Assembly (NCBI GenBank): GCA_030704615.1
Contig: CM060732.1
Span: forward strand, 77,872,001-77,936,000
DNA from: Takakia lepidozioides
Lineage: Eukaryota > Plantae > Bryophyta
Reading direction: 5' to 3'
DNA length: 64,000 bases
Positions 1 through 64,000 of this stretch are shown here, one piece after another (within the stretch, counting starts at the first letter, position 1; the number at the start of each line of letters is the position of its first letter). Under the pieces are notes generated by a model. The model was not told the origin of the DNA. It saw nothing but the letters and a program-made list of their open reading frames with translations, and did not search any database. Made by a program: the position numbers and the translations under genes.

Positions 1-636
1 ACCGCCGATGCTGGCGGTCGCTTATTTATTTTAAATGTTTTGAAAATGAAGCGACCGCCGATGCTAGTGGTCGCTTATTTATTTTAAATGTTTTTGAAAA
101 TGAAACGACCGCCTATGCTGGCGGTTGCTTATTTTTTTTAATTTTTTTTAAATGTAGCCACCGCTTATGTTGGCGGTCGCTTATTTTTTTTTAAGTTTTT
201 GAAAATAAAGCGACCGCCTATGTTGGCGGTCGCTTATTTATTTTAAATGTTTTGAAAATGAAGCGACTGCCTATGCTGGCGGTTGCTTATTTTTTTTAAT
301 TTTTAAAAAATGAAGCAACCGCCTATGTTGGCGGTCGCTTATTTTTTTTTAAGTTTTTGAAAATGAAGCGACCGCCTATGTTGGCGGTCGCTTACTTATT
401 CTAAATGTTTTGAAAATGAAGCGACCGCATATGATGGTGGTCGATTTTTTTTAAACTGAAGCGACCGCCTATGTTGACGGTCGTTTTTTTTTAAAATTTC
501 CGGAAAATGGAGCGACCGCCTGTTTTGGCAGTCGTTTTTTTTTTTCCCCGGAAAATGGAGCGACCGCTTGTTCTGGTGGTCGCTTATTTTTTGATTTTCC
601 CGAAAATCGAGCGACCGCCAAGTTGGCGGTCGCTTC
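1..636. repeat. Tandem array (~53-bp period, ~13 units) of palindrome AAGCGACCGCC-TATGTT-GGCGGTCGCTT with A/T-rich linkers
   Basis: GCGACC-type cores at about 51, 105, 157, 210, 263, 315, 368, 421, 461, 512, 560, 611; array runs off the window start. Confidence 0.95.
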
Positions 637-671
637 TAGAAGATTCGCCCTTCACATGGCCCGATAAATGA

Positions 672-735
672 GGGCGGGGGGGGGGGATATAAGCCAAGGG
701 AGGCTTATTCTCCCCTCACTTCCTCTCCACACAAC
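672..735 (+). promoter_or_regulatory. Putative core promoter of the RING gene (G-run, TATAAG at 688-693, pyrimidine patch)
   Basis: Followed by a likely 5'UTR intron (GT at 740, AG at 1006-1007) ending just before ATG 1009. Confidence 0.45.
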
Positions 736-1285
736 TTCTGTATGCGTGGCATTTCATTATTCCAAGGCACGTAGTCACGTGGAGAAGGAGGCCATTGGTT
801 GGATAGGGGGTATTTTTTGCCCTGATTTCTGTGAGGTCGTTGCAGAATGCTCCCATAGGCCCTCCTCTGGCTTCCAGGATCATTTTATTCTACAAAATTA
901 GCTTTTAGGAAGTATTTTGACACCTACTCAAACCTACTTAACGGGGGAAGGGTTTAGAGTTACGTCTTTTTAGAAAACCTCGTTTAGTATTGCTCTGATT
1001 GTTGTAGAATGGCAGAGGGCCAGGACGATGACCGTCATGGAAGAGATGACCCCAATGAACATGGACCGCCCCCTAAGAAAATCAAAAGGTCAAGGCAAGA
1101 CTTGAATTGGGAAGTATTTGGTGACCCTAGCATACTAGCAGAAGAGGGCTGGGAGGATGTTCTGGAAGAGTTCCGGTGGCCGATGGCGAGATGCAAAAAA
1201 TTCATGAAATGGTACCACATCAATTGATTGTGGCCTTTGGATAGGCATGACGTGCGAACCCGAAACAATTACGCAGAGTCCAGGT

Positions 1286-2009
1286 TGTCGCGCACCTCCC
1301 TTCGGTAAGCTCCCCTTCACGTCATAGTTACTCGCTTTGATGCGCGCGCCTGACTCCCAACCTGGCCGCCGGGCCAACTTGGAGCTTCGGCTGCTCACCG
1401 GGACATAACGGTCCCCCTTCGCTTCCCACTAAACCCTCCACCTATTTGGGACTAGTGGAATTCCCTTTGGTAGATGGCAGTCCGGAACAGCTCCCCACTC
1501 TTTGGTCGCTTTTCGGCTCGCTCGCTTACTCACTAGTTTTTGGTCACAAACGGGCTTGCACCGTTCTCGGGGTTACTACTCCCTATATATACTTCTGTAG
1601 CTGTCCGCGGGGGTTTCACAACCAGCCATGCCATTTTATGGCAAACCACCACGAAAACTCTCGACTCCCGGTGATGAGTCGCGGTGAGTCTTGGCCCGCT
1701 CACCACGGCCCCTATGGACCGTGATGAGTCCCAAGATTCCCCACGACTCCCACCACGAGGTCTCCGCCCCCATGGTGAGTCCTATGCCACCCCCACTAAG
1801 TCCCGCTAAGCTACCACCACCCCTTGTGGAGCCACCCCCACCGCAACCCGGTGTGCGGGGCTCCACCTAGTGAGCGCCTCCGCCTCCTTGAGTGCCTTGG
1901 GCACTCAAGGGTGCTTCAGCCCCCATACCTATCGCTGCCGCTGCCCCCACCACAGGGGCAGCCCCTCATGTGTCCCAACCCCCTGCCCTCAAGGCAAAGG
2001 GCCGCGACA
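1286..2009 (-). repeat. 3' LTR (724 bp)
   Basis: TGTCGCG...CGCGACA on +; near-identical to 7527-8165 but with an extra 85 bp (1382-1466). Confidence 0.95.
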
Positions 2010-2022
2010 CACACCCCTACCA
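2010..2022 (-). other. Polypurine tract
   Basis: G-rich TGGTAGGGGTGTG on - immediately before the 3' LTR. Confidence 0.55.
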
Positions 2023-2915
2023 ACAGGGAGTCGATGTCCTCATCGACTTGTCCATTTTGTAGAAACGAACATCCAAGTTGTGGCGTCCCACATCAAGGAG
2101 TTTGTTTCCGTACCATGGCGTCCCATGGCAAAGAACCAAACCCCACACTTGACTCTACTCTCCACTAGCTAGTTCGGCCGACTTCCTCCAAGTCCCGGCC
2201 AAGGGTGGAGCCTCTCCAGCTCCTCCCAGTGCACTCTTCTTGGCCTACTTCAAGGCCAAGGAACGATCCTCCCCAAGGATCGAATCGCCTTACTGCAACA
2301 ACATTGCTTGCGATCGCTCATGATGCCGCTTTTGGCATCACCTTGAGCAAGGGTTCACCTGGAACCCTCTTTGACTAGGAAGATAACCTTGAACCAACCG
2401 TGCGCCCCAATCACTACAATTGGGTCCGCCTTGGAATGCTGGCCTGAGGTAAGGGAACACGCCGAAGCCGCACTACGACTTCGTCCCGAGGCTACACGAT
2501 TATAGTACGTGAACGGAAGCACGTAGCTTCCGCGTTAGCCCGCACTACAAGGCAACCCCCTCGGTAGCGCAGTTATAGTATGCGCACGCGCCAGGTGCGC
2601 ACTAGCACGTGAACTCCCAAAGAAGGCGCAAGTTTCCTTGCCCCTTGGATGGGGGTCACCCGATTTCGGCACTACGCAAACACACGATTAACCCAATTTA
2701 CCTCTCCCACTTTTATAAGCTAGCATGCATTCTACACACTAGCCAACCATACCATGCATCACCATTCCAAACAAAATAGGACGCACAACATTTGGAACCC
2801 ATTTCCTTTATAACAAATTTTTGTACAATACAAGTTTTTGCAATCGGATTCCTAAGCTAGCTAAGCCGGGCTAAGCATGCATTTCCTCCCCCACGCTCCA
2901 AGGTTGATGTCCCCA

Positions 2916-5900
2916 TCAACGCTTCTTCCGCTTTTGAGGTCGCCCTTCGAAAGCTGCAACCGCCTCGGATGCGTTTCCCATTTCTGAGGCACGCACCCAA
3001 GATGCCTCCACATGATGATAGCCCTTCCATTTGACGAGATACTCCGTTTCTCGGTTCCTGAACCTCCTCGACTTAAGTATTGCCTCCACCTCGTACTCAG
3101 GTTCATTTTCATGATCCAACAGCATAGGTGGCGGACGCAACACTTGATGCCGATTCGGACGCGCTTCATCTTTGAAGTAAGGCTTCAAAAGGGAGACATG
3201 GAATACTGGGTGCACCTTGCTGTTTGCCGGCAGCTCCAATTCATACACATCCTCATTCATAACCTTCCGAATGCGAAAGGGTCCCGCATACGGAGGTACG
3301 AACTTCGGACTCACTTCCGGAGGTAGTCGGAAATTCTTGATGTTCAACCAGACCTCTGTGCCTGCCTCAAACTTCACTTCCCTCCGCTTCCGATTCGCCT
3401 GCCTTTCATACCGTTTCCTAGCTTTGGCAATATTGTACTTTGCGAGCTTCAACAAACGCTCGCGTTCTTCCAGTACCGCCGCTACTGCCGGTTCCTCAAC
3501 GTCCTGGGCGGCCCAACTTGTCGGCACCAGAGGTGCTTTTCCATAGACCAATACGAAAGGGGAAACTCCCGTTGCGGAGTGTTCTGTGTTATTATAACAG
3601 AACTCTGCCGCGTCTAAGTGTTCCATCCAGTCTGATTGGTCTGCCGACACGTAATTCCGCAAGAATTGCTTCACTACGGAATTCACTCTTTCCGTTTGGC
3701 CGTCCGTCGTAGGTCGGAAGGCGGTGCTCATCTTCAGCCTCGTCCCCATCTTCTTCCAAAGTGTCCTCCAAAATTTACTCGTAAACTTTGGATCGCGGTC
3801 CGAGACAATATCCTTCGGGACTCCATGATGCTTTAAGACGTGGGCGAAGTAAAGTCGCCCTGTCTCCTGCGCCGTTGCCGTCTCCTTGGTGGGGATGAAA
3901 TGGCCCATTTTACTGAACCTATCCACCACCACCATGATTGCATCGAATCCTTTTGACAGCGGCATAGCAGTCATGAAATCCATCGAGACGCTTTCCCAAG
4001 TCCCCTCTGGAATCGGCAAGGGTTGTAACAGCCCCGCTTGCTTTTTGTACTCGCTCCGGTTTTGTTGGCATGTGGTGCATGTCTTGACATACTCCTCTGC
4101 CTCCTCCCTCAGTTTGGGCCAGAAATACTCTTTCTTCAAGAGTGCCGCAGTGCGCTTGGCTCCGCCGTGGCCCGCAAGCGGGCTATCATGGCATTCTCTC
4201 AAGAGGCTATCTCTGATCCCTCCCTTCGGCACGTAGAGACGCTTTTGCTTATACCGGAGCAGTCCATTTTGCAAGTGGAACTGCGATTTAACCCCCATCC
4301 TCAAGTCCTGCATCACGGACTTTGCCAGCTCATCCTTCCGGCAAGCCTTCCGGATCTTCCTTTGGAGTGCCGTCTCGCCCTGTACACCAACAGGAGCTGC
4401 TGCTTTCTACTTAAAGCATCGGCCACCACATTGTCCCGTCCCGGTTTGTACTGGATATCCACGTCGAACACCGCCAAAGTATCTTGCCACCTAAGTTGTT
4501 TTGGGGACAACTTGGGCTGCGTGGCAAAATACTTCACTGTGACATTGTCCGTGAACACCTTCACTGGGTTGGAACCAACATAGTGGCGCCAAAGCTCGAG
4601 GCAATGCACCACCGCCTTCATCTCTTTTTCGTGCGTCGGCCACCGTCGCTCCACTTCATTCAGTTTCTTACTTTCGTAAGCCACTGGACGTCCATCTTGC
4701 ATAAGTACACCCCCAATCGCGAAGTCCGACGCATCTGTATGAATCTCAAATGGACGATCGAACTACGGGATTTCAAGACTGGAGCTTCCGCCATCCGCTG
4801 CTTCAATTCAGCAAAACTTGGCCACAAAATGTGTTCCATACCCAGACTTTGGATTTACACAGAAGGTCCGACAGCGGCCCCGCGATCTTGGCGAAATTTC
4901 TCACGTACTTCCGGTAATAGGAGGCGAGTCCTAGGAAGGATCGCACTCCCGGGACCGAAGTCGGAGGCTCCCAGTCCAAGATCGCCCTCACCTTTCTGTC
5001 ATCCATTTTGATCCCATCCTGTGTAATCACATGCCCCAAGAACTCCACTTTCGTGACCCCGAATTCGCACTTTGAAGCTTTGGCATACAGCTTCCCTTCT
5101 CGCAATTTTTGGAACACCCTTTTGAGGTGCTCCAGGTGCTCCTCCTTTGTTTTCGAGTACACCAAGATGTCGTCGATGTACACGATCACAAAGTCATCCA
5201 ACCACTCTTGAAAAAGGCTGTTCATCAGCGTGCTAAATGTCGCTGGTGCATTGGTGAGCCCAAAAGGCATCACCAAGAACTCATATGAACCATACCTTGT
5301 CCTGCACGCGGTCTTCTCCTCATCTCCTTCCGCCACCCGAATTTGATGATAGCCGGAGCGCAAGTCGATCCGGCTGAAATACTTCGCTCCTGCCAACCGA
5401 TCGAAGAGGTCGTCGATCCTTGGCAAAGGGTACCGGTTTTTGATAGTCACCTTATTCAGAGCCCTGTAATCGACACACATCCGCAGCGTCCCATCCTTCT
5501 TGTCTGCGAATAGCACCGGGGCTCCGTAAGGTGACTTACTCGGCCGGATGTACCCCTTTGACATTAGATCCTTGAGTTTAGTCTTCAGCTCGACCAACTC
5601 CCTGTGGTTCAACCGGTAGGGTGCCTTGGCAGGCGGTTCCGTTCCGGTATCACCTCAATCTTGTGGTCAACTCCTCTTCGCGGTGGCAAGCCGCTTGGTA
5701 AATCCTCCGGCATCACATCCTGGTATTTCTCCAAAATCCCCTTGATCCAATCTGGGCTCGGCTCCCCATCGCCTTCTCCCTTCACTTCTCTAATGTAAAG
5801 CAAAAACTGGGGTTCGTGTGCCTCCTCCACGGCCCACTCCCTTGCTGACAGAAGGTTTATTCGCCCTCCCACGGATTTGGGCGTTTCCGACACTCGTAAA

Positions 5901-7471
5901 ACCTCGCCACCATTCCCACATGGCAGCGTGACTACTCTCTTGCGGCCATCTATGACCGCTCCGGATTTGCTCAAAAATGTCATCCCCAAAATGAGATCTA
6001 CTCCATCGATCTGCAGATGGTGAAGTTCTCACGTCCCTCCCAACTCCCCAGTTGAAGAGGAAGATCAAACGCCAACCTTGTCGCCAACTGTGGTTCTCCT
6101 TTGGCAGAACGCACCTCAATAGAGGCCCCACGTCACTTGTCGGGAGTCCCAGCTTTTGTGCCATTGCCGGTGTCATGAAGGAGTGCGACGCTTCTGTGTC
6201 CACCAACAACGACACATTAGTTCCGAATATTATCCCATCCACGAACAATAATTGACTCCCTTTTCGTAAGGCGCCAGTTTCCTGATACAACTCACAAGAA
6301 AATTTGCCTACCTTGCAAGTCCTGGCGACCACCGCTTCCACCAAGCGACTGATGGTATCTTCCGACAGCTCCGTGGTCGCCCGAGTCATGTTCAATTGCC
6401 GGGGCTTCGTGCACTTCTTGGCCATGTGCCCGGGCTCCCCGCAATTGAAACACACTCCATCAAAGGTCGCCTTCTGTCCGCCATAAGCCGCTCCACCCGC
6501 TTTTCCTTTCGAAGCACCGGGTGCCGCCTTGACGTGTGAAGGCCCTCCCTTCGATTTCCACGTGCCATTGTCGCCGCGTGGCCTATCCCACTTCGTTTCC
6601 GGTCGGAAGGAGTCACCTTCCCGCCGGGTCTTCTTGTGGTTCAGCTCCGTACGACCTTGTCTCTCACCCCTAGGGACATCCGAGAAACATTCAGCCCTCT
6701 CAATTGCCTCGTTCAAAGTCTTGGGTGGCTTCTCCTCCAACTTCCGCCTAGCCCATGGGGCCAGTCCCGCCACAAAGTTGAAGACCATTTCTGGTTCTGC
6801 CATGTCCGCGACTTCGAGCAACAGCACATTGAAAGCCTGGACATACCCCGAATGTCATCTGTTTGCTTCAAATTCCTCATCTTGTCCCGGGCAAGCCAGG
6901 ACGCGTTGAGGGGCACAAACTGTCTCTTCATCAATTCCTTGAACCCACTCCAGTTCAAGGTTTCCGGGCTTGGACCTCGGTCGTGAAGGCGTTTCTGCCA
7001 CCATTGTTGAGCATAGCCCCTCAAATAGGTGGGAGCCACTTCCACCCGATCCTCGTCACTCAACTTGGCCGCCCGGAAGTACTGCTCTAGCTCCAGGAGC
7101 CAGGTGTTGAGTGCCTTCCGATTTCGGACGCCCTCGAAGGTGCCGGGTTCCTTAGGCTTCACCTTAAACTTTGCCTTAGTGGAAGTGGCATTAGCCGCCT
7201 TCAACACGTCTTTCAACGTCCCGCCAAACTGCGCCAACAACCCTTCCCAAAAGGCTGCCGGCATGGGAGGCATCTCTTGGTTTGTCGGAGCTCTCAAGGA
7301 TTCCTCGGGCTCCGACTCCTCGGATTCCTCCCGCTCTTGAGCGGCCTCGTTTTCGGAAACATGCATCGCTTCCTCAAACGGCCGCCTCGGTGACACGTCG
7401 CCCCCATCGGGCTCACCGGGATCATCATCTTTTGGGCCATTCCGCTTTTGCTTCGGCTTGCCCGACCCCAT
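2916..7471 (-). pseudogene. Gypsy gag-pol polyprotein, frameshifted into several ORFs
   Basis: Gag (EPGTFEG...WLLELEQYF), zinc knuckle CFNCGEPGHMAKKC, protease LLVDTEASHSF (DTG altered), RT YIDD, RNase H (AYESKKL...WPTHEKE), integrase HHCC and TDGQTER, chromodomain YEVEAIL...YLVKWKGY. Confidence 0.95.
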
Positions 7472-7512
7472 GATGAGGCCAATCCCAAGGACGATCGCGT
7501 ACTGAACTCTAA

Positions 7513-7524
7513 GCTCTGATACCA
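7513..7524 (-). other. Primer binding site (tRNA-iMet)
   Basis: TGGTATCAGAGC on -, 2 nt from the 5' LTR. Confidence 0.9.
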
Positions 7525-7526
7525 AG

Positions 7527-8165
7527 TGTCGCGCACCTCCCTTCGGTAAGCTCCCCTTCAAGTCATAGTTACTCGCTTTGATGCGCGCGCCTGACTCCCA
7601 ACCTGGCCGTCGGGCCAACTTGTTGGTAGATGGCAGTCCGGAACAGCTCCCCACTCTTTGGTCGCTTTCCGGCTCGCTCGCTTACTCACTAGTTTTTGGT
7701 CACCAACGGGCTTGCACCGTTCTCGGGGTTACTACTCCCTATATATACTTCTGTAGCTGTCCGCGGGGGTTTCACAACCAGCCATGCCATTTTATGGCAA
7801 ACCACCACGAAAACTCTCGACTCCCGGTGATGAGTCGCGGTGAGTCTTGGCCCGCTCACCACGGCCCCTATGGACCGTGATGAGTCCCAAGACTCCCCAC
7901 GACTCCCACCACGAGGTCTCCGCCCCCATGGTGAGTCCTATGCCACCCCCACTAAGTCCCACTAAGCTACCACCACCCCTTGTGGAGCCACCCCCACCGC
8001 AACCCGGTGTGCGGGGCTCCACCTAGTGAGCGCCTCCGCCTCCTTGAGTGCCTTGGGCACTCAAGGGTGCTTCAGCCCCCATACCTATCGCTGCCGCTGC
8101 CCCCACCACAGAGGCAGCCCCTCATGTGTCCCGACCCCCTGCCCTCAAGGCAAAGGGCCGCGACA
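7527..8165 (-). repeat. 5' LTR (639 bp)
   Basis: Direct repeat of 1286-2009; about 8 substitutions by eye plus the 85-bp indel. Confidence 0.95.
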
Positions 8166-10680
8166 CAGGTCTTGCACGAACTTGCATTTCCAGCATAGGA
8201 CGAATGAGGTGCATTGCATATTGTGGGGTTAACCTCTCGTAAAGGGTCAAATCTCGTACACCTTGGCAGCCATGTTGTACTTGGAGGTCATACTCTTGCG
8301 TCTAGTGAATTGGCAAACTACTAGTAGGAGGAACGCAAGGTTGCTATACGATTTGGAGTACATCCCGGACACGTTCGGAATACAACCGGCTGCAACATTA
8401 GAGGAACAACTGGCGGAAAGAGACCAGCGAATCAGGACCCTGCAGGACCGACTAGACTGGCAAACACTGCGCATAGCCGAGTTGGAAGTTACATTGCAAG
8501 ACATGTCTCCAAACAATGAAGGCACTGTTGTCCACAATGAGGATCGAACAAACGTCGTGGACATGGATGCGGAGTTTGCGATGCCCGATCGCAATATTGA
8601 CCTCATCATTCAGGAAGTTACGGACGTCCTTGACCCTGTGGCCGATGAAACCATGGTTGAGGAATAGCGAATTGCGGATGAGAGAAGGAGGAAAGGAAAA
8701 GAACCAGTACTGAAACCAGGGAATGCTCAAGGGTCGCCATTCAATCGGAGATGAACCCGATATTAGATGTCGACCGCGTTACAAAGGAGCGGGACACTGC
8801 CATGGCAACTGCATGGCGCTTGTCCAAAACGCTGGAGATTCAGGCATGGGTCCTATTGAATAGCGATTGGGAGAATTGGGTACAATGGGCGATCCATTTG
8901 GCCTCCAGAGAAGCACGGGTAGAGCAGGCACTGTCAGGCTTGCAACGTGTCGCACGCATGTCGAACCGTAGCGTGGATAGCATTTATGCCAACATGCGAA
9001 GGTATAACGATCTCCAAATCGCATCAAGCGTGTTCGCCGGGTATACCAATTGGGTAGATGTGGATTCTATGTTCGATCAATATGAGCACAGAATTACGGG
9101 GTTGAATAGAAGCATAAACTGGGAATTGGAGATAGAGGAAGAGTGAGACACCACAAGAAGGATGACCAGCCACATCAATAAGGCCCAGAGGGAGGAGATA
9201 CCACGAGGCGTTTTGCTGTCATGGATATCAGATGGCACAGTTTGTTCGATGTGTAGGAATCCATACGGCCCAGAGGGATGTCATGTGCTTGGATCATGTG
9301 GACATATGTTCCATCTCACATGTCTTATCCCGCAAGCCTTGCGGACGAGCGCTTGCCCAAAATGCCGTACACCAATCCATCGTCGTTTCTATGAGCTAGG
9401 GGGCTTGGAGGATCGGATGCCCATAGGTTTTGAATACAATCGACACAATCTCCCATTGGATGGACTACCATACACATTTCTGAATTGTGTGCATTGGGGC
9501 AAGAACTTGGTATGGGATGCAGACAGAGAGATGCATGGCATACATGCCGAAAACCCGGCATACATCAGAGATCCCCAGTATTTCTGGGTCACATCTGATT
9601 GGGAGATAACCATACGTGCGGGAGGTATTCGAAATTGGTGGGAGAGAGAGCAGTTTTGCCGCAATTTGGGAGGGCATTGGAGTCAAAGAAGGTCCAGGTT
9701 TATCCGGCTCCCACAGGTTCCATGGGTGCCGGAGGAGAACAAATTGTATGACCGACAACCGATTGGGAGACATTTGTTGCTGTCCGAACTAGAAGATGCT
9801 ATAATATGTCAATGTCGAATGAATGATGCGTACAAGGCGGCTTATCGTCGAAACGACACAATGATTAGGGACAGGGCCCGCGAGAGGCAGTTGGAAAGTT
9901 TCAAAAGTACCATAAAGGCAGTTGTAGAGAAATGGAGGCGATTATGGACAGACCGTTATCATCGTGTTTCGGGGGCTGTATTGCCGGATGTGGACGGCCT
10001 CATTGCCGATTTGCATGCAGCCCGAGCACTTGTTCTCGATCCACCTCCGTCACGTCGTGAGAGTGAAGAAGAAAGTCAACTTTTGCCGCGAAGTAGGCGG
10101 ATGCAGGCCAGAATTGATCACATGCCATTGGGCCCCTCATTGACCACGAGATCACGGTCGCAAATTCTGGCAATTGGCAGTGCAAATCAGGCTACAACAT
10201 CAAATTCCACATCCTCGGACAGTGACGACTAGGCTTTCAATGACTGGCAACATAGTACATATACAATATGCATTTTTGTTGTACCTTGAATATTGTTGGA
10301 AAACACAGTGATGGCATTCCGCCAAGTTTGTATATCACCAGTTTTGTTAATACACAATGCACATGTGCGGCACCTGCCAATTTCAATTGCATGAGCAGTG
10401 TTTTCTTCACATTTACACTCGTGTGATGGGGAAAAAGTAGTTCACCCTGTCAACAAATTTACAATGGTGTCATATTTGGTCATGACGTGTATGTGGGTAT
10501 TTGCAATGAACTCCGAAAGCTGGAGAACAAGAAAAATTGATGTTAACAAATAAGTTATAACGAGTTACGAATGGTCATCTTCCAAACAAATTTCGCCTGG
10601 TCCCTGTGTATTTCATAATCATTTCGCAAAATCTATGATCTTTCTACAAACATACCCACAAAGTTCTCAAAGCACAAAAT

Positions 10681-11080
10681 AATTTCGATTGATCTCATAT
10701 TACACTGGGACATATCAGAGGGTACATTGAACACACTGGCCAAGTTTCAAAGCGAACGAAAATCATTTGGATGGGCAACCATCCGTTGGCCCATTGAACG
10801 AATTTCGATTGATCTCATATTACTCTGGGGCCTCTTACATGGCACATTGAGCATAATGACCAAGTCTCAAAGCGAACCAAAATCATTTCGATGGCCAACC
10901 ATCCGTTGAGCCATCGAATGAATTTCGATTGATCTGATATTAGTTCGGGACCTGTGAGAGGGTGTCTGGAACGTGCTGGCAAAGTTTGGAAGCTAACAAA
11001 AATGATTTGGATGGGCAACCATCCATTCACCCGTTGAATGTATTATGTTGGAGCTGATATTGCTTTGGGACCTGTTGGAC
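10681..11080. repeat. 120-bp tandem repeat, 3 units plus a partial
   Basis: Units start AATTTCGATTGATCT at 10681, 10801, 10921. Confidence 0.9.
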
Positions 11081-11158
11081 TGTGTTTCGCGTGCTCATGA
11101 TTGTTTTCTCATTCTGTTTTTGAATGGGGCGTGTAATGTAGCCATATGCAACGTGCGT

Positions 11159-11333
11159 GCCAAATTTGGGAGCGATCAAAATTTATTTGGACCCAAAACC
11201 AAAGTTTTTCCCCTGTTTTGTACTCCAAACTTGATTTGTGTTCTACTTCATGTACTCTTCATAGAAAGTTCTGCAATAGTGAGCGAAGAGAACACTTGTT
11301 TTTTGGGGCACTTTTGATTGGTCCAAATTTTGG
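11159..11333. repeat. Imperfect inverted repeat (hairpin 0)
   Basis: GCCAAATTTGGGAGCGATCAAAA pairs with TTTTGATTGGTCCAAATTTTGGC. Confidence 0.6.
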
Positions 11334-11699
11334 CGGGGGAGTAGCCTTGAGATGCTGGAAGCCACAGAACAAAATTGAGCCAAAAACAAAATCGATATGT
11401 GCCAGAAACCCCCACTGAAAGGCAATGCAAACCTATTTATTGGCTTAAAATAAATTTAAATTCAATCAAATTGTGGAATGGCTTGAGGGGGGAGCGCGTT
11501 GATGGGGAGACAAATTATTTTTTCGTCTGTTGTGTCTCCGCACATGTGTGCGACACATGTTCAAGCACATACGGGCAAAAGAGGGGCTTCAACCACATCC
11601 GTTCAATGGGTGCAATAGCCGTGCACGCATTGCAGGATTTTTTTTTCGCATTGAACAAAAACCAGATGACAAGTGAACGCCTCATTGGACAATCGAACG

Positions 11700-12100
11700 A
11701 ATTTCGATTGATTTCGTATTACACTGGGATGTATCAGAGGGTACATTGAACACACTGGCCAAGTTTCAAAGCGAACGAAAATCATTTGGATGGGCAACCA
11801 TCCGTTGGCCCATTGAACGAATTTCGATTGATCTCATATTACTCTGGGGCCTCTTACATGGCACATTGAACATAGTGGCCAAGTCTCAAAGTGAACCAAA
11901 ATCATTTCGATGGCCAACCATCCGTTGAGCCATCGAATGAATTTCGATTGATCTGATATTAGTCCGGGACCTGATACATGGTATGTTGAACATAGTGGCA
12001 AAGATTGAAAGCAAACGAATATCATTTGGATGGGCAACCATTCAATCGCCCATTGAATGAATGGGGTTTCGTCTTCGATTATACTGGGACCTGTTACATG
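11700..12100. repeat. Second block of the 120-bp repeat (duplicate of the 10681 block, offset 1019 bp)
   Basis: Units at 11700, 11820, 11940; first two nearly identical to those at 10681 and 10801. Confidence 0.9.
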
Positions 12101-12116
12101 GTATGCCCTTTGAAGC

Positions 12117-12403
12117 TCTTTTTGTAGTGTCTCCTGCCTCGTAATGCGCACCCATATCCACTGTATCCAATATGTTAATATTCTCCACCTGGAACAGATC
12201 CACATATGTGTGCAAAAATCCTTAAAAAACAAATTACCATCTCAACTTTTATAAGCCTCATCCCCAGCTTCCAGTTTTGATGGTCATTTATTTTTTTAAG
12301 TTATATACGCATGTGTGGATATGTTCCAGATGGAAGATATTAGCATTGGAAAAATACGAGTTGGAGAAGCACCTCATTACGAAGCAAGAAACATTACAGA
12401 AGA
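12117..12403. repeat. Long imperfect hairpin 1 (~290 bp)
   Basis: TGTAGTGTCTCCTGCCTCGTAATG / CATTACGAAGCAAGAAACATTACA and TGGAACAGATCCACATATG / CATGTGTGGATATGTTCCA. Confidence 0.85.
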
Positions 12404-12545
12404 CCTCAGCATGTTGAACATCTGGATGAAGAACCTTGCCCATCGTCGCTTCAAAGTTCTAGCGCTTCTGAAATGATCACATGTTTATTGGTGGAAGCAG
12501 ATCTCGTATGCAACATTGATCTCGTACCCATCGAAAACTCCAGTA

Positions 12546-12635
12546 GGCCACATGGAACGGTTCATGTGATACATTTTCACAAATGCGATGTGATACATTT
12601 GTGAAATGGTATCACATCAACTGGTTAATGTGGCC
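12546..12635. ncRNA. Hairpin 2, candidate miRNA-like precursor matching the element's RING gene
   Basis: GGCCACAT...TGTGATACATTTTCACAAATG / CATTTGTGAAATGGTATCACA...ATGTGGCC; right arm 19/21 identical to 1205-1225. The hairpin is clear; expression is unproven. Confidence 0.5.
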
Positions 12636-12702
12636 AATGCACGTCTTCCGCACCATGGCGGAAATGTTCGCCACTTGAAAGCACAAACACAAATAATCCG
12701 TG

Positions 12703-13082
12703 CAAACAATCTCAAGAATCATATGTACTGCAAGGTGTTTCATACTGCCGATGTTCATGTAGCAAAATTATTTAGGAATCGTTTTGCTACTCCCATGCCA
12801 ACAACATCAAGTCCACTGCGACTGCCATATTCTGAATTCCATATCAGCCACCACGGACATGAAACCAGGAACTTCGTACAAAATCTCCAATTCATTCAAT
12901 TTATGGTGGACCATGGCTGCAGCCTTCAAGCTAGCCAGGGTGGCTGATACGTCCATTTGAACATGACAGTCTCAAAGGACGTTGGCATGGGAATAGCAAA
13001 AAGAGTACTACAGAATTCAGCTAGAGGAACAACAATAGCATGAAACACCTTACCGTAAATATGATTGTTGACATTGGTTGTG
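12703..13082. repeat. Long imperfect hairpin 3 (~380 bp)
   Basis: AATCATATGTACTGCAAGGTGTTTCAT / ATGAAACACCTTACCGTAAATATGATT and TTTTGCTACTCCCATGCCAAC / GTTGGCATGGGAATAGCAAAA. Confidence 0.85.
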
Positions 13083-13148
13083 ACAGCTCCAATCAATATA
13101 GAACTCGCACCATCAGTTGCGCTCCAACAGCAGTATCGGTCCCCCGAG

Positions 13149-13680
13149 TAAATAAAATTCCGTTATAAATAATAAATTGTATACGCTTGAACCTCACAAA
13201 TGTCATTTCAACAAAACCAACCGTGTATTGTGGTACTGTTTGTAACTGCGAATGTTTCAATGTTTCTGACAGGGTACTGAGAAAATGATATATTGGATCC
13301 ATAGGAGTTGGACAACAAACGTTCCATATCTCATTCAACTGTGCGATACTACCATGAGTGGCATGGATAAAAAAATAATAGGTGTACATGCGACCTCCGC
13401 ACGTTTAAGTAGAGACCTAGTATCAAACGTTCGGAGGTCGTATGTGCACCTATTACTTTCCGATCCATGCCTCTCATGGTAGTGTCGCACAATTGAATGA
13501 GAGGAGACGTTTGTTGTCTAACTCCTATGGAACTAATACATCGTTTTCTCATAACCCTATCCGAAACCTTGGAACATTACAAATATAAACAGTGAGCCAG
13601 TACACAAACCATTTATGTTGCGATGACAGGTGCCAGGGTCGAGTATATGCAATGTAGTATTTACAATGTGACTTTATTTA
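13149..13680. repeat. Long imperfect hairpin 4 (~530 bp)
   Basis: CCATAGGAGTTGGACAACAAACGT / ACGTTTGTTGTCTAACTCCTATGG and further paired blocks centred near 13415. Confidence 0.9.
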
Positions 13681-13763
13681 TTACATGTACGATCAAAATT
13701 GAGTTATTTCTTCATAAAAGAACCATTGTACCGCCATAAATGTCATATCTACGAGACTATGGT

Positions 13764-15225
13764 CTACTCCGTCTTATATACGTCTTTCGGCTCAGGCCAA
13801 TTGAATGGCTTGCCCATGAACCGAAGTATTACATGGGCTAATGTGACTCTCTCATTCTTGTTGTTGTCGTACAACCTTTGTAGCATTGAATGCCAACAAC
13901 CTCCCGTAAATTGGTCCTAGAACATACTTTGATCATAATGAACGCCACCATTTATTCGTACCGCTATCTTCCCAACGGCAAAGGCCTCCGACGTCATGCC
14001 CTGGGGGGGGGGGGCGGCATTCGCATTGAAAATCGATGCAATATCTTTTACCACCCACCATCTTTTCGCGAGTTCCCGGTCCAGCTTGTCTTGGTTTTCA
14101 AACTGGTACGGCGAGGCTTTGCATATGTCCAATGGGGTGGCTAAGCCCCAATCACACACCCCAATCTTGATCTCCTCGGTGTCATCTGGAAAATTCAACA
14201 AGATGTTGTCGAGGGACAAATTGTTGTGCATGACACCGTTCTTGTGGACAATATCCATGATACACACCAGTGCCTATGCAAGTTTACTGCGCACTTTCCG
14301 GAAACGAAGCAAGCGATCGCATTCCTAGAACTCTGCTTCCGTTCCCCTTTGTTCCAAAATCACCCTGTTGTCCGAATCGTTGCCCCATTTTCTGTCAAGG
14401 TTCATTATGTCGCGTATTGTCCCCCCATTTCACCAGCGAGTGTAACCCTCTCACCTCACGTGCATTCACAGCAAAATACGAGATAACACCCGGATGTTGG
14501 AACTTCACTGCCAAACACTCGTCGTTATGTTGTCTCAACACATTTTCTGGATTTTTGGACTTGGGTTTTTTTCGCGCTAGCTCCCAACGCTCCGATATTC
14601 TAGAATCGCCAACAATCCTACAGTGACGGACCTTAGCATACCCTCATTCTTTGTAAGGGCCAATCTCTACCACCTTTGCAGTAGAGTTCAGGTAATAAAG
14701 ACCAGTTGTGCCTCCCCCGCCCGATGACCCCGCCTTCCAAGGGACAACCCTAGTCCGGCGATGTGAATTCTGACTTGCCGAGCAATCCCAATACTCAACA
14801 CGCCGCATTAACTCAGCTTCGGCGGAGGGCACTCGACCCTCGGTTGTTCTACCCTTCCATGTCTTCATTAGCTGCCTCAAATTCCACGTGGTGTATTTCG
14901 CCCTGCTTTGGATCCACCGATTGAACTTCGGCTTGTCCCTGTCCGCCGTCCATTTAGCCCCCGCCAAAGCGTTTGTCATTTTCCTCTCCATATTTTGTTG
15001 GAAAATCTGAAACCCCTCCCATCCATGCCTAACATAAGCACTCTCCAGTCTCATCATGTCCCTACCCTTGAAATAATCCGCTACCACTTCTTTCACCCTA
15101 TCTAAGGCATCCGGTCCCGGGTTGTCTGGCTTGTTGACCTGGCTATCCCGCTCGTGGGCACGTTTTCTCTTCCTCCGCCCCTCAAATGATCCCGCCCCAG
15201 AACTTGAATTCACAACCCCCGACAT
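13764..15225 (-). pseudogene. Protein kinase with ~185-aa N-terminal extension (~486 aa reconstructed), intronless CDS
   Basis: Gly loop KE*GYAKV across the stop at 14644, ELARKK, QHPGVI, W*NGGTI after a frameshift near 14447, HNNLSLDNILL, VCDWGLA; frame continues past TAG 13917 to stop at 13764. Confidence 0.85.
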
Positions 15226-15504
15226 TATATAAACTTTTGCCCACTACAGGATCCAAAACCTCAGAAAAATGGCAATGAACGCGTGTGGATGGTGTCTTCG
15301 TAGTTTTCTGTAAAAAAACAGGCCGCCGGAGATCCGGAAACGGCAAAATGGTAATACGATGATTGTACCGTGAACAAGTGTGTGGGACTGACCAATAGAA
15401 AACCGACAAAACCTCCCCCCCCAAATAATCACATTTGAACCTCCCGTTGGCAGTGCCAAGCAACGAAGTCCGAAAGGACTACAGCATGTTAAGGAACACC
15501 ACAA

Positions 15505-15574
15505 GAGGGGCAAAAGTGATCAGAAAAGGAGGGGGGAATGGTTTATATAGGCGCCCAGCAACCCCCCCCCCCCC
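15505..15574 (-). promoter_or_regulatory. Putative core promoter of the kinase gene (G-run, TATATAAA at 15542-15549, pyrimidine patch)
   Basis: Mirror of the layout at 672-735; candidate AG acceptor ~20 nt before ATG 15225. Confidence 0.5.
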
Positions 15575-15849
15575 AAAAAAAAAATGGCATTATGCTTGAA
15601 AAGACGCGACAGGCCAGTGGCACCTCGTCACGTGTCAGCGCGGCGCGACTGGCCAGTCGCACCTTGCCACGCGCACCCACATGGGAGAGGTCAAGGGTTC
15701 AAAACCACCTCCCCCCATCCCATTTGTTTCGTTTTTTCTGACCCGTGGCACCTCGCCACGTGGCTGGCCGAAGTGCCGCTTCATGATTAAAAATTAAAAA
15801 CAAAACGCCACACTGCGGGTCCCTGGATTTCGAAGAAAAAAAAAAACAC

Positions 15850-16352
15850 GCGACCGCTTATTTTAAAATGTAATAATATACAAGCGACCACCAATATGGG
15901 CGGTCGCTTCATTTAAAAATAAATAAATTACAGGCGACCGCCAATATGGGCGGTCGCTTCATTTAAAAATAAATAAATAACGGGCGACCGCCAATATGGG
16001 CGGTCGCTTCATTTAAAAATAAATAAATAACGGGCGACCGCCAATATGGGAGGTCGCTTCATTTAAAAATAAATAAATTACGGGCGACCGCCAATATGGG
16101 CGGTCGCTTCATTTAAAAATAAATAAATTAGGGGCGACCACCAATTTCGGCGGTCGCTTGATTTAAAAATAAATAAATTACGGGCGACCGCCAATTTCGG
16201 CGGTCGTTTCATTTAAAAATAAATAAATTACCGGCGACCGCCAATACTAGCGGTCGCTTAATTTAACAAAATATTAAATTACAAACGACAGCCAGTATGG
16301 GCGTTCATTTTTATTAAAAATAATAAATTATATGCGACCGCCAATATAGACG
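15850..16352. repeat. 50-bp tandem array (~10 units) of GCGACCGCC-AATATG-GGCGGTCGC, inverted relative to the 1-636 array
   Basis: GGTCGCTT-type cores recur every 50 bp from 15902; reverse complement reads AATGAAGCGACCGCCCATATTGGCGGTCGC, like the left units. Confidence 0.95.
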
Positions 16353-18759
16353 GACTTATTTTTTTTAAATAATTAATAAATATTAATAATTGGCCTCGTC
16401 TGTTTTACACCGTGGTTGCCATGTCATTACAAAGAGTAGAAGTAAATCCTAAAAGTCAAATATAAAACAATTACGTGGGTAAACGCCCGGATTCGACGTG
16501 ACGGCCAACGTGTCAGCGCCACGTCACGTCAGGAATGATAACTAGGGCCATTGGTCAGACTCTGCAACCCTCACGCTTACAAAAATCTTAAAATAGATTC
16601 GAAGCCGCCAAACCTTAACCCACGTCTCAAACGCCCATGTGACCACCCACGTGACACGCCTAGGCAGTCGTTTCAAACTTATCTGCCAGAGGACACAACG
16701 CTGTACCTACGGATTCCTCACACTCTAGAATCATTCTCTCATTATGAGCCGTCCACAATCACTTTTGGCTGTTAGCTGCCAGGCGTCAATATTCCCTGAC
16801 AACACCCGCAAGTGTCATCTGACATACGGCTTTAATGATAGTAGATGGCCCCCCGTGTCGGGCATTCTTTGATTTAAGGTCTAGAGCCACCACAGGGACT
16901 GCCCATTTATCGAGGGATACCCGACACGAGGGGTCCATCCCTACATTAAACATGTGCAAGAAAGCAAGGCACGGCAGAGCACGGCAAGGCACGGCAGTCC
17001 AGAATTAGTTGTGGCGATTAGCCACCTGACTTCATTTCTCCAGGCCACTTGTCAGAATCGACATCCTTCACGCTTATTCCAGAGTCTGCTGTAAGAGCCG
17101 CACGATAATGATGCCAGACATGTAGTCCTACTAACGTACAAGTACGATAAAATTCAGTCTGATCGCGGCCGTTATCGTTTGTTCCATAATTAATGTGACA
17201 ATGGCTGCTGTCAATAAATGGAAAATTGTGCACACTTTCAATGAAGCCGTGATTTCGTAAATTGAAATAAGCCGTTCGATTCCGCCTTAATCCACGGTGG
17301 CCACAGTCGATCCGAGAGAGAAAGCATACCACACTGCCATTGGAGCGATTTAAAGATGAAAGTTACATGTCATCTCTATATAACGTCCGACTCCACACAA
17401 CACCAACTTCCCACTGTGAACCTCTCACTTGCTTCTTTTCTCTCACGCACCTCTCTGGACAACGTGTACCTCTTTGCCTGTCCTGCACTACTCTGCCCAT
17501 AGGGTACTTCTGAAGCAGTCTCTGAGTCTCTCCCTGCTTCCTTAGTCTCATGTGTCAACTGCACATTTCTCACGTAGGATAGTATGATACTCATTTTCTT
17601 TTGTACTCTCCATGTACACCAGCTAAACTTGCTTTTGTTTGTCTAAAGTTACTCCCAAACCTCCACTGGGCAGTCGCCAGATTAATATTCATCCATCCAT
17701 AGAATCAATTTTTCATCTACAGAGGGCTTCTTCATTATCCATTGTTCATCCATGTGGTTGATTTCATCAACAGATATCCACTGTCCAGTGGAGGTTGGCA
17801 TTTGTGACTTCATCTGACAGTTCAAATAGATGTAGTCTATACTCCGCCCTTATACTCCAATTTAATTCCAATTGTTTTTCATCAGTCCCAGTGTACATCC
17901 AAACATTGACTTTACTTTTTCAAACCATATTGTTTTTCTCATTTAGAACCGTCGAGAAAGTTATACTTAAAGTTTCTCCTTTCGGTGTCACGACGTTCTT
18001 TCCTTCAGTTAATCTTCCATCCTGTAATAGGATTTTACTGAGTGAGCAACGATACAAATGAACTACTGGACCTACTGAAATACTCGACGGACTGGACCTT
18101 CTTTGACACACTATTGTTCCATTATGTCATGTTTCGTTGTGATATATGCGGTTATAATTTGTAACTAATTTTTGCAGAATATTTCTTGTTGCGGTCATCA
18201 GAACATTTCGTTGTTCATTTTCTTGGTTTCCTGTATGCACTTGTCACTGATCCTCTCCCTGCCACTCATGCCCATCACAACTCTGACCAGACATCACACT
18301 CGTCACTAGCATTCCCCAGCAGTCTTAGCCCTCTCCCACTTCAACCTGATCATATACTATTTGTCTTGAATTTACATGGTGCCATGCAGATAGATGCCCA
18401 AAACATGCTCTTCAATTATAAGAAATGAGAAATACACTCCGTTGATCACAACACTCCATAGACGTGGCTCACATGTTGCACCCATCCTTACTATCACTCG
18501 GGTCCGTGATGGCATTCATACACATAGCTTTTAAGTCCCTCGACGATGTTATACAGTTCTCACCTGCGTCCACTGCCAAGGCCCCAACAAATACACCTCA
18601 CAGCCATCCACTTTCTCATTGCCATTATTACCAACAAATGCAAATTGGAAAACCATCAACAACTCCCTTAACTGAACTTTCTATTTACTTTTTTTTATAG
18701 GGCCTACCCTTGAAAAGGAGGAGTAGTTGTAAGATTACATGGCTCAAGTCTTCTCTATC

Positions 18760-18860
18760 TGTAAATAGACAAATAATTATCTATATTGAAATATTTATAT
18801 TTAAAATTATCTATATTGGAACACTTAAAGTTATTTATGGACCAAACTTAAGGCCAAAAT
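18760..18860. repeat. Short dispersed AT-rich repeat; inverted relative at ~58200-58325
   Basis: AATAGACAAATAATTAT...TATTTATATTTAAAA...TGGACCAAACTT shared. Confidence 0.6.
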
Positions 18861-20636
18861 TAGTTAAATTTTTGTTATTTTATCTGGCACTATAAACAAA
18901 TTAATTGGGCCATAGGATACCATAAATTTTGTTTTGGAGAAATGCAAGATGTCTAGTGCTTACTCGCCGGATTGAGTTTGATCGAGAAGTCCACTAGCCT
19001 CTCATACTAGGCTTCATTTTTGCTGATCGACCTATCAACCTTTTCAACTTCAGCCTAGTAGCACATTGTATGATGATCTTCTCCCCTTTTTTATTTATAG
19101 TATTGTTCTTTGTCTTTGTGGGCGTTATTGTCTTTCCGCTTATTGTGGTCTTTCAAACTTGGGCCTCGCCTGTGTTGTAGCATTGGTTAGTTTTGTTCTT
19201 TGCCCCTCAGATTGCATTCAATGTTTCATTTTAGTCCCTTTTTTTAGAAGAATATTTGGGTATAGCAAAGAATAATCATTTTAATTTTACTTTCAGTGAT
19301 GACCATTAGGTCATACCCAGTTTAGGTTAGACAACCATACAATCCATTAGTAGTCATTGCTGCCGACGACAATTTTCAGAAAAACACATGAGAATTTCAG
19401 AGAAAAAGAGAAAAAAGAGAAATTTTATTTAAAAACTTTAAAACTTTAAAAACGGTTAAAACATCATCTTTTTACTACTTCCCAATGTAAGCATAAGAGG
19501 ACAACCATTGGATTCTAGCACTAATGCAACCATATGAACAGACCAAACAATATGTGATCTATGATTCTATTACCCCTAAAAACTCCAAAACATTGAACCC
19601 TGAAATATATACATATGTGGACGTCGCGAAACAACTTCCTGAACCTCATCATGTGGGCTTTTCAAAATACAATCGATATGGCATTTGGAAACAACCCTGA
19701 ATACTCACAATATCACATAAAAAATGAGATCCCATGCAAGAGAATGTATAACAAGCGGCTAGTTGCCTATGGCTCCTCTTTCTGAATAGCGGAATCTAAC
19801 TTTTATCCATAATAAACTAAAAATTCATGTATTTGGAGGCGTTACCTGGAGGCTCATGAAGTAGTTATCAACAAAGGAGCGGAGGTGACACTTGGGGAAG
19901 GCACAACAGGGGCATAGCGATTTCCGACACTGTGTAGTCTCCTCTTTAGAATAAAGAGAAGCCAACAAATTTGACATTTACATCGTTTCTAACATACACA
20001 GACAGGTCACAGGCACATACCTCTTTGAAAGAGGTGGGTACCACTCTCAAACAAAATAAGCTAGAGTTGTTATGTTATGTTTGTGTAGAATACAACCTTA
20101 TTAGCAAATCAATTCTTAGTAAGCGATTTCAATTATTGCACATTTCAAGGCAATTGTGACCCTAAAGCAGAACGTGCTTGCTAAACTCCCTACAGTTTGA
20201 CATCTCGTGACTATACGGCGGAGCAACATGGAGCCATATTTAATATAGTAGGTAGTAATTGTAAAAGAGGCTCCTAATTACACTCACGGCTTCTCTTGTA
20301 TGCTTTTTTTAGTTCCATGGCATTTTGTTATGGCTTGTCCTAGTTCAGAATCAGCTCTACCCCTTACTATCACTTAGTTCCTATGACTGTTCCTTCACAG
20401 TTCGTTGCTTGGGACAACCTGCCCAGTTCACTAGTTATCACCTAGACATATGCATGGAGCTCTTTTGCTGCTTGCTTTTATTTTGAATTTGGCTTTACAC
20501 TTAAGCATACCCTTAGACGGTGAGTTCTTGGGTGTAACCCCTATCAGTTTTTGATGTAATCCCTTTGATGGCCTCCTCACGCATGGTTCATTTTCCATGT
20601 TCCTCGAATATGATTTACATGGCCTCCATCCGTTTG

Positions 20637-23600
20637 TTTTTTTTTTTTTTTTTTTTTTTTAATAAATATTTTAATATTTTAATTAAATATTAAATTAATT
20701 GATTATTTATTTATTTATAAAGGGGGATAGAGGCCCTTTTAATCAAATTAATTAAAAGTAGAGTCATATCAATGGAAAAAATAACCACTGCAGAGGCCGT
20801 GAGGACTTACTGGGGGGAAACTTCCCCGTAACTTAGCAAAACAGCTAAAAGAGACGAAGGAGAGATCAGAGATTGTTTTATGAGTGTTTGAAGGTAATTT
20901 GAAATGCTAAGAGGGGGGGTAGATGGGAAAGAACATGGCGTAAGAGCAAACAAGGCAGATGAAATCCTGCTGCAACTACTTGATCCAATTTTGCAGTATT
21001 GGTGCTCTAAGAACAATGTAAGGTGTTTTAGAACCAAGAAACAGGAGAGACAAAGAGGGTCGGCAGAAAGGCCCGCCAAAGGGGAGGCTCCAGCCTACGA
21101 GTTCGGAGCTGCAGACCGAGAGGCGAGCGATTGGTGCTTCAGATTCAGAACTTCAGTTGAGTTCTTAACTTTGTAACTCGAGCTCTCTTGTGACGCCAGT
21201 TGTAATCAGCCTCCTCCCCATCACCAGGGGATCTCCCATTGAGTGGGGATGGAGTCATTCCAAGCAAAGCGGTTGTCGGGAAGACTGGTGCCGAGCAGGT
21301 TGCTTTTGCCCTAGGACTGCATGAAATCTTGAAATAGCTTCCTTCCTCGTTGTTCAGAAGATCTGGAAATAGCTGCACACAACGAATCCCATGTTTTTCT
21401 CCCCTCAGTCAACAGATCATGAAAAATGTGGAACAAGACAGATCTGCCTCTGGGGGGCTTGCCCTCATAGACATAGGAACACCTTGACTTCCTGATATTC
21501 CATAAAGTATGGGCTCTAAGCGAGGCCCACACTGGACAAAGGGTTTGCGCTTGACCTGGCACCATGTTGAGAAGCAACCAAGACTGAGGAGGAGGGCAGG
21601 GGTAGGAGGCCCAATGAGAGTAGAACCCCAAAACCTTCCTCCAGATTCTACCCGAGAAATTGCAAGACAACAGGCAATGTTCCATGGACTCTGGTTCTTG
21701 CAAACAGAGAGGGCAGGTAGGATTGTCTTGGTCTGTGGTTAGCTTGACTGGCAGGATTCTGTGGGTCAATTTCCATAGGAAATCCGAGACCTTTGTTGCC
21801 CTGTCTTTCCTCCAGACGTCCTTCCAGATTTTGGCCCAGTTAGACTGAGTGAACTGCAGATTGCTCCATTTTGAAGACCATCTTGCCAAAAAGGTGCGGG
21901 GTGGGTTGATGAGAGAGTAACCCAACTTGACCTTGTAGGCGAAAAATGGTGAATGTTTTTTGTCCATCCAATTCCACTTGTAGGGATCAAATTGCAGATC
22001 CGTCAGTGGGCACTTGAGAAACCAGGTGAATGATTGATGGACAGCCCATTGCGGTGGCATGGGGTTGGCCTTTCCAAGCATATATATCCAGCACCCTGAT
22101 ATGGTATAGGTTCCGCTTGTCCAACGTTATTTCACCAGAGAATGCGAGGTTGCCAACACTGTCTGGTATGAACCCCAATCCTGTGGCCTCCATGTCATGA
22201 ATTTCCAAAATCAGAGCCACTGTTACAGGATTGCGTTGATCCGATGCCATCCAGGCAGGGAGAGTGCAATTGTCCCTGGTCTCATCCAGCAGTGGGAGCA
22301 TGAACTGAGGGATCTGTGAGATGATTGTGTTCCAGGCTTTTGACCTTCTTTGCCCCACTATTCCAACAATGTCTTCCTCTTGAAGGAAATGTCCCTCAGA
22401 TCTGGTGCTTGCAATGTGCGTAAAACCCTGTCCCTCCCAAAAGGCCCATGTGGGGGTTTGCCTTAGCAAGGAATCGGAGTCCATGTTATAGTTGAGAAAT
22501 AGTGGTTGTCGCAGGCATTCCTGCAGCATTGTAGGCATTTTCTGGAAAAGATTACCTCTGAGCGTGTGCCAAGCTCTCTAGATTGATTGCCAAGGTTTGG
22601 AGCCCAACCCAACATTCGCGTTTCTGCCCTGCACTATCCATCTCAGCGAGAAAGCCCAAAGGGGGGAGGATGTGGGTGTAGCTCCCATGAGGTATGGCTG
22701 AATTAGCTTGCTCCATGGGTTGTTGTAGTGCTTGATCGCTCTAGGCACCCACTTTGCCAGTAAGGCCTTAATCTGTGATCCGGGGTCTATAATACCCAAT
22801 CCCCCCTGGCTTCTCTTTTGGCACAACTGGTCCCAGGAGACAAGGGCTCGTCTGATTGGAGTCAATGGGGTGGCTCCCCAGATAAAGTTATGTATGAGCG
22901 CTTTAATTTCCTTGACGAGCACTGGTCCTGGATCCCAGACTGCAGAATAGAACCAAGATGTCGATAGCAGCACTTGATTTGCCACCAAGGCCCTTCCCAC
23001 AATGGATAGCATAATAGAGCTCCAATATGCCAATTTTGCTTTGAGCTTTTGTATGACCCCTTTCATGATGGTTTGCAGTGTGAGTTTTAGCCCCATCTGG
23101 TGGCCCAACAACATATGACTTTCACCCTCCCTGAGCCATCTTAATCCAATGTCATGACCCCATGGTTGGTAGTGAGCGGCAAGACCTCCATTCTGCAGTA
23201 GTGACAAAATTCCCACCGACTTATTCCAATTGACCTTCAAGCCTGTTCCCAAGCAGAAAGTGTGAAGGGATTGCAGTGCTTTGTCAATGTTGCCTTTTGA
23301 CGAGTTGTCGAGCAGCATGGTTGTGTCATCTGCGTACATGGATATCTTGAGTATTTTGGGGCGGTAAGTTGGGAGGTGCAACCCAACAATGTCTGGCCTG
23401 TGGTCCAGAAGGTGTCCGAGTGAGTCTGTAGCAATGAGGAAAAGGAAGGGTGCCAAGGGGCACCCTTGCCTCACAGATCTTGAAATTGGGAAGGAACCAG
23501 AGATGACCCCATTGATCATCACTCTGCTTAAGGCTGAGTGAAGAAGGATGTGAACCCAGGTAAGGAAAGGCCCACCTAGCCCTATCTTTTCTAGAGCTTG

Positions 23601-24415
23601 AAGCAAGAATGTCCAATCGATGGAATCAAATGCCTTTTCGAAGTCCAACATAAGGAAGGCCAGTGGTTGATTGTTTACCTCAGCTCTGTGGAGTGCCTCA
23701 TGAGCCAGCAATATATTATCAAGGATCATCATGTCTTGTAAAAAACCTGTTTGATCATGCCTGATGATGTTGGAGAGGAGAGGTTGCACCCTGAGAGCCA
23801 GGGCCTTGGCTATTATCTTGTAGGTGGAGTTTAGGAGAGTGATCGGTCTATAGTTGGCTATGTTATCCCTTTCTCCTTTCTTAAAGATGATAGTAATGAG
23901 GTCTTCTGAGATCTGGGAGGGCATCAGGTTTTTGTCGAGGATGTCATTGGCCATTAGGAGGAATTCATCATCAATTGTGCTCCACAATGCCTTGAACAAT
24001 TCTATGGGGAGCCCGTCTAACCCAGGTGATTTCATTGACGCCATTGACTGCACTACCAAGCCCAACTCTTCCACTGTAAAGGGAGAAGCCAGCGTTGTTT
24101 TGACCCTTTGTGGTACCAGGCATGAAATATGTTGTATGAGTGTAGCTCTAGCCTGGTCTTTTTCCTGTGAGGGTTGCTGTTGACAAAACAACCTCTGGAA
24201 ATAATTTGCAGCAATCTCCGCCATGGATTTTGGGTTGTCAACCAGCAATCCTGAGGTTGGATCTTTCAGCGCAGGTACTAGTGTGGCGTTTCTCCTTTGA
24301 ACTGCTTTGACAAAGAAATACCTCGTCATTTTTTCCCCTTTCAATGACCAATTGACCCCCCGCCTTGACTCTCATAAACTGTTCTTTTGTGTTTCTACCC
24401 TTCAATTTCCATCTC
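20637..24415 (-). mobile_element. 5'-truncated L1-type LINE (copy A)
   Basis: RT 22578-24344 (NYRPITLLN, DFEKAFD, RQGCPLAP, YADD), zf-RVT-like CPLC...EHC in 21311-22081, poly(A) seen as T-run at 20637-20660. Confidence 0.93.
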
Positions 24416-27400
24416 TCACCCCCCTCCCCCCCCCCACTCCTTTTTCTCAGCTGGATTTTCCCTTTTTGAGGCTTCCCTGTGTTTTCTGTGTTTTATGTGT
24501 TTACTGGCTCTTTGATCGATCCTCTCGGTGCCCTTCCTGCTTGGCGGTTCTTTCACTCCGTTGTTCCCTTCAATGGCCCCCACTAAATTTGCCCGCCGTG
24601 GTGCTCCAACTACCAGATCTCAAAGTCGCTCGGTTGCTGCCATTCAGGCTGCTTTGGCAATCCCTTCCACTGGGACAGGTTTCTTCCAGGCCCACCGCGC
24701 TCTGGCGCGTAGTCGCAGCCCTCCGGCTATGCGGGCAGCTCCGATCCGGGTTCCCTTGGTTGCTCCTCTCTCTCCCCGGCTTAGTCAATCGCCAGTTTCG
24801 GATCCCACCACGCATGTGAGCCCACCCCAGTATACCGGGGCTCCCTCATCACCTCCCCATGCAGTCGACCCCCAGCAGGATGCAGCCGACCCTCAGCAGG
24901 ATCTGATGGAGGATATTTCGGATCTCCAGAGATCGATGAGTAAATCTCACCCTCTTGTGTAGCTCAATATGTCCACAATCCACGATAGTGTCGTAGACTT
25001 TTCGGAGAAAGGGGTGCTTCTTCATTTCCCAGGTAGAAAAGTTGACAGGGATCATGCAAGGGATTGGGCCATCTGTCACTTGGGGGGGTCTGGCGACCTT
25101 AATCATCATTTTTGCCACTCCAGAGGCCAAGGATTCTTCTCGGTTCTTTTGGATTCAAAGGAAGCTGCAGATAGGGCACTTTCCTTCAATCCCCACCTGG
25201 CTGGTTTTAATGTTAACATTTTTCCTTGGTCGAGTGCTATGGGCAACAAAAATGGAAAGGTGTGGAATCCCAGGATCATTGCCTTGCCATATATCCCAGA
25301 CCAATATATCTTCAGTTTGCCCGAGATAGGGAACTTCTTGGGGGAGTATTTGGGATGTTTGGCGGTGTTCGACCCCCACAACTGTCCGGAAGCCCTTAAG
25401 AATAATCTTGCTTGGAGGGGGGCCTCGATTTCATCAAAGGCACATGAGAATGGGTTTCCTAAGATTGTTATAATGATGCCTGATGATGCAATCATCCCTG
25501 AATTTATTCGTCTCCCCATTGATGACAAAGGCAACTTCTTCTCGATTAAATTATCTGAGGACACTACCTCTACTGTCTGCTACTACTGTGGACGTATGGG
25601 GCACCTCAAAGCTGTTTTCCCGAAGGCCCAAAAGAAGAGAACTAGGTCCCCGCTGGGGGCAGAACACCAACTTGCCGCCCCCCCTAAAAGGCACTTCTAC
25701 GATCCGAAGGGGAAGTCCCCAGTCTTCTCCCAGGACTCGCACCATGCAAAGAGGGCGGCATCGAATGCAGGCGAAGGAGACATGCCAGATTGGGTTCCTC
25801 ATGCCTCTACTCATGCTCAGTCACCGAATCTCAACAGGCGGTCTGCCTCGCTAGACCCCATGCTTTTGGAGGCCATTGGCAGTGTTTCCTTGGTGTTTCG
25901 CAACAGGGAAGGACTTGACCCACCGACAAGTAACATCAGGCAAGACGATCTGGGCAACTTCCCCCCCACGCCCCCAGCACCCCTCTTTGGTAATGATCCA
26001 ACACTGCACAAAAGCTCCCTTCATCTCTCCGCATCCTCCTCGATTGCCTACAATCCAGTCATAGCCAGAATTTGCACCAGTCTTCACTCCTTCCCCACTC
26101 TGTCCCTTCCGGGCTCCTCAACCTTGTTTTCTCAGTCCTACCCCAAAGCTATTGGTGTGACTCCATTGATTTTCCGTAGATCCCCAGCTCCTGCCTTCTT
26201 TGCCACGGAGGGCTACGGGGACAGCTTTGAATCCATCTGGATTTCCAATTACGATGTTTCTATTTTCATGGCAAAATCTCCCATTGACTGCAGTCCAATC
26301 CCCACTCTCAGAAACAAGATTAACTCATTCCTTCATTCAAAGTTTCCTCACTATGTGCTCCCAGCCACTGCTCAGGTTACTTGGGGCACTTACATTGAGG
26401 ACCATCCTGCTCTAGGGGTTAACCTTTCGTCTTCTACCCAAATTCTAGCCCTCTTGGAAGAGTCGGACCTGCTACGTACCCAAATGTTGCAGAATGGGAG
26501 ATGGATCCAGCATGCCCCTCAGGACCAGCCTGCCCCGTCCTGCCGGGCTCTCATCAGGGCCAGAGACATTATGCGCAATGGCTTTGCCCTGCTCCAGGCC
26601 CTTATGGAATCGGAATAGGTGCAAGGGATTGAGGAACTTCAGGATCAACAAGTACAAGAATACCAGGGACCTGTCCAGGGCATTGTTCGTGCTGATCCGG
26701 GAAGCCCCACAGCATATCAGTAGCATTAAGCTCGGCCCCAGCCCCCTTACTCATCACCTGGACCGGATGCGAGTGCAAGGGCTCAGTCGAACTTGTCCCC
26801 CCCGACCACCACACTCCTGCCTTCTCCAACTCCGGCTCCATTGGTCTGCCCCCCTGTCGCCCCCCAGTACCCGGTGAGTGGTCTCCCTATTGTCATTCCC
26901 TTCATTATTCTCTACCCATCTCCCTTATGCCCCAACAAAGGTAACGTGTTGCACTTCAGAACCAGGTCACCCCTACCATGTGCTTGGAAAATTCTACCCT
27001 CTATTTCCTACTCTCTATCAGATGGAGACTTTTCGATGTATTTTGGTGCAGGGTCAGGACCTCTTCCCCTCGCCACTCCGGATCCTCTCAGACTTATTCT
27101 TATCTCAGAATTTTTCATGCAACTTTCGGGTAGACCTAGGGTGGTGCGCACTTCATGGATGCCCTGCTCAAAGATTCAACCTCTCCCGGGGGATGATTCT
27201 TTCTACCATCATAGCCAGAGCACTCTTATCATGGCCATAGAATTGGATAAGCCAGTAGATGCAGCCCCTTTCAATCACTTCTGGAAGACAACCCTATTGC
27301 CTTCTGATAAAAGAACTAAGTTCCATTTCCATTCTGACAGGCCATCATTTGAGTCGTTCCCGCTCAGCCTGACACACCCACAAGATGCTGGTTAGTTTCT

Positions 27401-30400
27401 CCTCTTGGAATATAAGGGGTATTGGCTCCGACCACTCAGCCCTAAGAAAATTAGGCTGAGAGCATGGCTGGCCCCCCTTATCCCAACTGATGCCATTGTC
27501 TTTTTGCAGGAACATAAGCTAGATGATCTCAAAATTAGGAATCTTTCTGATAACATGTGGCCTCTTGCCTCCGCTCTCTGGAAGCCTTCATCCAAAGGTT
27601 CAAAGGGAGGAACATCCATCCTCCTTTCCCCTTCCATAAGACAATTTTTGGTGAAAGATGAAACTTGGGAGCTGGGTAGAGTCCAATTCTGCTCCCTGTT
27701 GCTCCCGTCAGACCTGGAACCCTTAGGCCTGGTTAACATTTATGCCCCTAATAATGCTATGGATCGTTCTGCCCTGTGGGAGTTGATTAACTTAAACATT
27801 TGCAGCCATAAGGATATCAACAACTGGGTTCTTGGGGGGGACTTCAATATGGTGGAAAATGACTCGGATAGAAGAGGATCTGTGACAACACCCCTCAACC
27901 CGGAGGAAGAGGCAGTTTGGCAATCTCTCCTCCAAACTCACAGCCTGGTGGAAATCCTCCCCGACACCCATCTCAATCTAGGCTCCTCCCCTCACTTCAC
28001 CTGGTCCAACAATAGGGCACTGGAACACCTCAGTATGGCCCGCCTGGATAGATTTTACCTCTCATTGCCTTTATCCATCAATGCTACTAGAAAGCCGCAG
28101 GAACCCATTACCCAAGGTTTTGATCACACCCTCATTGAAGCTTCACTGTCTTTCCCTAACACTCATCGTAGAGGTAGGGGTATCTACAGGCTAAACTTCT
28201 CCCTTCTCAATATTCCATCCTTTAAGCAGGCATTAAAGGATGATTGGCATAATTCAGGCAACCATTTAAGCTGCCCCATAGAGAGGTTTTCCTCTAAGTT
28301 GGCGGCTACCTCCAGATGCAGCCAGATCCTTAGTAAAGGCATTGCTGCAACCAGAACTAGGAAGGTTAGGGCCCTTAAAAAATGTCTTGGGGTATGCCAA
28401 ACAAAAATCGAATCTCGCGCTTGCGATGACCACACGTTTCAGACTTACCTTGAGGCCAGATTCAATCTGGGGATCTTTCAGGATCAACAACAGGAAAAAA
28501 TGCGTATGCAAGCAGGGGTCAACTGGTCTGCCAAAGGGAGAAAATGTCTAAGTATTTCTTTCAGAAAACCAAGCTTAGAAGGGCTATGTAAACCATTCCT
28601 GAATTGTAACCAAGAGCCCTAAAAGGTTAGTTGCCCCTTCAGCCTGGCTATAGTGGGCCCCAGACGTTGGTCTTCCGAGAGATTAATCCCGAAGACATGG
28701 CCCAAGAGGGTGGTGGACTCTCCATCCTTGAGCCAGATCAAACCCAAGTTTGCCCCCCATACGGGGGAGACCCCCAGACCAGACTTTGAAATATCCCCCA
28801 CCTGAAGAGCCTTGGTTTTCGACCAATTCACCCTGAAACCTGATACCTTGCAAAAGGTGTCAATCGTGCATTGGGCTGCTTGTAGGGCCGCTGGCTCAGC
28901 TTGAAGCAGGAGAAAGGTGTCATCAACAAACATAGAATCTTTGATCTGAAGGGCAGCATCAGCTCTGAAGCCATGCATTTGAAGGCCCCTCACTACAGGG
29001 TTAACCTCCAACATGTAACCCAAAGTGTCCGCCACAAACAGAAAGAGGAAAGGCGAAAGAGGGCATCCCTGTCGCACCGATCTCTGTAGGGCAAATGGTT
29101 TTGACAAATGGCCATTTATAATAACCCTGCTGGAGCTGTTGCGGATAAGGATGTTAACCCACTTGTAGAACGGGCTCTGGTGGCTAACCAGATCCTTTTG
29201 GCCGGTATTTGGTATTTCGCCTCTACTTGGAGTCCCAGCTCTAAACAATCCACGAAATCAAAAAGTGTATTAGGAACTTTATTTGGGGGGCCCATTTGTT
29301 GGACTCTAACAAACGCCTCCAAGTTTCTTGGATTCAAATCATAATGCCCAAGAAAATGGGTGGCCTCGGCGTCTTGGATCCTAAAACCCAGATCAAAGCC
29401 CTGTTGGGAAAATGGCTCCCCAGATTCCTGAGTCCAGAAGGAGGTTGGTGGAAAGTTATGGTGACAGATTCTATTTTCCTCAGTTCACCCCTGAATTCCA
29501 CTCAATGGTCTCCATCTCTGAGATGGATCACTCAAGGTTATCGTCATAAATCCCTTGGTTCCTCCCTTTGGACCTCGATTTGGTTGGCTTGGGGGAAGTG
29601 CCGACCCTTCCTGCGAAAGAGAGAGCCTGCTTCCTTTTGTGAGGTGCTCAGGCAACACCTGTTCCTCAACAAGCCAGTCCCTTAGTTATGGAGAGGAGCC
29701 AAGCCACAAGGTGGGCAGGATGGGATGCAAGGGGGCTCTCACAGGTCAGCCATCTATGGTTCAGTACCCCTGTTTCTCTTTCCAGAACTCTTGGCACCCA
29801 AAGACTCTCCGCCGACATTGCCTCAGTTTTGCAATCAGTTCCAGACTCGTGGAGAGACATGCTCAGGCAGGGCCCTTCCTCTCCGTCTATGTATCAGTGG
29901 GTGACCACAACGGATCATCATTTTCAGGTCATGTTCATAACGGAAGCCTCACGTGTTAACCTAGTGGGTTTTGCATTCAAGGCCCATCCGTATACAGGTG
30001 CTCTCTCGCTGCACTCATCCGACTCTATCTCAATCCCAAATGCAAACACCCCACCAGCCGGAATCTACCACTGGAACTCCAAGCTCAAAGATTTTAATCC
30101 ATCCCTTCCATCCAACACGCGGGTTCTACCCTGGTTACGATCAGGAACCTTCATTTGGATTGGAGGCCAGGCCATCCAGGACCTACAAATCGATCCGGCA
30201 GAATGGCACTGGGAATTCGGGGACAAGATTTGCTCCTTCTTCAATTACACGGCCAAGGGTGCCTACAGAGCGATGCTGAAGGCCAAGCCTCTAACCAAAA
30301 AATGGGACGACAGATGGGGCTTATTCCAATTTAGAGGGGAAAACTGGAAGTGCATTTGGGCTCTGATTTGGGAGAAATCCAAATCGGCAAAACTCAGTGC

Positions 30401-31437
30401 CTTTCTTTGGCAGATTGCAAATAGGGTTTTGAAGGTTGGGCAATTTCTAAACTTCCAAGAGGCCCTACTCTGCAGATGCTGCCCCATTAGGGTTATTGAA
30501 TCTTTGGAACGCTGCCTTCTTTTCTGTAAAGGGCCGTCAACTATCTGGCCCTTGGTTTGGTCACTTTACAGGGTTTGGTCAAACACCGCTCAGGACCCCA
30601 TAGCCCTCCTGCTAAATTACAACCAAACAACCAAGTCCAAGGTGTCCACATGCCCAGTTTTTGAGGCCCTCCGCTCGGCAACACTGTGGCAAATCTGGAA
30701 GGCTCGGTGCAGATGGACATTAAACAATGCTTCCTCCTCCTGTACAGAAATCCTAGCATGTGTTTTCTATGATGTTACAATTGCAGCTAAGTTGGCCTGG
30801 TAAAAACTATGTGCAGAAGCAGACAAGAAACCAAAACGAAAAGACTCCCTCCTCGCCTCCTTCAGAGCATCTTGGGGAAGAGGAGGAATCATTTGTTGCA
30901 TCACTGATACAGACTCCTGTTCATGGGCAGACTCCTTACCTGAACTTTGGAAACACCGATGGGGCACCGTCTTCGGCCTCCTCTGATCTGGACTCGAGAG
31001 ATATTAACTGGAAGCACATAAAGAGGGGATCTAAATCTAAGTTGATCTTCCTCAGATAGACATCTTCAGAGTTTCGCTCCTTGGCCGTTCTAGCCTGTGT
31101 TCTTACTGTTCGTCGTTCCGTCCGGTTCCATCTACACGGGGCCACCTCTCTCTTGGAGTCTTTTCGAAGCTATGAACTAATCGCACATTAGCTCTCTACG
31201 CTATGGCAAATCTTGCAACCAATATTAGATGGCTCTACCAGGCCTACATGCGTAGCCAGGTCTATTTTCTACCCTGTTATCTGATCGTTGGAATCTCCAA
31301 CACGGCCTCCGTGTGTTAAGCCTCATGGCACTTGTAAGGGTTTAATTTTTTCCCTTTTTAATAAATTTTCAGGGCCTCTCATCCCTTTTTAATAATAATA
31401 ATAATAATAATAATTTAAAAAAGAAAAGAAAAAAAAG
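24416..31437 (+). mobile_element. L1-type LINE (copy B): ORF1, endonuclease, inverted and partly deleted RT, 3' end
   Basis: ORF1 from 24573 with knuckle CYYCGRMGH; APE endonuclease 27405-28622 (FLQEH, NIYAPN, GGDFN, RLDRFY, FDH); C-terminus 29160-30990; (TAA)n and A-rich tail 31390-31437. Confidence 0.9.
28608..29175 (-). other. Inverted RT segment within LINE B
   Basis: Minus strand PFYKWVNIL...RQGCPLSP...FVDD...LKGQLTF between plus-strand LINE parts. Confidence 0.9.
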
Positions 31438-32375
31438 AGGAAACACACACACACACAGATTAACTTTCTTTATCTTTTCTTTTTAAAACGTGAAAATTTA
31501 TGTTTTATGAGTTTATTGAACTTAATGAACAGACTATATTTCATAACTTCATTCAAATTTGTTTTAAGTAGTTTTCTCAGCACAACCTCTGCATTGGCCT
31601 GTGGGTGCGGTGTAGGGTCACTGCCTGTGCATAGGGCCCAGTAAAAAGAAAGTTCTAGAAGAAGCGAAAAGACATGACGATGAGAGCAACAGTCTGGAAC
31701 ATTTGACCAGAGGGGCCTTTGACCCGAGAGCTGCTTGACAATTGAGCAACCATGAGTGAAGACGCTGTGGGGGCCTCTTCTCTCACCGCCATGATCATAA
31801 AAGTAGTGGGTAAGAATTCGTTAGCAGAAGAGTGTGCTCGAGCATATCCTATGCTTGTCACGAGGAATTTCTTCCAGAGATTCAAGGTGCGTTAGAACTT
31901 AGTTACAGATTTTGCTGTTGGGCATGTACCTATTTTGGGTTGCTTGCATGCTTGCCAGATCGCGGCTGCTGGAGATCAACAGATTGGCTGGCCTCGGCGT
32001 GCTGAGGCAGGTCAAAGCAGGGCCGTGTTACTTACTGGTGACAAGGATAATGAGGGCCCCACATGTTTGGGACGAGTACTGCTCAGGGCATGGCAAGCTT
32101 TTAGGAGTGCTATTTAAGTGGGTCGCGGATTGAATTGTTACAAGTGTGTTGGTGTCTTCTCGAGCTCTCTTTCTCTGTCTGACAAACACTCACACTGTTC
32201 TATTATCTCAAGATCAGACTGCTGTTGTGCTTAGTTAGATCACACAGGACCAGACTCTCCTTTGCCTCTGTTCCTGCAGGTTGGGGTCATCAACTCTTTC
32301 CAGAAGCTTAACTAGTAGTATTGTGTGCTTGCACATCGCTCTTCAGCAAGGGGGTGAGGAGTCCTAAGATTAGGA

Positions 32376-33425
32376 ATGGATGGGCATGTCGCGGCACGAT
32401 CACAGTTCTTCCTTTTCGCGCTTCTGGCATTCTGTGGCGCTGATGCCGCAGGTTCATGCCTGCCAGCCGAGAGGGATGCGCTACTGGCGTTCAAGGCGGG
32501 GATCAAAGAGGATCCCGTCAACATGCTGCAAGGATGGTTGAACAACACCGACTGCTGCGCGTCTAACTGGCTCGGTGTGGGCTGCGACGCCAACGGCCAT
32601 GTAAAGCAGCTAGATCTGCGCCCTGACCCTGCCTCCGACGAAGGCATCTACCTGACTGGCACCATTTCCACATCCCTGGCCTCTCTTCCCCAGCTAGAGT
32701 ACCTGGATCTGAGCGACTTGCTTAACCTGTCAGGAATTATCCCAGAGGAACTCGGGACGCTAACAAATCTGCAGCATCTGGATGTGCGGAACAACAAGCT
32801 GACAGGACCGATTCCACCGTCTTTCGGCTCCCTCACCAACCTCAACTGGCTCAGCCTGGGTGGTAACTACTTCAACGGCTCCATCCCACCTGAGCTCGGC
32901 AGCCTGGGCCCCAAGCTAAACTACCTCTACCTCTCCGGCGGGTCGCTCACTGGAGTCATCCCGCAATTGATCTTTCAGCTCCCCAACCTCACCAATCTTT
33001 ACGTGGGTTCGAATAAGCTAACGGGAAGCATCCCCACAAACCTGAGCGCCCTCGCCGGTACTCTGCAGTACCTGGACCTCTCCATAAACAATTTGACAGG
33101 CAACCTACCCGCAAACATCGGGGAACTCAATCAGCTCGGCCTTCTGGATGTGTCCTCGAATGCGTTTACTGGCACCATTCCTGCTAGTATTGGGTTGATC
33201 TCAGGACTACGCAACTTAGCGCTCAATAACAACACATTCTCTGGACACATTCCAGCTGCGCTTGCAAAGCTCAAGGACCTGGTATACGTGGACCTGGCTA
33301 ACAATAACCTAACGGGGCCCATCCCCCAGGGTGCCCCCTTCTCTACGATTGGAGACTTCTCCGGTAATCCTGGTCTTTGTGGGAGTCCACTCCCTGCGTG
33401 CAAGAGCAGGCGCTTACGTTTGTGA
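32376..33425 (+). CDS. Secreted extracellular LRR protein (PGIP/RLP-ectodomain-like), 349 aa
   Basis: Signal peptide, LRRNT (CLPAERDALLAFK...W.GVGCD), ~9 plant LRRs (LxxLxLxxNxLTGxIP), C-cap GNPGLCGSPL; no TM or kinase. Confidence 0.93.
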   Translation: MDGHVAARSQFFLFALLAFCGADAAGSCLPAERDALLAFKAGIKEDPVNMLQGWLNNTDCCASNWLGVGCDANGHVKQLDLRPDPASDEGIYLTGTISTSLASLPQLEYLDLSDLLNLSGIIPEELGTLTNLQHLDVRNNKLTGPIPPSFGSLTNLNWLSLGGNYFNGSIPPELGSLGPKLNYLYLSGGSLTGVIPQLIFQLPNLTNLYVGSNKLTGSIPTNLSALAGTLQYLDLSINNLTGNLPANIGELNQLGLLDVSSNAFTGTIPASIGLISGLRNLALNNNTFSGHIPAALAKLKDLVYVDLANNNLTGPIPQGAPFSTIGDFSGNPGLCGSPLPACKSRRLRL

Positions 33426-36393
33426 AGAAGTTCGGTCCCTCGCTTCTAAGTGACGGATTGCAGGAGTATACAGCAAATGTCAACATTGCATCGTGCAGAT
33501 TAGGTAGGATGGTAGAATTTGCACCTCTACATTGAATCGGTTCCTTCAAATCAGTTCTCAAGGTTTCAAGCTTAAATAATGACCAACTGGTATCTAAATT
33601 ATTTTCAAGTCATTCCAGAAGTTGAGGAACCCTAGCCACTATGAAAACACTTCTCCATGATGACCATGATAGCTAGCCTACAAGGACTTGTGTAGAACGA
33701 TCGCTCACATTTGCAGAATACATGTTCTTATACACACATCTCACCTTTGTTCAATCCTTCCTTCCTTCTGTCCATGTTTTCTGTCATAGTCTAACTCCAA
33801 GTTCACGAGATTGCAGCTTTACAAGCTTTGCAAGCTTGGCCAGACTTTCAAAGAATTTGCAACATTTATAGATCAACTTTTTTAGACCATTACACTTTTA
33901 GAACAGCTCTATCAATCAACGAGAATGTGATCACTTGCATTTGAGAATGAGGGAGAACTCACAGCTGGTTTGAGTCCCAATGGTGATGGAAGAATCTGAT
34001 TCATGAGCGTCTGGGAGACAAGTGACGCTTTCGAGAAATGTGTTGAGTCTTGACCAACTTCATGCACTACAGATAGAGTTCAAGCATACGCACATCCTCG
34101 ACATCGAATTAACCTGCAGCGGTCAGGACAACATTTCTTTGTAAGTAGCAGGAAAATACTCACTGATTAATACCCTCAAATTCATACCACATGCAGGGAT
34201 AGCTGAAGAGCGAAGCCCCGAGCACATCAGAAGAGGGGCAGTGTATGTACTGTTTCCTGTGGGCGGGCTTGTGCTTAGGCATTTCTGTAAGAGAAGGGGC
34301 AAAGCAAGATGCACAAAGCAGCATGTGCGTGCCGCCGAGCAAACACTTGGCCATCATTCCACTAACTTACGGCAAATAAAGAAATTAAGTGAAGTTCAGG
34401 GAACATATTCCTTTCCCAACATCTGCTGATCCAGTACTTCCAGTCCATCCACAGACAAATCAATCCCTTCTAGCGCAGAAGACCATCAACGATGTTACTG
34501 TTCACTGGGCTGCTGTTAAAGCACGTAACATGAGAGAATCTTCCCGAACCCTTCTTCTTGTGTAAGCAGACTCTCCCGAACTTAAGATCTGAGCTTGACG
34601 ATGCTCAGCAGCTGGTTCGGCACAAATCTATATTGGATCGTATATCAACAGCATATCGAATGGGGTTTTATAAATTCGAAATCTGTATATGACATCTAAG
34701 TATTGAGAATATCAGTAGAATCTAGTGTATATGCATCAATGTACCACAGAATCAACACATAGATGCGATTTATATTCCTTCTCCTCAACGCTTCCCTCTC
34801 TCGATCTAGCGAGAGATTTGTTCTGTTGCGAGTGCAATCGATGATCAGACGTGACATTTCCTGCTTTCTCAATCTTCTCGCAGGTCTGGTCTCAGAATAC
34901 AGAGAGGGTACAGGAAGGCTAGCTGGCCAAGGCCCAACGCTTGAGCTTGGCCGCACACCCACCCTGATGAATGACACTGGGCTGCGAACTCACCATCGGA
35001 TCCGGACGACCGAGGGCTGCTGAGAACCAGAACACGTTACAAAGTGGGCTACCAAGCTGGTAATGGAGTACAGGACATGGTGGAAGCCCAAGCACAGAAA
35101 GAGCAGGAGTTGTATGGAGCTCTTGACAGTCACTTTCAAACTTCATGTTTCTCTTGGAAGTTCTTCTTCCTGTTTCGGGGATTAGTCAGCAGCACACTTC
35201 GTGTTTACATCTGAAGCGTGCACAGATACAACAGGGGAGCAAGTGCATTGCTCAGGCCCGGAGATCGTACAGATGATTGGTTCCACAAAGGGAAATGCGA
35301 CTTGACATCTGAGGAGTAGGTGTAAGGGGTTCTCTGCTTTTGGTACAATGAGAGCTTAAAAGTCCACCCGACATATCTAATATCTCCACGGAGTACATTG
35401 TGTCCCACAGCCGAGGCGACCGATTGCAAGCCCTGTACAAGACCATCTACATACATAATTGAGTTGGTGCCTAGCTTGCCGGCGATGGGGTAAAGTGTAA
35501 ACAGTATGATCAGGCCGTGCCTACATCCTTCAATCTGCTCTCTCCGTGGGTCATCCTTGTTGAATACTGAGAAAAGCTGCCCTTGCCGAGAGGTATGAGC
35601 ATGGGACGGACGGATTTCTTGGCGTGTGAACCAGCCTTCAGTCCACGATCTTCTTCCCACATTCTCCTACAGCCTCCAAGAAATGGTACAGTAAAAGAAG
35701 GTTCTAAGGAAGGCTGTTATACTAGACATTGGGTTTTGCAGTCCACTTCATCCTCCAAATGGACTGAATCCAACCTCGTACACGATGCAGTAATAAGTCC
35801 TCCAAGACCAACTGACATCCACCAACAATTCATCCCTCACATCGGTGTCACAACAATGAAACTGGTGGCGATTTGGAAAATGAGATTTCAAAAGGAGAGA
35901 TTGGAAAAGAGGGACACAAGGGGAGCGACAAGGAAATGCAGATGTCACTGGACACTGTCACACAGTTTTTTTTTCTGCGACAGAAACTTGTGCACAAAGA
36001 GATGTGTGAGAGATCTAAAGGAGTGGTGGTAGAGAGGGGGTGGGATGACCGTGGAGAGACGGACAGAAGGGTAGAGCGATCTCAAGCTTTAGATTAGGGA
36101 CACCCTTCGTGGAGCTGCTTCTGTAAGGCATTGTGCGACTCATATACACCGAGAAAGACGAAAAAAATAAGACTTCATGACGTGGGGAGAGAGAGAGAGA
36201 GGTGACAGTGGGAGAGACTGGTTGAACTCTCCCAAACCGTGGGAGAGACGATGGCATAAGAGGGCTGTAGGCTGTCAACTTATCCACGGGACGTAGATTT
36301 CCACGGCTTGCTGTACAAGCTTCCTAGCAGGCAATCAACCCAAATTATGGCATATGATTGAGGAGAAGACGGTGGCCAGAAGGACGAACCGAA

Positions 36394-37542
36394 ATGGGAG
36401 GGGAAGTAGGCAAGGATCTGACTGCCGGAACAGTGGCAGGAGTGGCACAATTGCTGATTGGCCATCCCTTCGACACTGTCAAGGTCAAGCTACAGAGCCA
36501 GCCGGCCCCGTCCTCTGGACGACCCCGAAAGTACAATGGTGCCATAGATGCCGTGAAAAAAATCTTAGCATCTGATGGTCCAAGAGGTTTATACAAAGGC
36601 CTGGGGGCTCCCCTGGCCACCGTTGCGCTCTTCAACGCAGTCCTCTTCACTGCAAGAGGACAGATGGAAGCAATGCTCCTGCACGACAAGCCGGGATCAA
36701 AACTCTCTGTCAGACAGCAAATGGTGGCCGGTGCTGGAGCTGGAGTCGCAGTCTCCTTTGTTGCGTGCCCAACAGAGCTTGTCAAATGCAGGCTTCAAGC
36801 TCAGAGCGACCTGGAACCCACTGCAAACACACCCGCTCCAGTAACCATGAATGGGGCAGAGGGGATGGGGATGCTGTCTCTGCTCCCTACCGCTCACCAC
36901 AGCAGCTCTGTGGATCCACCAGCTTCTGCCGTGCCCTCGCCGATTGTAGAAACTCTTATGGCTGAACTAGGTGAAAAATTGCAGCCAGCTCCTCCTCTAC
37001 ACACTGCTCCTGCACAAACTGATTTCACAACAACAGTAGGAATCCCCGTCCATGGGGCAGCAGCCCCAGTGCAGCAGCAGGGAGGAGCTGGTCCATACAA
37101 TGGATCCATGGACGTAGCTCGGCAGGTGTTTCGATGTGAGGGAGGGTGGGCGGGATTCTTCAAGGGAATCGCTCCCACTCTGTTGCGAGAAGTGTTTGGA
37201 AACGCTGCCTACTTCGGTGCATACGAAGGCACGAAGCGGCTGATTGCGAGAGGGCAGGACACGGCAGTGCTGGGCATGGGGTCGCAGCTGCTGGCGGGTG
37301 GGGTGGCAGGGGCCATGTTCTGGCTGTCGGTGTATCCCGCAGACGTGATCAAGAGCGTGATGCAGGTGGACAGCTACCGCAACCCCAAGTACAAGGGCAC
37401 CATGGACGCGTTTCGCAAGGTGTTCGCAGCCGAGGGCGTGCGAGGACTCTACCGCGGCTTTGGCCCCGCCATGGCTCGCAGTGTCCCTGCCAATGCTGTC
37501 TGCTTTCTTGCATACGCTCTTGTCAGGAAGAGGCTTGCCTAG
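36394..37542 (+). CDS. BOU: Mitochondrial carrier (SLC25), carnitine/acylcarnitine carrier-like (A BOUT DE SOUFFLE-like), intronless
   Basis: KDLTAGTVAGVAQLLIGHPFDTVKVKLQSQP; three Px[DE]xxK motifs (PFDTVK, PTELVK, PADVIK); C-terminal GFGPAMARSVPANA. ATG at 36394. Confidence 0.9.
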   Translation: MGGEVGKDLTAGTVAGVAQLLIGHPFDTVKVKLQSQPAPSSGRPRKYNGAIDAVKKILASDGPRGLYKGLGAPLATVALFNAVLFTARGQMEAMLLHDKPGSKLSVRQQMVAGAGAGVAVSFVACPTELVKCRLQAQSDLEPTANTPAPVTMNGAEGMGMLSLLPTAHHSSSVDPPASAVPSPIVETLMAELGEKLQPAPPLHTAPAQTDFTTTVGIPVHGAAAPVQQQGGAGPYNGSMDVARQVFRCEGGWAGFFKGIAPTLLREVFGNAAYFGAYEGTKRLIARGQDTAVLGMGSQLLAGGVAGAMFWLSVYPADVIKSVMQVDSYRNPKYKGTMDAFRKVFAAEGVRGLYRGFGPAMARSVPANAVCFLAYALVRKRLA

Positions 37543-38749
37543 CCCCTTGCTAATGCACCATCTCTCTTCAGCTTTCCCCACCTTCCGAACGGCCACAACA
37601 CTTAATCCTCAGGCTCTGGGCAATCTTCCTCTCAAGTTCATGTGATCTGGGGTTGCACTAACAGCATCATGGTGCCCAGTGCCCCCACTGTTCAGTGCTT
37701 CAGTTGCCACCTCTGCTGCAATCACAATTGACATGGCCTACCCATATTGAAGATGTAGCAGTGTGTATTGGCATTCCAAGTGTATTTCATGACCAGGTTT
37801 GAACAGAAGGCAAGAGTTCGAAATTACCCTCACAAGCAACCAGGAACCAATTTCAGTCCCCATGCCAGTTCTTTCCACGGACCGCTGCTGTGCCTCCACA
37901 ATTAACTAGCTCCAGGACTCGGAGGCAGGCACATCCACATCACAGGATAAGGACGGTATTCAGCTCAGTGTTGATTTGAGAGAGGCTGGGGGAGTTTACA
38001 CTTGGGTGGAAGAGTGCAGAATGGAAGAGTTTGAGAATATATCACAAATCAGAATCATCCACCACAATGTTACATACATACATACAAACATTAACAAATT
38101 GCGAAGGAACATTAAAACTAGGATAGCATGGGAAACTTTCACCCCGCTACACACCTAGTGCAACAGTTCACCCCAGCTGAACTCTATACGAGTCTCACTT
38201 CAACCAACAACATTCCACAACAGGAACTTCTGGAGGGGAGTGGTTTAAGTAGGTTAAGTGGAACACCAGAAACTTCGGCATGTCACCCTTACAAAACTAA
38301 GAGATGACTATAGACCTGTTGCAGAGCATTTAATCACAATTTCATCGAGTCTAAGACTTAGGAGCCAAAAAACCAGTATAGTCAATATAAGATAAATTTC
38401 CCTGGAGATATAGGCACACAGACCATAATATTAAGCTTAAAAGGATCCAGCCAATCCTGAGAAGGATGCTGGAAGAAGCCATGTGATATACCCAACAACT
38501 CATACAAAATTCCCCTACCACACCGAGGTTGTCCTTAAAAGGCCATGATCAGAGATCAATGTTTATAAATCAGTACTTGCAGATAAATCATTGAGCTGCA
38601 CATTACCAATTCTCAAGCCTGTGAACTTTTCTAAGAAGATGTGAACAAGAACACCTTCAAAGAAACTCACATACTTGGCATTTACGGATTATGCCACTTC
38701 AGCAACGGCATCCCACCACAGTAGCACAACTGATCAGAACCCCAGTAAC

Positions 38750-40389
38750 TTACTGATACTTCTTGTTAGCAGGAGCCCTAGGAATCTTGCTCAACACAGC
38801 AGCATCAAAAGTCTTGTAATGCTTGTGGGCCTCATTGCCTGCCAGCCTCAAGTAATGGTCAATCTGATCCTCGTACTTCTCATACAGGACTGGGAAGGTA
38901 TGTGCTAAGAGGACACCTGTTTGGAGAAGAAACGTTTAATATTCAGTCACACTATGAGGGCAGGTAACTTGAGTCAATCTGAAACTACTTCCATGCATTC
39001 CACATAATTCAGGCACAAGCCAGTCTACCATCCACCTACCTATAATATATTATGCTGGTAGGAAGATAGTTATGATAGAATGCACAATATTACAGGACTC
39101 CCACTCAGCAACCATGTCTCCTATGATTAACCTTGGAACAAGCCGTATCCATTAACTCATTTGGTAAACTTGCCAACCCCAATCACTATCATAGCCTCAA
39201 AGATGTAGAATTTCTACATGATGCTGACAGTGAAGGTAGGTAATACCCCAAATGTAGAGTGAAAAGTGGAAGGCAAAGAGATGCACATACCAATATACAC
39301 AAGAGTAAGGAAGTTGAACCACGATGCAACAGTAGAGATGACCCACAGCCCAGCAATTACCTGCAAAAGTCATCCAACATTAGGGTAAAGTTACTTTCCA
39401 TCTCACAAGACGTGCAGAGCCCACTCCCAAGGGTTACAAGGAACAAACAGAACAAGGGACGCACCTTCAAGAAGAGCTTGAAATCCTTCCCTAAAGCCAC
39501 ATCGTGAGCAATAGCCAGAACTTTGTTCAGCTCCACACGAACATTGTGGGCTGTGCTGAGGACAAAATCCTCAGATAGCGAGAGCTCGGGCAAAGGAGGA
39601 GGAGGCCTGAACAACAACACCGTGAGTTTAGTAAACAACAACTCGTTATGTCCAGAACCTAACAAGTCCTAAATCATGCTTCCACAGCATCTGGAAACAT
39701 GGAGCTACTGTCACAAGTAGAGAACTGCAGGTGTCAAAAGGGACGACAACATTAGGGCTTGTACAATGCTCTGAGTGAAGACATGCAGAGACAATAAGAT
39801 AGAGAAAGGCTCACCGATTCAAGAGAGATGCCACATTCGACCAGACAAACAGGATGACGATAAGGAAAAGAAGGACGTTGGAGAGGACTGAGAGCAGAGT
39901 GTATCCGGACTTTTCGAACAAGAACCATGCAAGGGACGTTCCAGCAAGGACGCCGACCGACAGGTGCTTTTGCCTCCACAAGAGCACATCGGCATCTGCA
40001 AAAGCGCGAACGGAGTAAACCGAGTAACACGGTCAACGACAGAAGAACTATCTTGCATTTGAAATGACTCTGGCATTGCTGTCACCTAAAACTACAGGTT
40101 AGGGTCACAGAGACGAGTTCAAACCATGTGCTAACTCCGTAAGCGAATACGAGTCCAAGAGGCCAAGCCCCAGGGGAAACCGGTAACAATGATCCGCATC
40201 ATGGAACAAGAGAGCCTCACATTTTCCACCGCCGAAAATATCATGGACGGTCCTCTGCCTCCCAAAGAGGCGGGGGTTGCCTACATATTGTCCCGCAGGA
40301 GCCGATGTCGAAGCGGGCAGCTTGGAAAAGCTATCAACTACCGAATTCACAGCGGCAGCCACAGCCGACACATCCGTATGCTCAGACAT
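38750..40389 (-). CDS. Reticulon-like protein B (RTNLB), 5 exons, 242 aa: 40389-40221, 39995-39815, 39606-39465, 39360-39291, 38916-38750
   Basis: RLFGRQRTVHDIFGGGK, ADVLLWR, two long hydrophobic segments, PVLYEKYEDQID, VLSKIP; all introns GT-AG; exons sum to 729 nt. Confidence 0.93.
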
Positions 40390-41309
40390 GGTGCTGTTCT
40401 CAGATGCAAGGCGACTACTCTGCAGACTTCACACACTCCCGAGGCTCTGACACATTCCATAAGCAGGATCCAAAATCAGTACCAAGCTCCATCCCGATTA
40501 CAACTCCACCACTACCGCCAAGAACACCTTCCAATTACACCCTCGCTGCAGGAACCCCAACGGCAACAACAGCACAACAAAACACACGGTTCCCCCCCGG
40601 AATGAAAGAGACCGCCAGGGTTAGAGAAGATCATCATCACCTATGCAGCACCACAACGCTAGATCGATCGCAAAATCTAAGAACCGACGCAGCTTCTAGC
40701 TTTCAAAGAAAGCAACCAAATCAGTCCGAACAACTCCCCGGCTTTACCTCCGACTCAGATGCTCGCTCCAGACGCGCAGAGCTCCCTAGCACAGCAGATC
40801 CGGCAGCATTTCCAGCACGTTGGGCGGCAGCGAGGAAGGAAGGGGGAAAGTGAGGGGCACTGCAAGCGCCCCTCACCAAGGAAACCCCCCGCAGCGCGCC
40901 CAACGCCTGTGGGCCGTCCGATGGACGTTTCGCCTGTCATCGGGCCGCCCTCCGCCCGGCGCGTGGCGCCAGATGCTCCGCCTAGGTCTTAGGTAAGATG
41001 CGGGTCGGCGCGGGCCATGCTGGGCCTGCCACCTCAACCTCCCTGCACTTGGACCCTTTCTCCTTGTCACGTCGAATCGCCACACCATTCGCCCAATTCG
41101 ACGTGCCGTCCAAGCATCTATCACAACGGTCCACGTGGCGGATGTGCATTTACTTCTTATTTGCTTGCAGTCTTTCTTTGGTAGTGTGACTAGTAAACTG
41201 ACATTTGAAATATGTTATGTAAATATTTATCTTTTGTGACGTTAGTTACACACCGACTATTTTTATGTAGCTCAGTGGTTATGTTTTCCTCCTTACTCAA
41301 TTCAATTTC

Positions 41310-42701
41310 AAGTGGGGCCACATTCTCTTGAAAGGGACTTAATTTGAAAGAGATCTCGAGGAAGGACCATGCCACGAAAGTTTTGGCCTTCCTATGGAAA
41401 CTGGCGCATAGGATCCTCCCAGTAAATGCAACCTTGCAGGATACGCCACAGAACTGCTTGAACATTGTGCCCGGCTGGTTCATAAACAATCGACACTGTT
41501 TTTTGCAATGCCCTCGGGCTAAATCTCATCCGGAAAGAAATCCTTTAGTTCTACTCTAACTGGAGGTTGGGTAGCGTGAGCATGCTCTCACGTGAGCACA
41601 AGCAAATATTAAGGATATTCCCTAGATGCCTTTCGAATATTATCCAGCGAAACTAAAATTGAGAAACTAAAAACTTTGCGAAACTTTTTTTAGTTTCTCA
41701 CATAGGCCCTTATAGCATTACTTAAGAACAAGTAACACCTATACACGATAAACATGTTACCCTATAGGCGTGGGGTTTCCTCACATGATACCGCAGAAAA
41801 CCCCATAAAAACAAAAATCGTGGTTTTCAGTCCGGGTATCAATAGTTTAAGGCATAGAAAAGTTATTTTCACACTGAGAAAATAAATCTGAAGGTACTCA
41901 TATGCACCGTGCCTATTAGCGTGTAATTCTTATGGCTGCGGTTTGAAAATATTTAACCCCTATGACCGCGGGTTGTGCTCACGCCGTGCTCAAAGGATAC
42001 CAACCCCCCTCTAACTGGAAGGCTTTCCCACCTTCCCCTCCCTCCTCTCTCATTCTTCTTAATATTATTTTGGGTAACCTAGGCTTACCTACCCAATCTG
42101 GGCGTGCTTTAGAGCACATACACTGTGGAATTTGTGGAAGGCAAGATGGAAATTTGAGGGGATGTCCCTCAGCATCAATAATGTTTACTATGATATGATG
42201 ACTGAGGGGAGAGAGGCATGGGTATCCTTGAGATCAGAGGAGAAGGCTTCTCCAAGATTTCGATATCACATGGGGCAAGGGTGGTTGGCTCGGCGCCCGT
42301 GTTTCCGACCCAAGGGTGCAATGGAAAGACACAATCCCCACGCAATGGTAAGACCCATGGTGGTGAGAGGGATGAAGGGGAGTGTAACTGGAGACACAAG
42401 CGTGCACGGGAAGCACAACTTACATGGGCATAGACAAGATATCATTTGGAAGATCACGTGCTTTCTCACCGTCTCTTTTACGGCATTATGTTTCTCCTGT
42501 TCCTACTCCTTTTGTCATTCCTCTTATCATTCTTCCACTCATAAATTAGCACTTTGAACTCATCTCTTTTTCCCAGCATCTTAGTCACGGGGTGATTCCC
42601 CCTTTGTAAGCCTTAACGGCTCCACAGTGGTTTTTTTTTTCCACCCAATGCAATACAAGGGGGGAAGGAGCCTTAACTGCTCCTTTCCCAAAAAAAAAAA
42701 A
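41310..42701 (+). mobile_element. Degenerate 3' fragment of an L1-type LINE (copy C), split by a MITE
   Basis: KDHATKVLAFLWKLAHRILPV, HCFLQCP, WKARWK, WKDTIPTQW, poly(A) 42690-42701; similar to the copy A C-terminus. Confidence 0.8.
41562..42008. mobile_element. MITE, possibly hAT-type, inserted in LINE C
   Basis: Imperfect TIRs GGTTGGGTAGC...GTGAGCACAA / TTGTGCTCAC...GATACCAACC; flanking duplication CTCTAACT(GGA) at 41554 and 42009. Confidence 0.7.
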
Positions 42702-42961
42702 CGTCCATCGACAGAATCACCTTCGAGAGGAGTTCACTTTCTGCCTCCCCCCCCCACCGTCACCCCTTTTCTTTATACATACTATGGTAGCATGTGCTGT
42801 TGGCCCAAGTGTCAAGTGTCATATAAGCCCAAGTGCAATCCCTTATGTATGCAGGTGTGTCTCCTATGTCGAGGCCCAAGTGCGACCTCTAGGGTAGCCT
42901 CTGCAGTTAATGGCCCAAGGGTCCAAATGTCATCTAAGTCCAAATGCATTTTTTTTTTCCA

Positions 42962-43046
42962 CAGAGCCTACGACCAGATTTGAACCGGAGACCTTTCCCT
43001 TGATATCTCTCCTCTCGAGGCTCCAACCATTGTTCCAAGAAAGCCC
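42962..43046 (-). other. Degenerate tRNA-like sequence (possible SINE head)
   Basis: A-box-like TGGAACAATGG and B-box GGTTCAAATC; no convincing cloverleaf. Confidence 0.3.
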
Positions 43047-44361
43047 ACTTTGCTATTTTTCGGGAATTTCCAGCGACCCAAAGTACTTGAAATTCCACAT
43101 CTCCCATACCGCGGGTCCAAAAATCATGAGGCCAAGCCCGTGTACCCCTCCTTGCTGAGGGCTTTCCAATGGTACCAAGCACCAGGGCTGGGGCCTTGCG
43201 GTTGGGGACATCTCAAATCTACAAAACGAACAAAACAAAACAAACGTCTCGCTTCATATATTAGATATTATATTATTTAATTATCTACTGAGCTTATCGC
43301 ACCAGTAACTCACCAACCTCTTTTTTTTTTGGTCTCATCCTATCTAGCATGTCTACTAAGGATTAATTCCTCATATATTCTGATTTGTTCAGTTATACTA
43401 TTAATTTTATTTCATTATTTTGCCTAATATCCAAAAATAATTAGTAAAGTTTATAAAATTGATGGTTTCTCAAAATGATAAATAATTAAATAAAAGAGTA
43501 AGATGGTTTACTAGGTGACCATCATTTGTGAAGAATGACATGTGCACTATATTATATTAGAGTTTTTCTCTTAAGAGAACTATAAATAAATAAATTTTAC
43601 ACTCTCCATGTGGATTGTCACCAAGTCCAAATTAGACTCAAATCTTCAAGTCCCCGGCGACTCATCCCGCATAGAAAGGGTCTAACGACATGTTCTAGTT
43701 GGGGGAGTCTCGAACATCTGTTCCTGGTCCTACAATGTGCTAAAGTGTGGAAAGGTCGGCGTCATACTTTGGGAGGCATCATACTTTTTTTCTTTTTTTT
43801 TCTTGTTGGAAGGACGTCGATCCAAAGGTAAGAAGCTATTTTCTTTTTTCTTTTTTTTACAATGGCACAGAAAGGCTATAGAATATAGTGAATTGGGAAG
43901 GAAAAAATAATCTGGCATGACAGGCCATGGACGCTGAGAAACTGCGGGCTTGCCAACTTTTTTTTTTCGGAAGGAAAATAAAGAGAAACACCCGGGAGCG
44001 GGCCTGCCAACTTGCTTGTGGAAAACATGATGAAATGCATCGTGTCAAAAATAATATTTAATACATATTTTTGGGCCGATTGGGAAGATGATCTGTGCAT
44101 TGAAATGTCATGCAACGTGTAAAACTATACTGTTGGCAAATTTCATGGGAGAAAATAATATGATTCCTAAGAATGATGAACGTGATTTTGCTTATTATAT
44201 CCCCTACAACACTAAATGGTATTTTCTTGGAGAGAAAATGATAATATGATAAAATCGTATATATTTAATACTTTTATAATCTTAAGAGGGATTTTTTAGC
44301 AGGGTTTTACAAAACCTTACAAAAATGAGTTATAATAACCACACTCTCAAGGATGATTTTT

Positions 44362-44493
44362 TTGGGTGGTGTCCCGTGCGAAAGCCTTCAGGCGAGGTTA
44401 CTGTGAAAGAGGTTTTTTTTCCTCTCACTACAATTAAGGGGCCTGGTTTGTGAGCTGTCGCTCCCAAGTGTTTCCCTTTATGATTAAAAAAAA
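44362..44493 (+). mobile_element. 5'-truncated copy of the SINE at 58436
   Basis: GGGTGGTGTCCC...GGTTACTGTGAAAGAGGTT...TTTGTGAGCTGTCGCTCCCA plus A tail shared with 58523-58649. Confidence 0.7.
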
Positions 44494-47328
44494 GAATACT
44501 TTGACAGGCATCCACCTTTTCCATAAACAAGTTGTACAATTTAATGTGTGTTATAGATAGTGGTTGAGTAACAACAGGGCCTCCGTCCCCTTTAGTTTTA
44601 AAAAATCATTTAGAAAATAAGCCGCAAACCGCAAGAGGCTCTGTCCATTGAAGCAACAATTTTGACAAGCTGCCACGTGGTTTATACTTAAGAGCTTTTT
44701 AGAACAATCATACTCTTGACACGGTGTAAGGTCCGTTGACCACATTTTCTCCATTGACTTGCAAAGTCTTTGCCCTAAGAGCAACAAATGGCTAAGTAAC
44801 AAAGTTATGAACTAGAATGTGTTGTTGTAAGGTATCATGCCCTATGACTGACGGTAAAAGCTCAGGTCTGCTCTTTGTCACATGAAAATGGAATCCAATC
44901 TTAGAATCGATCAAGTTTTGTCGACAAACTGGTCCCACGCACTCTACAAGTTTCAGCATAATTTTGCAGATGATATGAGTAAGATATGAATATTACAAAA
45001 ACTGATAAAGGGGACAACAAAGAATAATTCCAAAATTGTCTACCAACACTCCGTACCAACCCTATCACCTTCTATGTAGTGCTGCAAAACAAAGACTGGA
45101 ATGTTCTTGACCCAACGAGGTAAACTGAAGACCATTTGTAGCTTACCACATAACGAAGACTCAACTAAGAGCAAACACATTCTGGACTATTCCCTAAACA
45201 CCTTTTGATGGTTGTCAAGGTCTTCTCATCACATCGCTCTCTCCTTGTTGCAACGCTGAAAACTACATGTCGTTCATCCTCATTCGAGACTGCTGCACTT
45301 GTTACAACACGCACTTTGCACCATGTTTCTGTCTAAGATAAAATGTCACAGGATGGTATGATACTAGTCGTGCTTGCTCTAAGACCAACTCTAGAGCGTA
45401 GTGGTGCAGCGTGATGCTTTCTACGGCACCTTCTCGAGGCAGTTTGAACCACTTTTCTTGCTCATCGTTTAACTAATGACATCGCACCTTTTTTTTTGTG
45501 CATTCATTGGTTCTCATGCATGGATCTAAGGAACGAATAAAGAACGCGTTCAATAGATGACGATCTTAGAGGTCGTAACGGTCATAGGGCAGTATACCAG
45601 AGTTCTTTCCAATCATACATTCATGTATAAAGGTTAAGTTCCGTAAGCTTACTACACACTTGTTTATTATAAATTTAAATGATTCAAACATGATACATCA
45701 AATTATTTATTTGACGCAATAATTTTTGGCATGCCTTTGGACCCAAAAGGGTTTCAATTTTTCCCTTCAATTATTCGAATAAAATTTTAACGGGCTTCCT
45801 CCCATTTTCTTTAAGGAAAAAAAATCAACTGAGATTTAATAGAGGAAAAGATAGCCATGATATATTAATAAAGATGGACTCATGTCCAAGCAATGTAAAT
45901 TATGGCACCTGACACGAGCCAGTGCCTTGCATTTGGGAGGTGAACACTAACCCTTCCCCCTTAGGTGAACAAGTATCATCTAATACATATGCATATGTGA
46001 TTTTGAATCATGTCAATTGTCAGTGACCATGTGCTTGTTGCCTTTGTCGGATCTTCCTTACATTAAAGGCTAAGATAAACCATTTTCTTCTTTCTAGAAG
46101 GCTAAACCTCCAATTTCTCATGGCACATGAGGACTAGGGGTTCAGAATTGCTTCAGACATCGACGTCATCCGATTTCATCCACAAAATAGATTGCATTGT
46201 TGATAAAATATGTCGCGAGTCAATTCACATAGTATTTGAAAACAAACTTGGAACAAATGAGAAATGTTATTATTTCTATTTGATCTTAGTAGATCTAGAT
46301 CTAATCATAATAGGAGAATCTTGACTGTGCAAACAAGATAGTGAATAAATTTACATTAAATCAAAAGGTTTGTAGGTTTATTTAAGATATCACTATATAG
46401 TTCGTATTTTCTATATGGAATAACTTTGAACCTATTAGTAAGCAATGCTTATCATTCTACATCACATGAACAACGAATAAATTTTCTATGATCACATGAC
46501 TCACTTCCTTCAACTTTTGGGGCCATTACAAAACGGAATGTGTCTTCATTTTTCGTTTATAAATATGAGATACCACAATTGTGTTATAGGTTTGATTACT
46601 CTACATCTAAGTTCAAAACCAAAATAAATACATTAACTAATTAAAAAACAACTAGCTAGATGCACCTTATGCTGAATACGTGGGTCATGCATGATAACTA
46701 ACACATTTTGTTAATCATCAGAGTATACAATATACACTAAACAATGCCATTTTATTTTATTTTTTCATTAGGTGTTGCATACAATAGTTAGAAGATGTGC
46801 AATACAATAAAGTTATTCGTTAAGTCCTGCCCTGTTTGACCCTTTGATCCATCTCCACATGTCTCTGGTGGGCAATTGAGCCTATCCGTTGAGTCGAACG
46901 AACTGGGTACCAGCTGAAGGAAGTGGGGACAGACCAGCCTCCAAATAGCATGGCCTGGCTGGTGATGGATGCCTGGGCCGCGTTAACTCATCCAAGTGTC
47001 CCCTGCCCGGGTGTGGGCAATGTGATGGCAGCGGGCCAGTGTCAAGCTCATCTAGGAGTCCTAGGGTCTGCGCCCACAGATGCGGCGAGCGAGGATGACG
47101 GGATCAAACATGTTTGAGCTACTTTTTCGAGCTACTTTGCTTTTTTTTGCATGTACTTTGCTCGCCCCTTCTTTTGGATATTCATTGACATTCATCTTAT
47201 CTTTTGACCAAACTGGCCCACCAATCTCACCCACGATTTTCGGATAATTTTAATATATGCAATATTATAAGAGTCAACCCCATTGATATGTTTTTGCATA
47301 CAATATTGAGTCGTTGCTTGGACACGTG

Positions 47329-47390
47329 GACACCTTTGTGACACTAATTGGTGGATTGAATCCACAACCACGCTTGAGGTTGTATGTGCC
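47329..47390. repeat. Short dispersed repeat; inverted relative at ~51697-51753
   Basis: ACATAC.ACCTC...TTCAATCCAC...TGTCACAAA(A)GGTGTCCAC shared; contains a B-box-like motif. Confidence 0.55.
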
Positions 47391-48707
47391 CACTAGTACA
47401 TCTTGGTTGGCGCGGTAGAGAACTATAGGGTCCATCTAGTCTCCATCATCATTATTATTATTGGCTGCCTATATGGCAATTCGAGAAAAACACACGACAA
47501 TCTCATGGGAAAAAAACTTAAAACAAAAACGAAAACCCTTAAAAATTGCTGAAAATTCCTCTTTTTAACCACTACTTCCTAATGTAAGCTCCCCTCATCC
47601 CTCCTAAGCTTACACTACAGTGGTAGTTAGGAGATGGAGGTGTACACCAGTGTTGGTCTGGTATCTTGAATTGGAAATACCAGAAGGGTCCTGGTATGCA
47701 GTGCTGATTTTTTTTAAGGCAGGGAGGTTTTCCAATAATGCATCCCCTGATTTCTCCAAGTATGAATCTGGTATGCATAGAGTGGTTTGTTAAGAAAATC
47801 AATCCGGATATGAGCAATGGTATCTGAATGTCAATAACCTAGAAATATGAGCTTGATATGGTATTAAAAAATAATAAAATAAAAATGGTACTAGTATTCA
47901 GATTCAAATTCAATATTGAAATGGCCATATGAACTATTCAAATGGCCATAGGATACCAACACCCATACAATTATACACTGAATCAGAATTGCATCCATAG
48001 TGTCTCGCAAAATGAAGATCATAAAGAGGCGCTCATAAACACATGAAACCATATGTGTATATTAATATGATACCCGAATAGACCTGCAGCAAGGAGTCGA
48101 GCTCTAGTAGGGGCCGGCGAAGGAGAACCCGAACCGCCGTCTGGTAGGGTTTGGGGGGGGGGCGGGGAACTCGAGAACCTTCCGGTAGGGTACTACAAAT
48201 GTTTACGGGGACAGAGAACAGTAGGTTAGGTGAGGAGAGACCCGGGTTGATACCCGACGAAACCAGGTACCACCAGACCAACACTGGTGTACACATGATG
48301 TTTATAATGAGAAGCTAAGAGAGAAATGAGAATCATGATTAAGTCAACAAATTAACACTTGTCTAAAAATCTGCAATTTATCACTATTATTATTTTCTAT
48401 TTTTATTACTATTAAAAAATATTTTCATGGTAATCATGGATAAAGAAGCGTAAACTAAGGAGTTTTTGGCAAAACTTGAAACAAGAAATTTGCCAAATCA
48501 ATTCAAAAATTGAGTGACTCAACCCTTCCGGCCGGAAGGCAGGCGCCCTTGGGGATCACATTCCGTCCCAACCAACCAACAATCATACATCCATTCATTG
48601 ATCAACCATTAACCAATCTCATCCGATACATTAACTGCCCAAGAAGTTCATTAAACTACTTATCAGTCACTAATCAATGCGCCGTTATTCAACCAAATTG
48701 CGCTGAA

Positions 48708-49365
48708 TTGTACTTATGTCGTAAGTAACTTTATTGATTGTGCATTTACTAACCTACTAATGGAGTTAGTATGTAGTAAATTGGCGGGGGAATTTGTCTA
48801 CGGATCCAACGGCTCTACTGCTCAAGGTCACAGCAGATCCCTGATCTCATCCGACGGCTTATGAGAAGAATCGGAATCTGAAATGAACGGTCCAGATACT
48901 TTCCTATCGGATCCCAGACTATGGGTGGATGAATGCATGCCTGCCAGGCTTTAGTTATCATCCGTAAAGCACTGCTCGATTCACTTTGTAAACATAGTGA
49001 CGGAGTTTCTGTTTGCTCCGGCTGGGCAATTTCTGGATTAAGACTCTCCGCCCAAGCATTTTCGTAATCTGGGCCAAGAGGGAGATTTTTGAGTGGGCTT
49101 CACAACAACGTAAAAACCTACGGGTTTTTTCTCTTTGTATTTTCAGGGAGCTTACATGGCGGAATGTCACGTCAACAATGGGCGGGGGATATTACGCGGC
49201 CCCGGGATCTTACGTGTAATTTCCCTAGGGATATTATGCGTAATTTCCCTAGGGAGATTATGCATGCCATCTTTTCCTTACAATGTCATCTTTTATGTTA
49301 GATGCCCCAATCTGAGCCGTCCAAAGCGAAAAGAAACCCTATGTCTTTACGCAACGTAAGTACAA
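48708..49365. mobile_element. Possible MITE
   Basis: TTGTACTTATGTCGTAA / TTACGCAACGTAAGTACAA inverted termini; no TSD established. Confidence 0.4.
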
Positions 49366-49934
49366 ACCCTCGGGCTGGTACCTTAGTATTCATGTGGTGA
49401 CCTCGGGCTGCGCCCTGGGTCATTCCCCTCACACCGTGGTACACCCTCGGGTGGGGGACTTACCCTATACGAAAAGTCTTCCCCAAGTGTCCGTGAGAGA
49501 TGAGCCTATATGTTTATAGCCTATACAGGGGCACGACTCTCAAGCAACCCTTTTTTTTTCATTTTTTCTTGGGCGTGGATGTGGCGAAATATTTTTGGGA
49601 CTGAGTACAAAGGTGGCGACAAGTACAATGTCCACCTAGAATCCACTTGGCTACAAGTACGGAACATATTGTGCAATATGGCGATGAGACGGTGCAATAT
49701 GGCAATATGGTTACTATATATGGCTACAATATGGCTACATATATATACACAATATGGCTACCCAACCCCGGGAGAGCAGGAAAAAACCAGCATGAGCTCA
49801 ATCCACGAATTTGTTTGCAAACGAAAATACAAATATTATGCGGAGATATGGTACTACTATGTTAATAAGGTTGAATATATAGCTAAAACCCTCTCCTAGT
49901 AAAACACAAATATTTAATAATGAATAAGGGTTTT

Positions 49935-51200
49935 TTGTAAATTCTCAGGCAACCCCAACCCATTGCCTCCGATGGATTTGAAACAGTATGGTAAGAATTT
50001 CCGCTAGTTTTTATCAGCCCCCCTTAAGCTGCTACAGTTTGACCCTGGGGAGTGGATATGGATGAATAAGGGACATGATCCCTTCCTCAAATATTCGGTT
50101 AAGTTGGGGTACAAGTTGTTGATGCCTAAAAGAGGTTTTGACCGTAAGTGGTCTTTAAAGTGGCTACATCTGCTTGGATCTGCGGTGCCGTGGAAACTAG
50201 TTTGGGAGACATCTAGAAAAAACACACATTTGTTAAGATAATGGCTTTCATGTGGAAGGTGGTTAACGGAATCTTGCCAGTGGCAACCTGGCTGCTAATG
50301 AAGACTTGGAACATGCCTTGGTGTTGTGCCCTTTCGCTCGAGTTGTTTGGGACAAGGCCCTTTCTCTATACTCTTTCTGGTCTTCTGACTTGGATTCATC
50401 TCCCTCGGTTTTGCTGCTTAATGCTAAGAATGGCAGAATGCACTCTTCTTGTCCAGTGTGGGAATCTCTCAGGGGGATAATCCTTTGGCAGCTATGGAAA
50501 ATGAGGTGTTGTGTGGTGTATCAGAAAGAGAGGCCGTGTGTGCAGAAAGTTCTTTATCTGGCTCACTCAGACCTTAGGTCTGAGGCTCGCAAAGCTTGGT
50601 TTATTTTGCTTGCAGCTCTAAATTCCAAGTGTCACAGCAATCGAAGACCCCAACTCTTTGCCAAGTTCGACGAATCTTGGGGGAAGGACTTTGTTTTCTG
50701 CAGGAGAATTGAAGACACAAGAATTGTGTGGGAAGACTCCTCCCCTGCTTGTTGGAAGCTCAACTAGTACGAAACAGACTCCGCTGGAGAATGAAGACAC
50801 GGAAATAAATTGGAGACACAAACGTAGTGGCTCTAGGAAAGCAAAAGCAAAGACACAGCTTACTTATGAGGGTCCTAAGAGGAAACGAGGCAGTATATAG
50901 GATGTTTTTCTGGCAGACTAGGTCCTGCTCTCCTTCTTCTTGCTCGACAGGTTCATCTCTGTAGGGTGGACACTTCAGCTCTATCTTTTCTCCTCACTTC
51001 TCCCTGTTTTCGACTATGTCAGGAATTAATTCCTACTTAGTCTAGATTCATCTTCCTTGATTTTTGTAATGTTGGTTTTGAGTGGTACCTCTGTAATCTA
51101 CCTTATGGCTCTCTGTAAGGTTATGTTTTCCTTATCTCTTCTTCAATAAATTTGTCAGGGCTACAATTCCCTGTCATCTATAAAAAAAATAAAAAAAATA
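49935..51200 (+). mobile_element. Degenerate 3' fragment of an L1-type LINE (copy D)
   Basis: AFMWKVVNGILPV, EHALVLCP, CPVWESLRGIILWQLWKMRC, WEDSSPACW, A-rich tail ~51180-51200. Confidence 0.85.
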
Positions 51201-51239
51201 AATTTAAATTTAAATTTAAATATTATAACATTATAAACG

Positions 51240-51481
51240 GCAGTATTCGCTAGCGAAATACTGGAGATGGGGAGTTACACTAGCGAAACAAATCAATTTT
51301 TTAAAAAGAAACCCGAATCAAAAAAAAAATTTCGTTAGCGAAACTCCAAATTGTGCTCATGTAAGCACATTTCGCTTTGTTGTCGCATATTCTTAGGATT
51401 TTTGGGGATTATTCAAAATATGCCTATCTGCTTGCTTAAGCTGGCTCACGCCAACTTGGTGCTCATACACTACCCAACCTA
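51240..51481. mobile_element. Remnant of the MITE family seen at 41562
   Basis: Ends GTGCTCATACACTACCCAACCTA (reverse complement TAGGTTGGGTAG...GAGCAC); repeated TAGCGAAA. Confidence 0.5.
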
Positions 51482-53054
51482 TCAAGAATAATGTTGTCTA
51501 ATGTTTTTTAAAGAAGTTCCCATATTGCCAAGATCATGTAAGCCTGCCTCATGGCGGTCATCGTTACTTTTCCATGATATCTTTTAATATGAATTACAGG
51601 GCATCCATCCCTTTCATTCATTCAAACCCAAAAAAAACCAGACTAAAGAAAAGGAGACTTTGTTATGCCCAACCTGTGAAAATCTGTCAACCTATAACAT
51701 ACCACCTCGGAAGTGTTTATGGGTTCAATCCACTGTCACAAAAGGTGTCCACCTTCCTGCTGGCCCTTTAGGGTCAAGAGATACCATAATTTATGCTTTC
51801 TTTGGGAGGCGTCATATATTATTATTGCCTCTCATTTTTGAATAATTGGGAGTTTATGTCTCACGTGTGAGACAGGACGCGCACGGCTGCACGGACGCGG
51901 GGTCGCCCAGCCCACCCCCCCGCGCCCCCCCCCCCCCCCCCGGGCAACCACGCAGTGCGGTCGACAGCCGCGGCGCACGCGGACTGCACAGCCGCGAACA
52001 GCAGCCCCCCCCCCCCCCCCCCCCCCCACCCGCGGCCGTGGCAGCCCGGGGTCTGCCCTCTGGATCTGCATGTCGTCCGGCAGACCACCCCAAACTCGCA
52101 CAGCAAAGCAGACAAACGGGGACGTGGCGCCCATCTCGTCCATACGCGGTTGTATCCAGACCGTTTGCATGTAGGGTTTAGGGTATTACAGTCGCCGATC
52201 TCTCTTTGTTTTTTTTGTGTGTTTCCTCCTCTTTTGTCTTCCCTCGTCCCTCGTCCCCTGCCTTTTCGTGTTTGTTGTTTGGTGTATGTTGTTGGTTGTT
52301 TGACTGTTTGGACCCAACGGAAGTGAAGAATCCCGTAGCATGACTCAGCGTGAAGCAGCCGTGGACTCCCGCGCCAACGTCAGAGTCCATCGTTTCAAGC
52401 CACATGCTCCTTTGTTCATATGCTTCTACTATTTTTGCGTTGTTGTGCGCCTGTTGATGGGACTGTATATGAGGATGCGGAAGACGTCAGTGTTTACCTT
52501 GATTTTACAGTGCAGACTTGAATGGAAGTATGTAGCTCTGATGTAACAACCGGAAGTAGGATTCATTTTAGTGAACAAGAAATGTCAATCGGCCTTTCCG
52601 GCGCCGCATTGTCTTCTTTGAGGCTTGTCCTCCATATGCCATGTGTAGAATAGCATTGCAAAAATGGCGGAAGCATATGTGCATGGTTGGCTGTATAAAA
52701 TTCAAATTGGCTCCCGAGTTGCCTCTGTTGAATGTTGTTTGCAGGTGGACGCAGCTTGGGGACCTGGACTACTGGGAATGTGTGGCGGAGTTTTGTGCGC
52801 ACCGAACTAATGGACCTTCCATATGTTAGCATGACAGTGTGGGGATCGGCAGACCTCATGAGGGGACCATTCAAATGGTCAAACGGATGGGGACAGAAAT
52901 GCAGACAGAGAGCAGACAAGATGGGCAAACCAAGAGAGGACAAGACCAGACCACACCAGAGCAGACCATATAGTCGGCACAGCATACTAGCATGGAAACG
53001 GTCTTGTAGTAAATTATGGGTTTGCTCCTTATAGGAGTCAATACACTCAATCAT

Positions 53055-53262
53055 TGGCAAGCCAGTGTGGCAGGCCAGTGTGGTAGACCTTGAGTCAGAC
53101 CACTGTAACAGACCAGTGTGGCAAACCTGGATGGCAGACCCCTTTGGCAGACCCGTGTGGATGACCCCTGTGGCAGACGTGGTGGTAGACCCCTGTGGCA
53201 GACCCGTGTGGCAGACCACTATGGGGGAGAGTTAGGGCAGATTAGGACGGCAGACCCTGACG
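53055..53262. repeat. Minisatellite of ~13-bp units (CC)AGTGTGGCAGACC
   Basis: GTGGCAGACC/GTGGTAGACC recur through the interval. Confidence 0.8.
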
Positions 53263-53819
53263 GCGGCCATTATTGCGTCGCGCAGCAATTACATGTTTCC
53301 AGCGCCCATCCAATGGGCCGCGGCCGCGTGTATGGCGTGCATGGGCCATTCCGCACATGTGTGCCCGTCTCTTCGTGCAGCCAGCCGTTACGTTTGGCGC
53401 GTCACCCTTCCTCCTCTTCCGTCTTGCGCGTCTTTCCAGTTTTCTTCTGGACGCTGTGGGTTTAGGGTCGCGGTTGGTGCCTCTTCCATAGTACCGCAAC
53501 GATTTGACGTTACAGGCTTGCCGACTGAGAAGCAAAGGTCCCGCCGTTTCCTGAAAGGGCGCATTGCCGTCGTTGCCGAAGTGCGCTCTGAAGGTATGAA
53601 CTTCACCTTCCTTCTTCACCTTCAACCTTCATTTCCGTTCTCAGTCCCGCTTCTGAAGTTCGTTTGAGTAGACCGTCCCTGACACACTTCCTACCGATTT
53701 TGCAACCATGGAAGAAGCGTGCCCAAACGGTGGACCGGATTGAGTGCAATATGTGCATGCCCCCCGCAACAAGCCAAAGAGAATGTACTAGTATGAGCCA
53801 CATGACTACAACGCTAAAA

Positions 53820-56800
53820 TAGTAGATGCATTTCTAGACTTGTGCGTAGACAAGGACAAAGAGAAATGGCCAAAGGACCGTTTTCAGTGCCCTTTTTGCC
53901 CTGATATCGTGAAGGACAAAGAGACTCTAAACCGGCATGTCCTTGATGGAGGATGCAAAGGTGTCATCCCTGACAACTTCAAGCCATGGCCCAAGCCAAG
54001 TTCTTCAAAGGCTGGTAAAGAAATCGTGATGAAGTTGAGGGGTGCATCTGCCGTCCCTCGATCTGTCGACGAAGTGCGACAGCGATATCACACTCAAGCA
54101 GGTCTGCTGGGCCCCGATCGCGCTGTGCCAGTGAAGAAAATAAAGCTTAGTGATGGCGCCAAAAAGAATGTAGAGTGCAAAAGTCCCAGGTCTGCCAGTG
54201 CCTCTGGCAGACCACGGGATGAGAGAGTGACAAGCAAAGAAGTGCAAGCAGGTCCGTCCCAGCAGACCAGAGCCTGTTGCTGAAACTCTGTCATCCCGTG
54301 AGGATGACTCTACTGACGAGGAGTCCCATGAAGACAAAGATGTGCAGGACATGATAACGCAGGTGCTGCAGCTAATCGTGAGACCCTACTTGGTCTCAGA
54401 CCCCATTGGGTACGCCCCGCCGGTACATGAGATAAACCTTGACTCGGATACACCCATGGAGGAAACAAACCCTCAAGCAGACCGAACCAGCAGACCTTCT
54501 AGCAGACCCAACAAGCAGACCTTCAACCAACAGACCCTTGATGACGTTCCTGTCTGCCCTAGCACATTGTGCCTCCTTCCACACGGCCTTCTGCCTCCCG
54601 AGTGCCCAGAAGAATCACATCCAGAGTTCTTCCCGTTTTTGTATGGTTATGTAAGGTCGGGGCAAATACACAAGACCATTTACACAACAGAGAGGAATTG
54701 GGTGGAGGCACAATCACGCCCACTGGATGAAGACTACAACGGCCTGCTAGTACTTTAAATACTCTTTGTAGGATCTTCCACGTGTTTTCTTGAGCTGTCT
54801 ACTGTGCTTGGTATAGTGTTGTGGTCTACCAGACATGGTTGATTTGTCTGCCATATAAGTTCTGGTCTACCACATATGGTCTACTGGTCTGCCAGATTAG
54901 TTCTGCTCTGTCAGCTATGGTCTAATGGTCTGTCACTTAAGTTTTGGTCTGCCAGATATTGTTCTGGGTGTACAGTTCCGTACAGGGGTCTGCATTACCT
55001 TCAATGTGTAGGTCTACTATCATTGGAAATTGTCACATTTATTCTTCAAAACATTCTTCTATGGGCTAAAGTATTTTGTTTAGTTTCAGGAGGCAAACGC
55101 CGAGGACAACTGCGTTCACAGGGTTTTGCAAATCTGGAAGCATAAGTCCAACGATCCTCCCTTGGAAAATGCACTTGTCCGGAACGAGGTTAGGGATATT
55201 TGGGAGTACATCCTCAGTCTATATCCACAGTCCGCTGATGCTATTGCAGCAATTGGTGATGGTGCAAGCGGCCCGGCAGCAGACCTTCCTCCACCTCCGT
55301 CAGCCCGGAAGGTCCACCCTGCATCGCATACTATGGGTCTGTCCAGTAGACCCGGTTCAATGGACCTGTCTTTTGTGAGCCATCCTCCAGCAGACCTTCG
55401 TACTTCTGTGGCAGACCGGCAGTAGACCACACTGGGGCAGACGGGCTCTGATTTTCCATTTGGGGCACCCTGGCGACCACAGAGGTCTGCGTTAGATGAG
55501 GAGGACCCTACCCTTCCCAAGTTCCGTTGTGGGGAAAGCAATCGGCATCTGGACTGGTACAATGAGCTTCAGCGCATCGTTGCGTCGCGGTGGACCTTTG
55601 CTCCGTACCACTCGTCTAAGGAGTTCACCGCGGAGGAAGCTAGCCATCTTTTGGAGAAAGCCTGGGACTACGGAGTGGCGCTTCTGGGAGAGGAGACTGA
55701 CCCACCACTTCTCACACAGCTTTTTCTCATGAACGACCCTCGCCCAGTGGAGATAAGGCACATGTCCATCGCCCACCCAGTATTTGGAGTTCGTCCCAAA
55801 CACTTCGCCGGGTTGACAGAGAGCGCATTCGAGGACATGGCACTGTCTTTCCTCCGCCGGCAGTGATTGCAATTTGGCAATTTCAGGTCTTACACAAAAT
55901 TGAAAAAAGACCTCCAAAATCTGTAGATGGACCTGCTGCACGGAAGCTAGGATTGTCGGGAAAGTGTTACGCAGGACGCCATCTTGTGGTTTGTCAGTGT
56001 GCAGGAGCGAGCGGTCCTCGACATTGTTTTCAACAATGCGCATGCTTTCCAAGTTTTGTGGAGCGAGATTCCAGTAGAGGACCGCGCCATAGCTTTGGGA
56101 GAGCTTGATGAGGCCTTCATGGATCGCCTCATGAAAAATATTGGCCTGTGAACGAGAGTCTTTGATCATGGTATGCCAGATCAAGTAACCTTGTGTAGGT
56201 TTGGACGTCAGACAAACATACCTTATGTGAACTATCAGCAGACCTTGTATGACCTACCACACTAGCAGACGTTGTTCTAACCAACCGATCAACAGACCTT
56301 GTATGAAGGACCGGACTTGCTTGTTTGAAGCAGCAGACCTCTGTATGGTTGCTCATAATGTTGTTGTATTTGCTGCAGAGTACGACCCGGAGGACGACGT
56401 TGTTCGCAAGGCCCTTGACCAATATGCTAATGGCGCTCGGCAGCTTCTAAGGGCCCTCCATGGCCATTCTGGCGTGGACTCACCCGTTAAATGCAAGCTC
56501 ATTGGAGTGCAAGCAACATCAGACCCATCACACAAAGAAAACACCATGGAGACCCACCAGGAGGTTAGCGAGCAGACTGTGGACCGAGCAGACCCGTCAC
56601 AGGTCAACGCGATGCGATCCAGCAGACCGTGTCAGTGGAGATCAGGCGCAACAGACCCCCAACATGATTCTCAGTACTCCCCGAGTGCCAGACATGGTAG
56701 GAGATCCCATGTCCGAAGCCATTTTCCTGCAGACGTTGGGCACAGTTCAACAGCAGACCTTTCCCCGGCAGACCTTCCCATTCGATCAGGAGACATTGCT

Positions 56801-58196
56801 AGGGGAAAACCTTGCCAACATATACCTTGCTACGGCGGTCTACCGATATTAGCAGGCATGAGCACACCTCCCAGGAGACCTTTCCGGCGTAGACCTTCCC
56901 AGATCATGCCCATACTTCGCCTCGGATGAGCTTGCCAGCGCAGACCCTGGCGGATGACACCATGGCAGAGCAGAGCATGTCACAGCACACCGTTCCTAAT
57001 GAACAAATGCAAAGCAGACCAACCCAAAGCAGACCTCCCCGGAGCAGACATTTCCCCATGAGACCTTGGAGGAACATACCTTTGTTGAGAAGACCTTGTT
57101 TGAGGAGACCTTGGATGGTTCTATGCATGGCACATTAGCTGAGAACACCACGGTGGAAGTGCATCCCCACGCAGGTATGCATGCCTCACCATTCCAACAC
57201 GAGCATACCCTGGTAGTGCAGGATAGCAGGGCAGGTAACATTCAGCAGGCGATGCCGATTCCCCCTGGCACATATGAATTGCCAAAAATGAGAGGGGCAA
57301 TTTATTTCCCCCCCACTGCTACATCTGCTGAGAAGCAGAAAATGGTAGTTGATGTCACCCTTGCCACAAGACCTTTAGACATAGCACATCTTGAACCCAT
57401 ACAACATACCAATGTTGGTATTACTACCATGGAATATGACCAGCACTGTAGTGATCCTCAGCCGGATGTAGATCCCCTACTGTCCTTAGACCAATCTGTT
57501 GATAGGGTGCTTGTTATGTTCGAGTCCGCCGCGGAGATGGTAGACCCCACAACAAACCTTGTATCACGGTTAGCAGACCTTGCCCATGCCTGCACAGACC
57601 TTGCGGTAGACCACACAGAGGTTTCTGCCCCTTCTCCTTCGGTGGGTCCAATCGAAGAAGTATCTGTCGCAGGAGTGTCGGAATCGCAGTCACCCACAGC
57701 GCCCACAAAGGTCCGACTCCGTTGCATTTTAGTAGTCCTTGACATTGTCTTGTGTACTTTCAGCTTTCCTAATGTTTTGTGGTCTGCCAGTCGTGTGAAG
57801 GTTCTGGCGTCTGAGGTCTCAGGTCGTGGTTGGTCGCAGGTCGTTAACATGGGGTCCAGCACAAAGGGTGGTCCAGTGGTGATTACACCGACTGTTGGGG
57901 CCAGTTCGACCCATGGTCTGCATGAATCGTCCAGAACGGGTCTACAAAGTATCAATAAACCCAAGGACGAGGTCTTATTGCAAAGCAGAGCCAACTAGCT
58001 CTGGGATGGCATGAAAGAGACAGCCGTTGCATTGGAAAGGAAGTTGGAGAAACCTGCTGAACTAAACAAAGCGACAGTGTCAGTGGCTGGGAAGAAGCGC
58101 ATACCAGAGGCCACAGCAGAGCCGCTGGCAAAACCAATTCCCCCCAAGAAAGGTGTTGTAAAAAAAAAACAAGACGGGAGTGTAACACAATTTTAA
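53820..58196 (+). pseudogene. Decayed multi-exon TE-like gene(s) with an N-terminal C2H2-like zinc finger and low-complexity regions
   Basis: FQCPFCPDIVKDKETLNRH; long + frame ~55090-56170 broken by TGA/TAG stops; plausible GT-AG introns; no family recognised. Confidence 0.5.
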
Positions 58197-58435
58197 GTAA
58201 ATCTGGACTAAAGTTTGGTCCAGAACTAAGGAGAAATATCTGAATATCTATTTTTTAAATCATTTAAATGGATCATTTTAAATATAAATATAAAGATATA
58301 AATAATTGTTTGTCTATTAATATATAACATGAGCAATAAAGAAACTTCAGGAGAAAAAGCAGTTTGTATTTGGCTCATAAAGCAAGTTTCACTGTTCACT
58401 CGACGTTTAGTAAGATTTGAATGAGATACCAACAA

Positions 58436-58649
58436 TCAGTAGCTCAGATGGTGAAGTGCACTAAGTGTCACCAAGATGATTATGGGGTCAAATCTTGCTA
58501 CTGACGAGTGTGGTATGTTCCTGGGTGGTGTCCCATTCCAACACCACATGGCGGGGTTACTGTGAAAGAGGTTATACTATTAAGGGGGCATGATTTGTGA
58601 GCTGTCGCTCCCAGGTGTTTCCATTACATTAAAAAATAAATTAAAAAAA
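58436..58649 (+). mobile_element. tRNA-derived SINE
   Basis: A-box TAGCTCAGATGG, B-box-like GGGTCAAATC, TCAGTAG/CTACTGA stem, body shared with 44362, A-rich tail. Confidence 0.7.
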
Positions 58650-59026
58650 CGGGTGTCGGGTGATAACTCGCTTCATGATCCGCGACCTGATGGATGATTG
58701 GAGCACCAGTCATATTCGTAACCACGACTGAGCTTGTGAAGGCCGTTACTATGTAACGTACAAGACAAATCAATCAAATATGTGAGCAAAACATGGTACA
58801 ATGACGCAATACCATGAAATGAAATGAAAGAGAATGGGGAGACATTGATGATAAACAACCAATTTTTATTTCAGAACCATATCAATTTGAGTAAGTCTCG
58901 CCCCATGCGGCATGGACCAATACAAGTAACGTAAACCATGTCAATGAGAGTAACAACTTCTAGAATGAGGGCTGAACTCCGTTAATACAAGACGATGTCA
59001 GCTGACGTACTTATGATGAAAATATT

Positions 59027-59533
59027 TTGAGGAAAGCCATTTCCCAGAATCGGGATATTTTGACAAGGTTGGAGGGACCATTTTCAAATTTGTATTCTTC
59101 CGTTGTTCCGAAGGTTCCAGGGTCAACAGCTTTAAGTTCTTTTCTAGAACAATATTGTGGAGGGTCTTCCGAAGATCCTGTAGCTGAAGTATCGGCGGAA
59201 TCAAATGATTTCTGCGCTATGTACCCTGCGTATACGCCAGATACCCAAGGTTATACACCCGGATCCCCGGGGTATACTCCCGTATCCCCAGAGTACACTC
59301 CCTCAACCCCAAAGTACACTCCGGCATCCCCAAAGTATACACCCTCATCGCCAGGGTATACTCCGGGATCCTCATAATACTCACCAATAGGATACTTTAG
59401 CCACCTCAAACCTGGGTCGGCCGCATTGGCCTCATTTTTGGCACAATACACACCTACGTCAATTGTAAGTTCCAACCATTCGGAATCATCAGAAATAGAA
59501 ATATTATTCACCGGCACACCGGAGTGTATTTGA
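59027..59533 (+). pseudogene. Small ORF with RNA polymerase II CTD-like heptad array
   Basis: YTPDTQG YTPGSPG YTPVSPE YTPSTPK YTPASPK YTPSSPG YTPGSS* YSP; frame continues past TAA 59375-59377 to 59533; start codon unclear. Confidence 0.6.
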
Positions 59534-60035
59534 ACCAGTTCAGAATCTCCATGTGGTTCCACCAAATACCCACAATAATCAGTAGGATCAGTTTTTGGGT
59601 ACCCGTGAAGTTTTCAAGAGATTCAGTGGGGGTGTCCTGAATCACCATGATATAGTCCTTCATCTCAGTTTTAGGCAGGCATGCATGACAATATATTTAA
59701 ACGCCAACGATGTCTCCGTTTTCGTTCTTCACTGTTGAATAATAAAGTATTCTTCATGATTTTTGAAACCAATTAAATGATCTGCACCTTTTGAGATTTC
59801 CAGTTTAATTGTGACTTTGATTTATTCCATTCCATTTATTCCATATTGCAGTCACAATTGAATGTCCCATATTCCAGCTTAATTGTAAGTTAGTTTCTTT
59901 CAATTCCATTTTTTCCAAGTGGGATTCCCATTTGTATATTGGCCTGATATCCGTAACATTATGATTTGTTTCAAACTTCGGCCTTTCCTCTCAATCCTGA
60001 AATAATGCCATGAGATATCTAATCCAAATAACATA

Positions 60036-63000
60036 ATGTTGTGTTTCATGTTCAGTGGTCATTCAAACATACCTGCGGATTGTCTGGTTGGCGAATGCAA
60101 AGAGATATGTGGGGAGTTCATCTCAACAAAATCACCAAACTTCAGCATAGACCACGTAGCTTTGTATACTCTTAACCAAACGATCTCCGAGTGGGGAATA
60201 AATCCTGTGGGTGTACCTCCTGACCAACAACTGAAGTTTTCCTTCAAGATTGGAGCGGAGGTGAAGGAGCTTAATTATGGCTACGTTAAAGATGTTGAGA
60301 TGGAGTCAGATGTGGAGAATTCAATGATGGTGGTTTTCATCTTGGAGGATGGTAGAGCGAAAAAGACGTTTGGCTTTTCTCTGGAATCTCGTCGCATTCG
60401 CAAGGCAATGATGACACCAGCTTTAAAGATGGGATTCACTTTCCCTGAAGGTGGTGCAGCCCTGACTGCTCAGGGATTCGTACGAGCTTGGAGCATTTTC
60501 CAAGATATACTCCATGCGCAGGGAAACATCAACAGAAAACAACGAGACGATGCGGCAACGAAGGGGGCAAAGGGTAAAGGTAAACTGAAGTCAACGGCGG
60601 GATCCTCTCAGACTAAGAATGAGGAGGAGCAGCCAGCCGGGAAAAAGAAAAAGAAAGAAGAGCTCGATATTGTATTTATGAATGTCTGCGATGAAACCAA
60701 GGTATCGGAAAGATATCAACAATTCAAAATTCTTCGTCATTGGAGTCCAGCACACAATTATGGCTGCAAAGGTATGGTACATCAATATTTACCTCGCGCG
60801 ATCGCGCGTGCTTCTATATTCTTCTCTGCTTCTATGAGAATCATCTTTCGGATATTTCTTTGCGTTGCCTTATTATCATTATCGCGCGATCGCGTGTGCT
60901 TCTACTAGATGATTATATCAGATGCATCGACGACTTATTTCTAAGAGATGCATAGCATGATAAGCAAGCACGCGTGCTTCTTTCTAGTTCAATTCCATGC
61001 TGATGTAACATTTTCCAAATCAGGACCTCGTGGAGGAGATTACTGACCAGGAACAGAGGGACTACTACGCCGAATGGCCATCAAATTTCAATTATCCTCT
61101 GGTCATATAGCAATAATCGATTGTTGAAGATTTCTAAGCTCCTGAACGACCCAAATAAAACCCAAAAATTCGACACAACATTCCCGGAGAAAGTTGTTCA
61201 CGCTAGGATATACTATGAGTTGAGGGGGAAGCCCAGGAAATTCAACGATAACGTTTCCAAATCTGAAACCGTTCAGTGGAAGGTAATTATTCAGACTTCC
61301 TTTATTGTTTAATGTTTTGTTGTACATTCACTAGAACTATGTGTCCATGTTGTGTGTTGGCCTGACATGCTGTTCCTGTTGACCAGGAATTTTTGCAAAC
61401 CTCACAACTTATATTGGAGATGCTTATCGTTAAGGAGGCCATGACCTTGGTCCTTTGCGATGACGATGTTTGGGAGAAGTGGCAGGAGGTTTTCAGAGAG
61501 TGGGAGAAGGGAAACCTCCTGGACATTAACGGAAAGAAGCATAAGGGTGTACAATCGCAGCTCACAAAATCTGCAGTCTGCAAACTCCAAGGATTGAACC
61601 CCCTTCAAATGAAGAAGGTTGCGCAAAAGATTTTGAACTTGAAGATTTGTGTTTGTGGTCCTTACAAGGGAAAAGACCCCAAGATTCTTTGCCTGTCCGA
61701 TTACATCGATCGAATAAAGGACAGACGGTTTATAATCGATGATGTCATGGTGGTATTGGGATTTGATGCCAGGAGCAAGCAGCATCCAGAGCCGTACACA
61801 AAAGCACAATGGCTCGAAGTGAAGAAAAGGTACAAGTTCAACAAGTCGGAGTTCGAGACATTCCGATCGAAATTGGGGGCCAAATACATTAAAAACAAAG
61901 TGAACATGAATATGAAGACCGAGAAAGTGAGTGACGCTTTCATCAAATACGTGCTTTCAAGAAGGAAATGGGCAACCTCAAGGATACCTTCAAGTCACAT
62001 TACCAGTGCATAGGAGGGAAGCGGAGGTTCACGGATGCCAAAACACAATTGAAAATTGTGAGAAAGAGGGATTTCGATATCATCGCAATGGTGTTCATCA
62101 ACACAGTCTGTGACGATGACTCAACTGTTTTCATGCAAAGAAATTACAAGAATATTTTCAATGCGTTCTTCGAACAACAGCTGAGCCCTAATGTATTTGT
62201 CTTCTTCTCGACGCAGAGGTCCACTTCTAATCTAGTTTCGTACATAAGGTTTGGCGAGAGGCGACAAGTATATTTTGCTTCAGGGGTTGTATCTTCCTGG
62301 AGAGTTCGACAATCCTTACATGAGCCGACCAAAGTCATTTTCAAGGCCACTCATGTGCCTTCATTACGTATTTCCTGCTACAGCTGCACGGATTGAGAAC
62401 CACGAGGAGCACCTGCAGGGAGTGCTGATGTTCAGCCCCATTAAACCAGTGATTAAGGCTCCGGACACTGAGCTCATGGAACACGAGAAATATTGTGCCG
62501 CTTATGAACACGAATTGCGGGTAAAGTCGAGCGACTACATTGCGTCCTTGTTCTGTGGCGAAGGGATGGCGGCTGTCAATGTTTTTGGAGGCGTAATGTT
62601 AACATCGGCTCTCCACGTAAGCAATTCCATTTCCATTTCCAATTCGATTTCCATTTCCATTTCCATTTCTGAAACACATCTTTGGAACCTCGCGCGATCA
62701 CGCGTTCATCCTATTTACTCAATGGTTGGCATCTTTTGCAGGTTAGGAACGTCCGAGTCCTTGATATAAACCACAATCTGAAAAAAGAATTCTGCGCGAA
62801 TAAGGTTGCCGCTAACTACACACTCCTCCACACGGAGAATAAGGACGGAACCGAGGTTGGTGATGACATATTGGGAGGGCAGGAGACCCACAGGCACAAT
62901 GGCGAAGGAAATGACGATGACGATGACGATGACGATGACGGACAAAGAGATCTGAAGACAGAGCAAAACCAAGAAGAAGGTGACGGAAATGCAACGTTGG

Positions 63001-64000
63001 ACAAAATGAAGAACTTGAGAGAGGTGAAGAAGACAAGGGCGACTACCAACACGATGATATCGTCATCAATTTCTTGCAAGAGGAGACAGAACAAATTGAG
63101 CAAGGCAGAAATCCACCAGCTGAACAAGCAGGGAGGGTAGTACGCGAAGAAAGCCACCATCCACAGGCCCTGACAAATACCGGTGAAGGAGACAATCCCG
63201 AGACAACTGTGCTGTCTTCCTCCACTGAAGAAGTGGGGGGAAACAATGTAAAGGATAACGCTGATTCTAGAGACGTCTTCGATAAGGAGATTTCAGAAAT
63301 AGACTCAAGGGTGGGATTCAGTCTTGTGGAGGGAGATATGCCATTACGGATGTCACCATATCAAGGTTTAGCCAACGAGTTAGAGACATCGTTGATGGTC
63401 AGGCATCTAGGGCATTGGTCGGCGTTGAAAACTCTGTTGACGTGAGTATTGCAGATTATGAGCTGTCCTGACACTTGTAAAACTAAATTTACAAACTTGA
63501 TATAACATCAGAATCTTTTACCAATGGAACTAATAACCTATTGCTCTGTGATAGTCTCGTAAATCAATCGAAATTTATACGGAAGTCTAATCACCCGTCA
63601 TCCGGCTTAGAGCAAGTGCCGCCAAAGCTGGTACTTCATTCTCCGCCTTCTGCTTTCCTTTCTGCATTCCATTGCGAAAAACTTCCAATGAATTAATAAT
63701 TATTTCCTAATGGACAGGATGATATGATCTATCCACCACACGACTATTCCCAAGCTGTCAATCCCGCGGATTTCTTTGCTCTTCCAATGGACCATGTCAG
63801 CCTGGATATTACGTCCTGGTTCTGGATGTCGGGTTCCTATGTAAGGTCTCCAGAATGGGCCAAAAACCCCTCTCGCAACGCAGCCTTGTATCTCCGCTGG
63901 AAGATTTAAGTTAGCAATGCGACATGAGATGAGAGACTTCCTCAAATGGGTCGTCAAGAAGTTTTGGGTCATCTTATGGAACACTGGCAAAGAAGAGACT
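60036..64000 (+). pseudogene. Decayed multi-exon gene of unknown, probably TE-associated family; runs off the window
   Basis: Coding-like blocks ~60057-60770, 61024-61281, 61387-62616, 62742-63441, 63718+ with GT-AG boundaries; several frameshifts; basic and poly-Asp tracts. Confidence 0.6.
62623..62670. repeat. (TTCCAT)n microsatellite in a probable intron
   Basis: Directly visible hexamer repeats following donor GTAAGC at 62617. Confidence 0.8.

What the first reader, a model, noticed from the sequence alone, without database searches (positions are those of the whole stretch)
21145..50900. Conserved +1-frame ORF overlapping the end of ORF2 in four diverged LINEs (candidate ORF3)
Seen in copies A (21145-21378, minus), B (30760-31059), C (~42254-42433) and D (50658-50900): the +1 frame is open across the ORF2 C-terminus and continues past its stop as DYNWRHKRAR..TQLKF, DINWKHIKR..SKLIF, ECNWRHKRAR.AQLTW and EINWRHKRS..TQLTY, with synonymous codon swaps (CGT/AGA, AAC/AAT, AAG/AAA). 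A and C both encode SAPVFPT in +1, and all five DNA differences there are silent in +1 but change ORF2 (LGTSLPDN vs LGARVSDP). ORF2 still keeps W.D..P..W in all four, so the region looks dual-coding. Established: L1-type LINEs have two sense ORFs. Inference: a third protein or a frameshifted ORF2 extension. In C and D the frame continues past TAG/TAA into hydrophobic stretches, so a membrane tail is possible, but pyrimidine-rich UTRs translate that way anyway.
Basis: partly seen in the sequence, partly recalled or inferred. Interest (0 to 1): 0.8.

Follow-up and report, generated by a model that had tools for sequence, protein, structure and literature searches.

The report
Out-of-frame coding tail after LINE ORF2
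Four old, very different copies of a plant L1-type jumping gene all carry, just past the end of their reverse-transcriptase gene, a short peptide-coding stretch that sits one base out of frame yet has evolved like real protein, so the element probably makes it by shifting reading frame, which I did not find described for LINE ORF2 in the papers I could search.

Summary
Copies A, B, C and D are plant-type L1 LINEs. ORF2 ends with a gapless block, SWG[KR]-x8-[ST]D-x4-WxD[ST]xPxxW. After a linker of 34, 55, 37 or 52 nt (always 3n+1) comes a +1-frame peptide: an acidic run, [YCI]NW[RK]H[KI][KR], a basic run, then [QK]Lx[FWY] and a stop.

In the 8-codon core, synonymous sites are saturated and pN/pS is 0.24, against 0.99 and 1.36 in the other two frames. 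A column shuffle gives p<5e-5.

Public contigs add five more copies; four have linkers of 55, 67, 61 and 49 nt, also 3n+1. One decayed copy breaks the rule. Three other L1 clades lack the tail.

- a long overlapping ORF3 with its own AUG (three copies have no ATG, and clade E closes the +1 frame 38 nt before the P..W end);
- general dual coding upstream of P..W;
- a membrane tail.

Best reading: a C-terminal extension of ORF2p made by +1 recoding inside the linker. The mechanism is inferred. I found no conserved slippery site, RNA structure or splice acceptor, and could get no RNA data.

This scan had already flagged the same feature elsewhere in this genome.

The parts
21311..24344 (-). Copy A: decayed ORF2 of a plant-type L1, with the RT and zf-RVT domains.
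   Evidence: Pfam finds RVT_1 (2.3e-33) and zf-RVT (8.4e-11). tblastn map.
21236..21355 (-). Copy A: last conserved ORF2 block, ..S*GK..D....WNDSIPTQW. It contains an internal stop at 21313.
   Evidence: Gapless 40-codon alignment with B, C and D.
21202..21235 (-). Copy A: 34-nt linker (3n+1) between P..W and the N codon. The ORF2 stop TGA lies at 21223-21221.
21145..21228 (-). Copy A: +1-frame tail PGDGEEADY-NWRHKRAR-VTKLR-TQLKF plus its stop.
20637..20660 (-). Copy A: poly(A) tail. The 3' UTR runs from 21144 down to here.
24969..30803 (+). Copy B: near full-length but decayed L1. It has an ORF1 with a zinc-knuckle-like CYYCGRMGH, then APE, RT and zf-RVT. The RT segment 28622-29173 is inverted.
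   Evidence: Pfam finds Exo_endo_phos and zf-RVT..
30831..30950 (+). Copy B: last conserved ORF2 block, ..SWGRGGIICCITDTDSCSWADSLPELW.
30951..31005 (+). Copy B: 55-nt linker (3n+1). The ORF2 stop TGA lies at 30984-30986. The first 46 nt contain no AG dinucleotide.
30970..31059 (+). Copy B: +1-frame tail SSASSDLDSRDI-NWKHIKRG-SKS-KLIF-LR plus its stop. Its conserved part starts upstream of the ORF2 stop.
42229..42348 (+). Copy C: last conserved ORF2 block, ..TWGKGGWLGARVSDPRVQWKDTIPTQW. The element is 5'-truncated and frameshifted upstream.
42349..42385 (+). Copy C: 37-nt linker (3n+1). ORF2-frame stops are TAA at 42349 and TGA at 42364.
42356..42433 (+). Copy C: +1-frame tail HGGERDEGEC-NWRHKRAR-E-AQLTW-A plus its stop.
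50306..50767 (+). Copy D: the open ORF2 C-terminus, running from the end of zf-RVT to ..VWEDSSPACWKLN*.
50756..50807 (+). Copy D: 52-nt linker (3n+1). ORF2-frame stops are TAG at 50765 and TGA at 50792. The TAG aligns with a Trp codon in A, B and C.
50784..50900 (+). Copy D: +1-frame tail LENEDTEI-NWRHKRSG-SRKAKAK-TQLTY-EGPKRKRGSI plus its stop.
51182..51200 (+). Copy D: A-rich 3' end, preceded by a short terminal hairpin CAGGG..CCCTG.

Best explanation
One clade of plant L1 LINEs encodes a peptide module of about 25-45 residues immediately after ORF2, in the +1 frame. The module is an acidic run, then D/E-x-N-W/F-R/K-H-x-R/K, then in most lineages a basic run and Q/K-L-x-aromatic.

**Proposed mechanism.** I propose that a fraction of the ribosomes translating ORF2 shift +1 (or make an equivalent recoding step) in the short linker that follows the last conserved ORF2 motif, P-x-x-W. 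The shift would happen before or near ORF2's UGA stop. The element would then make two ORF2p isoforms: a short one ending at the UGA, and a longer one carrying the acidic-aromatic-basic tail.

**Shown.**
- The tail is under purifying selection as protein in the +1 frame.
- The ORF2 frame is the constrained one up to P..W.
- The change of constrained frame lies within the linker.

**Inferred.**
- That the tail is reached by ribosomal frameshifting.
- That it is fused to ORF2p.

**Function.** This is a guess. The tail looks like a short linear motif for nuclear import or for binding a host factor or nucleic acid.
For: 1. **Protein-like evolution in the +1 frame only.**
   - Arg is spelled CGT, AGA and AGG, with Lys AAG at the same sites. 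Asp/Glu is spelled GAT, GAC, GAG and GAA. Asn is AAC/AAT and His is CAC/CAT.
   - Pairwise differences by codon position are 32/33/65.
   - Core pN/pS is 0.24, against 0.99 and 1.36 in the other frames.
   - The column shuffle gives p<5e-5.
2. **Deep divergence of the carriers.** The ORF2 C-terminal domains are only 30-42% identical.
3. **Fixed frame relation despite length change.** The linker lengths 34, 37, 49, 52, 55, 55, 61 and 67 nt are all 3n+1, in 8 of 9 copies.
4. **Where the constrained frame switches.**
   - Before P..W, the ORF2 frame is the constrained one.
   - Between B and L004, the +1 peptide SSAS.[DE].D..DINWKH is conserved with third-position changes. This conservation starts about 11 codons before N, upstream of both ORF2 stops, which lie at -22 and -16.
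5. **No conserved AUG**.
6. **The ORF2 frame is closed repeatedly** across the tail in every copy.
7. **The tail is specific to this clade.**
   - It is absent in L005, L006 and L007.
   - It is not in frame in any of the best 150 relatives among 1.84 billion representative proteins.
Against: - There is no conserved shift-prone site. The codons in the shift window differ between lineages.
- There is no conserved or unusually stable RNA structure downstream of the stop. The z-scores run from -0.27 to 0.67.
- There is no RNA-seq, Ribo-seq or peptide evidence.
- All nine copies examined are decayed, so the state of active elements is inferred from comparison between lineages.
- Only nine copies were available, and their number of independent lineages is about six.
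Confidence: 0.5

Rival explanations
1. The tail is a separate small product. Ribosomes would reach it by termination-reinitiation at or near the ORF2 stop, or by non-AUG initiation in the linker. This would resemble the way human L1 ORF2 or SART1 ORF2 is reached after ORF1.
For: - LINEs are known to use unconventional reinitiation between ORF1 and ORF2 (review PMC5009743; SART1 UAAUG coupling is from my own knowledge).
- The ORF2 stop always lies within or just before the acidic start of the tail.
- The absence of a slippery site is no problem for this model.
Against: - There is no conserved AUG, no stop-start overlap and no conserved near-cognate codon.
- A UGGGA (TURBS-like) motif is seen only in copy A.
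- In B and L004, +1-frame conservation starts 4-6 codons upstream of the ORF2 stop, so any restart would have to be upstream and non-AUG.
- The product would be a peptide of 25-45 residues with no start signal.
Confidence: 0.2
2. The tail is read in frame from a processed transcript. A splice, or a one-base change made at the RNA level, would join an upstream coding segment to the tail.
For: - L1 transcripts are known to be spliced in mammals (own knowledge).
- AG dinucleotides exist in the GA-rich linkers of A, C, D and L004.
Against: - The linkers are only 34-67 nt.
- B has no AG in the 46 nt between P..W and its conserved +1 segment.
- No conserved GT..AG pair or pyrimidine tract is present.
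- The homopolymer runs in the linker are short (3-4 nt in A, B, C, D) and not conserved in position.
- A donor further upstream would remove the conserved ORF2 end.
Confidence: 0.1
3. The stretch is not translated. The conservation would then reflect an RNA or DNA signal in the 3' region, or a relic of a formerly in-frame C-terminus.
For: - LINE 3' regions carry recognition structures. These copies do have conserved 3' UTR hairpins.
Against: - Arg and Lys codons are swapped by two or three bases while the residue class is kept, which a nucleotide signal would not allow.
- There is no structure signal.
- Synonymous sites are saturated while pN is 0.26, so a relic would long since have decayed.
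- Linker indels have stayed multiples of three.
Confidence: 0.05

Closest known systems
Antizyme (UCC_UGA_U) and bacterial RF2 (CUU_UGA_C) programmed +1 frameshifting
   Same: A +1 shift close to a UGA stop gives a C-terminal region in the new frame. In these copies the +1 codon overlapping the UGA is GAU, GAG or GAA, comparable to antizyme's GAU.
   Different: - No conserved P-site codon, no pseudoknot and no 5' stimulator was found.
- In B and L004, +1 conservation begins upstream of the stop, so the stop itself is probably not the shift site.
- The UGA is explained by xxU-GAN codons of the acidic run.
Ty1 (CUU_AGG_C) and Ty3 (GCG_AGU_U) +1 frameshifting in LTR retrotransposons; closterovirus ORF1a/1b +1 shift
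   Same: A retroelement or plant RNA virus uses a low-efficiency +1 shift to make a longer isoform. The review PMC5009743 notes that some such shifts lack stimulatory signals.
   Different: In those cases the shift joins Gag to Pol, or the replicase parts. Here it would add a short tail to the C-terminus of a LINE ORF2. The heptamers are not present.
LINE translational coupling: SART1 UAAUG, human L1 ORF2 reinitiation, HeT-A gag frameshift
   Same: These are non-LTR elements that use non-standard translation (PMC5009743).
   Different: All of them concern ORF1/gag or the ORF1-ORF2 junction. None concerns a product downstream of ORF2.
Extra L1 ORFs: primate ORF0 and the antisense ORF overlapping ORF1 in panda and other mammals
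   Same: A short additional coding region within an L1 (PMC5203782).
   Different: Those are antisense, at the 5' end and lineage-restricted in mammals. This one is sense-strand, at the 3' end, in plants and tied to the ORF2 frame.

Membership tests
Plant L1-clade LINE | ORF2 with an APE endonuclease, a reverse transcriptase and a zf-RVT zinc-binding domain | tested here: met
   Pfam finds Exo_endo_phos (B), RVT_1 (A) and zf-RVT (A, and B weakly). tblastn cross-matches link A, B, C and D.
Plant L1-clade LINE | A-rich or poly(A) 3' end with no LTRs | tested here: met
   A has A24 at 20660-20637. B has (TAA)n plus an A-rich stretch near 31391-31437. C has A12 at 42690-42701. D has an A-rich end from 51182.
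Plant L1-clade LINE | C-terminal ORF2 motif W-x-[LYD]-x-x-P a few residues before the stop | tested here: met
   WxD[ST]xPxxW is present in A-D and L004. Related ends occur in other clades (P0004-6, P0013, P0017, P0051).
Programmed +1 ribosomal frameshift | A downstream coding region in the +1 frame that overlaps or abuts the end of the upstream ORF and is conserved as protein | tested here: met
Programmed +1 ribosomal frameshift | A conserved shift-prone site (a slippery P-site codon plus a slow or stop A-site codon) | tested here: not met
   The codons between P..W and the first ORF2 stop differ in every lineage.
Programmed +1 ribosomal frameshift | A stimulatory RNA element near the site | tested here: inconclusive
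   MFE folds of 122 nt around the stop give z-scores from -0.27 to 0.67, and no shared helix appears. Pseudoknots and 5' elements were not modelled.
Programmed +1 ribosomal frameshift | A trans-frame protein product | not testable with these tools
Termination-reinitiation (UAAUG / TURBS type) | A stop-start overlap or nearby AUG, plus an upstream 18S-complementary motif | tested here: not met
   There is no AUG near the stop in the tail frame, and none at all in the open +1 frame of D, L001 and L009. UGGGA occurs only in A.
Independent overlapping ORF (ORF3) | Its own conserved start codon and constraint along the overlap | tested here: not met
   ATG positions are non-homologous or absent. 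The +1 frame is unconstrained upstream of P..W. In clade E a +1 stop lies 38 nt before the end of P..W.

The most novel reading that the evidence does not exclude
This would be the first case of programmed +1 recoding at the end of a LINE ORF2. An ancient plant L1 clade would make two ORF2p isoforms. The rarer, longer one would carry an acidic-aromatic-basic short linear motif, D-[IV]-N-[WF]-x-H-[IVLK]-[RK]. In five of nine copies this motif matches the Atg8-interacting or LIR pattern of acidic residues followed by [WF]xx[ILV]. In A, C and D it looks NLS-like instead (KRAR, PKRKRG). The motif would control where or whether the retrotransposition complex acts.
Probability: 0.35. Interest if true: 0.8.

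Novelty: new variant of a known kind. Interest (0 to 1): 0.62.

Why it matters
LINEs are described as two-ORF elements, and how ORF2p is regulated and delivered to chromatin is poorly understood outside mammals. A conserved trans-frame extension of ORF2p would add a third expressed module to a major plant retrotransposon clade. It would also extend recoding to LINE ORF2. The short motif is directly testable, and mutating it should separate ORF2p enzymatic function from a targeting or regulatory function. On the practical side, annotation pipelines that stop at the ORF2 stop codon miss this module altogether. None of the 150 closest database proteins contains it.

Tried and rejected
- **Word search with the +1 ORF of A.** No candidates.
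- **Word search with the ORF2 C-terminus of A.** Nothing at E<=1e-5. My cut-off was stricter than the default.
- **Word search with the 67-aa tail-containing product of L004.** It found only itself.
- **Metagenome scan with the ORF2 C-terminal profile.** It returned two distant L1s without a tail.
- **Pfam on the five +1 ORFs, and the ESM Atlas on the +1 ORF of D.** Nothing.
- **Cluster look-ups.** All clusters were singletons.
- **Searching papers for the SRA run numbers,** to name the organisms. No useful hit.
- **RNA folding around the ORF2 stop.** No signal.

Ideas rejected:
- Ribosome hopping from the P..W UGG to the N-W UGG. The acidic run and the Asn between them are conserved as codons.
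- Transcriptional slippage. The homopolymer runs in A, B, C and D are 3-4 nt; only L004 has a longer C run, and none is conserved in position. In A the G-run lies after the stop.
- A shift exactly at the UGA. In B and L004, +1 conservation starts upstream of it.
- A read-through membrane tail. Nothing is conserved after the tail stop.


Full report
**What is there.**
The stretch 21-51 kb of the window holds four LINE remnants. Pfam finds RVT_1 and zf-RVT in copy A (minus strand), and Exo_endo_phos and zf-RVT in copy B. tblastn cross-matches tie C and D to the same kind of ORF2. A neighbouring gene carries the plant-type LRRNT_2 domain, so the host is a plant.

The copies are old and far apart. 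Their ORF2 C-terminal domains are 30-42% identical. A and C, the closest pair, are only about 70% identical in DNA. Every copy has stops or frameshifts.

**Check of the observation.**
The quoted peptides and codon swaps are correct. The motif [DE]xNW[RK]H occurs in the six-frame translation of the window only at these four places.

ORF2 ends in all four copies with a gapless block, SWG[KR]-x8-[ST]D-x4-WxD[ST]xPxxW. From the last base of that Trp codon to the Asn codon of the motif there are 34 nt (A), 55 nt (B), 37 nt (C) and 52 nt (D). All of these are 3n+1.

The tail has four parts:
- an acidic run;
- [YCI]-N-W-[RK]-H-[KI]-[KR];
- a basic run of variable length;
- [QK]-L-x-[FWY], followed by 0-10 residues and a stop.

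**Is it coding?**
- In the ungapped 10-codon block of five lineages, the mean pairwise BLOSUM62 score is 3.68 in the tail frame. It is -0.07 and 0.07 in the other two frames, which also contain stops. None of 20000 column shuffles reached 3.68.
- Nucleotide differences fall 32/33/65 on codon positions 1/2/3.
- In the 8-codon core, synonymous sites are saturated and pN is 0.26, giving a ratio of 0.24. The other frames give 0.99 and 1.36.
- Arg is written CGT, AGA and AGG. Lys-to-Arg exchanges involve up to three bases. A nucleotide or structure signal would not tolerate that.
- Folding 122 nt around the ORF2 stop gives no signal, with z-scores from -0.27 to 0.67.

**Relatives elsewhere.**
A profile of the ORF2 C-terminus was searched against 1.84 billion representative proteins. 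It found 2232 relatives, but only three at E<=1e-30. None of the best 150 has the ORF2 end block or the tail motif in frame. P0082 contains a related DVNHRN only because it was called across a frameshift in the decayed copy L003.

DNA behind the closest hits gave five more copies.
- **L004** resembles B, but reaches about 80% DNA identity with it only in the best-conserved part. It has ..VWPRQTPPQW, a 55-nt linker and a +1 tail SSASPEFDKSDINWKHVRAPTKTKLSYFP*.
- **Clade E**, a second clade from other sequencing runs, comprises L001/L002, L003 and L009. Its linkers are 67, 61 and 49 nt, all 3n+1. Its +1 tails end ..GDVNFHHLL*..HDVNHRNVRM* and ..SHEFEKGDVSFRHVRY*.
- L009 and L004 align as S-x-E-F-[DE]-K-x-D-[IV]-[NS]-[WF]-[KR]-H-V-R, with synonymous and multi-base codon changes.
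- **L008** has a 45-nt linker and a further frame break inside the tail. It is a decayed exception.

Three L1s of other clades, L005, L006 and L007, have no tail. L007 runs from its ORF2 stop almost directly into poly(A). The tail is therefore specific to one clade and old within it. Seven different linker lengths have all kept the +1 relation.

**Where the coding frame changes.**
- In the 40 codons before P..W, the ORF2 frame has a lower pN/pS than the +1 frame in most pairs (8 of 10). Examples are B-L004 at 0.58 against 1.28, and C-D at 0.53 against 0.75.
- The Pro codon of P..W varies only at its third base, which would change the +1 residue.
- Downstream, B and L004 share SSAS-[SP]-[DE]-[LF]-D-x-x-D-I-N-W-K-H in the +1 frame, with differences concentrated at +1 third positions. 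In the ORF2 frame the same DNA reads GTVFGLL* against ALLFRFPRV*. This conserved part begins about 11 codons before Asn. That is upstream of the ORF2 stops, at -22 in B and -16 in L004.
- In clade E the +1 frame is closed 38 nt before the end of the P..W codon.

The switch therefore lies within a few codons after P..W. In A that leaves five codons before the TGA.

**What is not there.**
- There is no ATG in the open +1 frame of D, L001 or L009. In the other copies the ATGs are not homologous.
- There is no shared slippery heptamer.
- B has no AG in the 46 nt after P..W, so there is no splice acceptor in front of its conserved +1 segment.
- No long homopolymer is conserved in position.
- All first ORF2 stops are TGA. 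That follows from xxT-GAN codons of the acidic run and needs no further explanation.
- The +1 frame is open for 183-252 nt upstream in A-D. That is within the normal spacing of +1 stops in these ORF2s and does not hold in clade E.
- The SAPVFPT run shared by A and C, with five silent differences, is unusual on its own: p is about 0.005 in a simple permutation, uncorrected for ten pairs. I leave it unexplained.

**Mechanism.**
The best fit is a +1 recoding event by ribosomes finishing ORF2, which would give a minor ORF2p isoform with the tail. Three points are shown: the tail is coding, the constrained frame switches inside the linker, and the frame relation is fixed. Two points are inferred: the frameshift itself, and the fusion to ORF2p.

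The rivals are:
- **Non-AUG reinitiation or initiation giving a free peptide.** Possible, but it has no start signal, and the conserved part begins upstream of the stop.
- **A non-translated signal or relic.** Disfavoured by the codon evidence.

**Comparison with what is known.**
The large review of recoding, PMC5009743, lists frameshifting for HeT-A gag and unresolved ORF1-ORF2 expression in LINEs. It lists nothing downstream of ORF2. The survey of L1s across eukaryotes, PMC5203782, knows only ORF0 and antisense ORFs as extras. Other searches found no plant LINE ORF3. Within the library I could search, the arrangement is undescribed.

It is not new to this scan. Notes s1-479491, s1-493585, s1-461257, s1-473622 and s1-454665 report the same feature on other DNA of this genome, and two follow-ups reached the same reading. 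I reached my conclusions from my own tests on this window and on freshly fetched loci.

**Verdict.**
This is a new variant of a known kind. The coding claim is strong, at about 0.9. The frameshift mechanism is moderate, at about 0.5.

Noticed in passing
window 28622-29173: Inside plus-strand copy B, the central part of the RT matches copy A's RT on the minus strand (40% identity, E 1e-36). Either this segment of the element is inverted or B is a composite.
   Followed up: no
window 20690-20870 (-), 31270-31400, 42560-42715, 51060-51185: The 3' UTRs of A, B, C and D share modules close to the poly(A). There is a hairpin ACGGGG..CCCC (ACACGG..CCGTGT in B), then GTAAG..ACGGC..CAGTGG-T-run. A short terminal hairpin AGGG-loop-CCCT lies right before the A-rich end. 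This is probably the 3' recognition structure of the family.
   Followed up: partly
window 21283-21303 (-) and 42294-42314 (+): A and C both read SAPVFPT in the +1 frame with five silent differences. The permutation p is about 0.005, uncorrected. No other pair shows +1 constraint upstream of P..W, so this stays unexplained.
   Followed up: yes
window 36358-37542 (+): An uninterrupted 394-aa ORF has four Mito_carr matches (E 7e-69) and lies just upstream of LINE copy C. It could be an intronless mitochondrial carrier gene or a retrocopy.
   Followed up: no
window 32376-33425 (+): A 349-aa ORF carries LRRNT_2 plus LRR repeats, which is the plant LRR receptor-like type. It lies between copies B and C.
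   Followed up: no
window 42640-42701 (+): At the 3' end of copy C, a T10 run and an A12 run flank a GC-rich inverted repeat (GGAGCC..GCTCC).
   Followed up: no
L008:1800-2200: This clade-E copy has a 45-nt linker. Its tail motif sits in the ORF2 frame behind a single TGA, and there is a second frame break inside the tail. It is the only exception to the 3n+1 rule and looks decayed.
   Followed up: partly
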